Shown here: piece after piece, positions 1-64,000 of the stretch
Numbering within the stretch: position 1 is the stretch's first letter
Layout of the letters: every line of letters begins with the position of its first letter
Assembly (NCBI GenBank): GCA_031430855.1
Contig: JANPCG010000010.1
Span: 35,714 to 99,713 of the forward strand
Source: Candidatus Kaiserbacteria bacterium
GTDB lineage: Bacteria > Patescibacteriota > Minisyncoccia > Phycocordibacterales > UBA918
Direction of reading: 5' to 3'
Length of the DNA stretch: 64,000 nucleotides
The notes under the pieces: generated by a model
Told to the model about the DNA's origin: nothing
Seen by the model: only the letters and a program-made list of their open reading frames with translations
The model's database searches: none
Translations under genes and position numbers: made by a program

Positions 1-3000
1 GAACATACAACAGTTTACGCTCCAGAGTGGACGAGTATTTGAAACGACAGGCACCTTTACCCATGCCGCCAGTGGGACAGCTACTACCTGGACTGGTTCA
101 ACCTTGCGGCTATCTGGTAGTGATTCGGCCATTAATCTAAAGACTCATGGCGGAGATGTGTACGGTACTATTCAAACGAGTGGTGATACTGACGCGATTG
201 TATGGAATAGTAGTGCGACCAGTATTGTAAACGCGAGTACCTCGTCATTATATTCAGCTGATCATGCGGGGATTGATGGTGACCTTACTATTTACGGTGA
301 TTACGTACGAACGACAGGAACTGAGTTCTGGAGTTTAGCGACTGACTTTGATGGTGTGGCCCTGACTGGTTCAACCAGTCGTCAAGTTGATGTACGAATT
401 GCTACTGGTTCACGAGTCGGCTTTGTTTCTTCGTCGCTTAATCTCGTCGGCGGTAGTGGTGCGACAACTACAATTGACGCAGTATCTGGTGCGTATAGTC
501 TCAGTGCGACAAATACGACGATTACCGCGCAGGCTTTTAGTTTGGCAGGAACAGACACTCAAGGTCTCGTTTTGCAAGCGTCTACTTCCTTGGCTAGTTT
601 CCAAGACGGATTGTTTACTGTTATTCCTGGTCGGAGTGGTATCACTATCAGTAGTACAACCGTCGCACAAAATCCTTCGGCGCAGTACCAGCGGATTAGT
701 TTTGCGACGACCTCAGCTGGGGTTGGAACGAACGTTACCTTGGTTGGTACCACAAGTTCGTTTATCTGGTTCCGTACCGGTGGAGGCAATCTTTATGGTG
801 AAGCGTATGACGGGGGAGATGCAAATCCTGGATCAATTCGATGGGATGATAGTTCAAACTCGATTACGGTGTCCGGTGTCGTCTATTCAAACGATGGAAC
901 AACGATTCTGGGAGCACCGACGTGTAACGGAACCACGCCGAATGTACGGATTGTCGTAAATAATGGTACGTATACCGCTTCAACTACCTGTGCAGTCGGA
1001 ACCGGTGCCTACTCATTTGCGGGGGTAGCCTACGTTGGTGACCCAAAAATTACGGTCTATCTCGACACTAATGGTGGAGTGCGAGGAACTGCTATTACAA
1101 AAACTCCAACTGCAAACATTACGAATATGCATATTTATGCTGATCGTATTATTACTCGTCATCAAGACGTTGTGCCACTGACGATTTCTGACATGACTAC
1201 CTTTGACTTTGATGATGATACAGATATACGATTTATTGCGACCACAACTGGTTCGACTACGCTCACGGTGCTCCCGAACACTAGTCTGTTTGTGTTTGCC
1301 ACAACAACTTTCGCGCCAGGTGGAAATATTACACTCACCGGTAACGCGAGCTCGTCCGCAGTCGAAGGAACGCTTCAGTTAGCTAATGCGGCGACGTTTA
1401 CGGCAACCGGAACAGAAATGCACTCACTTTCAGGCCGGTTAGTGTTAGCTACAACTTCAGTCTTTACTGCGGCATCATCAACCTTTGTCTTTAACGCGAC
1501 CACTTCTGGCAAGAGTATTACGAGTCCAAATACCGTCACGTTTAATCAGCTCCAATTTACTGGAGCTGGTGGTGGTTGGAATATAACTGCGCCACTTATC
1601 GTGCAGGCAAATATGGATATTGCGACCGGAACTGTTACAGGAACAAATAACATCACGCTCACAGGTGGTTCACTCTCCGGTAATGGAACACTCTCGCTTG
1701 GTTCTGGCACCACAACCATTAACCAAACGAATACCCTTGGCGGTACGAGGGCTTGGACATTTGCAAACTTGGTCTTAGGTAATGGTTCGAGTGTAGGCAC
1801 GTCAACTCCTAATACGAGCGCTACTACGACCGTCAGTGGACGTCTTACTATTAGTAATGTTCACGTCCTCAAGGCTAACGCGACCTTGTGGGATCTCTCC
1901 GGTACGGGTACCGTCTTTACCGAAACCGGTACGCTCGTTGAAGACACAAGCACCTTTAGATACAGTGGAACTGCTTCAAATGTACTTTCAACTGGGTACT
2001 ATAATCTTGATCTTAATAGTGGAGCAGGGTCAGCTACGTATACCGCAGTTGGACTGGGTATCAGTGTGGCTAATAACCTCACTATTGGAGGTACTGCGAC
2101 AACAAACTTTAACCTCACCATCAACGACCCACTCTTAGTGGTTGGTAATGACATTTTGATTCGAAGTAACGGTACACTTACGGCCAGTGATATTGCGACG
2201 ACAACAGTGGCTCGTGATTGGATGAACACTGGTGCATTTATAAGTAACGGCGGTACAGTCACCTTTGTTGGTACCGGTTCTTCTACGATTATCGCCAGCT
2301 CATCATCCTTTGGTAATCTCACAATAAATGGTGCGGGTAGCTTTACGGTAGCTTCGAGCGCTACGACAACTGGTGCCTTCATGCTTACAAATCATGCCAA
2401 CTTTACTCTCTCAAGTGGTCGAACGCTCGCGATTGGTGGCAATTTCACTAACGGACTTGGAGGCGGAGCTACCACGTGGACTGGTAGTACACTGCATCTC
2501 TTTGGTGGCAACACGAAAGTAATTAATGCGTCTACGACCAGCGATGTGTACGAAACGCTTTCGGTCGCAGCTAGTACTAATGTTCGTATATGGAATAGCT
2601 CAGCTACAACGTACAATGCAACGGGCGGAATTTACTCACAAGACCATGCAGGTAGTAACGGAGCTCTAAATGTTTACGGTGCCTTCACTTCAAATACGCT
2701 GACTGATCACTGGAGCTACGCTACTGACTTTGATGGTACGTCACTTGCCGGGTCAGAACGAGCGGTAACGGTCTCGTTTGCAAGTAGTAGTAGTGCAACG
2801 TATACCGGAGGTAATCTCTTTGTAGTTGGAACCACTACAGCCTCAACCACTGTTCAAAATCAAGGTGTTGGTCGCTACACGGTGACCATTGGTACGGGAG
2901 CGACAACGCAATGGGATATGGTGCGAGTTCGTAATACTAATACCACCGGAATTGTCTTCACTGGTACTCCTCTCGTAACTGATTTCTCTCGTACTGACCA

Positions 3001-6000
3001 CATCATTGATATCAATAGTGGTACCGCTTTTACTGTCGGCGGTACCGTCATTGATGTGAATCAAGCCAAGAACTTTACGAACAATGTTTTTGCGACTTCC
3101 TCTGGTATCACGAGTGCAAGTAACGTGACAGCCACTGGTACAACCGTTAGTTCGTGGCGCTTTACAAATCATACTGGTGCGCTCTCAGGCGAGTTATATG
3201 ACTCCGACCCGGCTGGTGATCCAGGGTACTTGGTATGGGACAACTCAGCCGCACTCATCACAGTTTCCGGTAATGTGTACAGTGACGAAGGGTCAACAGT
3301 CTCAACTGTCTGTGATGGCACGACCCAAAATGTTGTCCTTCGAGTAGCTGGACTGACGACCTACACTTCATCATGTAATGCCGGAACCGGAGCGTATAGT
3401 ATGAGTGGTGTGGCATTTAGTCCTTCTGACACGCTCACGGTGTATATAGACGGGAATACTCGCAAGGCGGCGACAGTCAGTTCTGATCCAATTTCTTCAA
3501 TTGGTAACATGAACCTCTATGAAAACCGGGTCATTGTGCGGCACGAAAATACCAGCCCACTTTCGATTGCTGATATGGCAGTGTGGGATAGTTCTGACGA
3601 TGCAGACATTCAATTTACGGCGATTGATGCGGGGACAGATACACTCACGCTTCCGGCTGATCAAAAGTTATTAATTTGGAATGGTAAAACATTTGAACCG
3701 AATGGAAATGTGACCGTCTCGGGTGGTGGTGCAGGTGGTGCTCAAGATGGAACTCTCGAAGCGCAAACGAACGCGGTCTTTAGAGCGCAGGGAACAGAAC
3801 AACATACGGTCGGTGGCAGCTTTATCTTTGGTACCGGAGCAACTTTTGTGGCAGCGCAGTCATCAACGACTTTCACCACGACCGGTTCGGGACGCACTGT
3901 TGATGTCAATGCGGCGAGTTTCGGTAATGTTGCCTTTACTGGTTCAGGTAGCTGGACGGTTACTGATGCAACCTTTGCGACGAGTCGTTCATTTACGCAA
4001 ACGAATGGTACTGTAACCTTTGGTGCAGGCACGACAACAGTTGGTCGTTCGTTTAACGCGACTGCTGGTACGTTTATAATGTCTGGTTCGGCTCTTGTGT
4101 TTGTGAGTACGACAACCGGTAATGTTGTGCGCTTTGATGATTCATCGGTACCTGGTCTCCAATTCGTTGGTACTGGTGGAGCGTGGGCTATGACTGATAC
4201 TGATGCGACAACTACCGGTTCGTTTGCGGTGGCATCTGGTACGGTGACCTTGCCGTCTGGAAACCTAACCGTCAGTCGAAACTTCACTAACACTGGTGGA
4301 ACGATCACTAACAATACGTCGGATATTATAATGGTGGCTTCGTCCACAGCGACACTTACCGCCAGTGGCTCGAGTCTGTTTGCAGTGCGCTTCACCGGCG
4401 TTGGTCCGTTTACTATTGGTGATGTGAATTTAACTCTCTTGGATTCTCTGACGCTCGCAACGGGAACGCTTACTCTCGCGACGGGGACGTTATCTGTCGG
4501 TGGTGATTTCCTTATCGCTTCAGGAACGCTTAACAATGCAAGTGGTACGGTACTCTTTAATGCAACTACCGTAGGCAAGACTATAACGTTTGGAGCAAAT
4601 GCACTCTATAACGTGGTGTTTGGAAGTGGTACGGGTGGTTGGAATTTTACCGGGAACGCAACCACTACCAATAATTTCTCGATTACCGGAGCCACTTCGT
4701 TTACAAAAGAAGCCGACACAACCCTTAATGTTGGTGGGGTGTTTACAAACTTGGTTGGTGGTGCTAACACGACGTGGGCAACTTCAACCCTTCGTCTCTA
4801 CGGTACTGCCGGGTATACCCTTAATACCAAAACGGTTGGGGGTGATGTATACGGCACGCTATTTATTGGTACAAACCTACCAGTCAGAAGTTGGAATAGT
4901 AGTGCTGCTACTACGACCGTTAGTGCTGGTTCATCATGGTATTCACAAGATCATGCGGTGGTCGATGGTAATCTCAATATTTACGGTTCACTTACGATTG
5001 CGACGACTACAGAATACTGGAATTATTCGACGGACTTTGATGGTGCTGCCCTTACGGGAGTTAATCAGCGAGCGGTTGCGGTTCGGTTTGCTCAAAATGC
5101 TACCACTACCGTCGCCTCTGGCGCTCTCCAAATTGTCGGAACTACAACGGCATCGACTACGATTGGTAATCAGGCGACTGGTACCTATGCCCTCAGTATT
5201 CATGGTGGAACGTTTACCGCCCAGTACTACGCGTTCTCAAATCTTAATGCGTCTGGTTTGCAATTTGTTAATACTCCAACTATCTCAAATCTTTCAAATG
5301 GCTACTTTAATCTCGCCGTAAACAGTGGGTCATTAATTTCACTAGCAACCACCTCTCTTGATGCAAATGCCTCAAAGATTTGGACAGCGGTTGCGTTTAA
5401 TGCCACTTCCGGTCTCTCTGGTACTAACGTCAACCTCTCAGGATCATCGAGTAACGCGTGGCGTTTCAGTGGCAGTTACGGAAACCTGGGTGGTGAGGAC
5501 TACGATAACGATGGCGCCACTGCCTGTGGATCAATTCGGTGGGATAATAGTGGATGTTTACTGACACAACAAAGTTATATCCGCTGGCGTAATGATGATG
5601 GTGGGGAAGGTGCGCCACAAAGTGAGTGGTTTAATACCTCCTTTGATTACCGTAAGCGAGTTCGGGTAGTTAATAGTGATGCAAGTAACTATGCGAGTAC
5701 GGCGGTTAAGATAAATGTGACCTACGATAGTAATATGCAGTCCGACTTTGATGATTTACGCTTCACTGCAAATGATGGTACTACTACCATTCCCTATTGG
5801 ATTGAACGCTATACCGCGAGTACTGACGCGGTGGTGTGGGTCCGCGTTCCAAATATTGCCGCGAGCAGTATTGCCACTGTCTTTATGTACTATGGAAGTA
5901 GTACCGCGCCAAACAGTAGCTCGGGGTCTACTACGTTTGCTGCCTTTGATGATTTTGAAGACAATAACATTACCGAGTACGCTGGCGATACCGGTATATT

Positions 6001-7840
6001 CCAAACGGATACCACTCCGGTGTATGGTGGCACCTACGCGCTTGAAGCGTTAAATAAATCGGCTCGCGCGACTGACGGTATTTTCCGCACTGCACTCACG
6101 GTCAGTCAGGGTCAAATCATCCGCTGGATGCAATACATTGATACCGTTGCCGGCTCGGGAGATGAAGCGTGTACCCTCTTTGGGGTCCAGTCACCAGGTA
6201 CGAACAATAATAATTACGCTGTATGTCTTGAACAGTTTGGTACTGATCGGATTGCCATCTCTGAGAATGTTTCAGATAACGATGTGTCTGGTACTGTACT
6301 TTCGTCAACGACAGTAAGCTACACCACCGGGTGGTATGAAGTAGAGGTTGATTGGCAGACTAATAATACGATGAAAGCGTATCTCCGTACTGCAGCAGGC
6401 GCCTTGGTTGCATCAACTACTGCGACTGATGCCTCGTACACCACTGGTGGTATGGGCTTTACCTTCTGGTTCCAAAATGGTTCATGGGATAGCTTTACGG
6501 CGCGTGCGCGAGCTATGATCGCGCCAACAGTGTACTTTGGTGACGAGCAAACAGATGGTGGAGCAACCTGGGCAGCCGCTCAAAATGCACTCGGGTCGGG
6601 AATTCCTGGTACGGTACGTCGTCTCCGGGTCGGAATCGAAAATTCAGGTCTTAATGTAACTGGACAAACCTATCGACTTGAATACGCAGGGAAAGGTGTA
6701 GCGCCAAGTTGTGAGGCGGTGAGTTCTGGTAGTTATACCGCTGTGCCAAATCAAGCGAGTTGTGGTAGTTCTCCCGTCTGTATGCAAACCTCTACTAATA
6801 TTACTGATGGTGATGCTACAACCGACTTGCTTTCGAGTACTACTGGTGCGTTTACGGCTGGTCGAATTGTTGAGAGTCCATCTAATATCACGAGCGCTCT
6901 TAATATTAACCAAAACTTCTACACAGAGCTTGAGTATGCGATTACTCCAACAGTTAATGCCTCCGACGCCTATTGTTTCCGGGTCACTAATGGAGGGACA
7001 CCGCTCGATTTCTACAATAAAATAGCTGAGCTTGGTCTGCAGTTCGATCCAGTATTTGGACCAGTGAGTGTCAATAATGGTAATCCGATTATTTTGAATC
7101 CTGGTACGACAACGGCTATCTTTGCAACAGGTACCGTAACAGATTTTAATGGGCCGGGTGATTTGCAGCGAGCAACGTCAACCCTCTATCGAAGTAGTGC
7201 TGGTCCAAGTTGTGTTCGCAATAACAATAATTGTTATATTAGTAACACAGCGAGTTCTACTTGTACGTTCACCAACTGTTCTGGTAATACTTGTACGTTG
7301 TCATGTCGAGCAGATATTTTCTTCCACGCTGATGCGACTGACGTAGTGCCGTATGAAGGGGAAGAGTGGACGGCGTTCCTGGAGGTGTCTGATACTGGTG
7401 GAGGCTATGATTTTGCATCACCAGTCACAGGGGTAGAACTGCAGACATTACGTTATATGACGGTAGATACTGGCATTAACTACGGATCCCTTGCCGTAAC
7501 TGAAAACACTGGCGCATATAACCCAACTACTACAATATCTAATCTCGGAAATGTTGCATTCAACCTAGAAGTGTCAGGCAGTAACCTGACTGATGGCGGA
7601 TCTTCAGTCATCCCAGCTAATAAACAGAAATTTGCCAGTACTACTTTTATCTATAACTCATGTATCAGTTGTTCACTCGTTTCAACCAGTACCCCTGTAG
7701 TATTGGCGCTTGGTATCACTAAACCGACGGTTGCTACTCCACCAGTCTCAGCACCTATCTACTGGGGAATTGAAGTACCGCTAGGAGTAGCAAGTGTACC
7801 GCATCAGGGTATCAACTACTTCACGCCAGTTTCGCCGTAG
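1..7840 (+). CDS. Giant Thr/Ser/Gly-rich cell-surface protein (5'-partial, >2578 aa). It has beta-helix/adhesin-like repeats, then a DUF2341-like segment and a jelly-roll-like C-terminal region.
   Basis: The reading frame is open from nt 2 in the same frame as the 104 TTG, and the upstream residues already show the repeat motif (TGSTLRLSG), so the gene starts before the window. Three super-repeats each contain WNSSAT...SQDHAG..G.L.[IV]YG...T.[EH][FY]W[SN][LY][AS]TDFDG..L[TA]G. At nt ~5579-5910 the protein reads IRWRNDDGGE...YRKRVRVVNSD...DLRFTANDGTTTIPYWIERYTASTDAVVWVRVPNIAASSIATVFMYYGSS, which matches the DUF2341 consensus I remember (DirF..dG..L.yeIE.wd...a.vWVkvp.l....iymYYGN). Confidence 0.8.
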   Translation, partial: NIQQFTLQSGRVFETTGTFTHAASGTATTWTGSTLRLSGSDSAINLKTHGGDVYGTIQTSGDTDAIVWNSSATSIVNASTSSLYSADHAGIDGDLTIYGDYVRTTGTEFWSLATDFDGVALTGSTSRQVDVRIATGSRVGFVSSSLNLVGGSGATTTIDAVSGAYSLSATNTTITAQAFSLAGTDTQGLVLQASTSLASFQDGLFTVIPGRSGITISSTTVAQNPSAQYQRISFATTSAGVGTNVTLVGTTSSFIWFRTGGGNLYGEAYDGGDANPGSIRWDDSSNSITVSGVVYSNDGTTILGAPTCNGTTPNVRIVVNNGTYTASTTCAVGTGAYSFAGVAYVGDPKITVYLDTNGGVRGTAITKTPTANITNMHIYADRIITRHQDVVPLTISDMTTFDFDDDTDIRFIATTTGSTTLTVLPNTSLFVFATTTFAPGGNITLTGNASSSAVEGTLQLANAATFTATGTEMHSLSGRLVLATTSVFTAASSTFVFNATTSGKSITSPNTVTFNQLQFTGAGGGWNITAPLIVQANMDIATGTVTGTNNITLTGGSLSGNGTLSLGSGTTTINQTNTLGGTRAWTFANLVLGNGSSVGTSTPNTSATTTVSGRLTISNVHVLKANATLWDLSGTGTVFTETGTLVEDTSTFRYSGTASNVLSTGYYNLDLNSGAGSATYTAVGLGISVANNLTIGGTATTNFNLTINDPLLVVGNDILIRSNGTLTASDIATTTVARDWMNTGAFISNGGTVTFVGTGSSTIIASSSSFGNLTINGAGSFTVASSATTTGAFMLTNHANFTLSSGRTLAIGGNFTNGLGGGATTWTGSTLHLFGGNTKVINASTTSDVYETLSVAASTNVRIWNSSATTYNATGGIYSQDHAGSNGALNVYGAFTSNTLTDHWSYATDFDGTSLAGSERAVTVSFASSSSATYTGGNLFVVGTTTASTTVQNQGVGRYTVTIGTGATTQWDMVRVRNTNTTGIVFTGTPLVTDFSRTDHIIDINSGTAFTVGGTVIDVNQAKNFTNNVFATSSGITSASNVTATGTTVSSWRFTNHTGALSGELYDSDPAGDPGYLVWDNSAALITVSGNVYSDEGSTVSTVCDGTTQNVVLRVAGLTTYTSSCNAGTGAYSMSGVAFSPSDTLTVYIDGNTRKAATVSSDPISSIGNMNLYENRVIVRHENTSPLSIADMAVWDSSDDADIQFTAIDAGTDTLTLPADQKLLIWNGKTFEPNGNVTVSGGGAGGAQDGTLEAQTNAVFRAQGTEQHTVGGSFIFGTGATFVAAQSSTTFTTTGSGRTVDVNAASFGNVAFTGSGSWTVTDATFATSRSFTQTNGTVTFGAGTTTVGRSFNATAGTFIMSGSALVFVSTTTGNVVRFDDSSVPGLQFVGTGGAWAMTDTDATTTGSFAVASGTVTLPSGNLTVSRNFTNTGGTITNNTSDIIMVASSTATLTASGSSLFAVRFTGVGPFTIGDVNLTLLDSLTLATGTLTLATGTLSVGGDFLIASGTLNNASGTVLFNATTVGKTITFGANALYNVVFGSGTGGWNFTGNATTTNNFSITGATSFTKEADTTLNVGGVFTNLVGGANTTWATSTLRLYGTAGYTLNTKTVGGDVYGTLFIGTNLPVRSWNSSAATTTVSAGSSWYSQDHAVVDGNLNIYGSLTIATTTEYWNYSTDFDGAALTGVNQRAVAVRFAQNATTTVASGALQIVGTTTASTTIGNQATGTYALSIHGGTFTAQYYAFSNLNASGLQFVNTPTISNLSNGYFNLAVNSGSLISLATTSLDANASKIWTAVAFNATSGLSGTNVNLSGSSSNAWRFSGSYGNLGGEDYDNDGATACGSIRWDNSGCLLTQQSYIRWRNDDGGEGAPQSEWFNTSFDYRKRVRVVNSDASNYASTAVKINVTYDSNMQSDFDDLRFTANDGTTTIPYWIERYTASTDAVVWVRVPNIAASSIATVFMYYGSSTAPNSSSGSTTFAAFDDFEDNNITEYAGDTGIFQTDTTPVYGGTYALEALNKSARATDGIFRTALTVSQGQIIRWMQYIDTVAGSGDEACTLFGVQSPGTNNNNYAVCLEQFGTDRIAISENVSDNDVSGTVLSSTTVSYTTGWYEVEVDWQTNNTMKAYLRTAAGALVASTTATDASYTTGGMGFTFWFQNGSWDSFTARARAMIAPTVYFGDEQTDGGATWAAAQNALGSGIPGTVRRLRVGIENSGLNVTGQTYRLEYAGKGVAPSCEAVSSGSYTAVPNQASCGSSPVCMQTSTNITDGDATTDLLSSTTGAFTAGRIVESPSNITSALNINQNFYTELEYAITPTVNASDAYCFRVTNGGTPLDFYNKIAELGLQFDPVFGPVSVNNGNPIILNPGTTTAIFATGTVTDFNGPGDLQRATSTLYRSSAGPSCVRNNNNCYISNTASSTCTFTNCSGNTCTLSCRADIFFHADATDVVPYEGEEWTAFLEVSDTGGGYDFASPVTGVELQTLRYMTVDTGINYGSLAVTENTGAYNPTTTISNLGNVAFNLEVSGSNLTDGGSSVIPANKQKFASTTFIYNSCISCSLVSTSTPVVLALGITKPTVATPPVSAPIYWGIEVPLGVASVPHQGINYFTPVSP
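104..5570 (+). repeat. Three diverged copies of a ~2.3-2.4 kb (~795 aa) super-repeat inside the giant gene.
   Basis: The anchor motif WNSSAT occurs at nt ~206, ~2590 and ~4885 (spacings 2384 and 2295 nt). Each copy is followed by SQDHAG, Y/WxxATDFDG and RxVxVxFA blocks. The similarity is at protein level, not near-identical DNA. Confidence 0.6.
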
Positions 7841-7848
7841 GTAATGAT

Positions 7849-9324
7849 ATGATTACACCAATGGTACAACGATGGCTTGTTTTAGGTGGCATTTTGCTTG
7901 CAATGCCTTTTGGTGTGATTGCTCAAACTAACGATTTGGTGGCACCTGAAATCACTAATGTAAAAGTAGCGAGCTCTACCGCTACGAGCATTACCGTAAC
8001 GTGGGTGACAGATGAAAAAGCTGATTCATCAGTTAACTATAGTTTACAACCCGACCTCGGCGTTGTTCGTAAACCACTCGCTGATCGAACCAATCACTCG
8101 ATTACAATTGATAATCTTGAAGCGGGGAAAACCTATTATTTCAGGGTAATTTCTGCAGACGTCGATGGTAATCAGGGTATTTCAGCTGACTATAAGATTG
8201 AGAGTCCAGAGTCATCGTCCAAAACAACAGAATCAACCACGAAAAATACCGTTCAGGTAGAATCACAAACGACCCAAGAAATCGTTGAGCAAATTAATCA
8301 AATTACTAACCCGCAACAATTGCAGGAAATCCTTAATGAAACCATTAAGGCAATTAAAGGAATTACCGAAGACCTCACCATTGTTGGTCCTCCTACCGTT
8401 GAGCCAGAGACAACCTTTGCTGTCGTGAAGTGGATCACTGACCGGCCGGCAAGTGGTGAGGTAGTTTTCTCACCTACAAGTGGGTTTAATGGTTCAAATT
8501 TTGCGTTCTCGCAGTCATCAACCGGAGATCGGACTACTGATCATGAAATTCGTTTAATCGGCCTTGAGCCTTTTACTGAATATAGTTTCCAGGTTCGTTC
8601 AACTGATGAGTATGGTATTACCGGAGAAAGTCGTAATTACACGTTTCGTACCAAAGCGTCTTTACCTGATATTCGTAACTTGCGTATCGTAAAGGTTGAA
8701 GAAAATGCAGCTACGCTTGCGTGGGATACAACCGTACCAGCAAAAGCCTTGATTGAATATCAGGATTTGACCACCGGGGTACAGAATTCAGTCGGTCGAC
8801 CGACCTTGGCGACCACACACCAGATGCGCTTGGCTGACTTGACCTTGGGAACTCGCTACGTAGCCTTCGTGATAGCAGAAAATTCTGGTGGTGACCGTGT
8901 TCGTAGTCAACCGATTCAGTTTATTACCGTGCGTGATATCGCTCCACCAATCATTACCAATGTAACGAACGAATCAACTATTTTTCCCGGTGGAGAATCT
9001 CGAATTCAAACGATTGTTGAATGGAATACGGACGAAGCTGCATCATGTTTGATGACCTATCGAGAAGGAGTTGCCGGGGGAGTTGATCCGGTTACGATTG
9101 AACAAGAGAATGTGCAGTATTCAACCAGTCACGTAGAAGTAATTGTTGATTTCGCGCCAGCGACAGTGTATCAGTTCTGGCTTAACTGTACGGATGAAGC
9201 GAAAAATACCATTCAGTCTGAAAACTTTGTCCTCTTTACCCCAATTCAAGAGAAAAATATTATTGATTTGATCTTGGAGAACTTTGAGTCGACTTTTGGC
9301 TGGGTTAAGAATATAACTAATTAA
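7849..9324 (+). CDS. Secreted protein with about four fibronectin type III-like domains.
   Basis: There is an N-terminal signal peptide (MITPMVQRWLVLGGILLAMPFGVIAQ). Repeated Fn3-like units follow (ITVTWVTDEKADSSVNY...GKTYYFRVISADVDGNQG; ATLAWDTTVPAKALIEYQ...GTRYVAFVIAENSGG). The gene is 6 nt downstream of the giant gene's stop. Confidence 0.7.
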   Translation: MITPMVQRWLVLGGILLAMPFGVIAQTNDLVAPEITNVKVASSTATSITVTWVTDEKADSSVNYSLQPDLGVVRKPLADRTNHSITIDNLEAGKTYYFRVISADVDGNQGISADYKIESPESSSKTTESTTKNTVQVESQTTQEIVEQINQITNPQQLQEILNETIKAIKGITEDLTIVGPPTVEPETTFAVVKWITDRPASGEVVFSPTSGFNGSNFAFSQSSTGDRTTDHEIRLIGLEPFTEYSFQVRSTDEYGITGESRNYTFRTKASLPDIRNLRIVKVEENAATLAWDTTVPAKALIEYQDLTTGVQNSVGRPTLATTHQMRLADLTLGTRYVAFVIAENSGGDRVRSQPIQFITVRDIAPPIITNVTNESTIFPGGESRIQTIVEWNTDEAASCLMTYREGVAGGVDPVTIEQENVQYSTSHVEVIVDFAPATVYQFWLNCTDEAKNTIQSENFVLFTPIQEKNIIDLILENFESTFGWVKNITN

Positions 9325-9427
9325 AATTATTTATTTCTTAATCCGCCAAAAGGTTCCAGGACTTTCATTAGGGATAGAAAGTCGGAACAAAGTAAAATCA
9401 TACAACCTTACGGTTGTTGTTTTACTT

Positions 9428-9457
9428 TTCGGTTGGGTTAAGAACATCACCAACTAG
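9428..9457 (+). pseudogene. Ghost 3' end: a second copy of the last 9 codons plus stop of the upstream Fn3 gene (FGWVKNITN*), with synonymous changes.
   Basis: The gene ends ttt ggc tgg gtt aag aat ata act aat taa (9295-9324). About 104 nt downstream, ttc ggt tgg gtt aag aac atc acc aac tag encodes the identical 9 residues plus a stop, with 8 silent differences. The frame upstream has no Met and reaches an in-frame stop. Confidence 0.5.
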
Positions 9458-9839
9458 AGCCTAAAAACAGCGAACTTCTTTGTCAGGCTGCAGTAAAAAT
9501 TTTCTCACTGTACAAGGAGTACGGCTCATAAATTTTTCCTTGCCCTCCTCGAATTTCATCTGTTTTATAGACTCTAGTAAAAAAATCTTTCTCTATGGCG
9601 TTTTATCTTCCGTCGTATTTTTTCCCATTTTGCAGAAGCTATTCACTCATTAGAAATTTTTTTCTTTACCTTACAAAATTGCTCAAAGAGTCTTGCGAAG
9701 TGACTTTATGTCACTTCTCACCTCTCATTGCATCCAATTCTTAAAGTTTTTTAGAAATAAAATTTAATAAGACTAAAGATACATTTATTAACTGTGAGTT
9801 GTCTCGATATATATACAGTGAGCGTGTCATAATACATAA

Positions 9840-11162
9840 ATGGCAAAGCCGCTTATCACGTGTCGTGATCTTTCTATTATTTACAACAAAGGAAAGTCTA
9901 ACGAATTCCGTGCACTCCAAAATGTAAACACTGACATCTATGAAGGTGAGTATATTATTCTGTTCGGTGCGTCTGGCTCAGGGAAATCTACCCTGATGTA
10001 TTCAATTCAGGGCTCACTCCCACCGGGAGATGGGACGCTGCTTATTCGAGGTGATGATATTTACTCCTATCCGCCATCAGAGCGAGTTTATTTTCAACGG
10101 TACGTGATGGGTATTATCTTCCAGTCATTTAACCTGATTGGGTCGCTGTCAGTGCTCGACAATGTTGCTTTGCCACAAATTTTTTGTGATGTTGATAAAA
10201 CTACGCGCGATAGACGCGCCCAGTCACTTTTAGACCGCTTTGGGGTAGGTCATGTATCACACAAATTGCCCTCGATGCTCTCTGGAGGTCAGCAGCAACG
10301 TGTCTCGGTAGCTCGTTCGATGGTGAATGACCCAAAGATTTTGCTGGCGGACGAGCCGACGGGTAACCTTGACTCGGTTTCCACGCAGCAAGTAATGGAC
10401 AAAATTGATGAAATTAACACGTTTGATAGACGGACCATTATTATGGTGTCGCACAACGCTGCCCACTTAAGCTACGCCCACCGCGTGTATTACCTCAAAG
10501 ACGGCTTTGTCGTGCGTGAAGTGGTAAATCCACAACGAAAACAAATTAAACCAGTGCGAGAAGGGGAGACAATTGTAACCGAACTCGAACAATTAGCGCG
10601 GTTATTTCCCTACGATTCAGTTGAGACGCTTCGGGTCAAGAGTTTGGTGAATTATTTAACTCAGGATTACACCTTTAATCAACTAAATCGTTTAGAACGG
10701 GCTGTTGCTTACTTTATAAATGGAAAGATTGACCGTGACTCTTTTGTAAAAGCCCTGATTCTCCCGGCTGAACAGGGTGGAGTCGAAATGCCTGAGTTTA
10801 AAGCGAAGCAGATGGCCAAACAAAGTGAAATTTTAATCCATCAATCAGACGATATTCGTCGTTTCCGGGCCAAAAAAGACAATCCAGGAGTATTTTTTGA
10901 TCAACATAAACTTGCCGAGCGATTAAAAGATCATGTATTACATATATATCGAATAAAGATGAGTAAAGAAATGGATGATAATCTGACTGAATTAATTGCT
11001 GACCGTGTTACCGGAGTAATTGAGGAAAGTGAATTCAATGCCAAGTTAATGGTAGGAGTGCGACAACATGGGCTGGCACTATCAGAAAAGGAAGCCGACG
11101 AAGTAACTCGTTATTTTGAAAAATTAATTGCGCAAGGGGTGGATGTGAGTTACAAGAGCTAA
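9840..11162 (+). CDS. ABC transporter ATP-binding protein (MacB/LolD/FtsE-like) with a ~200-aa helical C-terminal extension.
   Basis: Walker A is GASGSGKST, Q-loop IFQSFNL, ABC signature LSGGQQQRVSVAR, Walker B ILLADEPTGNLD and H-loop MVSHN. The 440-aa length leaves a C-terminal half (aa 230-440) that I do not recognise. Confidence 0.85.
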   Translation: MAKPLITCRDLSIIYNKGKSNEFRALQNVNTDIYEGEYIILFGASGSGKSTLMYSIQGSLPPGDGTLLIRGDDIYSYPPSERVYFQRYVMGIIFQSFNLIGSLSVLDNVALPQIFCDVDKTTRDRRAQSLLDRFGVGHVSHKLPSMLSGGQQQRVSVARSMVNDPKILLADEPTGNLDSVSTQQVMDKIDEINTFDRRTIIMVSHNAAHLSYAHRVYYLKDGFVVREVVNPQRKQIKPVREGETIVTELEQLARLFPYDSVETLRVKSLVNYLTQDYTFNQLNRLERAVAYFINGKIDRDSFVKALILPAEQGGVEMPEFKAKQMAKQSEILIHQSDDIRRFRAKKDNPGVFFDQHKLAERLKDHVLHIYRIKMSKEMDDNLTELIADRVTGVIEESEFNAKLMVGVRQHGLALSEKEADEVTRYFEKLIAQGVDVSYKS

Positions 11163-11318
11163 AGAGAAGATGGAATATTGAATAGGGAAGAAAGAAAATA
11201 AAATAATCAAAAGTGAATAATGAGTCTTTTACTATTTTGTAAATGGTATTATTTAATTATGTAAATTGGAGGTATACACCCGAAAGTATTTTTGTGTGTG
11301 TCACCCTCAATATTAATT

Positions 11319-12527
11319 ATGCGAATTCAAGATCTTGCACAACTTTCCACTCGAATGTTCAAAACGAATCCACTGCGTACGTGGTTAACTATTTTAGGTA
11401 TGGGTGTAGGAACCGGGGCAGTAGTAATTTTGGTGGGTCTGGGGTTTGGTTTGCAGCAAATTATTTTGGAACAAATTGTGTTCGGAGAAACCCTACTTTC
11501 ACTTGGTGTATCCGCTACCGGGGCGCAAAACCTTAAATTAACAGCTGAAACGGTTACCCAATTTGAAACTAAGCCGGAAGTTCTTGATGCTGCTCCCTTA
11601 GCTCGGTTCCCAGCGCTCGTTACTTACAAAGGACTCACCGGTAATGTGTTTATTCAAGGTGTAGAACCACCATATCTACGGTACGCTGGAGTCACCGCTA
11701 CTGCGGGTACTGTTTTTACCGATGCTGATGCAGCAGACACTAACTCGGTCATGCTCTCACCCGCGGTACTCAAATTATTCGGGATTGAAGATCCAAAAAG
11801 TTTCGTGGGGCAAAAAGTCGCCTTTCGAATTTTAATTCCCGCTGAAGATGGGACTGATACTAATACTGAAATTCTGATCGAAAAAGAATATACCGTCCGC
11901 GGCATTACCAAAGAAGAAGGAGTCTTGAATGCCATGATGATGTTACCTGAGTTACGGAACTATGTCGGTATTGAGGAGTATGAGCGTATTCAAGTTCGGG
12001 TTGATACCAATGAAAATTTACCCTTAGTAGAAAAACAACTGATTGAAGAAGGGTATCGCGTAACCGCGCTCTCAAAGACTGTTGAGCAAGCCTCAAAAAT
12101 TTTCCAGGGTGTACAGGCAGTGCTGGCTACCTTCGGAGGGATTGCGCTCCTAGTATCTGCAATTGGAATGTTTAATACGATGACGGTGACTCTCCTCGAG
12201 CGTACCAAAGAGATTGGAATTATGCGCACTATTGGTGCCTCTCCAAACGATGTAAAGTATCTCTTCGTATCAGAATCTGTGGTGGTGGGCTTTATGGGTG
12301 GGGTTACTGGAGTAGCTATGGGAGTAGCGTTAGGATTGGCAGTTAATTTGTTTTTAAATATTGTAGCTGGTCAATTTGGTGGACAGTCAGTGAGACTATT
12401 CTCATTTCCCTTAGGCTTCCTGACATTCATTATTGTTTTTTCGGCAGGTGTGGGGTATCTCACTGGAATTTTCCCGGCACGGCGGGCATCGTCACTTAAT
12501 CCGCTTGACGCGATTCGGTATGAATAG
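11319..12527 (+). CDS. ABC transporter permease, FtsX/MacB family (N-terminal TM, large extracytoplasmic domain, three C-terminal TM helices).
   Basis: The N-terminus is a TM helix (LRTWLTILGMGVGTGAVVILV), followed by a ~230-aa periplasmic domain. The C-terminal FtsX-like block reads TFGGIALLVSAIGMFNTMTVTLLERTKEIGIMRTIGASPNDV. It sits immediately downstream of the ABC ATPase. Start 11319 (MRIQDL) is preferred over 11292. Confidence 0.8.
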   Translation: MRIQDLAQLSTRMFKTNPLRTWLTILGMGVGTGAVVILVGLGFGLQQIILEQIVFGETLLSLGVSATGAQNLKLTAETVTQFETKPEVLDAAPLARFPALVTYKGLTGNVFIQGVEPPYLRYAGVTATAGTVFTDADAADTNSVMLSPAVLKLFGIEDPKSFVGQKVAFRILIPAEDGTDTNTEILIEKEYTVRGITKEEGVLNAMMMLPELRNYVGIEEYERIQVRVDTNENLPLVEKQLIEEGYRVTALSKTVEQASKIFQGVQAVLATFGGIALLVSAIGMFNTMTVTLLERTKEIGIMRTIGASPNDVKYLFVSESVVVGFMGGVTGVAMGVALGLAVNLFLNIVAGQFGGQSVRLFSFPLGFLTFIIVFSAGVGYLTGIFPARRASSLNPLDAIRYE

Positions 12528-12586
12528 TGTGTATAACTTAGGGTATAAGTGTGTGAGTATCAGCTAAAATATAGTAGTAAATTATT

Positions 12587-14461
12587 ATGACGTACAACAA
12601 TCAAAACCTACCGCAGTATGTAGAGACTGCCGGAAAAATCACCGTTTTAACAGCTTTATCAGGAGTATTAATCTTTGCGTTTGTTTTTATACTAAACGTC
12701 GGAAAAACAGAACTTAATCGAGTTGAAGCGCAAGGTCTTGCGACGACGACACTTACCGTATTGAACACGCCACCAACGTGGACGACTGGTCAGGAAGGAC
12801 GTGAGGAGTTTGAGTCATCAACCTCAACACCAACCAATTCAGGTAGTCAGATTTCATGGGTGGCAAATGCAACTGATGCAAATAACGCTCCATACTACCT
12901 ACTTATCTGTAGTGGCAGTGCTTCACCAACCGCAAACGCTTCGGCGCCACCATCATGCGTTGGTGGTACTCAGTGGGCCGTTTCAACATCAACAGTGAGT
13001 GGGCAAAATGCCCGAGCTGCAACTACTACTACCGAAATTGCTCCGTTTGGTGAACAAAACGCTTGGTATGCTTGGATTTGTGACTTCGATACTAACTCAC
13101 GCTGTAACAATGTCTCTTTCCAGGGAATTAATGCCACTAACTCTTCACCATTTGCGGTCAACAAGCGACCTACCTTTACCGCATTTGGTAACAGTGGAGC
13201 GACACCACCAGGTGGCACCATTACGTTCTTCTCTACTTCATCTGATGCTGACATTGCTGATGACGACCGTATTTACTTGATTGTTTGTGGAACTGCGTCA
13301 TACAGTACAACGACAAATACCTGTGGTGTTGGAGACACCCTAGCATCTTCTTCAGTATCCTTTGCGCTTAATAATGCGACAACATCTCGAATTCTTGCGA
13401 GTATACTGCAAGATACGAACTACAATGCCTTTCCCTATGTCTTCGATCAACACGGTCACAGTGCTTCGGGTGGTGCACAAGGTGTAAACGTAGCATTCAC
13501 CGTTTTGAACGTAGCGCCAACCGTGGCTGGGGGAACCATCTCACTAAATCAAGGGAGCAACATGACGTTAACGAACCCTGGCGGTCAAACGACTGGATTT
13601 AGACTCGACTTCGTAGTGGCTGACGCTAACAGTTGTGACGCCTTTGGAGGAGCTGCCGCTGATGAAGTTACTGGCTACGTTGCCTCAGTTTTCAGAAGTT
13701 CAGTTGGTACTACTACTTGTAATGGTGCAGCTGGGTCCTACAATGCAAACAATTGTTATCCAAGTGGAATCGGATCTACAACCTGGAATCTCTCATGTAC
13801 TGCTTCAACCACCAGTTGCGCCGGAAGTAGTGATGATACAATCAACTACAGTTGTACGTTCCCACTCTGGTTTATTGCTGACCCGACGGACGGAACTCCG
13901 TTTGCCGCCTCAAGTACTCCTTTCTCAGCCCAAAACTGGTCAGCAGGAGTAGCTGGTATCGATGATGACTTTGCAACTGGCAGTATGGCCACTAATACCT
14001 CACCCGTTGAAGTGAATAGCTTGGTCGCTATAAACATGCTATCTAACCTCATTACGTATCCAAACCTTGAATCGGGTAGTAACATGCCATTCCTAACTTC
14101 AACCAGCAGTCTCTCAAACTTTGGTAACACAGGACTCAATCAAATCTTATTTGGAGACTCAATGTGTGGTACGTATTCTATAAGTAATCCATGTCCCGTT
14201 TCTGCTAGTTCAACTATCCCGGTAACTGAGCAGCGATATGGAGCCACAAGTACTGCTGTGTATGGAGCAGGGACATCTCTTGGAGCTTCAACGTCACCGG
14301 CCACATTTACCATTCAAATTCCTAAATCAACGGCAACGAGTACACCAACATCAGGGACTACCTATTGGGGTATTCGGGTACCGGTAGCAATTACACTTTC
14401 GGGTGCGTATACCGGTCGAAACACCTTCATTGGAGCGGTGTCAGCCAGTACGACCTGGTAG
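12587..14461 (+). CDS. Thr/Ser- and Cys-rich surface protein with an N-terminal membrane anchor or signal peptide.
   Basis: The N-terminal hydrophobic segment is ITVLTALSGVLIFAFVFILNV. The composition is low-complexity Thr/Ser/Gly/Asn with many Cys (probably disulfide-bonded), and I recognised no enzymatic motif. Confidence 0.65.
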   Translation: MTYNNQNLPQYVETAGKITVLTALSGVLIFAFVFILNVGKTELNRVEAQGLATTTLTVLNTPPTWTTGQEGREEFESSTSTPTNSGSQISWVANATDANNAPYYLLICSGSASPTANASAPPSCVGGTQWAVSTSTVSGQNARAATTTTEIAPFGEQNAWYAWICDFDTNSRCNNVSFQGINATNSSPFAVNKRPTFTAFGNSGATPPGGTITFFSTSSDADIADDDRIYLIVCGTASYSTTTNTCGVGDTLASSSVSFALNNATTSRILASILQDTNYNAFPYVFDQHGHSASGGAQGVNVAFTVLNVAPTVAGGTISLNQGSNMTLTNPGGQTTGFRLDFVVADANSCDAFGGAAADEVTGYVASVFRSSVGTTTCNGAAGSYNANNCYPSGIGSTTWNLSCTASTTSCAGSSDDTINYSCTFPLWFIADPTDGTPFAASSTPFSAQNWSAGVAGIDDDFATGSMATNTSPVEVNSLVAINMLSNLITYPNLESGSNMPFLTSTSSLSNFGNTGLNQILFGDSMCGTYSISNPCPVSASSTIPVTEQRYGATSTAVYGAGTSLGASTSPATFTIQIPKSTATSTPTSGTTYWGIRVPVAITLSGAYTGRNTFIGAVSASTTW

Positions 14462-14476
14462 AATCTACGAATTATA

Positions 14477-14521
14477 AAAGCAACCTGCCACTGTTATCCA
14501 ACAGTGGCAGGTTGCTTTTTA
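14477..14521 (+). terminator. Rho-independent terminator.
   Basis: The sequence aaaagcaacctgccactgtt-atcc-aacagtggcaggttgctttt forms a perfect ~17-20 bp stem. It runs directly into TTTTT, 16 nt after the stop of the upstream gene. Confidence 0.7.
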
Positions 14522-14552
14522 TTCAAATATTTTTGATAATAGAAGAACTTGC

Positions 14553-15512
14553 ATGCAGATAACTATTTCCACAGCGTTTATTCGTGTTGTTACCATTGCT
14601 GTAATTCTCTACGTTACCTTTGGAGCCGTCGCTGCGCACGCCGGATTTGGGATTACACCACCCTATGTACGTAACACGAGCTTGACGCGAAATTCTACCT
14701 ATGAACAACAAATCCTTCTGGTACGTGGTGATCCAAATGAACCATTAAATGCAGTCATTACTGTTGATGCGCCTGAGATTCAAGACTGGATCGAGATCGT
14801 AGAGGGTACCACAATTTTGATGCCTCGGGGTGAACAAAAAGTTACCATGACCGTGCGTATTAAAGTTCCTGAAGATGCAAACTTTCAAGAGTATGCGGGA
14901 AAAATTCGTATCAAAACTGAACCAACCGACGATCAGGTAGCGCAAGGAGTAGTGAGTATTTCTTTAGGTGCCCAGGTTGATATTAACGTAAACGTAATTG
15001 ACAGAGTAATCGAGGACTTTAGGGTTCGACGTATCTCTGTACTTGATTTAAATGAAGGCCATAAAGTTGGCTGGCTATATTTCCCGGGTAAAATTCAATT
15101 TTCAATGTCGATAGAGAATACTGGTAATATAGAAATTGCTCCGTCAAAAGTCCAGTTTAGAATATTTGATAGAACGGGAGCAGTATTACTTGAGGAAACG
15201 ACCCATAAAGGAAAACTCAATAAAATTGCACCATATCTTACTGGTGATATAACTTCAGAATTGCCAACCAGGCTTCCTCCAGGTAGTTATATGGCTCGGT
15301 ACAGTATATTTAATGGAGATGAGATAAAACAAGAAGGTGAGCTTAACCTCAGTATTCTACCGTACGGTACCCTTCAGACGTCTGGATTTGGCTTTAGCGG
15401 GCTTTCTGTCCCACACAAGCTATCATTACTCCTTCCAATCTTTGCTCTCCTAATCTTCATTCTCTACACAATTTACAATCGACGACTTCGGCGCAAAATG
15501 AGAGTGAAATAA
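14553..15512 (+). CDS. Signal peptide, a ~270-aa beta-rich ectodomain, a C-terminal TM helix and a short basic tail (paralog 1 of 3).
   Basis: The signal peptide is VVTIAVILYVTFGAVAAHA and the mature N-terminus reads GFGITPPYV. The C-terminus is LLLPIFALLIFILYTIYNRRLRRKMRVK. It shares architecture and motifs with ORFs 30567 and 31540, and resembles DUF916/DUF3324 (CscA-type) proteins, though that match was not verified. Confidence 0.65.
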   Translation: MQITISTAFIRVVTIAVILYVTFGAVAAHAGFGITPPYVRNTSLTRNSTYEQQILLVRGDPNEPLNAVITVDAPEIQDWIEIVEGTTILMPRGEQKVTMTVRIKVPEDANFQEYAGKIRIKTEPTDDQVAQGVVSISLGAQVDINVNVIDRVIEDFRVRRISVLDLNEGHKVGWLYFPGKIQFSMSIENTGNIEIAPSKVQFRIFDRTGAVLLEETTHKGKLNKIAPYLTGDITSELPTRLPPGSYMARYSIFNGDEIKQEGELNLSILPYGTLQTSGFGFSGLSVPHKLSLLLPIFALLIFILYTIYNRRLRRKMRVK

Positions 15513-15515
15513 ATA

Positions 15516-16637
15516 ATGCCTATGTATGAAAAGCTTACAGCACTCATACTGGGCATACTGATACTCGAGACATTTACGAGTACCAGAGTGTATGCAGTAG
15601 AAATCTTTACCGCTACGACGACGATTAACCTCAGTATTTGCGGAAATTCACTTGTTGATATTGGTGAACAATGTGACATTCCTGGCGAACTTGGGGTTTA
15701 CAGTACTACTATTGTTGGAAGACAGTGTTCTCCTGCGTGTCGTTTTGGTGCCTATTGTGGTGACGGTATTTTGCAAACGCAATTTTCTGAAGAATGTGAC
15801 GATGCCAATAATGATAGTGGCGACTTTTGTTCTGCTACCTGTACGATTGAACCGGCCGGGTCAGGAGGAGGAGGTTCCTCGGGAGGTGGTGGGTCACGCG
15901 GTGGAGGGACGCGAGATGTTGGAGGAACTCAAATTAGTATTACCGGTTTAGGCTATCCGAACCAGACGATTAACTTCTTACTCGATACTCGTTCAATTGG
16001 TTCAGTGCGAGCCAATACAGCGGGTCGCTTTGAATTTACTGCAGAAGCTTCACCCGGCACCGCCACCCTAGGAGTCTGGGCACAGGACAGTAGTGGTCGG
16101 AGATCTATTACCTTAAACAATACGTTTGATGTAACACAGGGGGCGGTAACAAATGTATCAGGTTTAATTTTACCTCCAACAATTTCTGTTCCAAGTCCTA
16201 ATATTATTCCCGGCAGTTCACTTGTCATCTCTGGACAAGCGATTCCGTCTGCAAAAGTTGATATCCACTTTAATAATAACGAAATTGTAGAATCAACGAA
16301 TAGTGCTGTTGATGGTCGATACACACTTACATTTAACACCACGCGACTGCGTAATGCTGAGTATGCAATTAAGGCCCGCTCAGTCACCGGAACGGCACCA
16401 CTTTTAACTCAGAGTGGATTTAGTAGTTTGCTCCAACTGTTTGTTGGTGTAGATGGTAAACCAACCACCTCATCAGATCTTAACCGTGACGGTAGTGTGA
16501 ATCTGATCGACTTTTCGATTTTAATTTTCTGGTGGCAAACTCCTGGTGGTGACTCTGAACCTCCGGCTGACATAAACAGTAATGGACGGGTTAGTCTGGA
16601 GGATTTCTCAATCCTACTCTTTAACTGGACCGGCTAG
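15516..16637 (+). CDS. Secreted protein with Cys-rich repeats, a poly-Gly linker, Ig-like region(s) and a C-terminal dockerin-like module.
   Basis: It has a signal peptide and repeats of CGDGILQ..EECDDANNDSGDFCSATC type. The linker is SGGGGSSGGGGSRGGG. The C-terminus (DLNRDGSVNLIDFSILIFWW ... DINSNGRVSLEDFSILLFNW) is a duplicated Ca-binding loop of the dockerin type (DxNxDGxVNxxD). Confidence 0.7.
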   Translation: MPMYEKLTALILGILILETFTSTRVYAVEIFTATTTINLSICGNSLVDIGEQCDIPGELGVYSTTIVGRQCSPACRFGAYCGDGILQTQFSEECDDANNDSGDFCSATCTIEPAGSGGGGSSGGGGSRGGGTRDVGGTQISITGLGYPNQTINFLLDTRSIGSVRANTAGRFEFTAEASPGTATLGVWAQDSSGRRSITLNNTFDVTQGAVTNVSGLILPPTISVPSPNIIPGSSLVISGQAIPSAKVDIHFNNNEIVESTNSAVDGRYTLTFNTTRLRNAEYAIKARSVTGTAPLLTQSGFSSLLQLFVGVDGKPTTSSDLNRDGSVNLIDFSILIFWWQTPGGDSEPPADINSNGRVSLEDFSILLFNWTG

Positions 16638-16657
16638 TATCTTGTTAATGTTTCTTC

Positions 16658-16677
16658 ATTTAAACTGGACAGGCTAG
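16658..16677 (+). repeat. Ghost copy of the last 6 codons plus stop of the upstream dockerin gene.
   Basis: The gene ends tttaactggaccggctag (FNWTG*) at 16620-16637. About 21 nt after that stop, tttaaactggacaggctag reads in frame as LNWTG*. Confidence 0.45.
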
Positions 16678-17080
16678 AACTCTTGAAAATAAGTTATGAC
16701 TTTGTTGTGCTACACTCGAATATTTTTATCGTATATTAAATACGCCTCAATTATTCTCACTAGCACGCCTCGTCAAAACTCATTTTGAAGCGTTCTAGAA
16801 AAAATTTGTGTATAAGTTTAGCGAAAAAAAATTCCGACACGTTACAATGATTTTGTACTGATGTTGGAGGTATCAATTTATCGATACTGCAAGTGCCACG
16901 TAAGTGGTATTTGGGCGCTTCAGCCAAGCGTTACAGCATGAGTATGTTTACATTCTTCTATAGGTAGTCGGTGTGGAGACTGACTGCTGGTATTGGCACA
17001 TTTATGTACCAATAGCACGACAAATGACTCTTTGTACAGCATTTGGAAGTGCAGTGTAAGCTAATACAACGTAGAGCCAT

Positions 17081-18232
17081 ATGAGTAGAACGAATACCAC
17101 GTTCGGACTACTCCAAGCCGCAGCTTTGACATTAGGACTGGCGATCATTTTATGGTCACTCGGACTGCCGTCGTTCCGCTTTGCGGAAGCTGCAAATGTC
17201 ACGTCGTTAAGCGACACACTCTCTGATTCCGCTCCTTCGGTTGGAGCAAATCATACAATCTCTTTTGTTACGCCAACTGGTGTAGCAAATGGACAAACCG
17301 TCGTTGTGGACTTTTCTAACGGCCCGTTTGTAGTAGGTACTGTCGATTTTACAGATATTGATGTCATTGATGGCACCACTAATCTCTCGGTCGCAACCAA
17401 CTGCTCTGGCGCACAAGAAACCAGTGCTGCGTTTTCAGGAACAACTCTCACGGTTACATTTTGTAGCGGTGATGGAGCAGAAATCCTTCCTAATGGTACA
17501 ACTACCATCTTGATTGGAACAAATGCCACCTTTGGAGTTGCGGGAAATGCACAGCTCACAAATCCGACTGTTGGATCGTATGAAATCAATCTAACTGCTG
17601 GCGCAAGTGATTCGGGTTCTACTCGAGTTGCAATTATTGCACCAGTTATCGTTACTGCAGCCGTTGATACCAGCTTTACGTTTACCGTAGCTGGACTTCC
17701 TGGCGCAGGAACAGTAAATCAAGAGCCAATCACCGGTAGTTCGACGGCAACAACAATTCCATTTGGAACGCTGGTTGCAAACTCTGCTTCAACGGCAGCG
17801 CAGCAATTAACCGTTCAAACCAATGCTAGTTATGGCTATGCTGTAACAGTACAGGTGGATCAGCAGTTAACGTCATCGACCGGAGCAGACATTGACGGAT
17901 TTGCTAATGGAACGTATACCTCAAATCCGATTGCATGGTCACAGCCATCAGAAAGTATTAGTAACGAAGATACCTGGGGACACTGGGGTCTTACGTCAGA
18001 CGATGCAACTTTTGGTCTCAGTGATCCATTTGACGCAGCAGGAACAGGCCAATTATTCGTATCTGCTTCAACCACACCGGTAGAAGTAATGCGTCATAAT
18101 GGTCCAGCTGATGGGGTAACGCAAAACATTGGTCTCGCCAAAGTAGGCTACACCGTAGAGATTTCTCCGCTACAAGAAGCAGGGAATGACTACACCGCTA
18201 CGCTGACATACGTAGCAACCCCAGTGTTCTAA
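17081..18232 (+). CDS. Secreted Thr/Ser/Gly-rich surface protein.
   Basis: The signal peptide is FGLLQAAALTLGLAIILWSLGLPSFRFAEA. The rest is low-complexity and beta-rich with no catalytic motif. A 440-bp AT-rich non-coding region lies upstream. Confidence 0.65.
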   Translation: MSRTNTTFGLLQAAALTLGLAIILWSLGLPSFRFAEAANVTSLSDTLSDSAPSVGANHTISFVTPTGVANGQTVVVDFSNGPFVVGTVDFTDIDVIDGTTNLSVATNCSGAQETSAAFSGTTLTVTFCSGDGAEILPNGTTTILIGTNATFGVAGNAQLTNPTVGSYEINLTAGASDSGSTRVAIIAPVIVTAAVDTSFTFTVAGLPGAGTVNQEPITGSSTATTIPFGTLVANSASTAAQQLTVQTNASYGYAVTVQVDQQLTSSTGADIDGFANGTYTSNPIAWSQPSESISNEDTWGHWGLTSDDATFGLSDPFDAAGTGQLFVSASTTPVEVMRHNGPADGVTQNIGLAKVGYTVEISPLQEAGNDYTATLTYVATPVF

Positions 18233-18352
18233 AGAATATTGGTCCAAGCTTGGAGTAATACAGCAAAAAACCCTATCTCCCACCACGAGTAGGGTTTTTG
18301 CTTTGTGTACAAAGTGAGTCTTTTTGTATCGCTAATACGATATACTATCGGA

Positions 18353-19369
18353 ATGAAGAGTATTCTCTGTGGAGTTATTGGTATGTGGTTTTTTATGTCG
18401 GGAACAACCTTTGCGGCAACGTTATATATAGATCCAAATAATGCCGAACTAAACCGAGGGGACTCAATTACAGTTGCCGTGAGACTTGATACTGATGAAG
18501 CGGCGGGGGAATGTATTAATGCAGTAGATGGAGTAATTACGTACAGTGAGTCTATTGTCGCAGATGATATTTCAATTGGCGAGTCAATTTTCCCGGTCTG
18601 GGTTGAGATGCCAACAATCAATAAAGAAAATCGGACGATCACGTTTGCTGGTGGTATTCCTAATGGCTATTGTGGTCGCGTACAAGGAGATCCTAATTTA
18701 ACTAATACGGTGGTTGAATTAGTATTTCGTTCACCAGGAATGCAGGTGGGTGGTGGATCAGAACGGACGGCCGCTTTAATACAATTTACTGATCAAACCA
18801 CTGCGTATTTAAATGATGGACTTGGTACCAAAGCGCGTTTAGAAAAATATGGAACAACCGTGTCGCTTTCTCCAGATGTCGGAACTGAGATTATAGATAC
18901 GTGGCGAGAAGAGGTTCAGGCAGATACGTTCCTACCAGAAGCGTTTAGTATTTCCCTCGAGCAAGATGAAAATACCTTTGATGGTAACGCCTATATTGTT
19001 TTTAATACGACAGACAAGCAAACCGGTATCAGTCATTATGAAGTGATCGAAGAAAATAGTAGGGAATCAAAACTCTTTAGTTTTGGTGCCGCAAATACTC
19101 CTTGGGAAAAGACGAGAAGCCCCTATGTACTCAAAGACCAATCTCTCAATAGTTTGATTCGGGTACGAGCAATAGACAAAGCCGGTAATGAATACATCGC
19201 AACTTTTATGCCTGATGAATCAATGCGAAAAGCAGCACCAATAAATTTTATAGTGATAGGAATTCTCACTGTTGTGACGTTGCTCATTTTTGCCATCATG
19301 GTGAGCCTTGGTATGCGTAAGCGTAGAAAGAAGCGTGTCATTCATGAAACAGTACCAAGCACAAAATAA
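18353..19369 (+). CDS. Membrane-anchored protein with an N-terminal cohesin-like module (C-terminal TM anchor).
   Basis: The signal peptide is MKSILCGVIGMWFFMSGTTFA. The ~140-aa beta-sandwich ATLYIDPNNAELNRGDSITVAVRLDTDEAAGECINAVDGVITYSESIVADDISIGESIFPVWVE...TVVELVFRSPGMQVGG resembles cohesin. The C-terminal TM is INFIVIGILTVVTLLIFAIMVSLGMRKRRKKR. Confidence 0.7.
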   Translation: MKSILCGVIGMWFFMSGTTFAATLYIDPNNAELNRGDSITVAVRLDTDEAAGECINAVDGVITYSESIVADDISIGESIFPVWVEMPTINKENRTITFAGGIPNGYCGRVQGDPNLTNTVVELVFRSPGMQVGGGSERTAALIQFTDQTTAYLNDGLGTKARLEKYGTTVSLSPDVGTEIIDTWREEVQADTFLPEAFSISLEQDENTFDGNAYIVFNTTDKQTGISHYEVIEENSRESKLFSFGAANTPWEKTRSPYVLKDQSLNSLIRVRAIDKAGNEYIATFMPDESMRKAAPINFIVIGILTVVTLLIFAIMVSLGMRKRRKKRVIHETVPSTK

Positions 19370-19375
19370 ATATTT

Positions 19376-21136
19376 ATGATTTCATTTCAGCTACAACAAA
19401 AAATTCAATTAATTAAAGTGCTCTATCTCACACTCACGCTTGTCACTGTTGTTCTAATTTTACCAACGGTCACTCTCGCTGCGACATTATCAGTTACCCC
19501 GGCGTCGGGTGTGTATTCAACCGGCGCCACATTTACGGTAAATGTGGTTGTTAATACAGCAGGGAAACCAATTAACGCAGCTGATGGAACGTTATCATTT
19601 AACCCTCGGGAATTGTCTGTAGTTTCGGCGTCTCGCGGCGCTTCAATTTTTAATCTCTGGACAGCAGAACCGACATTTTCAAATTCTGCCGGAACGGTCA
19701 CCTTTGGTGGAGGTTTACCAAGTGGGTATACGGGCGCTGGAGGAAATGTAATGACGGTTACGTTTAAATCACTCACGTCAGGTGCTGCTCGGGTGTCACT
19801 TACGGGCGCTTCAGTCTTGGCCGCTGATGGACGCGGGACGAATGTTTTAACCTCGATGAGTGGCGGCACGTATACTCTCAGTGCGCCAACGTCCCAACCA
19901 GCACAAGAGGTGATTGTAGAGTTTGTTGCTCCTGCGAACACTCCGGCAGCTCCAGTCGTTACGTCAAAGACTCATCCAAGCCCAAATCAATGGTCTCAGG
20001 CAAAAGTAGCGGAACTTACCTGGATCCTTCCAGCAGGAGTTACCGGTGTGCGAACACTTTTAAATGAATCTCCCGTTTCAGTACCAACTAAAGTATATGA
20101 CGAACCTTTGCGCTCTATCACGCTCCCTGATTTAGATGAGGGGATTTCATATTTCCATGTGCAATTTAGAAACGCTGATGGTTGGGGTAAGGTAGCTCAC
20201 TTTAGGTTAGCAGTTGATAGTGCAAAGCCTTCATCTTTTGAACTAAAGCTTGAAGAAGGAGCTGATGTAACAAAATCAAAGCAAGCTCTGATTGCACTGG
20301 TTGCAGACAAAACATCAAACGTTCTACGATTTAAGGTTCAGATTAATGGGGCCGAGCCATACGAATACATTCGGCCATATGCGACCGCTACCATTCCACT
20401 TCATGACCTGAAACCAGGCAACCAGACGATTGTCGTTGAAGCCTTTGACGAAGCAGGGAATTCAATTGTGAGTACGTACTCATTTGTTATTAGTTCGTTT
20501 GAAAAACCTATTTTTACAGAGTTTCCTAGTGAATTATCCGCCGGAGTGACACCTGTAATTCGAGGTACTACTCGTCCTGAATCAACCCTTTCGATTACCA
20601 TTACGCCAACTAATGGTGAGGCTCGTACAGAAAGTACTCGTAGTGATAGTAGTGGGGCCTTTACCTTTGTCTCTTCAGCTCCATTTTCAACCGGAGTCTA
20701 TCAAGTGGCCGCTACAGCGATTGATAATGAAGGTTCACAAAGTAAACCTTCAGATACTCTCACCATCACCGTAAGAGAGCCGGGGTATGTCATCGTAGGC
20801 ACATTTTTGATTAATGTTCTTTCTGTTATTATTCCGTTAATTGCCCTTTGTGTTCTTACGTGGATTGTACTGGTATATTCACTTAATCGACTCAGAACGC
20901 TGCGACGAAAGGTTCTTATTGAGTCGGATGAAGCTGTTCTTGTGTTGCGAAAACAATTTATCCATGTCTATGAAGTATTAGACGAAGAAGAACGCAAACT
21001 TGTCGGTTCGCGCAAGACACAAAAATTAACAGAGGCGGAAGCACATTTGATTGAATCGATGCGAATAGCTCTTCATGAGGCTGAGAGCAAGGTGGCGAAA
21101 GAAGTTGAAGATGTCACAAAAATAATTACAAAATAA
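19376..21136 (+). CDS. Membrane-anchored protein: cohesin-like module, Ig/Fn3-like domains, a C-terminal TM helix and a cytoplasmic coiled-coil tail.
   Basis: The cohesin-like block is LSVTPASGVYSTGATFTVNVVVNTAGKPINAADGTLSFNPRELSVVSASRGASIFNLWTAEPTFSNSAGTVTFGGGLPSGYTGAGGNVMTVTFKSLTSGAARVSLTGASVL. The TM is FLINVLSVIIPLIALCVLTWIVLVY, followed by a charged helical tail. Confidence 0.7.
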   Translation: MISFQLQQKIQLIKVLYLTLTLVTVVLILPTVTLAATLSVTPASGVYSTGATFTVNVVVNTAGKPINAADGTLSFNPRELSVVSASRGASIFNLWTAEPTFSNSAGTVTFGGGLPSGYTGAGGNVMTVTFKSLTSGAARVSLTGASVLAADGRGTNVLTSMSGGTYTLSAPTSQPAQEVIVEFVAPANTPAAPVVTSKTHPSPNQWSQAKVAELTWILPAGVTGVRTLLNESPVSVPTKVYDEPLRSITLPDLDEGISYFHVQFRNADGWGKVAHFRLAVDSAKPSSFELKLEEGADVTKSKQALIALVADKTSNVLRFKVQINGAEPYEYIRPYATATIPLHDLKPGNQTIVVEAFDEAGNSIVSTYSFVISSFEKPIFTEFPSELSAGVTPVIRGTTRPESTLSITITPTNGEARTESTRSDSSGAFTFVSSAPFSTGVYQVAATAIDNEGSQSKPSDTLTITVREPGYVIVGTFLINVLSVIIPLIALCVLTWIVLVYSLNRLRTLRRKVLIESDEAVLVLRKQFIHVYEVLDEEERKLVGSRKTQKLTEAEAHLIESMRIALHEAESKVAKEVEDVTKIITK

Positions 21137-21145
21137 CTATACTGT

Positions 21146-21811
21146 ATGAAATTATCATTCCCCAATTACCTCATTGTTAGTATAATTTTGATAGCCGTTA
21201 TCGGATACATACTAGTGGATAGATACATTGATACAAAAACCCAAACAGCCCGAGTGTCTATCGAAGAAACTATTGCTGAACAACAAAAACGGTTGGTTAA
21301 CACAGCAGATATGACGAAGCAAATCAAATCCGATGAACGTATTAAAACCTACTTGTCAGATTGTGAGCCAGCAAAACGAGATCGTTTTGATGTGCTTCTT
21401 GATAAACTTTCCGTTACAATAACCGGAGCAGAGCTTGATGAACTCAGCGTGCTCTTCTATCAGTGTGGCAGTTATTTTTCTGATGTGAAATCAACTATGG
21501 CCGGAAAACTTTCCCGCGAAGTTGAAATTCTTGTCGATTACGTGTCTCTTCAGGGAAAAATTACAGCAACCGATGAATCACAGTCGCGGCGCGTCGAAAT
21601 GTGGAGAAAAGTTGCAGATGCTGAACAAAAAAATGCCGCCTTTTTTGCTGACTTGGTGACGTACCAAGAACAAATTATCGAAGCCTTACGGAATGGTAAA
21701 TTGGCGTCCTCGCCTGAGGTGGTCGAGATTGCAAAAAAAGCCCAAACAACTCGTGAACAAATGTTAGTATTGAATCAACAAATTGATTCCTATCGCAAGG
21801 AAGCAATCTAA
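21146..21811 (+). CDS. Hypothetical protein, N-terminal TM anchor plus a helical domain.
   Basis: The N-terminal TM is LIVSIILIAVIGYILV. The rest is charged and helical. It is tightly packed between the cohesin genes. Confidence 0.55.
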   Translation: MKLSFPNYLIVSIILIAVIGYILVDRYIDTKTQTARVSIEETIAEQQKRLVNTADMTKQIKSDERIKTYLSDCEPAKRDRFDVLLDKLSVTITGAELDELSVLFYQCGSYFSDVKSTMAGKLSREVEILVDYVSLQGKITATDESQSRRVEMWRKVADAEQKNAAFFADLVTYQEQIIEALRNGKLASSPEVVEIAKKAQTTREQMLVLNQQIDSYRKEAI

Positions 21812-21814
21812 ACT

Positions 21815-22567
21815 ATGAACCCACTTAGGCATATACTCCGATACGTTTTTCCGACCGCCACATTACGTAACTCGGTTACTGTCCGTTATGCCTTTTCTTT
21901 TCTTTTTCTCTTTGCTGCCCTGGTTGGAATGGCTACGGTGGTTGGAAAAGATGGAACCTACATAAAAATCATTACCCCTAATACGACCGTTGAGTCAGGG
22001 ACAGTCTTCCCAGTTGATGTATACGTGTATGCGGCAACGCCAGTAAATGCCGTTGATATTTCTGTTTCATTTACCGCTAGTCAAATTGAAATATTGGGAA
22101 TTGATAAAGGTGAGTCAGTAATTACATTATGGACCGAAGAGCCATCGGTTAAAGGAGGTAGTGTCATTCTGCGCGGAGGAACGTACAAACGTGGTTTTGT
22201 GGGCGAACATAAAATTGCCACGATAAACGCGAAGGCTCTTACAACTGGTAACGCAGAGTTTATAATTAATAATGTTAAAATCTTAGCCGGAGACGGAAAG
22301 GGGACAGAAATTGCTACCGACCTCACCCGGGGAAAAATTATAACTACTATTACTAAACCAGGAGAAAGCAGTGGTATTACGCTCCAAGGTGATGGTGCAA
22401 TTGTTGTTATTACTGATATTGATGGTGATGGTACTGTTTCGCTTCGTGACATTAGTTCATTTATGGCTAGTTGGGCAAATAAAGATACCGTGTATGACTT
22501 TAACGGAGATGGAAATATGACCTTTAAAGATTTTTCAATAATTTTGGCTGATTTTTTCCTTAAATAA
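21815..22567 (+). CDS. Protein with an N-terminal TM helix, a cohesin-like module and a C-terminal dockerin-like module.
   Basis: The cohesin-like region is TYIKIITPNTTVESGTVFPVDVYVYAATPVNAVDISVSFTASQIEILGIDKGESVITLWTEEP...ATINAKALTTGNAEFIINNVKILAGDGKG. The dockerin-like C-terminus is DIDGDGTVSLRDISSFMASW...DFNGDGNMTFKDFSIILADFF. Confidence 0.65.
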   Translation: MNPLRHILRYVFPTATLRNSVTVRYAFSFLFLFAALVGMATVVGKDGTYIKIITPNTTVESGTVFPVDVYVYAATPVNAVDISVSFTASQIEILGIDKGESVITLWTEEPSVKGGSVILRGGTYKRGFVGEHKIATINAKALTTGNAEFIINNVKILAGDGKGTEIATDLTRGKIITTITKPGESSGITLQGDGAIVVITDIDGDGTVSLRDISSFMASWANKDTVYDFNGDGNMTFKDFSIILADFFLK

Positions 22568-22682
22568 GGTTCTGGTGTGTTGATAAAAGGTTTTTTTGAT
22601 TGCAAAATAACTGGTATTCTATACTAGATGGGGAAAGTATAGCTCACCGTGAATGGGCTATTAATTTAGGCTGTAAAAGCCA

Positions 22683-24332
22683 ATGAATGTAAGAAATCAA
22701 ACCACAAAAGAAAAAACTATCTACCGCGGGTACATCTACCGTCAGGTATTTCAGACCAACTTCTCGCAACTGGTAGTTTTGTTGTTGCTTGTTTCAATTT
22801 TTTTACAACCAATAGAACGTACTCACGCCAGCGAAGTAGTCGACCCGTCCGGAGAAGTGGTTCCCGTAGTAACCATATTAGAAGAAGAGTCTCTTGCAGA
22901 ATCGACAAATATATTAACTGAGGAAGCGGCTTTAGTTTCACCAGAAGTAACCGGAGAATCAGAAGAAGAGGTAATAGAAGTTGCTACTGAAAATTCATCT
23001 GCCGTAATGACTGTTGAAGAGGGAACTACAACCGAAAAAACTCAGGCTGTGGTGATAGATACACCCGAAACACCAACTGAAGAAGTGGCTCTCCCTCCGA
23101 CTGCAATCGAAGAAACGATTGCAGAGTACACCGCTCCTCTTGGTGAGTTACCGCCCGACGTGCCTGCAGTAGATGCGGCCGGTAATGTTACTGATAGTGA
23201 AGCATCTATAAACCTTGTAGAAGAGTCTGTATTAGAGCCGACTGCAACAACAACTATCTTGGCCGAATCTGCCATTGCGGTTTCTACGGTATCAAGCGAT
23301 GGAATGATTCAATTTGATAAAAGTGATTGTATTACGGTCGCTGATGGATCTTTTTACTGTCAGCCGCAGAAGTCATCAACTGAGCTTGCTGAAGATGGAC
23401 TATTTGCTTTACCAGACCGCGATGGTGATTTAGAAATTTATATACAAAAGGCTGGTGAATTAAGTCAAATTTCCTTTAATGAAGTTGATGACGCTGCTCC
23501 GTACTTTGATTCGCTTTCAAATACTCTTGTGTGGCATCGGCTGGTTAATGACCGGTATCAAATTGTAGCGTTTGATATTGCTACTGGTGAAGAATCGTTA
23601 CTCACTTCAGATACTGTCAATAATATGGAACCTACGCGAGCTGGTAAATATACCGTCTGGCAACGTTGGAGTGGAGATAATTGGGATATTGTATTGTATG
23701 ATGGCAAAAATTCTACCATTCTCACAACCGCACTTGAACATGATATTGCACCAAAAGTGCGTGGCAATCTTGTAGTCTGGAACCGATTAAGTTTTGATAG
23801 ATCACAGACCATTGAACTGTATGATATTGAAACGGGAGAATATACTACTATTAATGATAAAGAAGGTGGAAAAATCTCAAACCCCCGTATGGTGTTAGTA
23901 TATGAATCCACTTTTGACAATGGAGATATTGTTACTAAAGGCTACGATATAGAAACCAGAGAAATTACACCACTTAATGCTACTCCAATTGAAATTCCTG
24001 AAGAAATTCCTACTCCAGATTCAACCGGAGAAACGAGAGCATTTATCCAAGGTAAAACAACTACAAAAGAAGAAGCAGAAAGTATTGATTTTGCATCATC
24101 GACACCAACTATAAATGGTCCAGATCCAGAAGCCGTTCAAGCTACGAGTACCATTACGGTAGAACTCTCATCTAGCACCGCTCCTGTGTACGCAAGCACT
24201 ACCGGGGCAGCGGTCGAGCTGACACTTGATTTGCGACCCGCAGACATAGAAAGTACAACAGAAATCATTGATATTGTTGTACCACCATTTACTGCTGTTG
24301 GTACTGCTACTCTAGGAGAAGTAAATCAATAA
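22683..24332 (+). CDS. Acidic, membrane-anchored protein with TolB/PD40-like beta-propeller repeats.
   Basis: The N-terminal TM is LVVLLLLVSIFL. A Glu/Thr-rich acidic linker follows. Repeated ~40-aa units (LVWHRLVNDRYQIVAFDIATGEE; YTVWQRWSGDNWDIVLYDGKN; LVVWNRLSFDRSQTIELYDIETGE) are typical of PD40/WD-like propeller blades. Confidence 0.6.
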   Translation: MNVRNQTTKEKTIYRGYIYRQVFQTNFSQLVVLLLLVSIFLQPIERTHASEVVDPSGEVVPVVTILEEESLAESTNILTEEAALVSPEVTGESEEEVIEVATENSSAVMTVEEGTTTEKTQAVVIDTPETPTEEVALPPTAIEETIAEYTAPLGELPPDVPAVDAAGNVTDSEASINLVEESVLEPTATTTILAESAIAVSTVSSDGMIQFDKSDCITVADGSFYCQPQKSSTELAEDGLFALPDRDGDLEIYIQKAGELSQISFNEVDDAAPYFDSLSNTLVWHRLVNDRYQIVAFDIATGEESLLTSDTVNNMEPTRAGKYTVWQRWSGDNWDIVLYDGKNSTILTTALEHDIAPKVRGNLVVWNRLSFDRSQTIELYDIETGEYTTINDKEGGKISNPRMVLVYESTFDNGDIVTKGYDIETREITPLNATPIEIPEEIPTPDSTGETRAFIQGKTTTKEEAESIDFASSTPTINGPDPEAVQATSTITVELSSSTAPVYASTTGAAVELTLDLRPADIESTTEIIDIVVPPFTAVGTATLGEVNQ

Positions 24333-24389
24333 ATCACTCTCTACAGTCCCCCTGTTTCCGTGACGCTTAAACCATGCGAGAATAAAGGA

Positions 24390-27300
24390 ATGCGGAATTT
24401 TCCTGCGTTTTTTGGTCGTAAAAACAATTATAGTCGAGGTGTTACACTAACGCTTCTCTTGACTATTTTAGTGAGTCAAATCTCCTTCGTTTCTTTTTTG
24501 CTTCCAACCGTGGTTGAAGCAGCGGTTGTTACTATTGATGGTGACGCTAACCAAAACTCAACTTCGCATTTGTTCTCAGGCGGTCAGACCGTTTTTATTT
24601 CTGATCAGGTGGGTTACAAGTTTTTTCGCGATAATCCATCAGCCGGTCCATGCGTCTATCGTAAAACGACAAATGGCGGAACGAGCTGGGGGGCCGCGGT
24701 GACAGTCGACGCTCAAACCGACTGTGCGGGGATAGTTGTGTGGTACGACCAATGGACACCAGGAGACTTTGGTAATTCAATTCATATAGCCACAATGGAT
24801 ACTGCGGCCGCGATTGACAATTTGTTTTATAACCGACTGGATACTAATACTGATACTCTTTTGATGGGTACCGCACCAGCAAATGCTACCGCGAGTTCAT
24901 CCCAGGGCGGTACCTACGCAGTGGGTACTAATGCTCACACGATCACGAAAGGAACTGACGGAACTCTCTATCTAGCTTCTCAAGATGCTTCTGATTCTTT
25001 TGTGGTTCGGTGTTCAGCGAGCTGTAACGCGGCTGGATCATGGACAGAGGCAGGTACAGCGCCAATTGGACTTACGAACGATTGGAATATTCTCATGCCT
25101 CTTTCTGGAGGTAATATCCTCCTGCTAAATCGAGCTAACACGTTAGATGATATTCAGTCAAAAATATGGAATGGATCAAGTTGGAGTGGCAGTTGGACGA
25201 CGATTGACTCAAATGCGATTGAGAATACTACGTACGACGTCGGGATGGCTGCGACTATTGATCATAGTACGGGTGATATTTATCTAGCCTATGCTGCTGA
25301 TAATGACACTTTTACGGTAGCTGACCACGATCTTCGTACCGCAAAGTATACAAGCGGGTCATGGACAAGTGGCACTGCTGTGTTTACCAATCGTGCCGGA
25401 ATTGGTTTATTACAGACTGCTATTTCAGTTGATTCAAACACGAGTACAATATATCTTGGATATACCATGCGTACCACTCCCGGTACGGCAGCGAGCGCTA
25501 ACGTCTACTATGCAACCGGTACAGCTGCTCTCAGTAGTTGGGGAGCTGAACAAGGTCCCGTTAATACTACGTCTGCCAATCTCTACGGAGTTGATTTCAA
25601 TATTATGAGTGATGAACGTATTTATGCTTCGTGGTTCGATGCTACCCTCTTTGATATTTTAGGTAATACGGTAGCTGATATTTCACCCGTCGTTAAGGTA
25701 AGTACGCGCGGAATACCGACAGCTTCTGTTACTGCAAGTACGAGTAATGTGTATCTTGGAGGAACTTTCGTCATTAAAGAAGGTCAGACCACTCGCAATG
25801 TTACTGATATAGTTATCTCTGAATCAGGTACGATTGATGCGGAGAATGCTATAAAAAACGTTTCTTTGTATTATGACCTTGATACTACAGCACCATATGA
25901 CTGCGCGAGTGAAAGCTACGTGGGCAGTGAATCAAAGTATGGGAGTACAGATACTAATGGATTTTCAAGCGCAAATGGCGTTTCGTCATTTGTTGACGTT
26001 GTTTCAATATCAGCCACACAAGCATTGTGCGTGTACGTTGCGGCAGATGTTACTGACGCTGCTCTAGATGGTTCAACAGTTCGACTATCAGTGTCGAATC
26101 CACCGAGTGATGTATTAGTTTCGGGCGGAGCGATTGCAACACCGCTCATTCCGGTTGGTTTCGTTGCTGGTACAAATGTTTTTAATGACCAACTTTCTCA
26201 GGGTCATTATCAGTTTAGAAATGATAATGGTAATGAAGCAGGTGCGACGTCAGCAACAGGTGGAACGCAAGATACTCCGCTTGGTGCAATTCAACCTAAT
26301 TCTCCGAAACGATTGCGAATTGCCGTATCTAATGAAGGCTCAATTTCAACACCAGTCACACAATTTCGTCTTGAATATGCGGTTGCTGCCCCTACTTGTG
26401 ATGTTGCTTCAAGCTGGACTGATGTCGGAGCAACAAATGATGCATGGAATATGTTTGATTCTACCTTCGTAACAGATGGCAGTAATACAACTGATATCGC
26501 CACCAGTACCGGTGGAACCACAAACGAAAATACTACCTTTTTGACTCCAAACGGGGGAGTGCGCGACACAACTTCACAAACTGGTTCATTAACACTTACT
26601 AACGCTAATTTTGTTGAGCTTGAGTACTCGATAGTTGCTTCTACAACTGCCATAGAAGGTGCTACCTATTGTTTTCGAGTTACCAATGCCGGGGCTCCAC
26701 TCCCGCAGTATTTAGTCTACCCCAGTGCGACCATATCTGCCGACGCCACTCTCAGTGCAGCCGGGTCTCAAGTTACTAGTGCGGTAATTCCAGAACTAAA
26801 TCTCTACGTTGGAGGTAAATTTGGCATTCGTGAAAATCTCAGTAGTAGAACTGTAACCAATATAACAATCACAGAGACGGGTTCTGTTGATGGACAGCTT
26901 AATCTTGATAACATACGAATTGCGTATGATCTTGATACAAGTGCACCTTATGATTGTGCAAGTGAGTCGTATGTAGGAGGGGAGGCACAGTTTGGAGCCA
27001 TTGATACAAATGGATTTTCTTCAGCAAATGGAAGTTCTACGTTTGCCGGTAGTGTGAGTATTACAACCACTCAATCAATCTGCGCCTATGTCGTTCTTGA
27101 TGTTGTCAGTTCAGCATTAAATGACGACACCGTTAAAATTGGTATTGCATCTGGAGGGAATGATATTACTGTATCAAGTGGATCGGTCTCGCCCTCGACA
27201 CCTGTCTCACTTACGGGAACTACGACTCTTTCAGGATCAGTAGTTGCCCAAACTGCCTATCACTTTCGTAATGACAACGGAAGTGAAACTGGTGCAACTT

Positions 27301-30300
27301 CAGCAAGTGGGGGTATTGAAAATACACAAGTTACTAATCACTCGCAAAATACTCAAATACGCCTTCGTCTTGGAGTCAGTAACGAAGGGGTGGCAACATC
27401 TACTAATGCCTTCTATCGACTAGAGTTTGGACCTAAAATTACTACGTGTAGTTCTGTAGCGATATGGACGAGTGTTGGAGCCGCTGCTGATGACTGGAAT
27501 ATGTTTAATTCACCTAATATTACTGAAGGAAACAACACCACAAATATTGCTACCTCAAGCGGCGGAGTAACAGACGGAAACACTTCTTTTTTGGTCGTAA
27601 ATGGTGGTCTTCGTGACACGTCTGCGACCACATCAGCTATAACGTTAAGTAGTACTCAATTTACAGAACTTGAGTATAGTATTACTTCCTCAGCTTTGAC
27701 AGCGTTTAATACAACTTATTGTTTCCGCGTTTCTAACGCTGGGAATCCGCTCCCGCAATATGATACGTATGCAGAAATTACAACTGCACCGGCTCGCGAC
27801 TTTAAAGTACAACGCGGCGATGTAGTAATTACAAGTACCAGCTCTACGTTAGTTGCTGGTGTAGATTACGTCGCCCCAACAGCTTCCTCTACTGCATTTA
27901 TACGTATCACAAACGCGCATCATACGGGAGCTGGTCGAATCACTCTTGGTGCAGCACAAAATGCACGAGACGTGACAGCCTATATCGTAAACCCAACCAA
28001 CATTCAAACGAGTGTTACGATTGCTCGTCCCGCCTTTACCCTTAATAACACTCGAGTCTCATGGGAAATTGTTGAATTTATTGCCGCCACCGGTACTGAT
28101 AATGAAATGATTGTCCGGTCTGCCGGTTCATTACAAATGCCGACCGCATCAACGTCTGCTACAGGTACGGCGATATCATCAGTTGTTGATGATAGTAAAG
28201 TGGTTGTTTTTATCACGGGGCTCTATAACCGCGATGCCGGACGAAATGTGTATTATGCCGGACAAATAACAACCTCATGGGACGCGACAAATAACCGGCC
28301 AATTTTTACGCGTGGTGCCGGAGGAGCGATTATTGATGTCAGTTATGCAGTTGTTGAATATACAGGCATCAATTGGCAAATTCAAAGAATTGAACATACG
28401 TATAGTGCTACCAATACGATTGAAACTAAAGCGATCGCTCCCGTTAATAGTTTGGCGCGTACTTTTATCCATTCTCAAAAGCGTGTTGGCGCACTTGGTA
28501 ACGTTGACAATTTTGGACATGAAGTATGGCTGTCGAGTATTGGGGCAGTGTCGTTTCGTCTTGAAGCAGGAGCGTCAACTCCAACGAGTCATGTTTCAGT
28601 GGCATGGGTAATAGAAAACCAACAAACGAGTGCCGGGGCTATGAAAGTGCAGCGCAGTAATGGAAACACTACTGATGGAACTGAGCCGGTAGTTTTAGCA
28701 GTAGATATATTTACCCCTATTGCGGCACTTAATAATTCTTCTATATTTTTGAACACGAGGGTAGTAGGAGCAAACTCAAACTTTCCTCTGCCGATGGCCG
28801 GCGCCAGTATTGTTTCTACCTCTTCGTACAATATATGGCGAAGCGAGGCAACTGGTGGGTTATTAACCTATCGAACTGAAATTGTTGAGTGGCCAACTAA
28901 TGGACTGGCGGTCCGACAAAATTATTACCGTTTCTATTCTGATAATAACGCTCTTATTCCAACTGATGCTTGGCCACCAGGACCAACAAATTTGGGTGAA
29001 AATACATCCATAACAGCGCTAGATGAACCGCTAGGAGATGGTGATCGGGTGCGATTACGCATGACTGCTCGGGTGGCAAACGCGAACCTTCCCGCCGGAC
29101 TCTATGACTTTAAATTGCAATACGGTCAGAGAATATCGTCATGTTCTGCGATTGCAAGTTGGTCTGATGTTGGATCAACCACGAGCGGCACAATTTGGCG
29201 TGGCTATAATGCTCCCGGGGTAACAAATGGAGTCGTGCTATCAACTGACCCTCCTACTGGCGGTGACTTATTACTGTCGGTTAGCGATGTGGCTGGAAAC
29301 TACGTAGAGCTAAATCCATCTCCGACAAATCCTTATATTGTTGAACCAGGAGAAGATGTAGAGTTTGATTGGCACCTCGAAGATAATGGTGCACTGGAAC
29401 GAACTAGCTACTGTTTTCGCATGATAAAGAGTGATGGTGCTACTTTAGATGGGTACTTTAATTACCCTCAAATCAGAACTGCGAGTTTTACACCGGCGGG
29501 AAAAAAATGGCGTTGGTATGATGACACCGAGAACGAAACGCCAAGCACTCCTTTATCTGCTGAAGAAGTCGCTCCAATTGAAATCGGAGCCAATAACCCG
29601 ATAGCACTACGTATTACAGTTGATGAAATCAAAAATGTACAAGGTCTTAATATAAAATTCAAATTACAATTTGATGAGAGTAGTTTGTTTACTAATCCAC
29701 GTGATGTTGTTGCTACGAGTTCATGTGTTGCTACTTCGACCTGGTGTTACAGTACAGGCGGGGGTGTAAATAACACTAAAGTTACCTCCCGCGTTCTTTC
29801 CGATTCTGATCCATGCATCGCAAGTGTTGGTATTGGATGTGGTACACACAATAATTCGCCCACCTATACAACAGGCGATACACATCCGTCTGGTGCTCTC
29901 CGTGAATATTCATTTTATCTTGAACAACGTTCTGCCCGTGTTGGTGCAGTGTACTATTTTAGACTCTACGAAACGTTAAACAGTCTCCCCGTTGCGCCCG
30001 CTTCAACCAGCACCTATCCGAGTCTGGTTGCAGAAAGTGCAACGCTGTTTCTTACGGTATCGGGGTTGCCTGCCGGAACAACGACAGCGGGCGTAGTCAC
30101 GGCTGCCTCATCAACACCTAACACAATTGCTTTTGGCTCACTCCCACTCAATACTGACGTAAATGCAGCTCATCGCGTGACACTTGATACGAATGCTACA
30201 CAAGGGTACCGCGTACTCACGTATGCACGACAACAACTCATAAACTCATATAACACTGCAATTCCATCAATTATTGGTTCAAATGCGACACCTACCAGTT

Positions 30301-30557
30301 GGGCCATTGGTTGTCTCTCGAGCACTACTGGATGTGTAGGGTATCACAGTACTGACGCTACACTTAGCGGTGGTTCTACTCGATTTGCACCACTCGATAG
30401 CTATGCACCACTTGATAGTACTCCAAGAGAAATTATGTTTGGCTCTTTTCCAACGACCGATGTCCATGATATTGTATATAGAGTCAGGGTTCGATCGAGT
30501 CAACCAGCCGGTGACTACGAAACTGAAATCATCTATCTTGCTATTCCAGTCTACTAA
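24390..30557 (+). CDS. Giant surface protein (~2055 aa): N-terminal TM, BNR/sialidase-like propeller region, tandemly duplicated ~350-aa modules, then further jelly-roll-like modules.
   Basis: The preferred start is ATG 24390 (aaagga N3 ATG), within an ORF opening at GTG 24360. The TM is GVTLTLLLTILVSQISFVSFLL. BNR-like Asp-box motifs are present (TTNGGTSWG; WNGSSWSGSW). Two tandem modules each end in YCFRV[TS]NAG.PLPQY. The later modules begin Y.F[RY].D[ND]... Confidence 0.75.
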   Translation: MRNFPAFFGRKNNYSRGVTLTLLLTILVSQISFVSFLLPTVVEAAVVTIDGDANQNSTSHLFSGGQTVFISDQVGYKFFRDNPSAGPCVYRKTTNGGTSWGAAVTVDAQTDCAGIVVWYDQWTPGDFGNSIHIATMDTAAAIDNLFYNRLDTNTDTLLMGTAPANATASSSQGGTYAVGTNAHTITKGTDGTLYLASQDASDSFVVRCSASCNAAGSWTEAGTAPIGLTNDWNILMPLSGGNILLLNRANTLDDIQSKIWNGSSWSGSWTTIDSNAIENTTYDVGMAATIDHSTGDIYLAYAADNDTFTVADHDLRTAKYTSGSWTSGTAVFTNRAGIGLLQTAISVDSNTSTIYLGYTMRTTPGTAASANVYYATGTAALSSWGAEQGPVNTTSANLYGVDFNIMSDERIYASWFDATLFDILGNTVADISPVVKVSTRGIPTASVTASTSNVYLGGTFVIKEGQTTRNVTDIVISESGTIDAENAIKNVSLYYDLDTTAPYDCASESYVGSESKYGSTDTNGFSSANGVSSFVDVVSISATQALCVYVAADVTDAALDGSTVRLSVSNPPSDVLVSGGAIATPLIPVGFVAGTNVFNDQLSQGHYQFRNDNGNEAGATSATGGTQDTPLGAIQPNSPKRLRIAVSNEGSISTPVTQFRLEYAVAAPTCDVASSWTDVGATNDAWNMFDSTFVTDGSNTTDIATSTGGTTNENTTFLTPNGGVRDTTSQTGSLTLTNANFVELEYSIVASTTAIEGATYCFRVTNAGAPLPQYLVYPSATISADATLSAAGSQVTSAVIPELNLYVGGKFGIRENLSSRTVTNITITETGSVDGQLNLDNIRIAYDLDTSAPYDCASESYVGGEAQFGAIDTNGFSSANGSSTFAGSVSITTTQSICAYVVLDVVSSALNDDTVKIGIASGGNDITVSSGSVSPSTPVSLTGTTTLSGSVVAQTAYHFRNDNGSETGATSASGGIENTQVTNHSQNTQIRLRLGVSNEGVATSTNAFYRLEFGPKITTCSSVAIWTSVGAAADDWNMFNSPNITEGNNTTNIATSSGGVTDGNTSFLVVNGGLRDTSATTSAITLSSTQFTELEYSITSSALTAFNTTYCFRVSNAGNPLPQYDTYAEITTAPARDFKVQRGDVVITSTSSTLVAGVDYVAPTASSTAFIRITNAHHTGAGRITLGAAQNARDVTAYIVNPTNIQTSVTIARPAFTLNNTRVSWEIVEFIAATGTDNEMIVRSAGSLQMPTASTSATGTAISSVVDDSKVVVFITGLYNRDAGRNVYYAGQITTSWDATNNRPIFTRGAGGAIIDVSYAVVEYTGINWQIQRIEHTYSATNTIETKAIAPVNSLARTFIHSQKRVGALGNVDNFGHEVWLSSIGAVSFRLEAGASTPTSHVSVAWVIENQQTSAGAMKVQRSNGNTTDGTEPVVLAVDIFTPIAALNNSSIFLNTRVVGANSNFPLPMAGASIVSTSSYNIWRSEATGGLLTYRTEIVEWPTNGLAVRQNYYRFYSDNNALIPTDAWPPGPTNLGENTSITALDEPLGDGDRVRLRMTARVANANLPAGLYDFKLQYGQRISSCSAIASWSDVGSTTSGTIWRGYNAPGVTNGVVLSTDPPTGGDLLLSVSDVAGNYVELNPSPTNPYIVEPGEDVEFDWHLEDNGALERTSYCFRMIKSDGATLDGYFNYPQIRTASFTPAGKKWRWYDDTENETPSTPLSAEEVAPIEIGANNPIALRITVDEIKNVQGLNIKFKLQFDESSLFTNPRDVVATSSCVATSTWCYSTGGGVNNTKVTSRVLSDSDPCIASVGIGCGTHNNSPTYTTGDTHPSGALREYSFYLEQRSARVGAVYYFRLYETLNSLPVAPASTSTYPSLVAESATLFLTVSGLPAGTTTAGVVTAASSTPNTIAFGSLPLNTDVNAAHRVTLDTNATQGYRVLTYARQQLINSYNTAIPSIIGSNATPTSWAIGCLSSTTGCVGYHSTDATLSGGSTRFAPLDSYAPLDSTPREIMFGSFPTTDVHDIVYRVRVRSSQPAGDYETEIIYLAIPVY
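25700..27795 (+). repeat. Tandem duplication of a ~1.05 kb (~350 aa) module within the giant gene.
   Basis: Copy 1 (YLGGTFVIKEGQTTRNVTDIVISESGTIDAENAIKNVSLYYDLDTTAPYDCASESYVGSESKYGSTDTNGFSSANG...) and copy 2 (YVGGKFGIRENLSSRTVTNITITETGSVDGQLNLDNIRIAYDLDTSAPYDCASESYVGGEAQFGAIDTNGFSSANG...) align over their full length. Confidence 0.6.
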
Positions 30558-30566
30558 CTTTCGTTT

Positions 30567-31562
30567 ATGAAAAATTATTTTCCTCTCCTTATCGCGACTA
30601 TAGTAATACTGTCTCCGTTTAGTCATCTGCAGGCTGCTGATTACGGTATTTCTCCACTTATTATTGATCGAAATATTGAAGCGCGCGAAAGTTTTGAAGA
30701 AACCGTTAAAATTACCAATTCAAGTGATCGAAAGTTACGTCTCTTTCCTACGGTGAATGAAATTACAGTTGGTTCAGATGGGGAAATTCTTGATTTTGTA
30801 CCGGCTTCAATGAGTAATAACGCTACTAGTGTCACCAGTTGGATCGCAGTAACTCGTGGACGGGTAGAAATAAATCCCGGAGAAACCATTAAAGTGCCGG
30901 TTACCGTATCAGTTAGTCCGACTGCCGTGCCTGGTGAATACCACGCTTTTATCGGATTTGCTGAGGGGTCAAAACGAGACGAAGCAGAGTTAAAAGTTCA
31001 AAATGGAAGTGCTCCAGGAGTTGTCGTGCGTTTGTCCTTGAGTGAAAAGAGAAGTGAATACCTCCGTCTCCAAAAATTTTCGGTGGCCCGGTTTGTCACA
31101 AAACCCGAAGATACAGAGCTTACGTATGTGATAGAAAACGTTGGTGAAAAACCCTTGACGCCAAAAGGTGAAATTATATTTTATGATGTCCGTGGGTCTG
31201 AAAAAGCTACTCTCCCGGTAAATCCTGAACAGTTTGAAATACGAGCTCAGTCTTCTAAAGAATTCGTTGCGACAATTCCCGCAATTGGAGCCATTGGAAA
31301 ACATAAAGCCTTTATTAACATTGAATACGGATCAACACAAAGGGCTAATTTGTATGATACTACTTATTTTAATATTGTCCCTTTAAAGATTTTGATTAGT
31401 TTGTTCATTTCTTTTTTGGTAGTTTCAATACTGCTCGCACTTTACTATCACCGTCGTACCACGAAACATTCAGTTCGAGATGAGGAAGAAGGAGTAAGTG
31501 TCTACGTACGCAGTGGAGTGTCATCAAGTGATAAAGATCATGATATCAATCTCAAACAATAG
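30567..31562 (+). CDS. Signal peptide, beta-rich ectodomain and C-terminal TM (paralog 2 of 3).
   Basis: The signal peptide is LLIATIVILSPFSHLQA, with ADYGISPLIID after cleavage. The C-terminal TM is ILISLFISFLVVSILLALYYHRR. It is 9 nt downstream of the giant gene and has the same architecture as 14553. Confidence 0.65.
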   Translation: MKNYFPLLIATIVILSPFSHLQAADYGISPLIIDRNIEARESFEETVKITNSSDRKLRLFPTVNEITVGSDGEILDFVPASMSNNATSVTSWIAVTRGRVEINPGETIKVPVTVSVSPTAVPGEYHAFIGFAEGSKRDEAELKVQNGSAPGVVVRLSLSEKRSEYLRLQKFSVARFVTKPEDTELTYVIENVGEKPLTPKGEIIFYDVRGSEKATLPVNPEQFEIRAQSSKEFVATIPAIGAIGKHKAFINIEYGSTQRANLYDTTYFNIVPLKILISLFISFLVVSILLALYYHRRTTKHSVRDEEEGVSVYVRSGVSSSDKDHDINLKQ

Positions 31563-33192
31563 TCGCCTGTTCATTTTGTTAGCGCTTGCTTTTATTATCA
31601 GTTTAACACTGACTAATTTTGCATTGGCTGAGACTCCAACTACACAAACATTAAGTGTTTCTCCGACGTTGTTTCAGATGAGTGTTAATCCCAGTCAAGC
31701 TTGGGTGAGTGAACTACGTGTCACAAATGTTAATGATTTCGATATTACCATTTACCCGCAAGTGGTTAATTTCGCTCCTTTGGGTGAGAGCGGGAGGGGA
31801 GATTTGATTCCTGTTTTTACCTCAGAAACCAAAGGATCTACGCTTGCTGAATGGATAAAGCTTGATCCTGTTGGTGTTCTGGTTCCGAAACAAGAAACCA
31901 AGACGCTCTCTTTTTCTGTCAACGTTCCTCCAACCGCAGCGCCCGGAGGTCATTATGCAGCAATATTGATTGGCACAAAACCGCCAACCGCTGTTACCGG
32001 TAAATCACAAGTCCAAACAGCTCAGTTTGTAACCTCATTGTTTTTTGTCCGGGTAGCGGGTGATGTTACCGAAAAGGGAATGATCCGAGAATTCAGAACC
32101 ACCGAAAAACTACTCGATACCCCTCACGTTACGTTTGAATTACGATTTGAAAATGAAGGAAATGTTCACCTTCAACCACAGGGTGACATCGTTATCAGTA
32201 ATATGTGGGGTGAGGAGCGGGGAATTATCCCAATTAATCAACAAACTCATTTCGGTAATGTCCTCCCACAAAGTGTCCGTAAATTCGAGTTTACTTGGTC
32301 TGGTGTCGCTTCAGTATTTGATATTGGGCGGTATAAGGCGATTGCTACATTGGGCTACGGTGAAGAATCAAAGAATTTTGTAACCAGTACTACCTATTTT
32401 TGGATTGTACCGATTCAGCAAATACTTATCACCCTGATTGTGATGGGGTTCCTCATATGGTTGTTTACCTTTGCGGTGAGAATGTACGTGCGTCGGATGC
32501 TTACTCTCGCTGGTATCGAACCGCGTACTATGTATACAGAGAAAACGGGAGCTATTACTGCCGTTAGGGCAGACAAGACCGTGATTATTAAGCGTTATCG
32601 CACTGTAGCCGCTCCGGTAATAATTGGACTTAGAGAACTTAAAAAACAGTTATTTTCTGAAACCAATATGCGTGCCCGCATGAAGGTGATTCTTCAGTCA
32701 TTCTACCGGTATAGACTCTTAGTAGGTACTGTTCTGGGATTTTTTGTTGTTGTGTTCTTTGTAATTCTTTTTATTCAAAGTGTTACCAAACCAGATGCAC
32801 CTTATAGTGTTACGATTACGAATCCGGATTCAAGCGTTACTCTTTCTTCCGAACAAATAATTTATAATGATCTTGAAAAAACAAAAACTGACACGAAGGG
32901 GGCTACTACTTCCGAACAAAACTTTGCAATCAAAGTCATAAATGTAAGTGGCATAACTGGTCAAGCAGCAAGGGCTCGGCTTAGTCTTGAGTCCGCAGGC
33001 TATGCAGTGAGTGAAATTGGGACTGACCCAACCCGTATCGAAGAAAAGTCAGCTATTGTATACAACGGCGTACCTCCAAAAACAGTACTTGAGATTAGTA
33101 AACTCCTTAATAACGCACTCCCTTCAGCGAGTGCTGAAATTGATATTGATACGGTCGTTATATACGTCGGGACAGACATCGCAGAAGACTAG
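31540..33192 (+). CDS. Paralog 3: signal peptide, beta-rich ectodomain, two TM helices and a C-terminal LytR_C-like (LCP C-terminal) domain.
   Basis: The signal peptide is RLFILLALAFIISLTLTNFALA. The ectodomain (TQTLSVSPTLFQMSVNP...) resembles 14553 and 30567. The TM helices are ILITLIVMGFLIWLFTFAV and LLVGTVLGFFVVVFFVILFI. The C-terminal block AIKVINVSGITGQAARARLSLESAGYAV...IVYNG fits the LytR_C pattern. The start overlaps the previous gene by 23 nt. Confidence 0.6.
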   Translation: MISISNNSRLFILLALAFIISLTLTNFALAETPTTQTLSVSPTLFQMSVNPSQAWVSELRVTNVNDFDITIYPQVVNFAPLGESGRGDLIPVFTSETKGSTLAEWIKLDPVGVLVPKQETKTLSFSVNVPPTAAPGGHYAAILIGTKPPTAVTGKSQVQTAQFVTSLFFVRVAGDVTEKGMIREFRTTEKLLDTPHVTFELRFENEGNVHLQPQGDIVISNMWGEERGIIPINQQTHFGNVLPQSVRKFEFTWSGVASVFDIGRYKAIATLGYGEESKNFVTSTTYFWIVPIQQILITLIVMGFLIWLFTFAVRMYVRRMLTLAGIEPRTMYTEKTGAITAVRADKTVIIKRYRTVAAPVIIGLRELKKQLFSETNMRARMKVILQSFYRYRLLVGTVLGFFVVVFFVILFIQSVTKPDAPYSVTITNPDSSVTLSSEQIIYNDLEKTKTDTKGATTSEQNFAIKVINVSGITGQAARARLSLESAGYAVSEIGTDPTRIEEKSAIVYNGVPPKTVLEISKLLNNALPSASAEIDIDTVVIYVGTDIAED

Positions 33193-33239
33193 GTGTATAC
33201 TTATGGTGATGATTACCCATTTGTCTAACTAAAATTATT

Positions 33240-33722
33240 ATGTCAACGAAAGCAATAGTATTGTCGCTTGTACTTTTTGTCATTATTGTCAGTGGCATGT
33301 TTGGGTTTGCTTATCTTAAAAAATCTGAAATTAAAAATCTTCCAGAAGAACAGCCAACAAATGCTGCTACAGGCACTCTTAATCGTTATGGAATTGCTCG
33401 TATTGAGGCAACGCACTTTTACATAGACGGAACACATACTATTGTCGGTGAATTATCGTTTCCAACTCCGTGTGATCTCCTAACTACCGATGTTCAGATT
33501 GCAGAATCAATGCCAGAACAAATCACTTTTTTGTTTGATGTCATTAATAATTCTGAAATGTGTGCACAGGTTGTCACTACGCAACGATTCAAGATAGAAG
33601 CAACAGCGAGCGATGCAGCCTCACTGAGCGCTACGTTTATGGGGCAAAGAGTAGAGCTAAACCTTAAAGAAGCAACACCAGGAGAGACTCCCGATGATTT
33701 TGAAGTTTTTATTAAAGGCTAA
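33240..33722 (+). CDS. Hypothetical membrane-anchored protein (160 aa).
   Basis: The N-terminal TM is AIVLSLVLFVIIVSGMFGFAYL. I recognised no motif. Confidence 0.5.
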   Translation: MSTKAIVLSLVLFVIIVSGMFGFAYLKKSEIKNLPEEQPTNAATGTLNRYGIARIEATHFYIDGTHTIVGELSFPTPCDLLTTDVQIAESMPEQITFLFDVINNSEMCAQVVTTQRFKIEATASDAASLSATFMGQRVELNLKEATPGETPDDFEVFIKG

Positions 33723-33749
33723 ATAATTAATTAATGTACCGCGCGTAGT

Positions 33750-34304
33750 ATGAGAAAAAGTTATATCGTAACGTTACTTGTATTGAGTGTACTCATCGCA
33801 TTCGCAGTAGGAGTAGCTTACTATATACATGACAAGGCAGTCCGTGAAGAAGCCAACCAAGCCGATGAAACACTATTCTCAGACGCTGGTGAGTCACCTT
33901 ACGTTGATAAAAACGGTAACGGAGTATCGCTAGAAGGCAATCTTGGAAAAGTTATTGTGGTTAATTCATGGGCTAGTTGGAGTCCGTTTTCAGTCGAGGA
34001 ACTACAGTCATTGAATCAGTTTGCTTCAGAATATAAAGATAAAAATGTGGTAGTGATAGCTGTAAATCGAAAAGAAACTAAAGAGCAAGCAGAGCGTTTC
34101 CTCGCCACCTTGCCACCGCTCGAAAACCTTCAGATAGTAATTGATACGAAAGATTTTTTTTACGGAGCGGTGGGCGGGTACGCCATGCCTGAAACGGTAT
34201 TTTATGATTCACGCGGAACTATAATTGAACATAGACAAGGAGCGGTGTCTCTTGAAGACACAAAACGTATCGTTGATTCCATTATTAACACAACCGAAGA
34301 GTAG
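33750..34304 (+). CDS. TlpA/ResA-like thioredoxin-fold protein with the CxxC active site replaced by SxxS.
   Basis: There is an N-terminal TM anchor. The block GKVIVVNSWASWSPFSVEEL...KDKNVVVIAVN aligns with the TlpA motif VNFWATWCGPC...V.V..D, with both cysteines replaced by Ser. Confidence 0.65.
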   Translation: MRKSYIVTLLVLSVLIAFAVGVAYYIHDKAVREEANQADETLFSDAGESPYVDKNGNGVSLEGNLGKVIVVNSWASWSPFSVEELQSLNQFASEYKDKNVVVIAVNRKETKEQAERFLATLPPLENLQIVIDTKDFFYGAVGGYAMPETVFYDSRGTIIEHRQGAVSLEDTKRIVDSIINTTEE

Positions 34305-34361
34305 GTTCTCCCACTTACGCAGCTAGTCCTTTTGTACTCAGGTTGATATAGTATAGATACC

Positions 34362-35423
34362 ATGAAGCACGCACGTTTTATTGAATTTACGTTCTTTTAT
34401 ATAGCACTTGCTCTAGTGGGTTATATTGTGTGGCAAATTTTTGCTCCATTTGTTTCTGCTTTGGCACTTTCGGCAATTATTGTCGTAGTTTGTTTTCCTC
34501 TCTTTGAATTTCTGCTTCGTTTTGTAGCTCGAAATAATCGTTCTTTTGCTGCGTTCCTTACCACCATTTTTGTGTTTTGCGTTATTGTTACGCCGATCTT
34601 CTTTGCTTCAACACTGCTCGTGAACGAATTTGTTTCTTTTTATCGAAGTATGGACACGACGTCCCAACTTCCAATTGACCAAGCTCTCTCTGGAGTCGAA
34701 ACTAGATTACAGCAGTACATACCAGGCTTTGATATTAATCTGTCCGGTCAAGTTAAAGAAAGTATTTCTTGGTTTACGAGCAATATCGGTAATATTTTCG
34801 CAGGAACTGTTTCAGTCATATTTACGTTTTTAATTGGGATGTTGGGTTCATTCTATTTGTTTCGTGATGGTAAACGACTGGTATTGTGGTTCATAAGTGT
34901 GAGTCCACTGAAAGATGGAGAGGATGCGGAAATACTCAATCGCGTAGCTCGTTCAGTTCGCTCAGTCGTGATGGGTACAGTTCTTGTAGCAATTATTCAG
35001 GGTATCACCGCATCAATTGGTTTTAGTATCTTTGGCATTGACCGTCCAATATTATGGGGTTCAATTGCAGCACTTGGAGCCTTACTACCAGGAATTGGTA
35101 CTGCCGGCATCATGGTTCCGGCAATCGCGTACCTGTTTTATGTTGGATATATCCCTGGCGCCGTTGGCCTTATTATTTGGGCGGTTGCGACCATCGTTAT
35201 TGTCGACAATTTTGTTGGACCGTACCTCATGAGTCGGGGCAATAACCTCCATCCGTTTGTTGTTTTAATTTCTGTGCTTGGAGGAATATCTTTGTTTGGA
35301 CCAATTGGATTTATCCTCGGACCTGTATTTATTAGTTTATTCATGGTATTACTTGAACTCTACGGTGTGTACATGAACGACGACCCAAAAGATAACCCCC
35401 GGCTGATAAAAAAACGAAAATAA
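34362..35423 (+). CDS. AI-2E family transporter (PerM/UPF0118).
   Basis: There are about 8 predicted TM helices. The size (~350 aa) is characteristic, and the conserved C-terminal region reads GLIIWAVATIVIVDNFVGPYLMSRGNNLHPFVVLISVLGG. Confidence 0.75.
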   Translation: MKHARFIEFTFFYIALALVGYIVWQIFAPFVSALALSAIIVVVCFPLFEFLLRFVARNNRSFAAFLTTIFVFCVIVTPIFFASTLLVNEFVSFYRSMDTTSQLPIDQALSGVETRLQQYIPGFDINLSGQVKESISWFTSNIGNIFAGTVSVIFTFLIGMLGSFYLFRDGKRLVLWFISVSPLKDGEDAEILNRVARSVRSVVMGTVLVAIIQGITASIGFSIFGIDRPILWGSIAALGALLPGIGTAGIMVPAIAYLFYVGYIPGAVGLIIWAVATIVIVDNFVGPYLMSRGNNLHPFVVLISVLGGISLFGPIGFILGPVFISLFMVLLELYGVYMNDDPKDNPRLIKKRK

Positions 35424-35424
35424 C

Positions 35425-35859
35425 ATGATTGAAAAACGAAACATTGAAACGTTTATGCGCATTAATGGCATAGAGCCGTCTGCTAAAGATGAGGAGATTC
35501 GTTCAGTACTCATTAGTGCGCGATGGAATGAAAATGAAGTTGATACGGCGTTAATGGTCTTAAAAGAAAATACCACCACCAAGCTAACACATGTAGATAC
35601 GCTTCATAAAGTTTTTAATACCAATGGAAGACTTACTTCTGCTGAAATTAGTACACTTTTGGGGATTGATGTTGAGCTTACAAACGAAGATGTGGGCGAC
35701 ATAAATTTAAAGCGTGCTCGGATTGAGCGTGCTCAAGGACTGCTTTCGTTTGGTCTTTCAATTGTTATCGCGTTAACCAGTATAGGCTATTTGATGTATC
35801 AGGAAAAAGCGGGAATTTTTAACGAAAACCCAGTATTATCTGATAATGTCCCGCTTTAA
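35425..35859 (+). CDS. Hypothetical tail-anchored protein (144 aa).
   Basis: The single C-terminal TM is LLSFGLSIVIALTSIGYLMY. The ATG overlaps the upstream stop region. Confidence 0.5.
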   Translation: MIEKRNIETFMRINGIEPSAKDEEIRSVLISARWNENEVDTALMVLKENTTTKLTHVDTLHKVFNTNGRLTSAEISTLLGIDVELTNEDVGDINLKRARIERAQGLLSFGLSIVIALTSIGYLMYQEKAGIFNENPVLSDNVPL

Positions 35860-36964
35860 TTTACTCCTTTTTTTACTTATATGCAGTACGACTTTAGTAT
35901 TTAGTTCGTACTCTTTTGCTCAATTACAAGAACTGGCGGTAACCATAGACAATATTGGGGCAGAATCTATTGTATTTGATGTGCCTGAACTTCGTAGTCA
36001 GAATAATGAAGTACATCCTATTCCAAAGCCCATACTTTTCACTGGTGATATTCTTTTAGCCCGTCATGTTGAATATTTAATGAACCAAAATGGAGCAACC
36101 TATCCCTTCAGACAATTGACGACATTGTTTGCCAGTAGTTCGTATGTTATTGCAAATTTTGAAGCCGCCATCCCTCTCGTGCATCAAAAAACTCCAAATG
36201 GAAAAATGGTTTTTTCGGTGCCTTCCTCTTCAGCTGCAGTGTTATATGATGCGGGGGTCACACATGTTTCTTTAGCAAACAACCATGCAATCGATCAAGG
36301 TACTACTGGATACCTAAACACGAGAGCTATTTTAACTGACGCAAACATAACACCCTTTGGTCATCCAGTGACACTTTCCTCTTCTTCAATTACTTTTATA
36401 AACTATGGTGAGGTAAAAATTAGTATCATTGGTATTCATACATTATTCAAAACTCCTGATATCACTACTCTCACTTCGCTACTAGGTTACATGGCTTCAA
36501 ATAGCGATATACAAATAGCCTATATGCACTGGGGTAATGAATATCAACCTAAACACAGTCTTAAGGAGCGAGTACTGGCTGAAACGGTAATTGAGAAGGG
36601 AATAGACGCGATCATTGGTCACCATCCACACGTAACACAGGACATTGAAGTTATTAACAATGTCCCCATATTCTATTCATTAGGAAATCTAATTTTTGAT
36701 CAGTATTTTTCACTCGAAGTACAACAAGGATACATGCTACAGCTTTCTGTTAACGAAAAAAATTTCCAATTTGATCTTCTTCCGGTAACAAGCGTAGGAA
36801 CAAAAGCTCAGCCACGGGTAATGAATCAGCAAGAAAAGGACGTTTTTTTGACTGACCTAGCAACTCGTAGTCAGCCGGAATTAGCAGAAAATATCAAGCG
36901 AGGTAGGGTTATTATTGATCGAACGCTTGCAACATCGACCAAAAACAGTATTATTTCATTATAA
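35846..36964 (+). CDS. CapA/PgsA-family metallophosphoesterase-like protein (poly-gamma-glutamate capsule synthesis type).
   Basis: It has a signal peptide. The motifs are GDILLARHV, ANFEAAI, SLANNHAIDQG, HWGNEYQ, IIGHHPHV and SLGNLIFDQ. Confidence 0.75.
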   Translation: MSRFNLLLFLLICSTTLVFSSYSFAQLQELAVTIDNIGAESIVFDVPELRSQNNEVHPIPKPILFTGDILLARHVEYLMNQNGATYPFRQLTTLFASSSYVIANFEAAIPLVHQKTPNGKMVFSVPSSSAAVLYDAGVTHVSLANNHAIDQGTTGYLNTRAILTDANITPFGHPVTLSSSSITFINYGEVKISIIGIHTLFKTPDITTLTSLLGYMASNSDIQIAYMHWGNEYQPKHSLKERVLAETVIEKGIDAIIGHHPHVTQDIEVINNVPIFYSLGNLIFDQYFSLEVQQGYMLQLSVNEKNFQFDLLPVTSVGTKAQPRVMNQQEKDVFLTDLATRSQPELAENIKRGRVIIDRTLATSTKNSIISL

Positions 36965-36973
36965 TTTTCTATT

Positions 36974-37510
36974 ATGTTTAACAAATTCGAACTTATTGGG
37001 ATTGGTGCGAGTATTATGTCTATGGCGTTTGCTTTGTATTTAGTTAACCTTGAAACGTCGTCTCTCGCTCAGGTTACAGGTAGTAGTAATGCGGCCCAAA
37101 GTGCGCTGATTGTCGTTGGAAGCGAAGACGATAATAAGAATGCACTTCGAGACGCTCTCTTAGAAGGAACGACTGCAAATGGTACCGTTAATAAGCTCAT
37201 TATCGATGATGTGGTAATTGGTGCTGGAGACGAAGTGGTAATCGGAAATACTGTTATCGTTCACTATATTGGCACTCTTCAAAATGGTCAGGAATTTGAT
37301 AACTCTAATAAACGAGGTACTCCATTTGAATTTACGGTTGGTGCAGGAAAGGTTATTCCAGGCTGGGAAGAAGGTATTATCGGTATGAAAGTAGGTGGAA
37401 AACGTATCATTGTCATTCCTGCTGAAAAAGGCTACGGAAAAGAAGGATTCGGTCCGATTCCTGGTGGGGCTACTCTCGTCTTTTCTCTCGAACTCTTGGA
37501 GATAAAGTAG
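36974..37510 (+). CDS. FKBP-type peptidyl-prolyl cis-trans isomerase.
   Basis: It has an N-terminal TM anchor. The FKBP core reads GDEVVIGNTVIVHYIGTLQNGQEFDNSNKRGTPFEFTVGAGKVIPGWEEGIIGMKVGGKRIIVIPAEKGYG...GGATLVFSLELLEI. Confidence 0.85.
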   Translation: MFNKFELIGIGASIMSMAFALYLVNLETSSLAQVTGSSNAAQSALIVVGSEDDNKNALRDALLEGTTANGTVNKLIIDDVVIGAGDEVVIGNTVIVHYIGTLQNGQEFDNSNKRGTPFEFTVGAGKVIPGWEEGIIGMKVGGKRIIVIPAEKGYGKEGFGPIPGGATLVFSLELLEIK

Positions 37511-37676
37511 GTAAAATTACTGCATCTACTTTGTCGCACTTCAAGTAATATTTTCATCGTACAAGTAAGTACGTTTCAAATATTATTTATCATGCTCCGC
37601 GTATCTACAGCAATTTAGCAAACTTTGTTCATATTTTCTTAAAGCATTTTTCAATTCACCTTTGCCTATTTAATTT

Positions 37677-38924
37677 ATGAGTAAACCTGTCAGTTTTAAA
37701 ATCGAAGCCAAAGGTAAAGGTAACCTCGCGCGAGCCGGGGTAATTTCGACGCCTCATGGCGACATACAAACTCCAGCGTATGTTGTTGTCGGTACCAAAG
37801 CGAGCGTAAAAAGTCTTATGCCCGAAGATCTTACACAATATGTCGGCAATCAAGTTACCTTAGCGAATACCTACCACCTCTTCTTGCAGCCAGGACATGA
37901 GACCATAAAGGCTGCCGGGGGATTGCATCAATTTGCCCAGTGGCAGATGCCAACCATGACTGACTCGGGTGGATTTCAAGTCTTTAGTCTCGGTGCTGCT
38001 TTTGGTAAAGGTGTTACGAAATTTGCAAAGGGTGAAGTTGATAATGAAACAGCAGTTCCAGCTAAAGCTGGTTTAAATGTCTATAGTCAAAAATTTGCTG
38101 AAGACCATGGCAAGCTCTGTATCATTGATGAAGAAGGAGTGACTTTCACCTCACATATAGATGGTTCAATGCACCGCTTTACCGCTGAACGCTCGATTGA
38201 TATCCAGCATGCTATTGGGGCCGATATTATTATTGCATTTGATGAATGTACCAGTCCAACCGCTGATCGTGACTATCAAAAAGAAGCTATGGACAGAACC
38301 CATCGCTGGGCAAAACGAAGTATTTTAGCCCATAAACAAAACTATGAGGCCCTCAAGAAACAAGGTCTCTATGGCGTAATTCAGGGTGGACAATTTCTTG
38401 ATTTACGACAGGAAAGTGCGCGCGCACTTTCTGATATGGATTTTGATGGCTTTGGTATTGGTGGAAGTTTTTCAAAAGACGATCTGGGTGATAGTTTACG
38501 AGTCGTAAACGAAATCCTGCCCGAAGATAAACCAAGGCACTTACTTGGAATTGGGGAGCCGGAGGATATTGTTGAAGGTGTCCTCATGGGGTGCGACACC
38601 TTTGACTGTGTTGCCGCCACGCGGATTGGACGCACGGGGACAATTTATGTCATGACAGGCGAATTTAAAACTACTCCCTGTGGTACCTTTACCTACCCTG
38701 TTTCTAAAAAAATAAATTTAAATAACCAAAAGTACAAAACGGATCATACCGTACTAGACCCTCTTTCTCTTGGATACGTGGCTCAAAAGTACACGAAGGC
38801 CTATGTTGCACACCTCTTTCGGGCTGGTGAAATCTTAGGTCCTCATCTGGCCTCAATTCACAACCTTAATTTCATCGTAAATTTCACCAAAAACCTCCGC
38901 GACCAACTCCTCAAGAATCAGTAA
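37677..38924 (+). CDS. tgt: Queuine tRNA-ribosyltransferase (tRNA-guanine transglycosylase).
   Basis: The N-terminus NLARAGVISTPHGDIQTPAYVVVGT...LANTYHL and the motifs IIAFDECTS, VIQGG and GIGEPEDIVEGVLMGCDTFDCV match Tgt. I did not see the canonical CxCxxC zinc motif. Confidence 0.85.
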   Translation: MSKPVSFKIEAKGKGNLARAGVISTPHGDIQTPAYVVVGTKASVKSLMPEDLTQYVGNQVTLANTYHLFLQPGHETIKAAGGLHQFAQWQMPTMTDSGGFQVFSLGAAFGKGVTKFAKGEVDNETAVPAKAGLNVYSQKFAEDHGKLCIIDEEGVTFTSHIDGSMHRFTAERSIDIQHAIGADIIIAFDECTSPTADRDYQKEAMDRTHRWAKRSILAHKQNYEALKKQGLYGVIQGGQFLDLRQESARALSDMDFDGFGIGGSFSKDDLGDSLRVVNEILPEDKPRHLLGIGEPEDIVEGVLMGCDTFDCVAATRIGRTGTIYVMTGEFKTTPCGTFTYPVSKKINLNNQKYKTDHTVLDPLSLGYVAQKYTKAYVAHLFRAGEILGPHLASIHNLNFIVNFTKNLRDQLLKNQ

Positions 38925-38949
38925 ACTTAAATACGCTCCTGCTCAAGTA

Positions 38950-39600
38950 GGAGGTCCTGCCTCCTACTTCTCATTTCTTTTATTATATCAACTACTTCCA
39001 GCATATTTTCCTCACTAAAGGAGGAGGCAAGACCTCTTACTAGCTCATCTCTATAGTTTATGCTGGCGCGGTAAAGATTTTTGTCATCTATATATTATGA
39101 ACTATATTGTTAAATCCTACATACGCTAGTATGTGCTTTAGATATTCATCAGAATCAATATGATTAGCTTTAAATTTCCCTTGAAATAATACTCCTGATC
39201 TTTCATATTTTTGATTAAAATACATGGTATAGCCACCAGCAATTCTTTGCATATATTTAGACAGTCCGCCATCAACATCGTTACATCGTAAAACTAAATG
39301 ATAGTGATTGGGCAGTAAACAATATGCCAAAATTGTGACAGGGGGATTTACTTGCGGTTTATTTGTTAGTAGTTTTAAGCCCCCGACTACTTCGCTACTA
39401 TTAAAATGTCTGAGCATCTTTAAAAAATATACATAGTCTTGCTGATCTTCAAAAATAGTACGTTTATCAACACTTCGATTGAAGCAGTGAAAAATTTCAC
39501 CCGGTGCAAATGAAATGGGGCGAATGGACATAACAAATTATACAACACTTTTTTGAAGTATGAGGCAGGACCTCCTTATTTAGGGGTGGATTATTTGGCT
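38950..39600 (-). mobile_element. IS200/IS605-family or RAYT-like element: Y1 (HUH) transposase gene flanked by REP-like palindromic repeats.
   Basis: The left flank has the hairpin gtaggaggtcctgcctcctac (~38956-38976). The right flank gaggcaggacctcc (~39562-39575) is the inverted copy of its 14-nt core. A third related copy, gaggcaagacctct, lies at ~39017-39030. Confidence 0.6.
39088..39531 (-). CDS. IS200-like / REP-associated tyrosine transposase (Y1 HUH family), 147 aa.
   Basis: The HUH motif is LLPNHYHLVL and the N-terminal block is GEIFHCFNRSVDKRTIFEDQQD. The C-terminal region has conserved Tyr and Gln (MQRIAGGYTMYFNQKYERSGVLFQGKFK). The size is typical of TnpA(IS200) or RAYT. Confidence 0.75.
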   Translation of the reverse strand: MSIRPISFAPGEIFHCFNRSVDKRTIFEDQQDYVYFLKMLRHFNSSEVVGGLKLLTNKPQVNPPVTILAYCLLPNHYHLVLRCNDVDGGLSKYMQRIAGGYTMYFNQKYERSGVLFQGKFKANHIDSDEYLKHILAYVGFNNIVHNI

Positions 39601-39643
39601 TTGACTTTATATATTAGACTAGGCGGGGTATACTCATTATTCA

Positions 39644-41785
39644 ATGCAATTCGAAATTTCGACAGATAAGACCCCCGCGGGTGATCAGCCAAAGGCCATT
39701 GAATCCCTTGTTCATGGTGTGCGTGCTGGTGTAAAACACCAGACCTTATTAGGGGTAACAGGATCTGGGAAAACCTTTACTGGGGCTAATGTCATACAGC
39801 AGATTCAAAAGCCAACCCTTGTGATTGCGCATAATAAGACCCTGGCGGCCCAGTTAGCCCAGGAATACCGAGATTTCTTTCCCAATAATGCCGTGCATTA
39901 CTTTGTCTCGTACTACGACTACTACCAGCCAGAAGCATACATGCCAACCTCAGACACTTTTATTGAAAAAGAGGCACAAATTAATGAAGAGATTGATCGG
40001 CTTCGACATGCATCAACCCAGGCCCTGCTCTCACGGCAAGACGTTATTATTGTAGCGTCGGTATCGTGTATTTATGGTTTAGGTTCGCCAAAAGAGTATT
40101 TAAAACGACACTTACAAATTGAAAAAGGTTTTGAGACGACTCGTATGGAGTTTGTGCGGACCCTAATCGACATGTATTTTGAAAGAACGAACGCTGATTT
40201 AAATCCTGGTCAATTTAGAGCTGTCGGTAATATGGTTGAGGTAATGCCAACCAATGAACGAAGTATTTATCGAATCGCTTTTACGGGAAATGTGGTAACC
40301 GCAATTACTAAAATCGATGGTATCACCCGCTCAATTATAGAAGAACCAGAGACTTTTTTCCTATTCCCGGCGAAACACTTTGTATCACCTGAAGACGAAC
40401 GGAAGGTAGCCTATGAAGACATTAAGCTCGAGCTTGAAATGCAGCTTGAAAAATTCAAAAAGGAGGGGAAGCTCCTCGAAGCTGAGCGTATTAAGCGTCG
40501 GACGCAACACGACCTCGCTCTTATCCGCGAAGTTGGCTATTGTAACGGGATTGAGAATTACTCCCGCCACTTTGATCGACGTAAATCAGGTGAAGCACCA
40601 TTTACATTGCTGTCATACTTTCCCCACACTCCGGAGGGGAAGCCCGACTTCCTGACTATCATTGATGAATCACATGTAACAATTCCTCAACTCAATGGTA
40701 TGTATGCTGGCGATCGCTCGCGTAAAGATACATTGGTCGAATTCGGCTTTCGTTTACCGTCGGCGGTTGATAACAGGCCGTTAAAATTCGCAGAATTTGA
40801 TGAACGTATCGGGCTGCGGATATATACATCAGCCACACCAGGACATTATGAATTTGAGCATTCTTGTCCTCAGGCGACGCCAAAGACCACTGGTGCAGGG
40901 GAAACGAAAATGCCTCACGCTGATTGGGTAAAGGGTTTTGATTTAAAGGTCTGTCTAGAGTCGGGAGCTGTGGTTGAGCAAATCATTCGTCCGACTGGTC
41001 TTGTAGATCCTGAAATTGATCTCCGAAAAGTGACTCAAGTTGGTGAGTATCCTGGACAAATTAAAGACTTTATTGCTGAAGCAGAACGGGTAATCGCAGG
41101 TGGAGGACGCGTCCTTACAACTACATTAACCAAGAAAATGGCTGAGGATTTAGCTGAATTTCTCACGGAGAGAAAAATTAATACCAAATATATTCATAGC
41201 GATATAAAAACAATTGAACGCATTGAAATTTTGACTGATTTCAGACGAGGCAAATTTGATTGTTTAGTTGGCGTTAACCTGCTTCGTGAAGGACTCGATC
41301 TCCCAGAAGTAGAACTGGTTGCAATCCTTGATGCTGATAAGGCTGGTTTTTTGCGCAGCGAGACAGCGCTTATTCAAACTATTGGTCGCGCCGCCAGAAA
41401 TGTCTTAGGACGAGTAATACTGTATGCGGACGAAATAACTGACGCTCTCACTTATGCAATTAATGAAACAAATCGAAGGCGTGCTATTCAAGTTTTGCAT
41501 AATACAAAACATGGAATAACTCCAACAACGATTGCTAAAGAAATTAAATCAATTGCCGATCAAATGCGGACTGAACACGACGAAACAGTTGAGACGTTGC
41601 TGCGGGTCGATATTGAACTCTTTAAACGAAATCCAATAAAAGTCCTCAAGGAAAAACGACAACAAATGGAAGAGGCCGTAGCAATTCTCGATTTTGAAAC
41701 AGCAGCTATTATCCGTGATGAAATTGCCTACCTAGAGACAGCGGGGAGTGGCAAAAAAACACCAAAGAAGAAAGGAATCATCTAG
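39644..41785 (+). CDS. uvrB: Excinuclease ABC subunit B.
   Basis: Walker A is LLGVTGSGKTF, with helicase motifs and a UvrB beta-hairpin region. The C-terminal UVR domain reads EAVAILDFETAAIIRDEIAYLE. Length is 713 aa. Confidence 0.9.
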   Translation: MQFEISTDKTPAGDQPKAIESLVHGVRAGVKHQTLLGVTGSGKTFTGANVIQQIQKPTLVIAHNKTLAAQLAQEYRDFFPNNAVHYFVSYYDYYQPEAYMPTSDTFIEKEAQINEEIDRLRHASTQALLSRQDVIIVASVSCIYGLGSPKEYLKRHLQIEKGFETTRMEFVRTLIDMYFERTNADLNPGQFRAVGNMVEVMPTNERSIYRIAFTGNVVTAITKIDGITRSIIEEPETFFLFPAKHFVSPEDERKVAYEDIKLELEMQLEKFKKEGKLLEAERIKRRTQHDLALIREVGYCNGIENYSRHFDRRKSGEAPFTLLSYFPHTPEGKPDFLTIIDESHVTIPQLNGMYAGDRSRKDTLVEFGFRLPSAVDNRPLKFAEFDERIGLRIYTSATPGHYEFEHSCPQATPKTTGAGETKMPHADWVKGFDLKVCLESGAVVEQIIRPTGLVDPEIDLRKVTQVGEYPGQIKDFIAEAERVIAGGGRVLTTTLTKKMAEDLAEFLTERKINTKYIHSDIKTIERIEILTDFRRGKFDCLVGVNLLREGLDLPEVELVAILDADKAGFLRSETALIQTIGRAARNVLGRVILYADEITDALTYAINETNRRRAIQVLHNTKHGITPTTIAKEIKSIADQMRTEHDETVETLLRVDIELFKRNPIKVLKEKRQQMEEAVAILDFETAAIIRDEIAYLETAGSGKKTPKKKGII

Positions 41786-41834
41786 TCCCAACCGGTTGTG
41801 TCAATAGCGAGAATTATTTTGTATACTGAAAAGT

Positions 41835-42215
41835 ATGACTTCAGTAATTATCGTTGAAGATGATCCTTTTATCCGTGATATAACGACACTTAAATGTAGT
41901 GAACACGGCTATGCGGTAACCGTATGCACGAGCGGAGAAGAAACGCTCTCTGCTTTTGATCGTATGCCCTTCGACGTTGTAATACTTGACCTTGATTTGC
42001 CTGATATGTCAGGCATCGCACTCCTTAAGGATATTAAGGCACATAAAAACGGAGGGGAAACTGACGTTATCGTATTTTCTAATAGCACTGATCTGACTAA
42101 AAAAGTTGAAGTTACTAAACTTGGGATGTTAGGGTATTTTGAAAAATCATCAGCAGAATATGAGGAATTATTTGCTCTGGTTGATTCAGCTATGCTTTAC
42201 CACACAAATGAGTAA
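41835..42215 (+). CDS. Stand-alone response regulator receiver domain (CheY-like).
   Basis: IIVEDDPFIRD carries the acidic pair. VVILDLDLPDMSG carries the phospho-acceptor Asp. The conserved Thr/Ser (VIVFSNSTD) and Lys are present. There is no output domain. Confidence 0.8.
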   Translation: MTSVIIVEDDPFIRDITTLKCSEHGYAVTVCTSGEETLSAFDRMPFDVVILDLDLPDMSGIALLKDIKAHKNGGETDVIVFSNSTDLTKKVEVTKLGMLGYFEKSSAEYEELFALVDSAMLYHTNE

Positions 42216-42270
42216 AAAGAATGTGTTGAAAATTAAAGGTACCACTTCACTATCGTAGTATACTAAACAG

Positions 42271-44904
42271 ATGCTAACGACTAAAAAAGTCGCTCCTCCC
42301 GTAGTTGCGGTAAAACCTGCAAAGACGGTAAAGAAACGTACCTCAAAGGTATTATCTTCTTCAGAGTTTATGCCACTTTTACGGACGAAAGAATCAATTA
42401 AAAAACCTATACGAAAAACAAAAGAACCACGATTAACAACTGAGACGCGTAATTTAAAGAGCAAAAAAATTCCTTCAGGAGTGCAAAAACATATAATTCT
42501 TAGTGACTCGGAACGGTCACAGCTACAGCCACGCGGTAGTCAAATGGTTAGGTATTTGATTGCGCTTCCAAGAATTTCGCTTTCTCCTACATCGGTACAG
42601 ATTGTAAGTGTTACCAGTCGTAGTATTGGTGTTGCTATTGCATGTGTCGGTATAGCGTACTCACTCTTCGGTTCACTTATTGGAGTAAGTGCTCTTACAC
42701 AAACAGCGCAGGTTATAAACTATGCGACTTCTACTATACAAAATATTGATTGTACTCTTGCTATCAATTTCAGTAACCTAGAGTGTCAGGGAGCCATAAA
42801 CACTAAACCAGTGCCAACTATTACTATTGCCGACGGTGGAGCCACATTATCAGGTATTGTACCCGTAAGGGTCGCCGTTGATCATGCGGAGATTGTTCGC
42901 ATGCGACTAGTGACCCTAGATGGACAGATCGCTTCAACCTGGCTAGGTACCGTATTTAATCAAAGCACCAATGACTGGCAGCGTAAGATTGACACGTCTG
43001 CCTATCCTAATGGTCAATATCGTCTCCTCGTATATGTAAGTAATACTTATGGCGGGTACGAAACATTTGGTCAAACAACCTACTCATTTATAAACTCAGC
43101 AACTATTCTGCCGACCTCAACCACTACCGCGTCATCGTCTACAACGGGTACAGCACCAATTCAAACCACTGACACTATTACTATCAATAGTGTCACGACA
43201 AATGTCACTGAGTCCACTAACAGTTTTATTTTTACCATAATGGTTTCACCGGTAGAAAAAGTAATACTTTCTGCTGTACACACTGAAACGGGAAAAATGT
43301 ACACTATTGGTGATGCTAAAGAAATAGATTCCGGACAATGGCGTCGGATGTGGGACACTGGCTCACTTCCGTTTGGTCAATATAGACTTAAAGTACGAGC
43401 TATTAGTGACACAAACTCAAAAACCATAGATTCAATTTTAGTAAAGAAAGTTGAGTCTGTTGTTACTGTAGATACAAATCCTGTTGACGTAATACCACTT
43501 GTACTGAAGCCTCCCGTCTCAATTTCAGTACTGGCTGCATCACCACTTCGCAGCATGGTTGGAATTTCTATCGATGTAGCGCATGCAAGTTCAGTAGAAT
43601 TAGCCCTTCAGCCAAAAAGTGCACTCCGCTATAGTCAGCTTGGTCGAGCGGTGAGAAGTGGGATAAGTACCTGGGTGTACCGTTTTGATACCACCATGGT
43701 GCCTGACGGTGAATATAATCTTAAAGCATTTGTCAAAAATCAGTATGGTGAATATGAGACTATCAAAACAGGTATCATTGTTAAAAACTTCGTTGAAAAG
43801 GTGCTCACTGAGACAGAGACTGAGGAAGTAAAAGTACTTGAATCAATCGCTTCAAAAGTTATTAGTGCACCAATTGTTACGAATTCTTCAGCGACAGTAG
43901 CTGTATCAGAACCGATAGTACCTCTTACGGTAAATAATATAGAACCTACTGATGCCCGCGTTGAATCTCCACTCGTCTCACCACTTGATCAGATACAACA
44001 GTCTGAGTTACAACAAACTCTCGATAGGCTTTCTGTCGCTATCAGAATGTCAGATGAGTCAGAAGTGGCTCGTATTACAGGAGAGATTGCCCTCTATAAA
44101 GAGAAAATTCAAGATGTAGCCAGTGAGAGAGCACTAATCGAAACATACATCGCAAACATTATTAAAGAAACTGAAGAGAAAGTCGCACGAACAAACACCA
44201 TCATCGAGGAGCGAACCAAACAAAAAGCAGCTCAAGATTCCGACCAAGACAAAGTGTCAGACTATGACGAAGTTAATATTTATGCTACTAACCCCTTCTT
44301 GGCTGATAGTGACAACGATGGTTTCATTGATGGAGTGGAAATTCTCCGTGGCTACGATCCTACAAATTCAAAACCAGAAACTCTTGTTCAATTTGAATCT
44401 CCAAAAGAATCTGGTGTGGTTCGGGAAGACATTTTAAAAATTAAGTCTATAACTACAGCGCCAGCACTTAGTGAAATTGAAACGTCTCCTAAAGAAGCCG
44501 CCGTAATTTCAGGTGTCGCTCTCCCAAATAGTTTTATCACCTTATTTATTTATAGTACGCCAATTATTGTTACCATAAGAACTGATACTGATGGTAGCTG
44601 GAACTATCGTCTCGATAAAGAATTAGAAGACGGTGAACACGAAATGTACATTGGAGTTACCGATAACGCCGGAAAAATTGTTGCAAAGAGTTCATCCTTT
44701 GCATTCATCAAGCGAGCTGAAGCTTTTACGGGCGTTGTTGTTGATACACCAGCAACGGTTACTAGTGACGAAGATTCAAGTCTGCTTTCAGAATATGTTG
44801 TATATCTTGTCTTAGGTATTTCAACTTTAGCAATTGGCCTAATACTTATGATGCTTGGACTGCAACTACAAGCCAGAAAGACTGAGGTAATTGTAGCAGA
44901 ATAA
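42271..44904 (+). CDS. Large (877 aa) membrane protein with a basic N-terminus, TM, repeated Ig-like domains, a coiled coil, a possible Ca-binding D-rich loop and a C-terminal TM.
   Basis: The N-terminus is Lys-rich (KKVAPPVVAVKPAKTVKKRTSK). The first TM is IGVAIACVGIAYSLFGSLIGV. Three Ig-like repeats each contain G[QE]Y[RN]LK/L motifs. A DSDNDGFIDGVE loop is present. The C-terminal TM is VYLVLGISTLAIGLILMMLGL. Confidence 0.6.
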   Translation: MLTTKKVAPPVVAVKPAKTVKKRTSKVLSSSEFMPLLRTKESIKKPIRKTKEPRLTTETRNLKSKKIPSGVQKHIILSDSERSQLQPRGSQMVRYLIALPRISLSPTSVQIVSVTSRSIGVAIACVGIAYSLFGSLIGVSALTQTAQVINYATSTIQNIDCTLAINFSNLECQGAINTKPVPTITIADGGATLSGIVPVRVAVDHAEIVRMRLVTLDGQIASTWLGTVFNQSTNDWQRKIDTSAYPNGQYRLLVYVSNTYGGYETFGQTTYSFINSATILPTSTTTASSSTTGTAPIQTTDTITINSVTTNVTESTNSFIFTIMVSPVEKVILSAVHTETGKMYTIGDAKEIDSGQWRRMWDTGSLPFGQYRLKVRAISDTNSKTIDSILVKKVESVVTVDTNPVDVIPLVLKPPVSISVLAASPLRSMVGISIDVAHASSVELALQPKSALRYSQLGRAVRSGISTWVYRFDTTMVPDGEYNLKAFVKNQYGEYETIKTGIIVKNFVEKVLTETETEEVKVLESIASKVISAPIVTNSSATVAVSEPIVPLTVNNIEPTDARVESPLVSPLDQIQQSELQQTLDRLSVAIRMSDESEVARITGEIALYKEKIQDVASERALIETYIANIIKETEEKVARTNTIIEERTKQKAAQDSDQDKVSDYDEVNIYATNPFLADSDNDGFIDGVEILRGYDPTNSKPETLVQFESPKESGVVREDILKIKSITTAPALSEIETSPKEAAVISGVALPNSFITLFIYSTPIIVTIRTDTDGSWNYRLDKELEDGEHEMYIGVTDNAGKIVAKSSSFAFIKRAEAFTGVVVDTPATVTSDEDSSLLSEYVVYLVLGISTLAIGLILMMLGLQLQARKTEVIVAE

Positions 44905-44920
44905 AGCGTTCACACTTCCC

Positions 44921-46261
44921 ATGCAACAGAAATCAAAAAAATCTCTACTGCAAGGTTTGATGTATTTAAAGCAACATCCACAAATTATCTTTGCATTGAT
45001 GTTGCTTTTTGTTATTCCACTTTTATTTTTATACACGGGACAACAATTTCTGGAAGTCGGTAAATATAACCAAGACCGCCTCCAGAAAGACAAGGTAGGA
45101 ATAATGCATGACGTCATTGTTTCCCTTACTGCAGCTACAAATATCAATGTCGACTTATTCGAAGCAGAAATGGATAAGCTTGTCGCACAAAACCCAGATA
45201 TTGTTGACTATAAACTGTTACAAGCAACGCCAGAAGGAATTGTGACCCTCAGTTCATTTAAAGAAAGTGAGAAAGGTAAAAAAGAAGAAAATACTGAACC
45301 CTATAGCAGTGCGGCGTTGCTTCCTAATGAGTCCATTATTTTTGAAGCAACAGAATATAATGTCCGTTTTTGGTATAGCTACCGTTCATTTACTGATAGC
45401 GTTGGTGGTCAATATTTTTTGTATACAAAATCTTCTCTCCAGGCAATCGATCAACTTTTTGCGACCCGTGAATTCGATGCCTATATACGTCTTATATTTA
45501 TTTATCTATTTCTTTTAATTCTTGCAATTTGGCATATTAAATTAACTGACTACCGATATCTCTATAATGAAGCTAGAAAAGCGATTGAAACAAAAGACCT
45601 GTTTACTCATATGATAGCCCACGAATTACGAGCCCCACTAACAGCAATTCGTGGCTATGCGAGTTTACTTAAAGACAAGATCGAAGATGTAACACTCCAT
45701 GAACAAGTCAGCCGGATTGAAACCTCATCGGAACGACTTATAACAATTGTAAATGACTTGCTTGATATAGCGCGAATCCAATCAGGAAAGCTTGAAGTTA
45801 AAGTTGAAAACGTAAACCTCAACACAGTAATAAATCAAATTGTTTCTGAATTTAGAAGTACCGCTGAAAGTAAAGGTTGTGTACTCCTCTGGAAGGAAAC
45901 TGCTACTGACCTGACTATTTCAGCTGATAAAATGCGTACTGAACAAATTATTACCAATATACTCAGTAACGCAATCAAATATACCGATAAAGGTACCGTA
46001 ACGGTACTAACCGAAATTCATCGTTCAACGGTTGAAGTACGAATCAAAGATACGGGACAAGGAATCGGATCTGATGATCAAAAGAAGCTCTTTGCACCAT
46101 TTTTCCGTACCCAATCTGCTGAAACGGGAGGAGTTACCGGAACAGGACTTGGAATGTGGATCACCAAACAACTCATTGAATTGATGGGTGGATCTATCGG
46201 AGTAGAATCAATTCAAGGTGTCGGAACTCAAATTGTCATTATATTCCCCAAAGCGATCTGA
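44921..46261 (+). CDS. Sensor histidine kinase (two TM helices, an extracytoplasmic loop, HisKA and HATPase_c).
   Basis: The H-box is HELRAPLTAIRGYASLL, the N-box NILSNAIKYT, G1 IKDTGQGI and G2 GTGLGMWITKQLIELMGG. Confidence 0.8.
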   Translation: MQQKSKKSLLQGLMYLKQHPQIIFALMLLFVIPLLFLYTGQQFLEVGKYNQDRLQKDKVGIMHDVIVSLTAATNINVDLFEAEMDKLVAQNPDIVDYKLLQATPEGIVTLSSFKESEKGKKEENTEPYSSAALLPNESIIFEATEYNVRFWYSYRSFTDSVGGQYFLYTKSSLQAIDQLFATREFDAYIRLIFIYLFLLILAIWHIKLTDYRYLYNEARKAIETKDLFTHMIAHELRAPLTAIRGYASLLKDKIEDVTLHEQVSRIETSSERLITIVNDLLDIARIQSGKLEVKVENVNLNTVINQIVSEFRSTAESKGCVLLWKETATDLTISADKMRTEQIITNILSNAIKYTDKGTVTVLTEIHRSTVEVRIKDTGQGIGSDDQKKLFAPFFRTQSAETGGVTGTGLGMWITKQLIELMGGSIGVESIQGVGTQIVIIFPKAI

Positions 46262-46347
46262 CCCATACAGTATCAATTTTGAATCTTTCTTAAAACCAGG
46301 TATAATCTCCACATGATACCGCTACCGCCAGGCAGCGGCGTATATGT

Positions 46348-48999
46348 ATGGCAAAAATTCCCGAGCGAAAACTAAATACTGACCGTAGTCAGGCAAAACT
46401 AAGCGAGCGCGAAAACAAGATTATTGTTCGTGGTGCTCGGACGCACAATCTAAAGAATATTACGGTTGAAATGCCACGTGGTAAGTTAATAGCCATTACT
46501 GGTCCATCTGGTTCAGGTAAGTCATCCCTTGCTTTTGATACGATTTTTGCTGAAGGGCAACGACGCTATGTTGAGTCGCTCTCTCCTTACGCACGACAAT
46601 TCCTTAATAAAATGCAAAAGCCTGACGTTGATGAAATTTCTGGCCTCAGTCCAGCGATTTCAATTGATCAAAAGTCAGCTTCACGTAACCCTCGGTCTAC
46701 CGTTGCTACTATTACTGAAATCTATGATTATCTGCGCATCCTCTATGCTCGGGTAGGACAACCGTACTGTCTTGATGTTGATGTCCCAATTCAGAAATTA
46801 TCACAAGATGAAATCCTTGGAATCATTCTTAAATCAATCGAGAGCAAAGATGTACTCGCGGCAACAAAAAAAGAAGCTAATACGGTATTAGGAATTGAAG
46901 TTTCTAAAGGTCGAATATCAATCTTTGCACCAGTTGTTGTTGGTCGTAAAGGTGAATACTATCAATTGCTCTATGACCTTCTTGGTAAAGGGTTTGAAAC
47001 AGTAAAAATTGATGGGGAGATTAAACAACTCCGTGAAAAAATCATTCTCACCAAAACAAAACGTCATGACATTGATGTATTGATTGATGAAATTTATGTA
47101 TCAGAATTTACTGACGACCCTAAAGGCTCACACGAACGTCTTTCTGAGGCGGTTGAAATTGCACTCAGTGTTGCTAGTGGTTTAGTTAAAATTGAAAGCC
47201 CAGGTGGGGAAGTCCGTACACTCTCGGCAAAATTTATTTGTCCGGTTGACGGTTCGTCTTTTCCCGAGGTTGAACCAAGACTTTTTTCATTTAACTCACC
47301 GTATGGTGCTTGTCCTGAATGTAATGGGCTCGGTGTAATCGGAATTTTCCAAAGTGATGTCTGTCCAAAATGTGAAGGGGCACGCTTGCGTCCAGAAGCT
47401 ATGCGCGTATATCTCGGCGGTGATGGAAAAAAGAACCTTGGTACTAATATCGTTGGATTCACTGCGATGACAGTCAAAGAGGCAACTACCTTTATTGACC
47501 AGCTCGAATTATCCAAAAAACAACACGAGGTTGCCTGGCCGGCATTACGAGAGATTATTGATCGACTCGAGTTTATGAATAATGTTGGTATTGAATACCT
47601 TACACTCGACCGTCGTGCCAACACCCTCTCAGGTGGCGAAGCCCAGCGGATTCGACTAGCCTCACAATTAGGCTCGGGCTTGGTAGGGGCTCTCTATGTA
47701 CTTGATGAACCTACGATTGGACTCCATCAACGAGACAATGATCGATTAATTAAAACACTGACGGAACTACGTGATCTTGGAAATACTATCCTTGTCGTCG
47801 AGCATGACGAGGATACTATTTACGCAGCTGATTACCTCGTAGACATCGGACCGGGAGCCGGGATTCATGGTGGTGAGGTCGTGGTGTCGGGTTATCTTGA
47901 GGAACTGCTCAGTGCCAAAACGAATCCGTCAGGCTCGGTGACACTTGACTATCTCCGTGGTTCAAAAAAAATTGCTGTGCCCGAACGTCGTACTGGCGAA
48001 AAAGGACACCTCCGCATAAAAGGTGGCAAAGCGTTTAACATAAAAAATCTTAATATCGACATCCCCCTCGGACGATTAATTTGTGTTACTGGTGTATCTG
48101 GGTCGGGCAAATCAACGTTTATGTACGAGATTGTTGACCGCAATCTTAAAGGACGGCTCGAGAAAAAATTTCGTACAGCCAAGACCTACAATTGTGCTGA
48201 ATTTACGGGTACCGAGTACCTTGGTCGCTCAATCCTCATTGATCAGTCACCAATTGGACGAACTCCACGAAGTAACCCCGCTACCTATACCGGCGCCTTC
48301 TCGCATATACGCGACATGTTTGCTGCCAGTAGTGAAGCCCGGGCACGTGGCTGGAAGCCTGGACGATTTTCATTCAATGTGAAAGGAGGGCGATGTGAAG
48401 CTTGTCAGGGAAATGGCGTAATTGCTGTTGAAATGCACTTTTTACCAACCGTGTTTGTGGAGTGTGACGTCTGTGAAGGAAAACGATTCACCAAAGAAAC
48501 TCTCGAAGTAATGTACCGTAAGAAAAACATTCACCAGGTGCTTGAAATGACCATTGAAGAGGCGTACAAGTTTTTTACCGATGTTCCTTCAATTGAAGAG
48601 CGCTTGAAATCTCTTCTCGATGTGGGACTCTCCTACCTCAAGCTCGGTCAAAGTGCGACGACTCTCTCTGGCGGGGAAGCGCAACGGGTTAAAATTGCGT
48701 CTGAGTTATATCGACCACATACCCAAAAGACCATCTATCTCCTCGATGAACCAACCATTGGCCTCCATTATGAAGATGTTAAAAAGTTAATCGAAATTCT
48801 GCAGCAATTAGTAAATCAAGGAAACACTGTCATGGTGATTGAACACAGTCTTGATGTCATCAAGTCGGCTGACTACGTGATTGATATTGGCCCAGAAGGT
48901 GGCGCGGGTGGCGGAAATATCGTTGCTAAAGGCACCCCTGAAGAAGTCGCCGAAAATCCGAAGTCTTACACCGGTGCATACCTTAAAAAGGTTTTATAA
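46348..48999 (+). CDS. uvrA: Excinuclease ABC subunit A.
   Basis: It has two ABC modules (GPSGSGKSS...[12 protein letters not shown]...LDEPTIGLH and GVSGSGKST...[12 protein letters not shown]...LDEPTIGLH) plus Zn-finger cysteine clusters (CPECNG..C; [10 protein letters not shown]). Confidence 0.9.
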
Positions 49000-49177
49000 A
49001 CTATTCCAATCTACAAAGATCCGGCCTTCTAGCTTGAAAAATGACCGTTCTTACTCAGGATGCAAAAGGTCGGTCCTGATTAATACTGTTAGTTAAACAC
49101 ACACGGTTCAGGCAAACGGAGTATCTGAGGAGTATTATTACGCTTAGGATAGAGTTCATTCCTCGGAGGGGCAGACG

Positions 49178-49381
49178 ATGATACACGACTACAATTGGCC
49201 ACACGGTGCTGCTGGCGCCGCTGACGAACGAGTTAACCGCTCGGAACGGAAGCGTGATCCTATACCCCAAGCTGGTGACGAAGCAAAAACACCAGCGCCA
49301 CCTCAGCAGGGTGATGGCACGACTGCTTCTGAACAGCAGCAACAGCAAGACACAATCATCAGAGACTGGGCTTCATTTTGA
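49178..49381 (+). CDS. Small acidic/Gln-rich protein (67 aa) with a strong SD and its own terminator.
   Basis: GGAGG lies 8-12 nt upstream of ATG 49178, and a UUCG-loop GC-rich terminator sits directly after the stop. The coding potential is uncertain because of low complexity (PAPPQQGDGTTASEQQQQQ). Confidence 0.4.
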   Translation: MIHDYNWPHGAAGAADERVNRSERKRDPIPQAGDEAKTPAPPQQGDGTTASEQQQQQDTIIRDWASF

Positions 49382-49395
49382 AGCACCACAACATA

Positions 49396-49426
49396 GGCCG
49401 CCCTTCGGGGCGGTTTTCGCTTTTTG
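49396..49426 (+). terminator. Rho-independent terminator (GC stem, UUCG loop, T-run).
   Basis: The sequence ggccgccc-ttcg-gggcggt is followed by tttcgcttttt. Confidence 0.6.
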
Positions 49427-49444
49427 TGGTACAGTATTTTCGCG

Positions 49445-50680
49445 ATGACGAAAGACGAACTAAAAGTGCTCGAGCTACCTGATACACCGGGGGTGTACTT
49501 TTTTCTTGATGCCCGCAAGAAAATCATGTACATCGGTAAAGCTACCTCACTGCGCAATCGCGTTCGAAGCTACTTTGCGAACGATATTAAAGAAAAACGC
49601 TCCGAACTCATCAGTAACATGGTTGCCGAAGCCGCGACTGTTGAAGTAACTGCTACCGAGAGTGTACTCGAGGCACTTATCCTCGAAACGAACCTTATTC
49701 GCAGTCACAAACCGCGATATAACACCCGGAGCAAAGATGACAAGTCATACAACCATCTCGTCATAACAAACGAAGCCTGGCCGCGAGTACTCATTGTCCG
49801 CGGTAAAGACCTCACCGAACAGTTCACCGAAAAAGATATCAAATTTCATTTTGGTCCGTTCCCGAGCGGTGGCCTTTTGCGTGAAGCTCTCAAGATCGTC
49901 CGCAAGTTGTTCCAATACTATGACACCAAAGAACCAGTGGGTACAGAAACTACCCGGCTCGCTCGCGGCAAGATTGACTTCAACCGACAGATTGGCCTTT
50001 TCCCAAATCATACTGATAAAGTAATTTATGACCGTACGATTCGTCACTTACGCTTGTTCTTTGAGGGCAAAAAGCGCGAAATCATTAAAGAACTCACTCG
50101 TGACATGATGAAAGCGGCAAAAGCTGAACGCTTTGAAGAAGCTGGTCGTATCAAGCGGCAAGTGTTTGCCCTCGAGCATATCCAGGACATTGCGTTAATT
50201 AAAGCAGAGCGTGCCACCCCTCGCAGTGGAGCGATACTTCGTATCGAGGCATATGATATTGCACACTTAGACGGTAAGGATATGGTGGGAGTGATGACGG
50301 TAGTCGAGGGCAGTGAGCCGCAAAAAAATGAATATCGCAAGTTCAAGATAAAAACACTCAAGAACGCTAACGACCCGGCAGCCCTCAGAGAAGTATTGTC
50401 GCGTCGTCTAGCCCACCCTGAATGGCCATTCCCTAATATTATCGTTGTTGACGGTAACGATGTGCAGAAGCGCACTGCCGAACTCCTCCTTGCCGAACAC
50501 GCCCTCCTTGTACCAGTCGTCGCGGTGGTGAAGGACGATCGGCACAAAGCAAACCGGCTTCTTGGCCCTGCGGCTTTGATTGAGGCACACAAGCTCGAAA
50601 TCCTCCACGCCAATGCAGAGTCCCACCGCTTTGCTATCACGTACTACCGACAAAAAAGCCGTAAGCGAGCGTTATCCTAG
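49445..50680 (+). CDS. uvrC: UvrC-like excinuclease (GIY-YIG, UvrB-interaction and endonuclease domains; the C-terminal HhH region appears absent).
   Basis: The GIY-YIG block is GVYFFLDARKKIMYIGKATSLRNRVRSYF. The UVR-like helix is AERFEEAGRIKRQVFALEHIQ. The RNase H-like endonuclease region is ILRIEAYDIAHLDGKDMVGVMTVV. The protein is only ~412 aa and the gene ends 50 nt before ddl. ATG 49445 is preferred over TTG 49424. Confidence 0.75.
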   Translation: MTKDELKVLELPDTPGVYFFLDARKKIMYIGKATSLRNRVRSYFANDIKEKRSELISNMVAEAATVEVTATESVLEALILETNLIRSHKPRYNTRSKDDKSYNHLVITNEAWPRVLIVRGKDLTEQFTEKDIKFHFGPFPSGGLLREALKIVRKLFQYYDTKEPVGTETTRLARGKIDFNRQIGLFPNHTDKVIYDRTIRHLRLFFEGKKREIIKELTRDMMKAAKAERFEEAGRIKRQVFALEHIQDIALIKAERATPRSGAILRIEAYDIAHLDGKDMVGVMTVVEGSEPQKNEYRKFKIKTLKNANDPAALREVLSRRLAHPEWPFPNIIVVDGNDVQKRTAELLLAEHALLVPVVAVVKDDRHKANRLLGPAALIEAHKLEILHANAESHRFAITYYRQKSRKRALS

Positions 50681-50733
50681 CTAGCGGACGCATAAAGTAC
50701 AGTCATCAAATGTAGTTGTGCTAAAATACTAAT

Positions 50734-51708
50734 ATGAAAAATACTCGCGTGGCAGTCTTACGTGGCGGACCGAGTTCCGAATACGATGTTTCTATGATTA
50801 CAGGAGCCGGCGTCCTAAGTGCACTCAGTGAGCTTGGATACTTTACCAAAGACATTGTCGTCACAAAAAGTGGGGATTGGATCATTGAAGGGGTCGTTAA
50901 ATCACCGGACTCGGCCTTATTAGCAATTGATGTTGTTTTTATTGCCATGCACGGTGCCTATGGTGAGGATGGAACAGTTCAAAAAATCTGCGAACGGCAT
51001 CACATTCCTTTTACGGGCAGCAATTCTTTTCCCTCGAACCTCGCTTTTAACAAAGACGCCACCAAGCGATCACTTCGCGATAGCGGAGTCAGACTACCAA
51101 AACACGTCAAAGTAAAACGAGAAGATTATGAGCACTTTACAGAGATTGCTGCCGCAATATTAAATGAAATTGGTTCAGAAGTTGTCCTTAAACCAACAAA
51201 CAGTGGCTCTTCCCATGGAGTGATGATGGTGGGTGATGACGCCTCGCTCGTAAAAGCTTTAGAGGACATGTCTGTAGTATACGAGAAGTTTATGGTGGAA
51301 GAACGAATTCGTGGCACTGAAGCTACGGTTGCTCTACTAGAAGACTTTAGAAATCAGACACACTATCTCTTACCCGCAATCGAAATCGTACCACCACAAT
51401 CAAGTGATTTCTTTGATGCTGAAGTAAAATATAACGGAGCAACCCTTGAGCTTTGTCCCGGTCGTTTTTCTCAAGCTGAAAAAGAATTACTGGCTGAAGC
51501 AGCTTTAACGGTGCACCGGGATTTGGGCCTAAGTCAATATTCACGTTCCGACTTTATAGTACGAAATGGGGAAGTGTACTTCCTGGAAGTAAACACCCTT
51601 CCCGGACTAACCCCAGAATCCCTTTTTCCAAGAGCTGCAGCTGCGGTTGGTTGCACCTTTACTCAACTAATCGAACATCTCATACTTACCGCTCGAGTTA
51701 ATCGTTAG
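50734..51708 (+). CDS. ddl: D-alanine--D-alanine ligase.
   Basis: The N-terminal Ddl domain is RVAVLRGGPSSEYDVSMITG...VVFIAMHGAYGEDGTVQ. The ATP-grasp region reads VVLKPTNSGSSHGVMMV...EERIRGTEATVALL...YFLEVNTLPGLT. Confidence 0.85.
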   Translation: MKNTRVAVLRGGPSSEYDVSMITGAGVLSALSELGYFTKDIVVTKSGDWIIEGVVKSPDSALLAIDVVFIAMHGAYGEDGTVQKICERHHIPFTGSNSFPSNLAFNKDATKRSLRDSGVRLPKHVKVKREDYEHFTEIAAAILNEIGSEVVLKPTNSGSSHGVMMVGDDASLVKALEDMSVVYEKFMVEERIRGTEATVALLEDFRNQTHYLLPAIEIVPPQSSDFFDAEVKYNGATLELCPGRFSQAEKELLAEAALTVHRDLGLSQYSRSDFIVRNGEVYFLEVNTLPGLTPESLFPRAAAAVGCTFTQLIEHLILTARVNR

Positions 51709-51711
51709 GCC

Positions 51712-52053
51712 ATGGCAAAAATTACTCTTAAAAAATATGCCAGTTTAAAAAAGGGTCTTGGGTCGGACTGGCAAACGAATGACATCTATACTGAACTCAG
51801 CCTTACCGCAAATTTTAAAAACCACTTCACCGCGTTTATGTTTCTCACCAAAGTATCCATTCACGCTGAAGTAAAAAAGTATTATCCAACCTTAATATTA
51901 AAAGAACATACGGTTAAAATTACATTAGGGTCGAAGAAATCTCCACTCACAACTGATGATTTTAATTTCGCTTTTCATGTTGATGTTGTCATGTTATCCA
52001 CTAAAGAACGTAGGCAGGTATCAACTTTAGACCCAACTCGGTATATACTCTAG
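51712..52053 (+). CDS. Hypothetical protein (113 aa).
   Basis: The ORF starts 4 nt after the ddl stop. I recognised no motif. Confidence 0.5.
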   Translation: MAKITLKKYASLKKGLGSDWQTNDIYTELSLTANFKNHFTAFMFLTKVSIHAEVKKYYPTLILKEHTVKITLGSKKSPLTTDDFNFAFHVDVVMLSTKERRQVSTLDPTRYIL

Positions 52054-52057
52054 TTAT

Positions 52058-52693
52058 ATGAATATGGAAGGCACAAAACACGAAAAAGCAGTTATATTAT
52101 TCTTAGCGTACGTTGTCGGATTTACTTCGGGCTTTATCGCCTTTGGTACAAAACAGTCAGCACCAGAAGTCGTTTCAGTGACTGAGGTTGCTCAAGAAAT
52201 TTCCTTAGAGGAGTCACCTGATGTTGTTGAGGAAGTAATCACAGACGATGTACTTACGGAAGCAGTAGAATCACCTAACGAGTATTCAAATCCTCTTCAT
52301 CCTGAGGGCACACATGCATATTACCAAAACGGCCGGTTACTCGTCAGTGTTAACGGACAAGTCACGCTGCTTTCAATGGAAAAAAATCGAATGGCTGCCA
52401 ATGTGACCGATCTTTTTAGTAAGCAGGGTTCTCACATTGCTATTCCTCATACCGCAGTTTCAACAGATAATAAGTATGTCTACTTCTGTGAACAGCAATC
52501 TGATGCTGATAGTTGTGTAAGCTTTGTGTATGCAATTGACGCTCAAACTATTTATTCAGTAATGGATAACGGACAAAAGGTGGTTATGAGTGGCAGTGAC
52601 GCTAAAAAGGTGACCTGGGATGGTAACAAACTATCTGTTGGAACCAGTCTCTCTACTTCTCCAGAAGCACCTTGGAAGGTCGCCGCTCGGTAA
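52058..52693 (+). CDS. Hypothetical membrane-anchored protein (211 aa).
   Basis: The N-terminal TM is AVILFLAYVVGFTSGFIAF and the ectodomain is acidic. Confidence 0.55.
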   Translation: MNMEGTKHEKAVILFLAYVVGFTSGFIAFGTKQSAPEVVSVTEVAQEISLEESPDVVEEVITDDVLTEAVESPNEYSNPLHPEGTHAYYQNGRLLVSVNGQVTLLSMEKNRMAANVTDLFSKQGSHIAIPHTAVSTDNKYVYFCEQQSDADSCVSFVYAIDAQTIYSVMDNGQKVVMSGSDAKKVTWDGNKLSVGTSLSTSPEAPWKVAAR

Positions 52694-52702
52694 CTTATTC
52701 TA

Positions 52703-52731
52703 TTGACTTACACAACCAAAGTCGGTATTAT
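52703..52731 (+). promoter_or_regulatory. Sigma70-type promoter for tRNA-Ala(TGC).
   Basis: It reads TTGACT, a 17-nt spacer, then TATTAT. The -10 element ends ~63 nt upstream of the tRNA 5' end. Confidence 0.5.
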
Positions 52732-52794
52732 AGCCAGCACTTGCAAAGTAATTTGCAGATAAAGAGGTCGCGATACGTGAGTTTCTCACGTACT

Positions 52795-52867
52795 GGGCCC
52801 GTAGCTCACTTGGTAGAGCGCCTCATTTGCACTGAGGAGGCAGCGGGTTCGAATCCTGTCGGGTCCA
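52795..52867 (+). tRNA. tRNA-Ala (anticodon TGC); CCA is not encoded.
   Basis: The cloverleaf is GGGCCCG-TA-GCTC-ACTTGGTA-GAGC-G-CCTCA-TTTGCAC-TGAGG-AGGCA-GCGGG-TTCGAAT-CCTGT-CGGGTCC-A. The G3:U70 Ala identity pair is present. Confidence 0.85.
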
Positions 52868-52876
52868 CATAAGGCA

Positions 52877-52908
52877 GTCCGTAACACGCTAGTGTTACGG
52901 ACTTTGCC
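52877..52908 (+). terminator. Hairpin immediately after the tRNA (terminator-like, weak U-tract).
   Basis: The stem is gtccgtaacac-gcta-gtgttacggac (11 bp, perfect), followed by tttgcc. Confidence 0.45.
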
Positions 52909-52913
52909 GTTGT

Positions 52914-52933
52914 GCGACCCGACAGGATTCGAA
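52914..52933 (+). repeat. Inverted copy (18/18 nt) of the tRNA-Ala(TGC) T-loop/acceptor 3' end.
   Basis: gacccgacaggattcgaa (52916-52933) is the reverse complement of ttcgaatcctgtcgggtc (tRNA 52848-52865). A 12-nt direct copy of the same region (cgaatcctgtcg) lies at ~53029-53040. Confidence 0.6.
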
Positions 52934-53163
52934 AGGTTACTTCGGGGCCCCTCTGGGCCGAAGCAACCGGGGTCGAGCGAGTGAGACAGTTAATGAACGA
53001 AGTGATATTAACTTTCCACGAGAGTGACCGAATCCTGTCGCGATTACTTAGCAGAATTTATACAAAGTATAAATTCTGGTTAGTAACTCGTAACCACAGA
53101 AGTTATGACCAAATCCCGCTAATCTCCTTGCCACCATCATTTTTTTATGACATAATCACTATA

Positions 53164-53775
53164 ATGAAAAACTTCAACGACGACTTTAAACGAGGGAGTA
53201 AGAAATTCTCCGGTCCCAAATCATTTCATAATGAATCGCGCCCTCAAGGACGTTTTGATAACGGACGTCCGCCACGCTTTGAACGTGACGAAGCAAAGCC
53301 TGAATTATTCAAGGCAACCTGTACAACGTGTGGTAAACCATGTGAGGTACCTTTTAAACCGGACGGCATTAAGCCAGTGCTTTGCCGCGAATGTTTCTCA
53401 GCAAAAAATGGAGCTCCCTTTACGCCAAAACTTCGTGGTGACGACCGTACTCAAGGGACTTCAAAATTCCGGCCTGACTCTTCAAAATCTCCGGCAGACT
53501 ACATTCCATTTCAACCCACTAAAGATGCTAACTACAAGGAACTAAAACAGCAAATTGGTGTGCTCGAATCAAAGATCAACCGTTTAGTTGATCTTATGAC
53601 CCCCGTAGCAAAACCAGTAGTTAAAGCGGCGCCACTTTCGCTAGACGAAGAAGTAACGGAGATTAAGCTAGCGCGTAAGCCAAAACTTGCGACCCCGGCC
53701 GTAAAGAAAGCCGCTGCCAAGAAGAAGGTACAGAAGGCTACCAAAGTCGCTAAAAAGGCTCCTAAAGCAGAATAA
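53164..53775 (+). CDS. CxxC-x17-CxxC zinc-ribbon protein with a Lys/Ala/Pro-rich histone H1-like C-terminal tail.
   Basis: CTTC-(17 aa)-CREC is an exact CxxC-x17-CxxC spacing. The C-terminal 60 aa are KAAPLSLDEEVTEIKLARKPKLATPAVKKAAAKKKVQKATKVAKKAPKAE. Start 53164 (MKNFNDD) is chosen because the longer ORF from 52912 overlaps the tRNA-flanking repeats. Confidence 0.6.
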   Translation: MKNFNDDFKRGSKKFSGPKSFHNESRPQGRFDNGRPPRFERDEAKPELFKATCTTCGKPCEVPFKPDGIKPVLCRECFSAKNGAPFTPKLRGDDRTQGTSKFRPDSSKSPADYIPFQPTKDANYKELKQQIGVLESKINRLVDLMTPVAKPVVKAAPLSLDEEVTEIKLARKPKLATPAVKKAAAKKKVQKATKVAKKAPKAE

Positions 53776-53783
53776 TACCCACA

Positions 53784-53812
53784 TTGATATCAACTAACTA
53801 AAACGCTATAAT
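53784..53812 (+). promoter_or_regulatory. Sigma70-type promoter for tRNA-Ala(GGC).
   Basis: It reads TTGATA, a 17-nt spacer, then TATAAT (perfect -10). The -10 ends 20 nt upstream of the tRNA 5' end. Confidence 0.55.
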
Positions 53813-53832
53813 CTGCGTCATAGTTTGATTGA

Positions 53833-53905
53833 GGGCCCTTAGCTCATCCGGTAGAGCGCTTCCATGGCATGGAAGAGGTGAGCGGTTCAAGTCCGCTAGG
53901 GTCCA
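53833..53905 (+). tRNA. tRNA-Ala (anticodon GGC); CCA is not encoded.
   Basis: The cloverleaf is GGGCCCT-TA-GCTC-ATCCGGTA-GAGC-G-CTTCC-ATGGCAT-GGAAG-AGGTG-AGCGG-TTCAAGT-CCGCT-AGGGTCC-A, with the G3:U70 pair. Confidence 0.85.
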
Positions 53906-53920
53906 CAGCAGGAAACCAAT

Positions 53921-53956
53921 AAACCACCAGCTAAAAAGCTGGTGGTTTATTGATTT
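53921..53956 (+). terminator. Rho-independent terminator after tRNA-Ala(GGC).
   Basis: The stem is aaaccaccagct-aaaa-agctggtggttt (12 bp, perfect), followed by attgattt. A second perfect 10-bp hairpin (agcaagtgac-ctgc-gtcacttgct) follows. Confidence 0.6.
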
Positions 53957-54382
53957 AGCAAGTGACCTGCGTCACTTGCTACTGCTGTGGAAGACGGAGA
54001 CATATCGCTCTGCGACAGTCGAGGCAGGGTCGAGAGCTGTTAGTAGATTTGGAGCTGAAAGCGAACAAATATACTTACAGATTCGTGACCACAGCGGCTT
54101 TATAATTAGTAACTCATGACCATTGAGACTATTCAAGAACACTTATTAGATTCAGAGTCGAAGACGAATGAATATAGTTAGTGACTTGTGACCACCAGAT
54201 ATACTTTACCTAATAAATCTTTTGAAGCCCAAAGATATAGGGACAAGCAAGGCGGGCGGAAATGACCAAGATGTAACACAAAAATATCGGTTCATCTTTC
54301 ACTACCATTGAAATATTCAAAAAACCATGACATAGTACATAACGAAATAAGTACACCCTGCACATTCACAAGGAGCAGAAGA

Positions 54383-55252
54383 ATGGCTAATCAAAATTTC
54401 GTGAACCCAACCGGTCTCTGGTCGTACTCGGGTCCGTATCAAATCCTTGTTGTGGCAGAGGCATGTCCCTCGGATATCGACGCAGCCAAACGTGTTGGTA
54501 ACAACGTAAGAGTCCGAGGCACGATAATTGAGGTCGGCCCCAGTCATGATCAGTATGGACAAATATATCAGGGCAGTGGCGATGATGCATCATGTTATGT
54601 CGGACTTCAACGCCTGTTCTTCGAAAAGAAACACATAATTCGTATATCCCGTCCAGCGGGTCAATTGATCTGGGAGAATCCTGAGCTGACTCATATTTCT
54701 CTGCAAGAGGTTAAAGAAAAACCCCGCGGCTACTGGCCAAAGTTCTACTACGATGGAACAGAAATCATTGGTGAAACCTGTTCTACCGGCACTAAATACC
54801 AGTTGCGTGAGGGACAAGAAATTCGGTTAAAACGTCACGGTACCTTCCGGTTTACAAAGGCTTTCAAGACCCTGGCTTACCTGGACATAACACTTCCGCG
54901 CAAGGGATGGAACCCGCGCAAAACAACTCATCGGATTCGAATTCCAACAGGTAAGTGCTTGACAGTCAGTCGCTCTAATTATCATCTGGAGTGGATGAAC
55001 ACCCTACTGATTCAGCGTCACTACTTTGGCTACCGGCCAGGGCACCAGCCGCTTACTGAGTACGAGATACTGCAATTTCTTGAATTGCTCAAGCCTGATC
55101 CACTCATGGAAGAACGGGCCAGAAAAGCCTTTACTGCCATGAAGCCTGCTGACGTTCGACTTCAACATCAGGAACTACAGCGCTCGGCTATGAGTACAGA
55201 ACTCGTGCGAGAAAAGGTAGAAAGAATCAAGCTCGCCATGAACATCAGTTAG
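54383..55252 (+). CDS. Hypothetical protein (289 aa) in a GC-elevated islet.
   Basis: The RBS aaggagcagaag precedes ATG 54383, preferred over the ORF-track start at 54308. GC is ~50% against a lower-GC background. A terminator follows. I recognised no motif. Confidence 0.55.
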   Translation: MANQNFVNPTGLWSYSGPYQILVVAEACPSDIDAAKRVGNNVRVRGTIIEVGPSHDQYGQIYQGSGDDASCYVGLQRLFFEKKHIIRISRPAGQLIWENPELTHISLQEVKEKPRGYWPKFYYDGTEIIGETCSTGTKYQLREGQEIRLKRHGTFRFTKAFKTLAYLDITLPRKGWNPRKTTHRIRIPTGKCLTVSRSNYHLEWMNTLLIQRHYFGYRPGHQPLTEYEILQFLELLKPDPLMEERARKAFTAMKPADVRLQHQELQRSAMSTELVREKVERIKLAMNIS

Positions 55253-55277
55253 CGTAGCGTTCTGGTCAACAACTCAT

Positions 55278-55330
55278 CACCCCGCATCACCGAGGCACCC
55301 CCTCCGTTTGGTGCGGGGTGTTTTCATTTT
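55278..55330 (+). terminator. Rho-independent terminator.
   Basis: The stem is caccccgca ... tgcggggtg with an internal loop, followed by ttttcatttt. Confidence 0.55.
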
Positions 55331-55364
55331 CTAACCTCATCATACCTTCTGCTATACTTCATCT

Positions 55365-55670
55365 ATGACAACCGCACAACACATCCTTTCCATCGCCGAA
55401 GCAGGGAATTGCATTGCTGATTCAATTGCCTATGACGACAATATTTTTACCCACCTTAATGTGCTAATGGGAATTGAAGATACCTTAGATCAAGGGAGGG
55501 TGTCGGCCGCCATACTTGATTCTGATAATTCATTAACGTCTGAAATCAACGCTAAAATGGATGCCTTACGAACTAAAATAAGTAACTTGATACACCAATG
55601 TGACAAAGAAGATTACAATCGCTTTCAAGAGGCTCGAAGCAGGCGACTACTTACCCAATTCAACTACTAG
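55365..55670 (+). CDS. Hypothetical small protein (101 aa).
   Basis: The ORF is on the strand of its neighbours in the GC-elevated islet. No motif. Low confidence. Confidence 0.4.
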   Translation: MTTAQHILSIAEAGNCIADSIAYDDNIFTHLNVLMGIEDTLDQGRVSAAILDSDNSLTSEINAKMDALRTKISNLIHQCDKEDYNRFQEARSRRLLTQFNY

Positions 55671-55957
55671 TAGTGCTGGTGGAAAAAAATATTCTCTTGT
55701 GCTACTCTTGATACAGAGCCGACGAGGTACTTAATACTAAACGTCACCCGCTCCTCACACAGGTTCAGCTGCGACTCGCCGCGGTGTCCCTCCCTTGTTT
55801 GGCTTTGTGCAAAGCTGGACCTGTGTGACCTACCCTCCAAGAGATTGATCTCCCGCCACATTCGCCTGTGGCATTTTATATACCTCAAACCAACCTATAC
55901 ACAGCACGTCATGAGATTCGACACTTGATATTCTTTGACCTGGTATGATGTATCCAT

Positions 55958-56479
55958 ATGGAAATATTGATTATTTTAATAGCAATTGTTCAAACGTTTG
56001 CTATCTCACTCGGAGTCGGAAGTTCAACCTTAGCAATTGTAAACTTCTTTGTCGCGATTGCTGATGGAAGGATTGATGAAACTGAACGGAGAATGATGGG
56101 GATTGCATACATTATTTTGCGCATTGCAATGTTAACCATCCTGATAACAAGTAGTATTATTTTAGGATATAACTCCCAACACCTCGGACTTGGAGCTTTT
56201 ACACTTTATGTTATTTCTCAGTTTGTATTAATTTTTGTACTGTACACAAATGCGCTTATGATGACCATGCGTATCATGCCAAGTACTTTTGGTCCCGCGA
56301 TTCAAGCTGGTACGTGGTATACCTTAGGTGTACTCGCAGCTCTCGTCCCGCTCGGATTAAATGAATTTACCTTTGTTAATTTTATACTCGCATACATCAC
56401 TACTCTTACCCTTGCGGTATCACTTATAAACGGTATTATGGCGTACTTAAAACATAAAAAGAAAACAGCTACTAAATAG
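55958..56479 (+). CDS. Hypothetical integral membrane protein (about 5 TM helices).
   Basis: Five hydrophobic helices (ILIILIAIVQTFAISLGVG; TLAIVNFFVAIADG; IAYIILRIAMLTILITSSIILG; FTLYVISQFVLIFVLYT; LGVLAALVPLGL...) and a basic C-terminus. Confidence 0.6.
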   Translation: MEILIILIAIVQTFAISLGVGSSTLAIVNFFVAIADGRIDETERRMMGIAYIILRIAMLTILITSSIILGYNSQHLGLGAFTLYVISQFVLIFVLYTNALMMTMRIMPSTFGPAIQAGTWYTLGVLAALVPLGLNEFTFVNFILAYITTLTLAVSLINGIMAYLKHKKKTATK

Positions 56480-56485
56480 TTTATC

Positions 56486-56520
56486 AAAAAAGCGAAGGCA
56501 TGTGCCTTCGCTTTTTTGTT
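56486..56520. terminator. Bidirectional rho-independent terminator between convergent genes.
   Basis: aaaaa-agcgaaggca-tg-tgccttcgct-tttttt, with an A-run on one side and a T-run on the other. Confidence 0.65.
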
Positions 56521-56538
56521 GCAACACAGTCAGTACTA

Positions 56539-59500
56539 CTAATCCAGTTTAGACCACGGTAAGTAACTATAGAAGTACTGACCCCAGGTTTGATCTTTAA
56601 ATTTACCCGCTGCTTTATCAAGCTTGTGCTTTTCATTTCGATAATACAAGGTTGGAACAAGTACCAACGTAAGAATCATTGCAAAGGTTAGACCATACAT
56701 GATTGCAAATGCGAGCGGGCTCCAGAAGTCAGAAATGCGTGAGAGTGGAATCATACCAATGACTGTTGTGATAGTAGTCAGCATAATTGGACGGAAACGA
56801 GATACTGAGGCGTCTGCCACTTGGTCAATTAATGACTCGTCTTCTCTTTGGGAACCTTTATGAGTAATCATTGAGTCCATCAAAATAATATTGTGGTTAA
56901 TAATAACACCTGCTAACGCGATTACTCCTAACAGGGAAGTAAACGAGAGCGCTAAACCAGTACCCGCAAGACCTACAAACACACCAATAAGAGAGTATGG
57001 GACAACGAGCAATAAGTACAGTGAGTAGCGAACGGAGTTAAATGAAAGAACCAAAATCGCAAGCATAAGTAGTAATCCTACGAGAAATGCAATTCCCATT
57101 TCAGAAAACGATTCGTTCACATTTTCAGCTTCTCCACCATAACTAATTACGACACCAGCTGGTGCATTTAATTCACTCACTCGAGCCTTGAATGCCGTTA
57201 CTACTTCGCTAGAGACAACCCCTTCGGCTGTAAACGCAGAAACGGTAACCTGGCGAATTTTATCTTCACGATTAATTGACGCGTTGGCTGGAGCCAGAGA
57301 TTCAGACATTACACTCGAGAGTGGTACACTGGCTCCTGTCACCGACTGAACGGAAAGATTTTGAAGAGTGTCGATGGTAATTTTTGGTGTTGCAGCAGCA
57401 TCGGCTGTAGTCTTATCGAGTCCGAGACGTACAACGACAGCAATATCTTCACCATCTTCATTAATGGTAGTCGCTTCGACACCGAATACTGCAGTTCGGA
57501 GAATTCCTCCGACCGCGGCCGGTGAGACACCAAGCGCGCTCGCCTTGGCCTTGTCTACCGTGAGAACAAACTCTGTTGCGTTACTCTTACTACTGGCTTC
57601 AACGTCACGGGCACCCGGAATGTCCTGGAGCAACTTCTCAGCAGCATCAGAAGTAACCAACAGATCAGAGAGACTATCACCACTGAGTTTAATAAACACT
57701 GGCGCTCCAGTCGGTGGACCATTTTGTTGTTCAGTAATTGAAATAGTACCACCATTGATAGCTCCAAAATCTTTACGTAATTTTGCCGCGAGATCAATAC
57801 TTGATTCTGTCCGGTCAGATTTAAGTTCAACCGTAATATTGGCGAACTTACCACCAGCATCAGTACTCCCGGTGAAGGCAGATCCAGAACCAGCCGTCGT
57901 TGTAAATGACTCAATGTAATCTTTTTCGTACAACACTTCTTCAACCGCCCGAACCACCAGGTCAGTTTGCGCTACTGGCGTACCTTGTGGGGTTTCAATT
58001 TCTACATAAATCGAATCAGCGTCTTCCGGTGGGAAGAAGATAACTTTAAGCAATCCCGTAACAGGCAATAACAGGGCAATAAATAGACTGAGAAACAGAC
58101 TCCACAACAAAATTCTTTGCTTGATTTTACTTTGAAGAAAATTAACGAGTTTAGTTCGATACCAAAATTGTGCTTTGGTATTATATTCTTCTTGCTTTTC
58201 TTCAAAACGGTTAGAATGTGCGTTACTCGTGAGATATATTGCAAGTAATGGTACGAGACCAAGCGCCACAAAAATGGACGCAAAGAGCACAAAGATAATG
58301 GTAAACGGAATTGATGAAATGAATTCACCAGTAACTCCCGAGAGAAAGAAGAGTGGGGCAAACACCGCAATCGTGGTCATGGTCCCCGCAATTAATGGCC
58401 AGGCGTATTCTTTAATCGAGCGCTCAGCCGCCTCAACTGCATTTCCCCCTTTTCGCAAACGGGTATGAATTGCTTCTGTTACTACAATCCCTGAGTCTAC
58501 CAGAATACCCACTGATAGTATTAATGCAAAAAGGGAAATGAAGTTAATAGTATTCCCTGAAGCGTAAAGACCGATAAAGGCAATCACAAACGAGAGGGGA
58601 ATGGAAAGCGCAGCCACGAGAGACTCACGCCACCCAATTGTAAGAAGTAAGACTAATACAACGAGCGCTACCGTTTCAAGACCAGCTTTAATCAGTTCTG
58701 AAAGATCCTTTCGTACTTGTTCACCCTGGTCAAACACGACCAATACTTGCGAGTCTGAAAGAAGTGCTTCTGGCTTCTGCAATTCATCTAATCGAGCCAG
58801 TACTTTATCGGTAACATCAGTAACGTCACCACCAGCCTTCTTAAAAACAGTGACGGTCATTGAAGTTTCAGACGGAGAGCCAGAAACTGACACTCGCGAA
58901 ATTGACGTTTCTTTATTAACGCTATCACTTACCGTTGCCACATCGCGAACATACACCGTTTGACCTGAAGCTGACTTAATAGGGACGCTCATCACATCTT
59001 CAACAGTTTCGATTTTTCCTTCAAATCGCACCGCATATTCTATTCCCGCTGTTGAAACGGTACCAACAGGCACTGTAAGATTGGCCTGACGCAAGGCGTT
59101 GGTTACATCAGCAATCCCAATCCCGAACGCACTCAAAGCTTCTTCTTTTACAATCACTTGAATCTGTCGTTCACGCGTACCTGAAATTACTACCTCGGAC
59201 ACCCCTGCCACGCCCGTAAATTCATCTTTAAGTTTCTCACCGAGCGCCGTAAACGCAGACGGGGAGAGATCAGACGAGATGGCAATAATATTTATTGGCT
59301 GATTGGAGAAATCTACCTCCGTCACAATCGGATCGTTCGCGTCAGCCGGAAGTTCGTTTTTTGCGCCATCAACCGCATCACGCAATTTTTGAATTGATTT
59401 ATCAATATCAGCGCTCGCGGTAAATTCAACTGAGATAAATGACACATCATCTCGTGAGACAGATGTTAGATTTTCGATATCATCAAGATTTGATACCGCA

Positions 59501-59709
59501 TCTTCAAGTTTTACCGTAATCAACTCTTCAATATCAGCGGCCGAGGCACCTGGATAGACCGTCTGAATGTTACCAACCGGAACAATAACTTCAGGGAATG
59601 ATTCTTTAGGAATCACCAACACTGCGTAAATACCGAGACCTACCAGAGTCAACATCAACAAAATACTAAATTCTCGCTTATGGAGAAAAAATAACCAGAG
59701 ACTATGCAT
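56539..59709 (-). CDS. RND-superfamily efflux transporter (AcrB/HAE-type inner-membrane pump, 1056 aa).
   Basis: It has the 12-TM topology with two large periplasmic loops. The size and the conserved TM4 region (LSIPLSFVIAFIGLYASG...SLFALILSVGILVDSGIVVTEAI) fit, and an adaptor gene is adjacent. Confidence 0.85.
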   Translation of the reverse strand: MHSLWLFFLHKREFSILLMLTLVGLGIYAVLVIPKESFPEVIVPVGNIQTVYPGASAADIEELITVKLEDAVSNLDDIENLTSVSRDDVSFISVEFTASADIDKSIQKLRDAVDGAKNELPADANDPIVTEVDFSNQPINIIAISSDLSPSAFTALGEKLKDEFTGVAGVSEVVISGTRERQIQVIVKEEALSAFGIGIADVTNALRQANLTVPVGTVSTAGIEYAVRFEGKIETVEDVMSVPIKSASGQTVYVRDVATVSDSVNKETSISRVSVSGSPSETSMTVTVFKKAGGDVTDVTDKVLARLDELQKPEALLSDSQVLVVFDQGEQVRKDLSELIKAGLETVALVVLVLLLTIGWRESLVAALSIPLSFVIAFIGLYASGNTINFISLFALILSVGILVDSGIVVTEAIHTRLRKGGNAVEAAERSIKEYAWPLIAGTMTTIAVFAPLFFLSGVTGEFISSIPFTIIFVLFASIFVALGLVPLLAIYLTSNAHSNRFEEKQEEYNTKAQFWYRTKLVNFLQSKIKQRILLWSLFLSLFIALLLPVTGLLKVIFFPPEDADSIYVEIETPQGTPVAQTDLVVRAVEEVLYEKDYIESFTTTAGSGSAFTGSTDAGGKFANITVELKSDRTESSIDLAAKLRKDFGAINGGTISITEQQNGPPTGAPVFIKLSGDSLSDLLVTSDAAEKLLQDIPGARDVEASSKSNATEFVLTVDKAKASALGVSPAAVGGILRTAVFGVEATTINEDGEDIAVVVRLGLDKTTADAAATPKITIDTLQNLSVQSVTGASVPLSSVMSESLAPANASINREDKIRQVTVSAFTAEGVVSSEVVTAFKARVSELNAPAGVVISYGGEAENVNESFSEMGIAFLVGLLLMLAILVLSFNSVRYSLYLLLVVPYSLIGVFVGLAGTGLALSFTSLLGVIALAGVIINHNIILMDSMITHKGSQREDESLIDQVADASVSRFRPIMLTTITTVIGMIPLSRISDFWSPLAFAIMYGLTFAMILTLVLVPTLYYRNEKHKLDKAAGKFKDQTWGQYFYSYLPWSKLD

Positions 59710-59710
59710 A

Positions 59711-61282
59711 TTATTTTGTTGCTAGAGTTACGACCGTCCCTTCTTTAAGACCACGCGCGTCGACTACGACGATAGTTTCGAGCGTAACGCCACTTTCTAC
59801 CGTAACAAATTCGCCATTAATTGCTCCAAGCACAACAGGAACGCCAACTAACTTTGTTTCGTTACCAACAGTGAACACCACCGGGCCAGTACCCGTCATT
59901 TTAATTGCTGAGAGAGGAATAACGATATCAGTCATTTCGGTCACCGTCTGCGTTGCAAAATCAATCGAAACCGTTGAACCATTTTGAAGATTCGTCGATT
60001 CAATGGCACTAATTTTAAGAGCTACTTTACCGGTTGTTGGGTCAATTGCTCCCGCAATGGTAGCAATGGTACCAGTAGCTGTACCATCTATTGTCACCAT
60101 GTCACCAACTTTGATTCGAACACTTTCTTCTTGACTGACTGAGGTACTAATTTCGAGCCCGTTGTTTTTATTTGCCACAATTGCCGCGGGAGCACCAGGG
60201 TTCGCATATTCACCCGTTTTGAGATAAAGGGCATTCACTACACCAGCAATTGGCGTACGAACGAGCGTTCGTTCATAATTGGCCTGGGCAGCACGGAGTG
60301 AACCGAGAGCAATCTTTACCTGCGCGTCTGCACTTGAAACAGTAGGACCAGATCCAGCAATTTGGGCGCGATTCGCATTTTCTTTTGCGGCATTCAATCC
60401 CGTTCGAGCACCGTCAATAGAGGCCAGGATTCCAACTAACTGTCCCCGGGTAACATTAAGTGATGCCGCGATGGCTCGAAACTCTTCTTCACTCAACAAA
60501 GAGTTACCTTTTTCATTTTGTGCATTCGTAATAAACATATCTGTCATCTCAAGCACTAACTTTGTGGTCTTCTCGGCTTCATTGAGTGCTCCAGTAAGAT
60601 CACCGGAAGCAGTAAGGGACGTAGATTTAGTTTGCCATGCAGGTAATGAATTTTGGAGTGAAATCCGACTTGAATTAAGAGCACTTGAATTACTACCACC
60701 GAGACGTACGCCTGGAATCTGACCATTAGGATTAGCAAAGTATTTATCTAATGTACCGAAGACCACACCGGACACAGAGGTGTAGGCATTTTTATAGGTA
60801 GTGACCGCTCCATTTTCCGCAGCGGTAATCGCATTCTTCGCTTCATTAATTCCCACACCACCCTGCGCTGCACCAGCGAGAGCAGCTTCATAGGCACCTT
60901 GGGCTTGGAGTAGTGACGCACTTTCAGCCGCACTTTCCATTCGTGCGAGAATTGTACCCGCTGCAACCGCATCACCGAGCGAGACCGTCACTGCGGTAAT
61001 CCGTCCTCCAGCTTCAGTTTGGAGGCGCGCTTCTGAAACGGCAGAGACTGAACCGACGGCCGTAAAACTACTACCGGAAACCATACTACGCACCGAAGCA
61101 ACTTTCACACTTGGAGTTGGTGTTTCAACGACCATCTCTTCTGCAGCGCCGCCACGAAAGAAGGCGACATAGATAATAACGATAGCTAAAACTGCATATA
61201 CTACCTTCACGGCTGTACGTCGGAACTTCAGAGTACTGACATCAACTACCAATCCGCGCAAATACTGAATCGCTGTATTCAT
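59711..61282 (-). CDS. RND/efflux periplasmic adaptor subunit (membrane fusion protein, HlyD-like).
   Basis: The N-terminal TM is AVKVVYAVLAIVIIYVAFF. Long coiled-coil segments (AQGAYEAALAGAAQG...; NAAKENANRAQIAG) are followed by beta-barrel/lipoyl-like regions. The stop is 1 nt before the pump start, indicating an operon. Confidence 0.8.
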   Translation of the reverse strand: MNTAIQYLRGLVVDVSTLKFRRTAVKVVYAVLAIVIIYVAFFRGGAAEEMVVETPTPSVKVASVRSMVSGSSFTAVGSVSAVSEARLQTEAGGRITAVTVSLGDAVAAGTILARMESAAESASLLQAQGAYEAALAGAAQGGVGINEAKNAITAAENGAVTTYKNAYTSVSGVVFGTLDKYFANPNGQIPGVRLGGSNSSALNSSRISLQNSLPAWQTKSTSLTASGDLTGALNEAEKTTKLVLEMTDMFITNAQNEKGNSLLSEEEFRAIAASLNVTRGQLVGILASIDGARTGLNAAKENANRAQIAGSGPTVSSADAQVKIALGSLRAAQANYERTLVRTPIAGVVNALYLKTGEYANPGAPAAIVANKNNGLEISTSVSQEESVRIKVGDMVTIDGTATGTIATIAGAIDPTTGKVALKISAIESTNLQNGSTVSIDFATQTVTEMTDIVIPLSAIKMTGTGPVVFTVGNETKLVGVPVVLGAINGEFVTVESGVTLETIVVVDARGLKEGTVVTLATK

Positions 61283-61396
61283 ATAATAGGTTAATTTAAA
61301 ATGCTTACTATGTTAAGTAGTTATATAGTAACACTAATATTGATGAATGTCGATACCTCACGATCATGAGCACCACACCTATCGCTATGATAGAAT

Positions 61397-61720
61397 ATGC
61401 CTCATATGTTAGGAAAAATAAAGAATTACGCAATAAAAAAAGTAGTACAGTCACAAATGAAGAACGTTCCCGCTGACCAGCAGGAAATGATCATGAGTAT
61501 GCTCGAAAAGGATCCGGCCATGTTCGAAAAGATTGCCAAGGAGATGCAAGCAGAACTCAAAGCCAATGGCAACAACCAAATGGCAGCCGCCATGAAGGTA
61601 TTGCCGAAATATCAAAAAGAAATTATGTCCGCCATGACTCCTGAGATGAAAGAAAAAATGATTAAGATGCAGATGGGGACTCAAGGGCAGTTTAATCCGA
61701 ATGGTTCAATTCGACGTTAA
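61397..61720 (+). CDS. Hypothetical Met/Lys/Glu-rich small protein (107 aa).
   Basis: The ORF is followed by two hairpins (cgttaattc-gaa-gaattaacg; acttgcc-agt-ggcaagt plus ttttg). The composition is low-complexity. Confidence 0.45.
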   Translation: MPHMLGKIKNYAIKKVVQSQMKNVPADQQEMIMSMLEKDPAMFEKIAKEMQAELKANGNNQMAAAMKVLPKYQKEIMSAMTPEMKEKMIKMQMGTQGQFNPNGSIRR

Positions 61721-61947
61721 TTCGAAGAATTAACGAAAAACTTGCCAGTGGCAAGTTTTGTTCGAATTGAAAGACGGAACAAGCACAGCGGGGTGAGTCA
61801 GGGTCGTGAGCGATATATAAATAATGAGTTTACGAATATATTTATAATCGACTCCTGACGTATTTAGAGATAGAACAATGCACACACGCGCAGTAATCAA
61901 CAGCGGGTGACCTTCGGTCGCCCGCTTGTCGTATATACTCTTACTAT

Positions 61948-62526
61948 ATGTCAAAGAAAATTGTTGTCTTGTGTGGACACCCTGACAAGGATTCATACAC
62001 AGGCTTCGTCGCCGATCATTATCAAGCCGGAGCACAGGATGCCGGACACGAAGTCATGCGTGTTAATATCGGAGAAATGAATTTTGACCCGATTCTCCAC
62101 AAAGGCTACAAAGAAATCCAACACCTCGAACCAGACCTCATCGACCTCCAGAATAAATTCCGCGAGGCTGATCATATCGTGATTGTGTACCCAAACTGGT
62201 GGTGCACGATGCCTGCTATTCTCAAAGGACTGTTTGATCGTTTCTGGCTCCCTGGTTTTGCTTTTAATTTTAATAAAGAAACTAAAAAGATTGAAAAACA
62301 CCTGAAAGGGAAGACGGCCCGCGTGATTATCCTCTCTGGATCACACTCACCATTTAAAACATGGTGGAACTTCGGTGACTTTACCAATGAAATTCAATAC
62401 GGAATCCTTGAATTTGCAGGAATTCGTACTGCCGTCTCAGCCTATGGTCCCTGCGAGAAGGTAGACGGCATCTGCCGCGAAAAATGGCTCCGTGAAGTCG
62501 AACGGATGGGAGCAAAGGGAATCTAA
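61948..62526 (+). CDS. NAD(P)H-dependent oxidoreductase, flavodoxin-like fold (quinone reductase/general stress protein 14 family).
   Basis: The N-terminus KIVVLCGHPDKDSYTGFVADHY and the block HIVIVYPNWWCTMPAILKGLFDRFWLPGFAF fit this family. Confidence 0.75.
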   Translation: MSKKIVVLCGHPDKDSYTGFVADHYQAGAQDAGHEVMRVNIGEMNFDPILHKGYKEIQHLEPDLIDLQNKFREADHIVIVYPNWWCTMPAILKGLFDRFWLPGFAFNFNKETKKIEKHLKGKTARVIILSGSHSPFKTWWNFGDFTNEIQYGILEFAGIRTAVSAYGPCEKVDGICREKWLREVERMGAKGI

Positions 62527-62546
62527 GTACCAACCTATATTTTAAG

Positions 62547-62586
62547 CATAAAAGTCAACCTAATGTTGACTTTTATGTTTTTTTGT
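62547..62586 (+). terminator. Rho-independent terminator.
   Basis: cataaaagtcaac-ctaat-gttgacttttatg (13 bp, perfect) followed by tttttttt. Confidence 0.7.
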
Positions 62587-62633
62587 GATATTGTACTTGG
62601 CAGTGAAATAACGTCCTTCGAAAGGGGAGTATC

Positions 62634-62987
62634 ATGAAATTGTTGATTGGAGGCGCACTCATTGGTATTGCGCTTCTCTCTGGGTGCGTTGAACCCAGTA
62701 CAACCACTCGTCCAGCACCAATGGTGTCGAGTGAGACCGTTCTCACGTGTCCCACTGGAGCTGACTGTCGCGCCGGCGGACAATCAGGCGTCCGGGTGAC
62801 AGTCGACGAATACGGTTACGTCCGTGGCCAGGCCGTCATCGAACAGTGGTCGCAGTGGGGCGACGAACGCCCCCCGATCAAGTTCGAACCCATCCGTCAG
62901 CCGAAACGGTACTACAATGGGCGTCAGCATGACGCCAACAAGTGCTACTGGTACAAGAAACAAAACGGAGAAAAAGCATGCCTCTGA
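62634..62987 (+). CDS. Small lipoprotein (high-GC islet).
   Basis: The signal plus lipobox is LLIGGALIGIALLSGC. GC is ~58-60%. The stop overlaps the start of the next gene. Confidence 0.55.
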   Translation: MKLLIGGALIGIALLSGCVEPSTTTRPAPMVSSETVLTCPTGADCRAGGQSGVRVTVDEYGYVRGQAVIEQWSQWGDERPPIKFEPIRQPKRYYNGRQHDANKCYWYKKQNGEKACL

Positions 62988-63241
62988 AATCGCTCATCCT
63001 GCTTTTTGCCCTCATACTGTCGGCCTGCGGCGGAGACATTCCCGAGGGTGGCACCACATACGGTCACTTCTCGAGTGACATCCCGGGTCTGACAGCAGCC
63101 TACGCCGCCACCGCCGCGGCCAAGCTAGAACGCTCCTGTGCAGCCGGAAGCACGGGCGGCGCCGCAGCTGTGCGCGTCACCGCGCAGACGACCGAACTTG
63201 GTCTCACCAACAGTCGCATCACGCATGTGCGCACCTGCTGA
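62978..63241 (+). CDS. Small lipoprotein (high-GC islet), translationally coupled to the preceding gene.
   Basis: ATG 62978 lies within gcATGCCTCTGA, overlapping the upstream TGA stop. The lipobox is LILLFALILSACGG. The protein is Ala/Gly/Thr-rich with high GC. Confidence 0.5.
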   Translation: MPLKSLILLFALILSACGGDIPEGGTTYGHFSSDIPGLTAAYAATAAAKLERSCAAGSTGGAAAVRVTAQTTELGLTNSRITHVRTC

Positions 63242-63265
63242 ACGAGAGACCTGCAAAACATTGAA

Positions 63266-63297
63266 GGCGGCAGACATCCCCGTTTGCCGCCTTTTCC
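63266..63297 (+). terminator. Rho-independent terminator.
   Basis: ggcggca-gacatccccgtt-tgccgcc followed by ttttcc. Confidence 0.6.
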
Positions 63298-63360
63298 TAT
63301 GCCTGGATTTAAAATTCCTGTAATCACATTCACTCCAGCCCGGTATGGTAAGCTATAGCT

Positions 63361-63756
63361 ATGAATGAATCTTCCTGGTACCAAGAATTGATCCGTCCGA
63401 CGTGGGCACCTCCAGCCTGGCTGTTTGGCCCCGTCTGGAGTGTCCTCTATGTCATAATTGCCATTTCTTTTGGCTACGTTTTCTATAAAACCTATCAAAG
63501 CGTCATCCCGCTGATGGTTGCCGTACCATTTGCCCTCAATCTCTTTTTTAATATCATTTTCACCCCCATCCAGTTTGGACTTAAAAGTAACGGACTCGCC
63601 GCGCTTGATATCCTTCTCGTGCTTGTAACCCTAGTTTGGGCTATGTACGCCATCTATCCCTATGCTAAATGGGTCGCGCTCGTGAATATCCCGTACCTCG
63701 CTTGGGTATGTTTTGCCACCGTCCTTCAACTCACTATTACCTACCTTAACTGGTAG
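63361..63756 (+). CDS. tspO: TspO/MBR family (tryptophan-rich sensory protein).
   Basis: WYQELIRPTWAPPAWLFGPVWSVLYVIIAISFGYVF is the hallmark N-terminal TspO motif. The later block is LALNLFFNIIFTPIQFGL, and the protein is Trp-rich throughout. Confidence 0.8.
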   Translation: MNESSWYQELIRPTWAPPAWLFGPVWSVLYVIIAISFGYVFYKTYQSVIPLMVAVPFALNLFFNIIFTPIQFGLKSNGLAALDILLVLVTLVWAMYAIYPYAKWVALVNIPYLAWVCFATVLQLTITYLNW

Positions 63757-63816
63757 TCTATCTACCAACGTACCGTGGTAGCCCTCCGATAGTTTCTCTG
63801 TTAGAGTAACCAATAT

Positions 63817-64000
63817 ATGCAACCAGTTTCATTTGGAAGGGAAGTAGCGAGCGTATTGTTACGAGTAACCGCCGTCGTACTTACTATTGTCTTACTTATT
63901 GTCAGTTTAGCGTTTTTAAGTATCGGTAGTTTCAGTTCGATTAGCGATGGGGAATGTACCATTGCCGTGATGCCCATTGAAGGCACCATTATGCCATTTG
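63817..64000 (+). CDS. 3'-truncated gene, possibly a signal peptide peptidase SppA (S49)-like N-terminus.
   Basis: The ORF MQPVSFGREVASVLLRVTAVVLTIVLLIVSLAFLSIGSFSSISDGECTIAVMPIEGTIMPF runs off the window (it is absent from the ORF track, which appears to list only stop-terminated ORFs). A TM anchor followed by IAVMPIEGTI resembles the SppA motif iAvi.i.G.I. Confidence 0.4.
   Translation, partial: MQPVSFGREVASVLLRVTAVVLTIVLLIVSLAFLSIGSFSSISDGECTIAVMPIEGTIMPF

Follow-up and report, generated by a model that had tools for sequence, protein, structure and literature searches.

Two of the closest described systems are those of the WxL-interacting proteins and of the Pam pilus. WxL-interacting proteins (WxLIPs: DUF916, DUF3324 and a TM helix; CscA) belong to the WxL/csc clusters of Bacillota (E. 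faecium, L. plantarum and Listeria; structures 9i1y and 9i25), and the WxL sandwich is predicted to have a gap that a WxLIP strand occupies (PMC10599100). The Pam pilus is a CPR system described in 2026 in Ca. Mycosynbacter amalyticus (Saccharimonadia) and reported mainly in Saccharimonadia and Microgenomatia. Its putative chaperones PamC and PamD are described as FimC/PapD-like with a C-terminal TM helix and are predicted to insert a strand into the pilin C-terminal domain (CTD), each chaperone pairing with particular pilins; WxL and WxLIP go unmentioned in this description (bioRxiv 10.64898/2026.03.03.709456).

We analysed a 64,000-nucleotide stretch of Candidatus Kaiserbacteria DNA (the window), which encodes three membrane proteins, A, B and C, close to genes for large secreted proteins (Table 1). 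We read these three as belonging to a divergent Pam-like system, as chaperones or anchors, and most likely they hold or assemble the neighbouring pilin-like and giant proteins, supplying what an incomplete fold in the tails of those proteins lacks. All three reading frames lie where the first-pass annotation had placed them, and hydropathy and sequence bear out the signal peptide and C-terminal TM helix it had proposed for each; the beta-rich ectodomain between these is made up of two beta-sandwich domains. In A, the signal peptide ends at AHA (followed by G), the TM helix spans aa 284–310 and the tail reads NRRLRRKMRVK. The signal peptide of B (aa 1–23) ends at LQA (followed by A), and its beta-sandwich domains (aa 26–158 and 166–270) lead into a TM helix, at aa 267–295 by hydropathy and at aa 273–302 when set out with these domains. 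The short basic tail ascribed to all three is found in A; that of B amounts to more, since its 35 cytoplasmic residues bear a motif (..KDHDINLK) that is invariant across the family. The longest open reading frame for C (564 aa) begins at GTG 31498; a start at ATG 31540 agrees with the B/C overlap of about 25 nt in orthologues. Three hydrophobic segments are evident in C and, counted from ATG 31540, a signal peptide is followed by TM1 (287–317), a cytoplasmic loop of about 70 aa, TM2 (390–418) and a LytR_C domain.

Table 1. Features of the locus, in window coordinates.
Feature	Position	Strand	Description
Ser/Thr/Cys-rich surface protein	12587..14461	+	624 aa; directly upstream of A
Paralogue A	14553..15512	+	319 aa; two beta-sandwich domains between a signal peptide and a C-terminal TM helix; basic tail
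Pilin-like protein	17081..18232	+	383 aa; signal peptide, N-terminal beta-sandwich (aa 41–185), linker, CTD
Linker strand of pilin-like protein	17624..17659	+	aa 182–193; conserved
CTD of pilin-like protein	17675..18229	+	aa 199–383
Secreted protein	22683..24332	+	549 aa; conserved; weak TolB-like propeller repeats
Giant secreted protein	24360..30557	+	2065 aa; directly upstream of B; ends in Pam-pilin-like CTD
CTD of giant	30117..30554	+	acceptor-type domain, ending ..AGDYETEIIYLAIPVY
Paralogue B	30567..31562	+	331 aa; signal peptide, two beta-sandwich domains, TM helix, conserved cytoplasmic tail
Paralogue C	31540..33192	+	550 aa from ATG 31540; WxLIP-like ectodomain, TM1, loop, TM2, LytR_C
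LytR_C domain of C	32926..33177	+	aa 477–560 of the 564-aa ORF; PF13399
Single-TM protein	33240..33722	+	160 aa; conserved

By BLASTP, B and C are 27% identical over 285 aa (1e-20) and A matches C at 4e-4, while A and B show no significant BLAST similarity. Sensitive profile alignment links all three, as had been proposed: HHalign gave 99.9% for B against C, 96.5–96.7% for A against B (E 3e-10 to 8e-10, 222–235 columns, both domains) and 96.5–96.9% for A against C-type families, compared with at most 1.1% for unrelated beta-sandwich proteins of the same window. The similarity greatly exceeds chance: B and C are clear paralogues and A is a remote one. A is the most divergent of the three and also the most conserved, with 1502 homologues of which the top 120 share 66% identity or more.

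The annotation had likened the layout of the proteins to that of DUF916/DUF3324 proteins, a resemblance that is supported. PF06030 (WxLIP_PGBD, formerly DUF916) matches B and C below its gathering score of 27.3 (17.8 and 21.0 bits); it matches 17 of 63 close relatives of B, third after DUF4832 and fn3_5, and is the commonest family among divergent relatives (25/104; best 1.6e-6). HHalign of DUF916 proteins (five PGAP-annotated proteins, three above the Pfam threshold and two adjoining PF13731 WxL proteins) gave 96.7% for A, 99.1% for B (E 4.8e-19), 99.2% for C, 99.6% for a third paralogue type and 99.7% for the pooled CPR superfamily (E 6.9e-26), with controls at 1.1% or below. HMMER profiles did not reach the WxLIP sequences in the PDB, and PF11797 (DUF3324) is unmatched in the window proteins. 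The structure comparison with pilus-chaperone and Ig-like folds that had been suggested was made with an AlphaFold2 model of B (pLDDT 89.7). The best solved structures are the E. faecium WxLIP entries 9i25_C and 9i1y (E 1.4e-11 and 3.0e-11), aligned over about 264 columns and both domains, with low TM-scores (0.32–0.42; rmsd about 18 Å) because domain orientation differs. Next come the chaperone-usher chaperones CfaA, CsuC and EcpB (E 1e-9 to 1e-7). The profile alignments and the model of B support placing A, B and C within the WxLIP (DUF916) superfamily, as distant relatives of the Gram-positive WxL-interacting proteins.

The CTD of the giant aligns with positions 3–148 of 148 of the NCBIfam model NF058581 (CPR_Pam_pilin_C) at 23.5 bits, and with 32 related CTDs; the 383-aa protein scores 22.7 bits. 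NF058581 is matched by 19 of 33 related CTD proteins (best 9.7e-9) and PamT by five, and in the proteins examined individually the NF058581 alignments are full length with up to 34.5 bits, all individual scores (22.7–34.5 bits) being well under the curated cut-off of 55. Residues 1898–2065 of the giant are 33% identical to residues 201–383 of the 383-aa protein (5e-11), so the two CTDs are homologous. PF13731 (WxL) has no match in the partner proteins, and WxL and CTD profiles are unrelated (HHalign 0.3%). The partner domain is a remote Pam-pilin-type CTD rather than the Pfam WxL domain. The 383-aa protein has more than 2329 homologues, the top 120 of which share 65% identity or more, and its two most conserved 12-residue windows are the linker and the C-terminal strand, which are likewise conserved in PamA/B (bioRxiv 10.64898/2026.03.03.709456); the giant is without this linker motif. 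The top 50 Foldseek matches of the pilin model (AlphaFold2, pLDDT 85.3) are generic two-Ig adhesins only; neither Pam nor WxL nor chaperone-usher pilins are among them.

The upstream neighbours of A and B are indeed rich in Ser, Thr and Cys (12.5%, 14.4% and 2.2% in the 624-aa protein; 10.6%, 12.5% and 1.0% in the giant), and they differ in their C-terminal regions. The last 290 or so residues of the 624-aa protein are common to a DUF2341 giant (104–7840; 27% identity, 7e-14) and have no detectable relation to the Pam-like CTD (HHalign 0.1%); its position upstream of A is conserved in relatives.

Across 76 species-level loci a C-like gene stands behind B in every case, and a CTD protein lies directly upstream of B in 62/73. 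Gene order next to CTD-bearing genes is strictly conserved across 28–63% identity, in genomes titled Kaiserbacteria, Paceibacteria, Parcubacteria and Nomurabacteria, and in distant genomes it runs CTD, B, C, small pilin, third paralogue. Of the earlier statement that each paralogue directly follows a large surface gene, A and B conform but C does not, as it stands behind B; the linkage itself is kept in relatives, with an upstream partner of 380–2484 aa that is not always a giant. In most closer relatives the 549-aa protein precedes the giant and the 160-aa protein follows C. Loci with a small upstream partner lack the former, and in more distant loci a small pilin-like gene takes the place of the latter.

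A, B and C might serve as anchors, chaperones or wall-attachment factors. We give a rough probability of 0.55 to their being usher-less, membrane-tethered, strand-complementing chaperones, equivalent to PamC/PamD, for proteins with Pam-type CTDs. In favour are the architecture, the WxLIP homology, the chaperone-like fold, the mechanism predicted for relatives, the remote Pam-type CTD of the partners, the conserved pilin strands, the synteny and LytR_C. After Sec export, the C-terminal TM helix would hold the two Ig-like domains on the outer side of the cytoplasmic membrane, where each protein would bind the Pam-pilin-type CTD of its cognate secreted protein leaving the Sec channel and donate a beta-strand to complete the unfinished sandwich. 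The subunit would then be handed to donor-strand exchange. The 383-aa protein would polymerise through its conserved linker strand, and the giant may sit distally, as a tip adhesin. B and C would presumably serve the giant, and A the 383-aa pilin or the 624-aa protein, while TM2 and the extracytoplasmic LytR_C of C could connect the cell wall with the place of assembly or anchoring. A Deinococcus homologue, from a diderm, is without the TM anchor, as a periplasmic chaperone would predict. The immediate upstream neighbour of A has no recognisable CTD, which counts against this reading, as do the CTD scores under the cut-off, the Foldseek result for the pilin model, the unrelated WxL and CTD profiles, the low TM-scores to WxLIP and the HMMER profiles that stop short of WxLIP.

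A more tentative alternative is that A, B and C are static anchors, each pinning a non-covalently attached surface protein (giant, pilin-like or other) to the membrane in a permanent strand-complemented complex with the partner CTD, with no polymerisation. The WxLIP is proposed to bind and stabilise WxL at the surface (PMC10599100), and the WxLIP-WxL complex of Firmicutes appears to be stable, judging by the title of PDB 9i25 ('bound to long WxL'), which favours anchoring over a transient chaperone role. All three paralogues keep the TM helix, but so do the Pam chaperones; the invariant tail of B and the conserved cytoplasmic loop and wall-associated domain of C would suit a fixed platform, and RbmA, whose fold has been assigned to the anchor PamR, ranks 14th among the fold matches of the B model. 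Against this stand the match of the CTDs to the Pam pilin model, the excess of paralogues over CTD proteins per locus and, consistent with strand exchange between subunits, the linker strand that ranks among the most conserved segments of the small pilin. In a mixed variant one paralogue, most plausibly C with its LytR_C, would be a PamR-like fibre terminator and anchor and the other paralogues chaperones.

Independent Ig-like membrane adhesins or wall binders of host or wall ligands, adjacent to their neighbours through co-regulation only, are improbable. The strict gene order beside CTD genes, a paralogue number that tracks them, the similarity to dedicated pilus chaperones and the TM-less form in a diderm outweigh weak matches to generic Ig-like families (fn3_5, CARDB, NPCBM_assoc, DUF4832), the ligand binding suggested by the PGBD/HBD naming of WxLIP, and the N-acetylglucosamine and host binding predicted in the WxLIP paper.

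The second TM helix and LytR_C block reported for C are both present; at 34.5 bits LytR_C passes its Pfam gathering score (22.2), and the positive-inside rule predicts that the domain lies outside the membrane. The segment matches Cei weakly; LytR_C, which the annotation described as otherwise found at LCP C-termini, also occurs outside LCP enzymes in such Cei-type proteins. That this above-threshold domain makes C an LCP-type cell-wall glycopolymer ligase or regulator is very unlikely, given that C has no LCP catalytic or other enzymatic domain at E up to 1, that only 33 of the 73 complete C orthologues (about 45%) carry LytR_C while the other 40, otherwise of the same architecture, lack it, and that Cei and its like are non-enzymatic.

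Compared with known systems, the last 85 or so residues of C resemble mycobacterial Cei in placing LytR_C behind a TM helix; unlike in the LCP family or Cei, this LytR_C is joined to a WxLIP-like ectodomain via a TM hairpin, with no LCP catalytic domain. A, B and C share with PapD/FimC, CfaA, CsuC and EcpB two Ig-like domains and, as proposed here, the principle by which a donated strand complements an Ig-like pilin domain that is incomplete. They differ in having no Pfam PapD_N or PapD_C match and, unlike those soluble chaperones, are TM-anchored, in a cell without evidence of an outer membrane; the scan of cluster proteins showed none that is usher-like. They differ from WxLIPs in their sub-threshold PF06030 and unmatched PF11797, in partners that have no PF13731 match and reach 2484 aa, in their CPR host, and in forming sets of up to three paralogues in a cluster, of which one adds a second TM helix and LytR_C. 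Like WxLIPs, they have two Ig-like domains between a signal peptide and a C-terminal TM helix, and they are encoded next to a small and a large secreted protein with a common C-terminal domain. The locus departs from Pam in the taxonomy of its relatives, in CTD scores far under the curated cut-off, in a CTD carried on a 2065-aa giant, in the LytR_C fusion and in having no ATP-synthase neighbourhood. Judged by description only, it shares with PamC/PamD the CPR host, signal peptide, two FimC/PapD-like beta domains and C-terminal TM helix, in several paralogues each predicted for particular pilins, and with the Pam pilins an N-terminal domain, linker strand and C-terminal acceptor domain.

The three open reading frames singled out by the first-pass annotation (A, B and C) are present as it described them, within a long same-strand series of genes for secreted and membrane proteins. 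We assign the genome to CPR, Paceibacteria type, from the titles of the MAGs that carry relatives of the window proteins (Kaiserbacteria, Paceibacteria, Parcubacteria, Nomurabacteria and 'Patescibacteria group'). With C started at its best ATG, which matches the orthologues, B and C overlap by 23 nt. The segment between the two TM helices of C is positively flanked and cytoplasmic, and the tail end of B (..KDHDINLK) is invariant across 63 relatives; together the B tail motif and the C loop suggest a cytoplasmic partner or signal.

Positions of the genes and motifs discussed (window coordinates, except for the last five lines, which refer to the relatives' loci).
Feature	Position	Description	Basis
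DUF2341 giant	104-7840	C-terminal part, cut by window start; orthologues 3209-6919 aa; last ~250 aa homologous to C-terminus of 624-aa protein	
ABC ATPase	9840-11162	LolCDE/MacB/FtsEX-type; ~200-aa C-terminal extension	
Permease	11319-12527	partner of the ABC ATPase	
624-aa protein	12587-14461	upstream of A	
A	14553-15512	signal peptide, ~250-aa ectodomain, TM helix, basic tail	hydropathy and sequence
Cohesin/dockerin protein	15516-16637		
383-aa pilin-like protein	17081-18232		
End strand	18170-18232	in 383-aa protein	
Cohesin/dockerin protein	18305-19369		
Cohesin/dockerin protein	19376-21136		
Cohesin/dockerin protein	21815-22567		
549-aa protein	22683-24332	secreted; weak TolB-like propeller repeats; precedes giant in most closer relatives	
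Giant	24360-30557	2065 aa; upstream of B	
End strand	30500-30557	in giant	
B	30567-31562	A-like layout plus 35-aa cytoplasmic tail	hydropathy and sequence
B tail	31470-31562	family-invariant ..YVR.G..S..KDHDINLK at end	
C	31540-33192	start ATG 31540; signal peptide, ectodomain, TM1, cytoplasmic loop, TM2, LytR_C	hydropathy and sequence
C loop	32490-32710	~70 aa; kept in C orthologues even without LytR_C	
160-aa protein	33240-33722	single TM; follows C in most closer relatives	
tRNA-Ala genes	52795-52868, 53833-53906	anticodons TGC and GGC; ~1 kb apart	
Deinococcus locus (L083)	6944-12517	C-ectodomain homologue (E 2e-11) without TM anchor, and its neighbours; Deinococcus sp. NW-56 plasmid NZ_CP026517.1	
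End-strand protein (L088)	5095-5721	beside DUF916/WxLIP gene	
End-strand protein (L089)	4896-5540	beside DUF916/WxLIP gene	
End-strand protein (L090)	9637-10245	beside DUF916/WxLIP gene	
End-strand protein (L091)	5585-6154	beside DUF916/WxLIP gene	

That A, B and C are paralogues, as had been claimed, is confirmed by family profiles. Single-sequence BLASTP relates B to C (27% identity over 285 residues, E 1e-20) and A to C (4e-4), with no significant match between A and B. Comparison of family alignments using HHalign gave 99.9% for B versus C, 96.5-96.9% for A versus two C-type families and 96.5-96.7% for A versus B (E 3e-10 to 8e-10), the last over 222-235 colinear columns covering both domains. 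Controls comprising six other beta-rich window proteins and three other family alignments did not exceed 1.1% against the A/B/C profiles, and the likeness is therefore not a chance one among beta-rich proteins. With an E limit of 1e-3, the B-family profile retrieves no fewer than 5371 cluster representatives.

The layout had also been likened to that of DUF916/DUF3324 (CscA-type) proteins, the WxLIP partners of WxL surface proteins, and this stands as homology at the superfamily level but not as membership of the Pfam families. We took a WxLIP to comprise PF06030 (WxLIP_PGBD, gathering score 27.3 bits), PF11797 (WxLIP_HBD, DUF3324) and a TM helix. PF06030 gave no match to A and only sub-threshold matches to B (17.8 bits) and C (21.0 bits), while PF11797 was absent from all three at E up to 1 and from the 63 close and 104 divergent relatives at E up to 0.01. 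Apart from LytR_C, the Pfam matches to A, B and C are all sub-threshold and Ig-like. Among close B relatives PF06030 is the third most frequent family (17/63), and among the divergent ones it ranks first (25/104, best E 1.6e-6). The profile alignment to DUF916 proteins nevertheless spans the second domain. Our reference consisted of five PGAP-annotated 'DUF916 domain-containing' proteins from plasmids of Cohnella, Clavibacter, Cellulosimicrobium and Paenibacillus, three of which exceed the PF06030 threshold and two of which adjoin proteins above the WxL-domain threshold. Aligned with HHalign, this reference scored 99.1% against B (E 4.8e-19), 99.2% against C, 96.7% against A, 99.6% against a third paralogue type found in relatives, and 99.7% against the pooled CPR families (E 6.9e-26, 222 columns, both domains); the alignments to CPR families span 177-222 columns, and the controls again stayed at or below 1.1%.

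The AlphaFold2 model of B, built with 63 homologues (pLDDT 89.7), shows a pair of beta-sandwich domains and, after them, a long TM helix. In Foldseek, two WxLIP structures head its PDB matches over ~264 columns: 9i25_C (E 1.4e-11; titled 'WxLIP from Enterococcus faecium locus A bound to long WxL') and 9i1y (E 3.0e-11), with TM-scores of only 0.32-0.42. Next come the chaperones CfaA, CsuC and EcpB of alternate and archaic chaperone-usher systems, ASH/PapD-like domains and RbmA. HMMER searches of PDB sequences with B, the 383-aa pilin-like protein and the A1/A2/A3 profiles returned no WxLIP, WxL or Pam match; sequence-only HMMER is too weak for their detection here.

The likely partners are united by their C-terminal domain. 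A ~185-aa domain (CTD) is common to the giant and the 383-aa protein (33% identity, 5e-11), and the sole informative NCBIfam match in the region, from the 383-aa protein, is NF058581 (CPR_Pam_pilin_C, the pilin subunit of the Pam pilus system). The curated cut-off of 55 bits is missed by the 383-aa protein (22.7 bits), by the giant's CTD (23.5 bits), whose last 146 aa cover positions 3-148 of 148, and by the relatives' CTDs that we examined individually (up to 34.5 bits). Across CTD proteins NF058581 was matched by 19/33 and PamT by 5/33, no other family being recurrent. Judged by these profile scores, the window CTDs are remote homologues of the Pam domain and not members by NCBI's rule. Few proteins of the cluster are as conserved as the 383-aa protein, which has more than 2329 homologues and at least 65% identity in the top 120. 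Its AlphaFold2 model (pLDDT 85.3) contains an N-terminal domain (41-185), a linker and the CTD (199-383), and its top 50 Foldseek matches in the PDB were only generic two-Ig adhesins. Conservation by 12-residue window, compared in 20 orthologues that are 40-45% identical, is highest in two places, the C-terminal strand DYTATLTYVATP and the linker RVAIIAPVIVTA at 182-193; the linker motif is absent from the giant and from its ~445-aa counterparts in other genomes.

The first-pass annotation had placed the paralogues directly downstream of large surface proteins. We compared 76 non-redundant loci at species level, 28-63% identical to B. Every one of them (76/76) has a C-type paralogue 3' of B, and a CTD protein lies directly upstream of B in 62 of the 73 loci with enough sequence and further upstream in eight more. 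For B the adjacency thus holds, but the partner is not always a giant: it ranges from 380 to 2484 aa (median 2049), so the invariant is the C-terminal domain and not gigantism. For the 624-aa protein upstream of A we do not claim the same acceptor domain, because its C-terminal region and that of the truncated DUF2341 giant give only 0.1% against the Pam-like CTD in HHalign. These two proteins share a second C-terminal module, ..YWGI.VP....G.Y/N.F.., with no detectable relation to that CTD. More distant genomes have the order CTD protein, B, C, small pilin, third paralogue. A contig search with C alone as query gave no match.

Three further genomes keep the whole ~33-kb cluster in synteny: DUF2341 giant, ABC/MacB pair, 624-aa protein, A, pilin, cohesin/dockerin proteins, giant, B and C. 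The ABC ATPase and permease, directly upstream of the 624-aa protein and A, are kept in syntenic genomes; type VII ABC systems pass force to extracytoplasmic partners, and by this analogy the pair may energise surface assembly. In the cohesin/dockerin set, one protein has Big_6 and a Cys-rich DUF4215 repeat beside its dockerin, two are cohesin proteins with C-terminal TM helices and the fourth carries a cohesin and a dockerin/EF-hand; the set resembles the non-covalent surface scaffold of a cellulosome, here in a CPR genome. Beyond 34 kb the window appears to be housekeeping, by synteny with TGT, UvrB and UvrA in relatives. The same gene order occurs at seven loci (L010, L011, L016, L037, L039, L075 and L079; 37-48% identity to B) with titles such as 'Candidatus Saccharibacteria', Acidimicrobiales, Gammaproteobacteria, Patiriisocius and Azotimanducaceae, which are probably generic labels or binning errors and not taxonomic spread.

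Homologues on Deinococcus plasmids at E 2e-11 take the superfamily beyond CPR. At the NW-56 plasmid locus the neighbours are small secreted proteins of 292 and 190 aa, with ends ..AGDNIATLTYTLTS.. and ..GGGYLFDMTFTALALP, and a 1013-aa SdrD_B-containing protein comes next; the locus extends both superfamily and gene arrangement outside CPR. The TM-less form would fit a soluble chaperone where a periplasm exists and a tethered one where there is none. A similar end strand, G-x-(D)-Y-x3-[LIF]-T-[YLF]-x-[ALT].., lies near the C-terminus both of small secreted proteins on the WxL side (in Clavibacter, Cellulosimicrobium and Paenibacillus hosts) and of CPR CTDs; profile comparison gives it no significance. 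Pfam finds no PF13731 (WxL) in the CTDs, and direct comparison of WxL with the CTD, using few WxL sequences, all from plasmids, gave 0.3% in HHalign and HMM scores that were not significant.

The analysis establishes computationally the architecture, the homology to the WxLIP superfamily, the chaperone-like fold, the tight synteny and the partners' remote Pam-type acceptor domain. Strand donation that completes a partner's unfinished beta-sandwich has been solved for chaperone-usher pili and is predicted for WxLIP with WxL (PMC10599100) and for PamC/PamD with the pilin CTD (bioRxiv 10.64898/2026.03.03.709456), and from these related systems we infer that A, B and C do likewise. At the membrane surface they would take hold of cognate subunits by the C-terminal domain. 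Our preferred reading (probability roughly 0.55) is that A, B and C are transient chaperones feeding donor-strand exchange, the 383-aa protein being the putative fibre subunit and the giant the putative distal adhesin. The main rival, which we consider less likely, is that they stay bound to their partners as permanent anchors, the role proposed for WxLIP, or that one paralogue, most plausibly C, is a PamR-like terminator. Under either arrangement the LytR_C domain of C would tie the site to the wall. The LytR_C-like block reported for the third copy is borne out by Pfam (PF13399, 34.5 bits at aa 477-560, gathering score 22.2) and is predicted to face outside by hydropathy and sequence; it occurs in 33 of the 73 complete C orthologues, and the others retain the TM-loop-TM module. 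A role for C as an LCP enzyme is rejected, as Pfam and NCBIfam at E up to 1 find no LCP catalytic domain in it.

The reading of A, B and C as transient chaperones offers a testable function for a surface gene cluster of ~33 kb that many Paceibacteria-type genomes have kept, and in which database relatives of A, B and the 383-aa protein are all 'hypothetical'. A life attached to other cells is presumed for CPR bacteria, and most of their surface machinery is unannotated; the cluster suggests a possible mounting route for giant adhesins, which are candidate host-attachment factors. With it, a Pam-type system would reach past the lineages and score cut-offs by which Pam is currently recognised, and the proposal of Pam chaperones would be tied to what has been published on WxLIP and WxL in pathogenic and probiotic Gram-positives. 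Were the Pam-WxLIP link true, the 'peptidoglycan-binding' label of WxL domains would give way to a reading of them as strand acceptors. More broadly, and only tentatively, WxL/WxLIP of Bacillota, DUF916 of Actinomycetota, the TM-less Deinococcus proteins, Saccharimonadia Pam and the Paceibacteria cluster might be one ancient usher-less system, in which a two-Ig-domain partner completes the subunits' C-terminal domain. In the Paceibacteria version, adhesins of 2000 aa would be carried by, or next to, a fibre of the highly conserved surface protein, with its LytR_C paralogue coupling the platform to the wall, and WxL domains would then be pilin-type acceptor domains.

The kinds of component are already known, WxLIP since 2006 and 2023 and Pam since a 2026 preprint. 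What appears to be undescribed so far is a version in Paceibacteria that can be recognised only at scores under curated thresholds, the presence of Pam-type acceptor domains on ~2000-aa proteins, a set of three paralogues of which one has a TM hairpin and LytR_C, and an explicit homology of CPR 'chaperones' to WxLIP. Likeness of B to PapD-like chaperones is at the level of fold only, and a classical chaperone-usher family is rejected for A, B and C, as Pfam PapD_N/PapD_C is absent from them and from the relatives scanned and no usher-like protein is present among the cluster proteins scanned. WxL gene clusters are defined by a minimum of one WxLIP together with two WxL-domain proteins within four genes (PMC10599100); the B model shares the two Ig-like domains, C-terminal TM helix and fold of solved WxLIP, whereas the PF13731 partner domain is not matched in the window neighbours, where only the C-terminal strand motif is alike. 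A further close parallel is with the Pam system of Ca. Mycosynbacter amalyticus, for which cryo-EM structures of PamA/PamB filaments are reported in a June 2026 preprint that does not mention WxL or WxLIP (bioRxiv 10.64898/2026.03.03.709456). Its operon encodes PamC (WP_260763277.1) and PamD (WP_260763284.1), each with a signal peptide, two domains folded like FimC/PapD and a TM helix at the C-terminus, and proposed as membrane-anchored chaperones working without an usher (bioRxiv 10.64898/2026.03.03.709456). No Pam chaperone model was matched in an NCBIfam scan of 104 relatives; set beside the published description of PamC/PamD, the window proteins likewise have a chaperone-like two-domain fold, as modelled for B, the TM helix and the linkage to pilin-like genes. 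In Pam pilins an N-terminal beta-sandwich is followed by a linker strand given to the next subunit and a truncated Ig-like C-terminal acceptor, with conservation concentrated in the linker and the C-terminal strand (bioRxiv 10.64898/2026.03.03.709456), and the model of the 383-aa protein has the same layout of N-terminal beta-sandwich, conserved linker strand and CTD.

Follow-up and report, generated by a model that had tools for sequence, protein, structure and literature searches.

The Correia/NEMIS, RUP, ERIC and REP/BIME elements of bacteria are about 100-150 nt long, form long hairpins and lie behind genes, where they can terminate transcription or stabilise the mRNA. Their terminal inverted repeats are conserved, and their target duplications are a fixed TA or short. 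Intrinsic (Rho-independent) terminators are found 3' of genes as a GC-rich hairpin directly followed by a T-tract. Homology-facilitated illegitimate recombination and microhomology-mediated template switching are general mechanisms, known from naturally transformable bacteria and from errors of replication. Patescibacteria (CPR) have small genomes, which are generally regarded as containing little mobile DNA. The YPAL/RU-2 elements of Yersinia are short, non-coding, multi-copy palindromic repeats, which lie between genes and are transcribed together with the gene upstream of them (summarised in Delihas, 2008, PMC2229807). They insert at or beside a dyad symmetry, carry flanking duplications of 3-26 bp and show filled and empty sites in close relatives; the same article also covers part of the description of the Correia/NEMIS, RUP, ERIC and REP/BIME families (Delihas, 2008, PMC2229807). 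For small repeat elements in CPR bacteria nothing specific was found in the literature.

Repeated gene ends behind two surface-protein genes

The analysed stretch of 64,000 nt from Candidatus Kaiserbacteria is called the window throughout the text. In it, the 3' end of a dockerin gene was found a second time shortly behind its stop codon. The untranslated second copy is termed the ghost, and the repeat elements around it are termed B and C. The features are as follows:

15516-16637, forward strand: surface-protein gene of 373 amino acids with the Pfam domains Big_6 (Ig-like), DUF4215 (cysteine-rich repeat) and a C-terminal Dockerin_1
16623-16637, forward strand: real tail X, AACTGGACCGGCTAG, left copy of the direct repeat
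16638-16663, forward strand: spacer, read as a remnant of element C from which the hairpins of C are absent; its last 14 nt (16650-16663) are GTTTCTTCATTTAA
16663-16677, forward strand: ghost tail X', AACTGGACAGGCTAG, right copy of the direct repeat, +1 frame, untranslated
16674-16800, forward strand: structured repeat B, about 125 nt, with a closing helix that opens with the C-TAG of the ghost
16805-16848, forward strand: conserved promoter-like block with TTTGTGTATAAGT at 16805-16817, then TACAAT at 16843-16848
16849-17080, forward strand: leader of the next gene (17081-18232), about 230 nt, found conserved at 18 related loci and containing a covarying hairpin

The open reading frame of the dockerin gene ends with TTTAACTGGACCGGCTAG (16620-16637), and the corresponding C-terminus, ..DFSILLFNWTG*, is nearly invariant across the class. 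An earlier note on this DNA had reported a copy of this end 21 nt past the stop codon; both the copy and the length of the gap were confirmed. The reported identity of 17/18 apart from one inserted A was reproduced when the copy was read from 16659, while the ungapped comparison of TTAAACTGGACAGGCTAG (16660-16677) with 16620-16637 gave 16 of 18 matches. The homologous core comprises 15 nt (16623-16637 versus 16663-16677), of which 14 are identical, and its sole mismatch is of the synonymous type (ACC/ACA). The TTTAA in front of the ghost is part of the end of the repeat element and lies outside this core. The description of the copy as in frame had to be corrected: with a distance of 40 nt between the two stop codons, the ghost sits in the +1 frame relative to the gene and reads LNWTG* in its own frame only.

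The companion case claimed for position 9428 is also real, with a 30-nt tail (9295-9324) recurring at 9428-9457 with 7 differences, all synonymous. Here the repeat copies enclose a full-length C, and the features are:

7849-9324, forward strand: FN3-domain surface-protein gene, whose last 30 nt (9295-9324, FGWVKNITN*) are the left repeat copy
9325-9427, forward strand: full-length C of the FN3 type, with an inverted tail copy at about 9326-9354, hairpin H1 at 9353-9388 and a terminator-like hairpin at 9402-9417, then a T-tract
9428-9457, forward strand: FN3 ghost (FGWVKNITN*) with the 7 synonymous-type differences from the real tail; its codons are those of the real tail of lineage L047
9453-9579, forward strand: copy of B, beginning at the stop codon of the FN3 ghost

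The same order of tail, C and ghost at the FN3 gene was found in the window and in L013, L021, L118 and L067. The FN3 tail of L047 consists of aacatcaccaac plus a stop codon (TAA; TAG in the window ghost) and is directly followed by B. This is the window's ghost-plus-B arrangement in functional form.

Using a limit of 3 mismatches, 0.03 chance matches are expected in the whole 64 kb, and tail copies of such kind were found for 2 of the 48 window genes. A scan for 3'-end repeats past stop codons, which the earlier note had suggested for the whole genome, was run on the window and on 120 related loci. Among the 1,025 genes of these loci, 7 tails matched their own downstream region (at most 6 mismatches in 24), versus 0.4 matches for tails paired with the downstream regions of other genes, an excess over chance. 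These pairings and shuffled sequences rule out a chance origin of the dockerin tail copy. An assembly artefact was ruled out as well, since the dockerin ghost region is identical in 10 independent contigs from different samples and assemblers; comparison of the intergenic region, likewise suggested earlier, also revealed ghosts in relatives. A relic of a paralogue's tail was rejected, as no other gene ending in ..WTG* was found in the window or in relatives except the orthologues. The claim of a recurring process held: ghosts of the dockerin tail occur in 11 lineages and ghosts of the FN3 tail in at least 5, at least 3 ghost junctions are independent, and the repeated unit is present or absent among conspecifics. 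The repeat measures 13, 15-16 or 30-33 nt in different ghosts (in L067 the ghost matches the real tail at 13 of 13 positions), and the junctions of L116, L074 and the remaining lineages differ from one another. Therefore, the ghost events were independent.

Two repeat elements, B and C

Where full, C is 100-160 nt long. Its variable part of about 30 nt is followed by a conserved hairpin (GTTCYAGGA...TTCRGAAC), and a short linker connects this to a GC-rich second hairpin with a loop of 3-4 nt and a T-tract, right past which the ghost starts. Copies differ from each other in their 5' 30 nt but share the internal hairpin and, at the 3' end, the T-tract; conserved terminal inverted repeats are absent. 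A covariance model (R2) yielded 59 matches on both strands of 1.3 Mb of related loci, with C in both orientations and at several gene ends. Ghosts were found at 7 of 11 forward-oriented C copies versus 4 of 75 other gene ends (P = 2e-5), and at none of the 6 reverse copies. A terminator scan detected the second hairpin and T-tract of C behind the FN3 gene (9402-9417 plus TGTTTTACTT) and in L074; the same scan gave no terminator-like site in 16400-17200, the region of the dockerin spacer.

The real dockerin tail and its ghost are separated by a full-length C in L065, L069, L074, L088, L089, L092 and L123, and by a longer, C-like element in L023, L073 and L116. Overall, the inserts between the tail copies measure 22-160 nt and hold no open reading frame. 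The GTTTCTTCATTTAA of the window spacer agrees completely with the U-tract at the 3' end of C in L116 and at 13 of 14 positions with that of L074. Among conspecific contigs, L063 and L064 lack exactly one 128-nt unit of tail plus C that is present in L065, by gain or by loss, and the flanks are otherwise almost identical. The short allele of L063 and L064 has a real tail (GGT TAG) that is the same as the L065 ghost. In L074, the two C copies that flank the ghost are very different from each other; therefore, plain tandem duplication cannot be the sole route.

Element B is built of a conserved core and a variable outer helix, which includes the stop codon, and it has no T-tract. In the copy behind the dockerin gene, 16674-16700 pairs with 16772-16798 as the closing helix (27 nt, 85% complementary), and the predicted fold reaches -37.9 kcal/mol (z = -6.4). 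Out of 38 copies, 31 begin close to the stop codon (-13 to +6 nt) of a long open reading frame on the same strand, and 5 further copies start at the stop codon of a ghost. One more copy of the window illustrates the position at a gene end:

37502-37629, forward strand: third window copy of B, beginning at the stop codon of the gene of an FKBP-type isomerase (36974-37510)

In 10 relatives, including L012, L013, L021, L055 and L066, B begins at the real dockerin stop codon. Both B and C probably serve as structures at RNA 3' ends or as terminators. Searching Rfam 15 at gathering scores, only two tRNAs were matched in the window, and neither B nor C; at E-values up to 10 nothing credible was obtained in 9200-9900 or 16500-17200, and the leader at 16849-17080 had no Rfam match. 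The 440-nt stretch behind the ghost, which had been described as AT-rich and non-coding, is not empty. It holds B (125 nt), the promoter-like motif and the leader of about 230 nt, conserved in 18 relatives. A simple sigma-70 scan did not flag the promoter-like block (16805-16848).

Origin of the ghosts

We favour, with moderate confidence, an explanation in which the non-coding repeat C is bracketed by two direct copies of the gene's last 13-33 nt, the downstream one being the ghost. The ghost would be a displaced or duplicated gene end, added together with a unit of tail plus C and lost again by recombination between the tails, with C almost wholly deleted in the window. In this process, the unit would be set in front of an existing gene end, and joined to it through short T/A-rich matches of the element's T-tract (..TTCATTTAA) with the TTT-AAY codons of the tail. 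It may stem from a sister copy in the same genome or from DNA of a related strain, anchored by homology in the gene. As the protein is unchanged, the insertion event would be tolerated. The old end would persist as the ghost, still joined to whatever followed the original stop codon, and recombination between the tail copies would remove the unit and leave the gene intact. In the window, the sequence past the ghost is B, with the ghost's stop codon inside its closing helix, and C would have lost its interior, so that 22-26 nt including the T-tract end remain. The nearest relative of the window's dockerin protein shows 82% identity; neither the intact-C nor the pre-insertion stage was seen for the window lineage because no closer relative is available. 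No enzyme for any step of ghost formation or loss was identified, either among the window's open reading frames of at least 150 amino acids or in the larger inserts that occupy the corresponding sites of relatives.

The ghost is probably a by-product without a function of its own. Three processes had been proposed in the earlier note, namely slipped duplication, cassette replacement with an end-point inside the 3' end, and a selected RNA element. The first two are both viable for adding the unit; the third found no support for the dockerin ghost of the window, for which no complementary partner was found and the local fold z was +0.6. As a whole, the earlier reading was right about recurrence and missed the link to the structured intergenic repeats, C between tail and ghost and B from the ghost's stop codon onward.

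Two observations weigh against the favoured explanation. Compared to their own real tails, ghosts differ at degenerate codon positions in 18 of 20 dockerin differences and in all FN3 differences. This bias is not predicted by simple neutral decay; to explain it, the real tail must have undergone allelic replacement, the ghost must have been renewed repeatedly, or a constraint must act. Furthermore, blocks of C plus ghost are 92-100% conserved between species versus 65-90% for the neighbouring coding DNA, which could indicate selection. In comparisons between lineages, homology stops at the ghost's stop codon in every case, which supports the favoured explanation. One tentative and rather unlikely reading would account for all three findings: ghost variation (almost) only at degenerate positions, the high identity of the blocks relative to the flanking genes, and homology ending exactly at the stop. 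It takes the tail copy as a built-in homology arm, with the gene at the left and the ghost matching the recipient's tail at the right, by which the unit would recombine into related genomes and be excised precisely. Since the DNA downstream of these genes is unrelated between lineages, an element at this position is normally not transferable by homologous recombination. The outcome would be mobility of a non-coding terminator cassette between species without a transposase and, if true, a new route of horizontal spread for non-coding DNA. For the FN3 form, this reading adds that tail, anti-tail and ghost could also act as an RNA switch that senses translation.

We regard it as improbable that the ghost is a selected RNA or DNA cis-element. 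According to this explanation, it either belongs to an RNA switch, in which a tail-complementary sequence pairs with the untranslated real tail or with the ghost and couples translation of the gene end to termination or downstream folding, or it serves as a second binding site for a factor recognising the tail. The best case is the FN3 gene. There, the first 27 nt past the stop codon are an inverted tail copy, resulting in a palindrome centred on the stop codon. Pairing of this segment is possible either with the real tail (duplex z -4 to -7) or with the ghost's 5' half. Tail and anti-tail covary at three positions, and the L118 ghost shares a lineage-specific ACA with the tail and its complement. 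The coding-like variation of ghosts in the absence of translation, the conservation of the C-plus-ghost blocks beyond that of the coding flanks, and the participation of the ghost's stop codon in the B helix fit as well. Against this stands that the 3' half of the FN3 ghost is unpaired with the anti-tail, and that in strain L001 the FN3 ghost no longer has its stop codon, nor B its 3' half. At the dockerin ghosts, the window's included, a segment complementary to both tail and ghost is absent; their duplex z values mostly lie between -1 and +2, and the tail-spacer-ghost segment of the window folds no better than shuffled sequences. Moreover, 75 of 86 dockerin gene ends have no ghost, decayed ghosts are present in L044, L063, L023 and L073, and conspecifics without the unit of tail plus C exist.

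Classical transposition, with C as a MITE moved by a transposase encoded elsewhere in the genome and the tail copy as its target-site duplication, is very unlikely. The copy number, orientations, several gene ends and filled and empty sites of C would be expected of such an element, and variable target duplications of 3-26 bp are known from YPAL/RU-2 (PMC2229807). However, duplications accompany forward C only (7/11 versus 0/6 reverse), measure 13-33 nt and always end exactly at the stop codon; this orientation dependence and variable length make a classical target-site duplication unlikely. Further evidence against it is the variable 5' part of C without terminal inverted repeats. In addition, neither a transposase nor an integrase or reverse transcriptase was found among the window's open reading frames of at least 150 amino acids. 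The same applies to the larger inserts that relatives carry at the two corresponding intergenic positions: no recombinase was found in them, only histidine phosphatase, HD-domain proteins and a pair of histidine kinase and response regulator.

An equally poor account is given by replication slippage, which would have created a plain 40-nt tandem duplication of the gene tail and the first 22 nt past the stop codon in the window lineage, unrelated to the repeat elements. The two copies are adjacent with a 40-nt period, their post-stop parts show a weak similarity (TA-TCTTGTTAAT versus AACTCTTGAAAAT; 12 of 23 matched positions), and L044 has an 84-nt tandem duplication starting 7 nt inside the same gene. 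Nevertheless, the post-stop parts are only about 52% alike versus 93% for the tail copies, and the last 14 nt of the spacer match the 3' end of C exactly; both make this duplication unlikely. Ten other lineages show the same ghost context (..TTCATTTA, then AAYTGG..) with a full C in between.

Diversity-generating retroelements have repeats of about 100 nt that differ only at template adenines, and a reverse transcriptase nearby. That the ghost is such a template repeat, or an alternative C-terminus reached by frameshift, readthrough or bypass, is hardly credible. In its favour, an open +1 frame of 33 codons runs from within the gene up to the ghost's stop, frame 0 is open from stop codon to ghost in L013, L021 and L074, and at both mismatches of the 18-nt window ghost it is the ghost that carries A. 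Against it, the ghosts lie in frame 0, 1 or 2 depending on the lineage, mostly blocked by stops and with no conserved start for a small open reading frame, the resulting protein end would be identical and bring no gain, the repeats measure 13-33 nt, differences in other ghosts are mostly not adenine-specific, and no reverse transcriptase domain was found in the window.

Significance and comparison with known systems

Here, a conserved surface-protein operon has two hot spots occupied by two structured repeat families, which are anchored at stop codons with the stop inside the helix base. The ghosts mark how elements enter and exit without damage to a highly conserved protein end, and the order tail-element-tail offers a simple signature for recent insertions and excisions in metagenome-assembled genomes. 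For annotators, caution is advised: short "pseudo-ends" past genes are not pseudogenes. Candidate 3'-end RNA structures and a conserved 5' leader are flagged for possible roles in surface-protein expression of unculturable organisms.

Comparing the elements to intrinsic terminators, the second hairpin of C is alike in its GC-rich stem, loop of 3-4 nt and subsequent T-tract; in contrast, the dockerin spacer of the window has no hairpin and retains the T-tract end alone, and B has no T-tract. Homology-facilitated illegitimate recombination and template switching share the long homologous anchor (the gene) with a short T/A-rich microhomology at the other end, variable insertion end-points and leftover resident sequence. 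They are, however, general mechanisms without an element family, and here they would be read from the junctions only (ACTTTT; TTTAA). Correia/NEMIS, RUP, ERIC and REP/BIME elements agree in size (about 100-150 nt), hairpin folds and position behind genes, whereas B combines a conserved core with a variable outer helix including the stop codon, and C is devoid of terminal inverted repeats. As in integrative elements at 3' ends, with their att repeats at tRNA, tmRNA and protein genes, the insert lies between direct repeats of the 3' end of the gene, which stays intact, and recombination between the repeats restores the empty site. Here, the insert is 22-160 nt long without open reading frame or integrase instead of kb-sized and integrase-encoding, the repeat length varies, and two different genes are used by related elements. 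By description, YPAL/RU-2 is similar in being short, non-coding and multi-copy, with an internal dyad, variable flanking duplications and filled and empty sites. It differs from the elements presented here, in which the duplication consists of the upstream gene's last codons (13-33 nt), always ends at the stop codon and accompanies one orientation of the element only, and which contain a terminator-like hairpin and reside in Patescibacteria/Paceibacteria.

Tail copies at two gene ends of a conserved locus

The dockerin gene ends with TTTAACTGGACCGGCTAG, and a second copy of these last codons, TTAAACTGGACAGGCTAG, lies downstream of its stop codon, with 16 of 18 positions identical in an ungapped alignment. 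The term "ghost" is used below for such a copy and "real tail" for the gene's own end. The features concerned are:

15516-16637, + strand: dockerin gene (373 aa; Big_6, DUF4215, C-terminal Dockerin_1)
16660-16677: second copy of the dockerin tail (ghost core 16663-16677)
7849-9324: FN3 gene, real tail at 9295-9324
9428-9457: FN3 ghost

For an equally good match the chance expectation was 0.03 per whole window. Using a limit of ≤300 nt downstream, own-tail copies were found for 2 of the 48 window genes, the dockerin and FN3 genes only, and the dockerin tail/ghost region was identical in 10 contigs from different samples and different assemblers. The dockerin tail copy is a real and recurrent feature. 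The earlier note had read this copy as in frame; real and ghost stops are 40 nt apart, and the ghost is therefore in the +1 frame relative to the gene. An extra base is indeed present where an inserted A had been reported, and it marks the junction of the T-tract end of the intergenic repeat C with the ghost core. The companion case proved real: FGWVKNITN* is encoded again in the FN3 ghost with seven differences, all synonymous. The suspected recurring process was likewise found in relatives. A metagenome scan supplied 80 extra loci, and in the tail-copy survey of 1025 genes at 120 loci the copies turned up again at the same two genes. Dockerin ghosts were found in the window and at the related loci L065, L069, L074, L088, L089, L092, L123, L116, L073 and L023, FN3 ghosts in the window and at L013, L021, L118 and L067, the last with a different FN3 tail (..NIAG*) and a repeat of 13 nt.

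The window was matched by contig JAYTDW010000021.1 of GCA_043735715.1, a Paceibacteria (Patescibacteria/CPR) member. In a scan of species-representative genomes the same gene order was found at 33 loci: giant protein, FN3 protein, ABC ATPase, FtsX permease, 624-aa protein, 319-aa protein, dockerin protein, 383-aa protein (nearer relatives only), 354-aa protein and cohesin protein. The dockerin and FN3 protein ends are nearly invariant in relatives (..DFSILLFNWTG* and ..FGWVKNI..*). Downstream of the dockerin and FN3 genes, distant relatives have gaps of 1-15 nt and 42-180 nt; those of nearer relatives span 57 nt to 4 kb and show no sequence relationship, and both intergenic sites are therefore insertion hot spots. 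Elsewhere, unrelated genes are inserted at these sites (histidine phosphatase, HD-domain proteins, a histidine kinase/response regulator pair). The 383-aa gene (17081-18232) is restricted to the nearer clade, and in distant relatives the dockerin gene is directly followed by the 354-aa homologue. ORF 104-7840 is truncated by the window start and encodes the C-terminal portion of the giant surface protein (internal repeats, DUF2341 domain; 6980 aa in the full contig). The + strand carries all window genes up to 56 kb; uvrB, uvrA and uvrC homologues are grouped at 39644-50680, with genes for an Ig-like surface protein and a histidine kinase lying between them, and tRNA genes at 52795-52867 and 53833-53905 were the only window Rfam matches at gathering score.

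Elements B and C around the ghosts

Real tail and ghost are separated by the 100-160-nt element C, built of four parts.

Part 1: 5' end, about 30 nt, variable
Part 2: hairpin GTTCYAGGA-stem-loop-stem-TTCRGAAC, conserved, inner stem covarying
Part 3: linker TAAATTCATAATAG
Part 4: small GC hairpin, then T-tract, ending ..TTCATTTA; flagged by the terminator scan

By these predicted features C looks like a terminator module. A covariance model detected 59 copies on both strands. The FN3 spacer of the window (9325-9427) is a full family member; in the window dockerin spacer the last 14 nt of C alone remain (GTTTCTTCATTTAA), identical to the 3' end at L116 and 13/14 to that at L074. Ghosts were tallied against elements at 86 dockerin gene ends.

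Elements after the dockerin stop codon and ghosts
Forward C: 11 gene ends, 7 with ghost
Reverse C: 6 gene ends, 0 with ghost
B: 10 gene ends, 0 with ghost
No model-detected element: 59 gene ends, 4 with ghost

Ghosts were enriched at forward-C ends compared to all other dockerin ends (P = 2e-5), and the four ghosts without a model-detected element belong to the window and to three loci whose C-like elements are degenerate or longer. A direct repeat of the gene end flanks forward C, and the ghost is its right-hand copy.

Directly downstream of both window ghosts a second repeat, element B, was found.

9453-9579: B copy 1, ~125 nt, directly 3' of the FN3 ghost
16674-16800: B copy 2, ~125 nt, directly 3' of the dockerin ghost
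37502-37629: B copy 3, third window copy

Its predicted fold is a long irregular hairpin (-37.9 kcal/mol, z = -6.4; -34.3 kcal/mol, z = -3.8), and of the 21 pairs in the consensus structure from 8 copies of four species, 11 show compensatory changes. The core is conserved, while the outer helix is copy-specific yet complementary and includes the upstream stop codon (TAG..CTA or TAA..TTA). Among 38 distinct copies detected by covariance model in the window and the related loci examined (35 outside the window), 31 start -13 to +6 nt from the stop of a long same-strand ORF and 5 further copies at a ghost stop codon. B matched no Rfam family; as modeled, it resembles a 3' structure with its start in the stop codon. 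In 10 relatives, among them L012, L013, L021, L055 and L066, B begins at the real dockerin stop, and the window dockerin ghost therefore occupies the expected place of a real gene end. What follows a ghost is what follows real stops elsewhere.

The earlier note had also pointed to a long AT-rich non-coding stretch after the dockerin gene. Its GC content is below that of the window (37% at 16638-17080 versus 44%); the stretch is, however, composed of four defined parts.

Part 1: C remnant and ghost, 40 nt
Part 2: element B, 125 nt
Part 3: from 16805 onward, conserved promoter-like motif TTTGTGTATAAGT ... TACAAT
Part 4: ~230-nt leader upstream of the 383-aa gene, to 17080, conserved in 18 related loci

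The leader blocks common to related loci are GGAGGTATC..GATACTGC (a covarying hairpin), TCAGCC, GTGGAGAC and TAATACAACGTAGAG. The leader matched no Rfam family and is a candidate cis-regulatory RNA.

Turnover of tail-plus-C units

Units are gained and lost via the tail repeat. The loci L063, L064 and L065 belong to one species and hardly differ in their flanks. The order at L065 is gene..CTCTT / TAATTGGACTGGGTAG - C1 - TAATTGGACTGGTTAG - C2, and that at L063 and L064 is gene..CTCTT / TAATTGGACTGGTTAG - C2. A single 128-nt unit accounts for the whole difference, and what is the ghost in the long allele is the real tail in the short one; this would fit a deletion between the tail copies as well as the insertion of one unit. 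At L047 the FN3 tail aacatcaccaac is followed by the stop (TAA; TAG in the window ghost) and immediately by B, an arrangement which is the functional form of the window FN3 ghost-plus-B. At L011 the new-type tail is followed by the 5' 72 nt of C and, after these, by a GC-rich terminator; no ghost is present. The nearest relative, L044 (dockerin protein 82% identical), carries a tandem duplication of 84 nt (11116-11285) whose start lies 7 nt within the dockerin tail (CGGTTAG/GTACTATAAACCG, twice); it amounts to a third, weaker tail ghost. Repeat lengths (13, 15-16 or 30-33 nt) and junctions are lineage-specific, indicating independent events.

We infer that a [tail+C] unit joins ahead of an existing gene end at T/A-rich microhomology, ..TTCATTTAA pairing with CTC TTT AAY at the dockerin joint and ..TTTTACTTTT with ACT TTT GG at the FN3 joint. 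The unit would originate from template switching or unequal exchange inside the same genome, or from recombination with a relative's DNA anchored in the gene, and only events rebuilding the conserved C-terminus would survive. In the window lineage the C interior would have been lost in a later deletion. The ghost needs no function of its own and is, mechanistically, probably a by-product.

Alternative readings and related repeat elements

Several observations fit a passive copy less easily. Compared with their own real tails, dockerin ghosts carry 18 of 20 differences at degenerate positions and FN3 ghosts all of them; the dockerin bias has P = 2e-7 under uniform decay and 2e-4 if the selected copy takes half of the changes. 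Ghosts lie in frames 0, 1 or 2 and start codons are absent. Identity of the blocks formed by C and ghost is 96-100% between L065 and L069 and 92-97% among the window, L013 and L021, against 65-90% for the neighbouring coding DNA, and homology stops at the ghost stop codon. Tail variants particular to one lineage recur in its ghost (AGT in L089, ACA in L118). In the simplest reading, most differences arose from allelic replacement of the real end with the right crossover inside C, and ghosts are young or renewed by unit turnover. A functional RNA role is conceivable for the FN3 version, where the last 30 nt of the gene, together with the 27 nt immediately 3' of its stop, make up a near-perfect palindrome (9292-9354) that has the stop codon at its centre, with three covarying positions and compensatory changes (ATA>ATT with TAT>AAT in L001, ACT>ACA with AGT>TGT in L118); however, no complementary partner was found for dockerin ghosts, decayed ghosts occur, and some strains lack the unit or have both ghost and B damaged. 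In the strain-level relative L001 (3817-4346, aligned to window 9250-9860) the FN3 ghost stop is TAT, not TAG, and a ~78-nt gap in the three-way alignment reflects loss of the B 3' half and about 50 nt further; both are therefore dispensable in L001. A bolder reading, the ghost as a homology arm allowing the cassette to spread between species, is unlikely.

Neither the window ORFs of at least 150 aa nor the larger inserts that relatives carry at the same sites yielded a transposase, integrase or reverse transcriptase. Among described elements, the closest analogue is the YPAL/RU-2 repeat of Yersinia (PMC2229807). This palindromic element lies between genes and is transcribed together with the gene upstream of it; its target duplications, 3-26 bp long, adjoin dyad symmetry, and both filled and empty sites occur. 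In contrast to YPAL/RU-2, the present duplication always terminates at a stop codon and is tied to element orientation, the elements are without conserved terminal repeats, and the helix of B is anchored on the stop codon.
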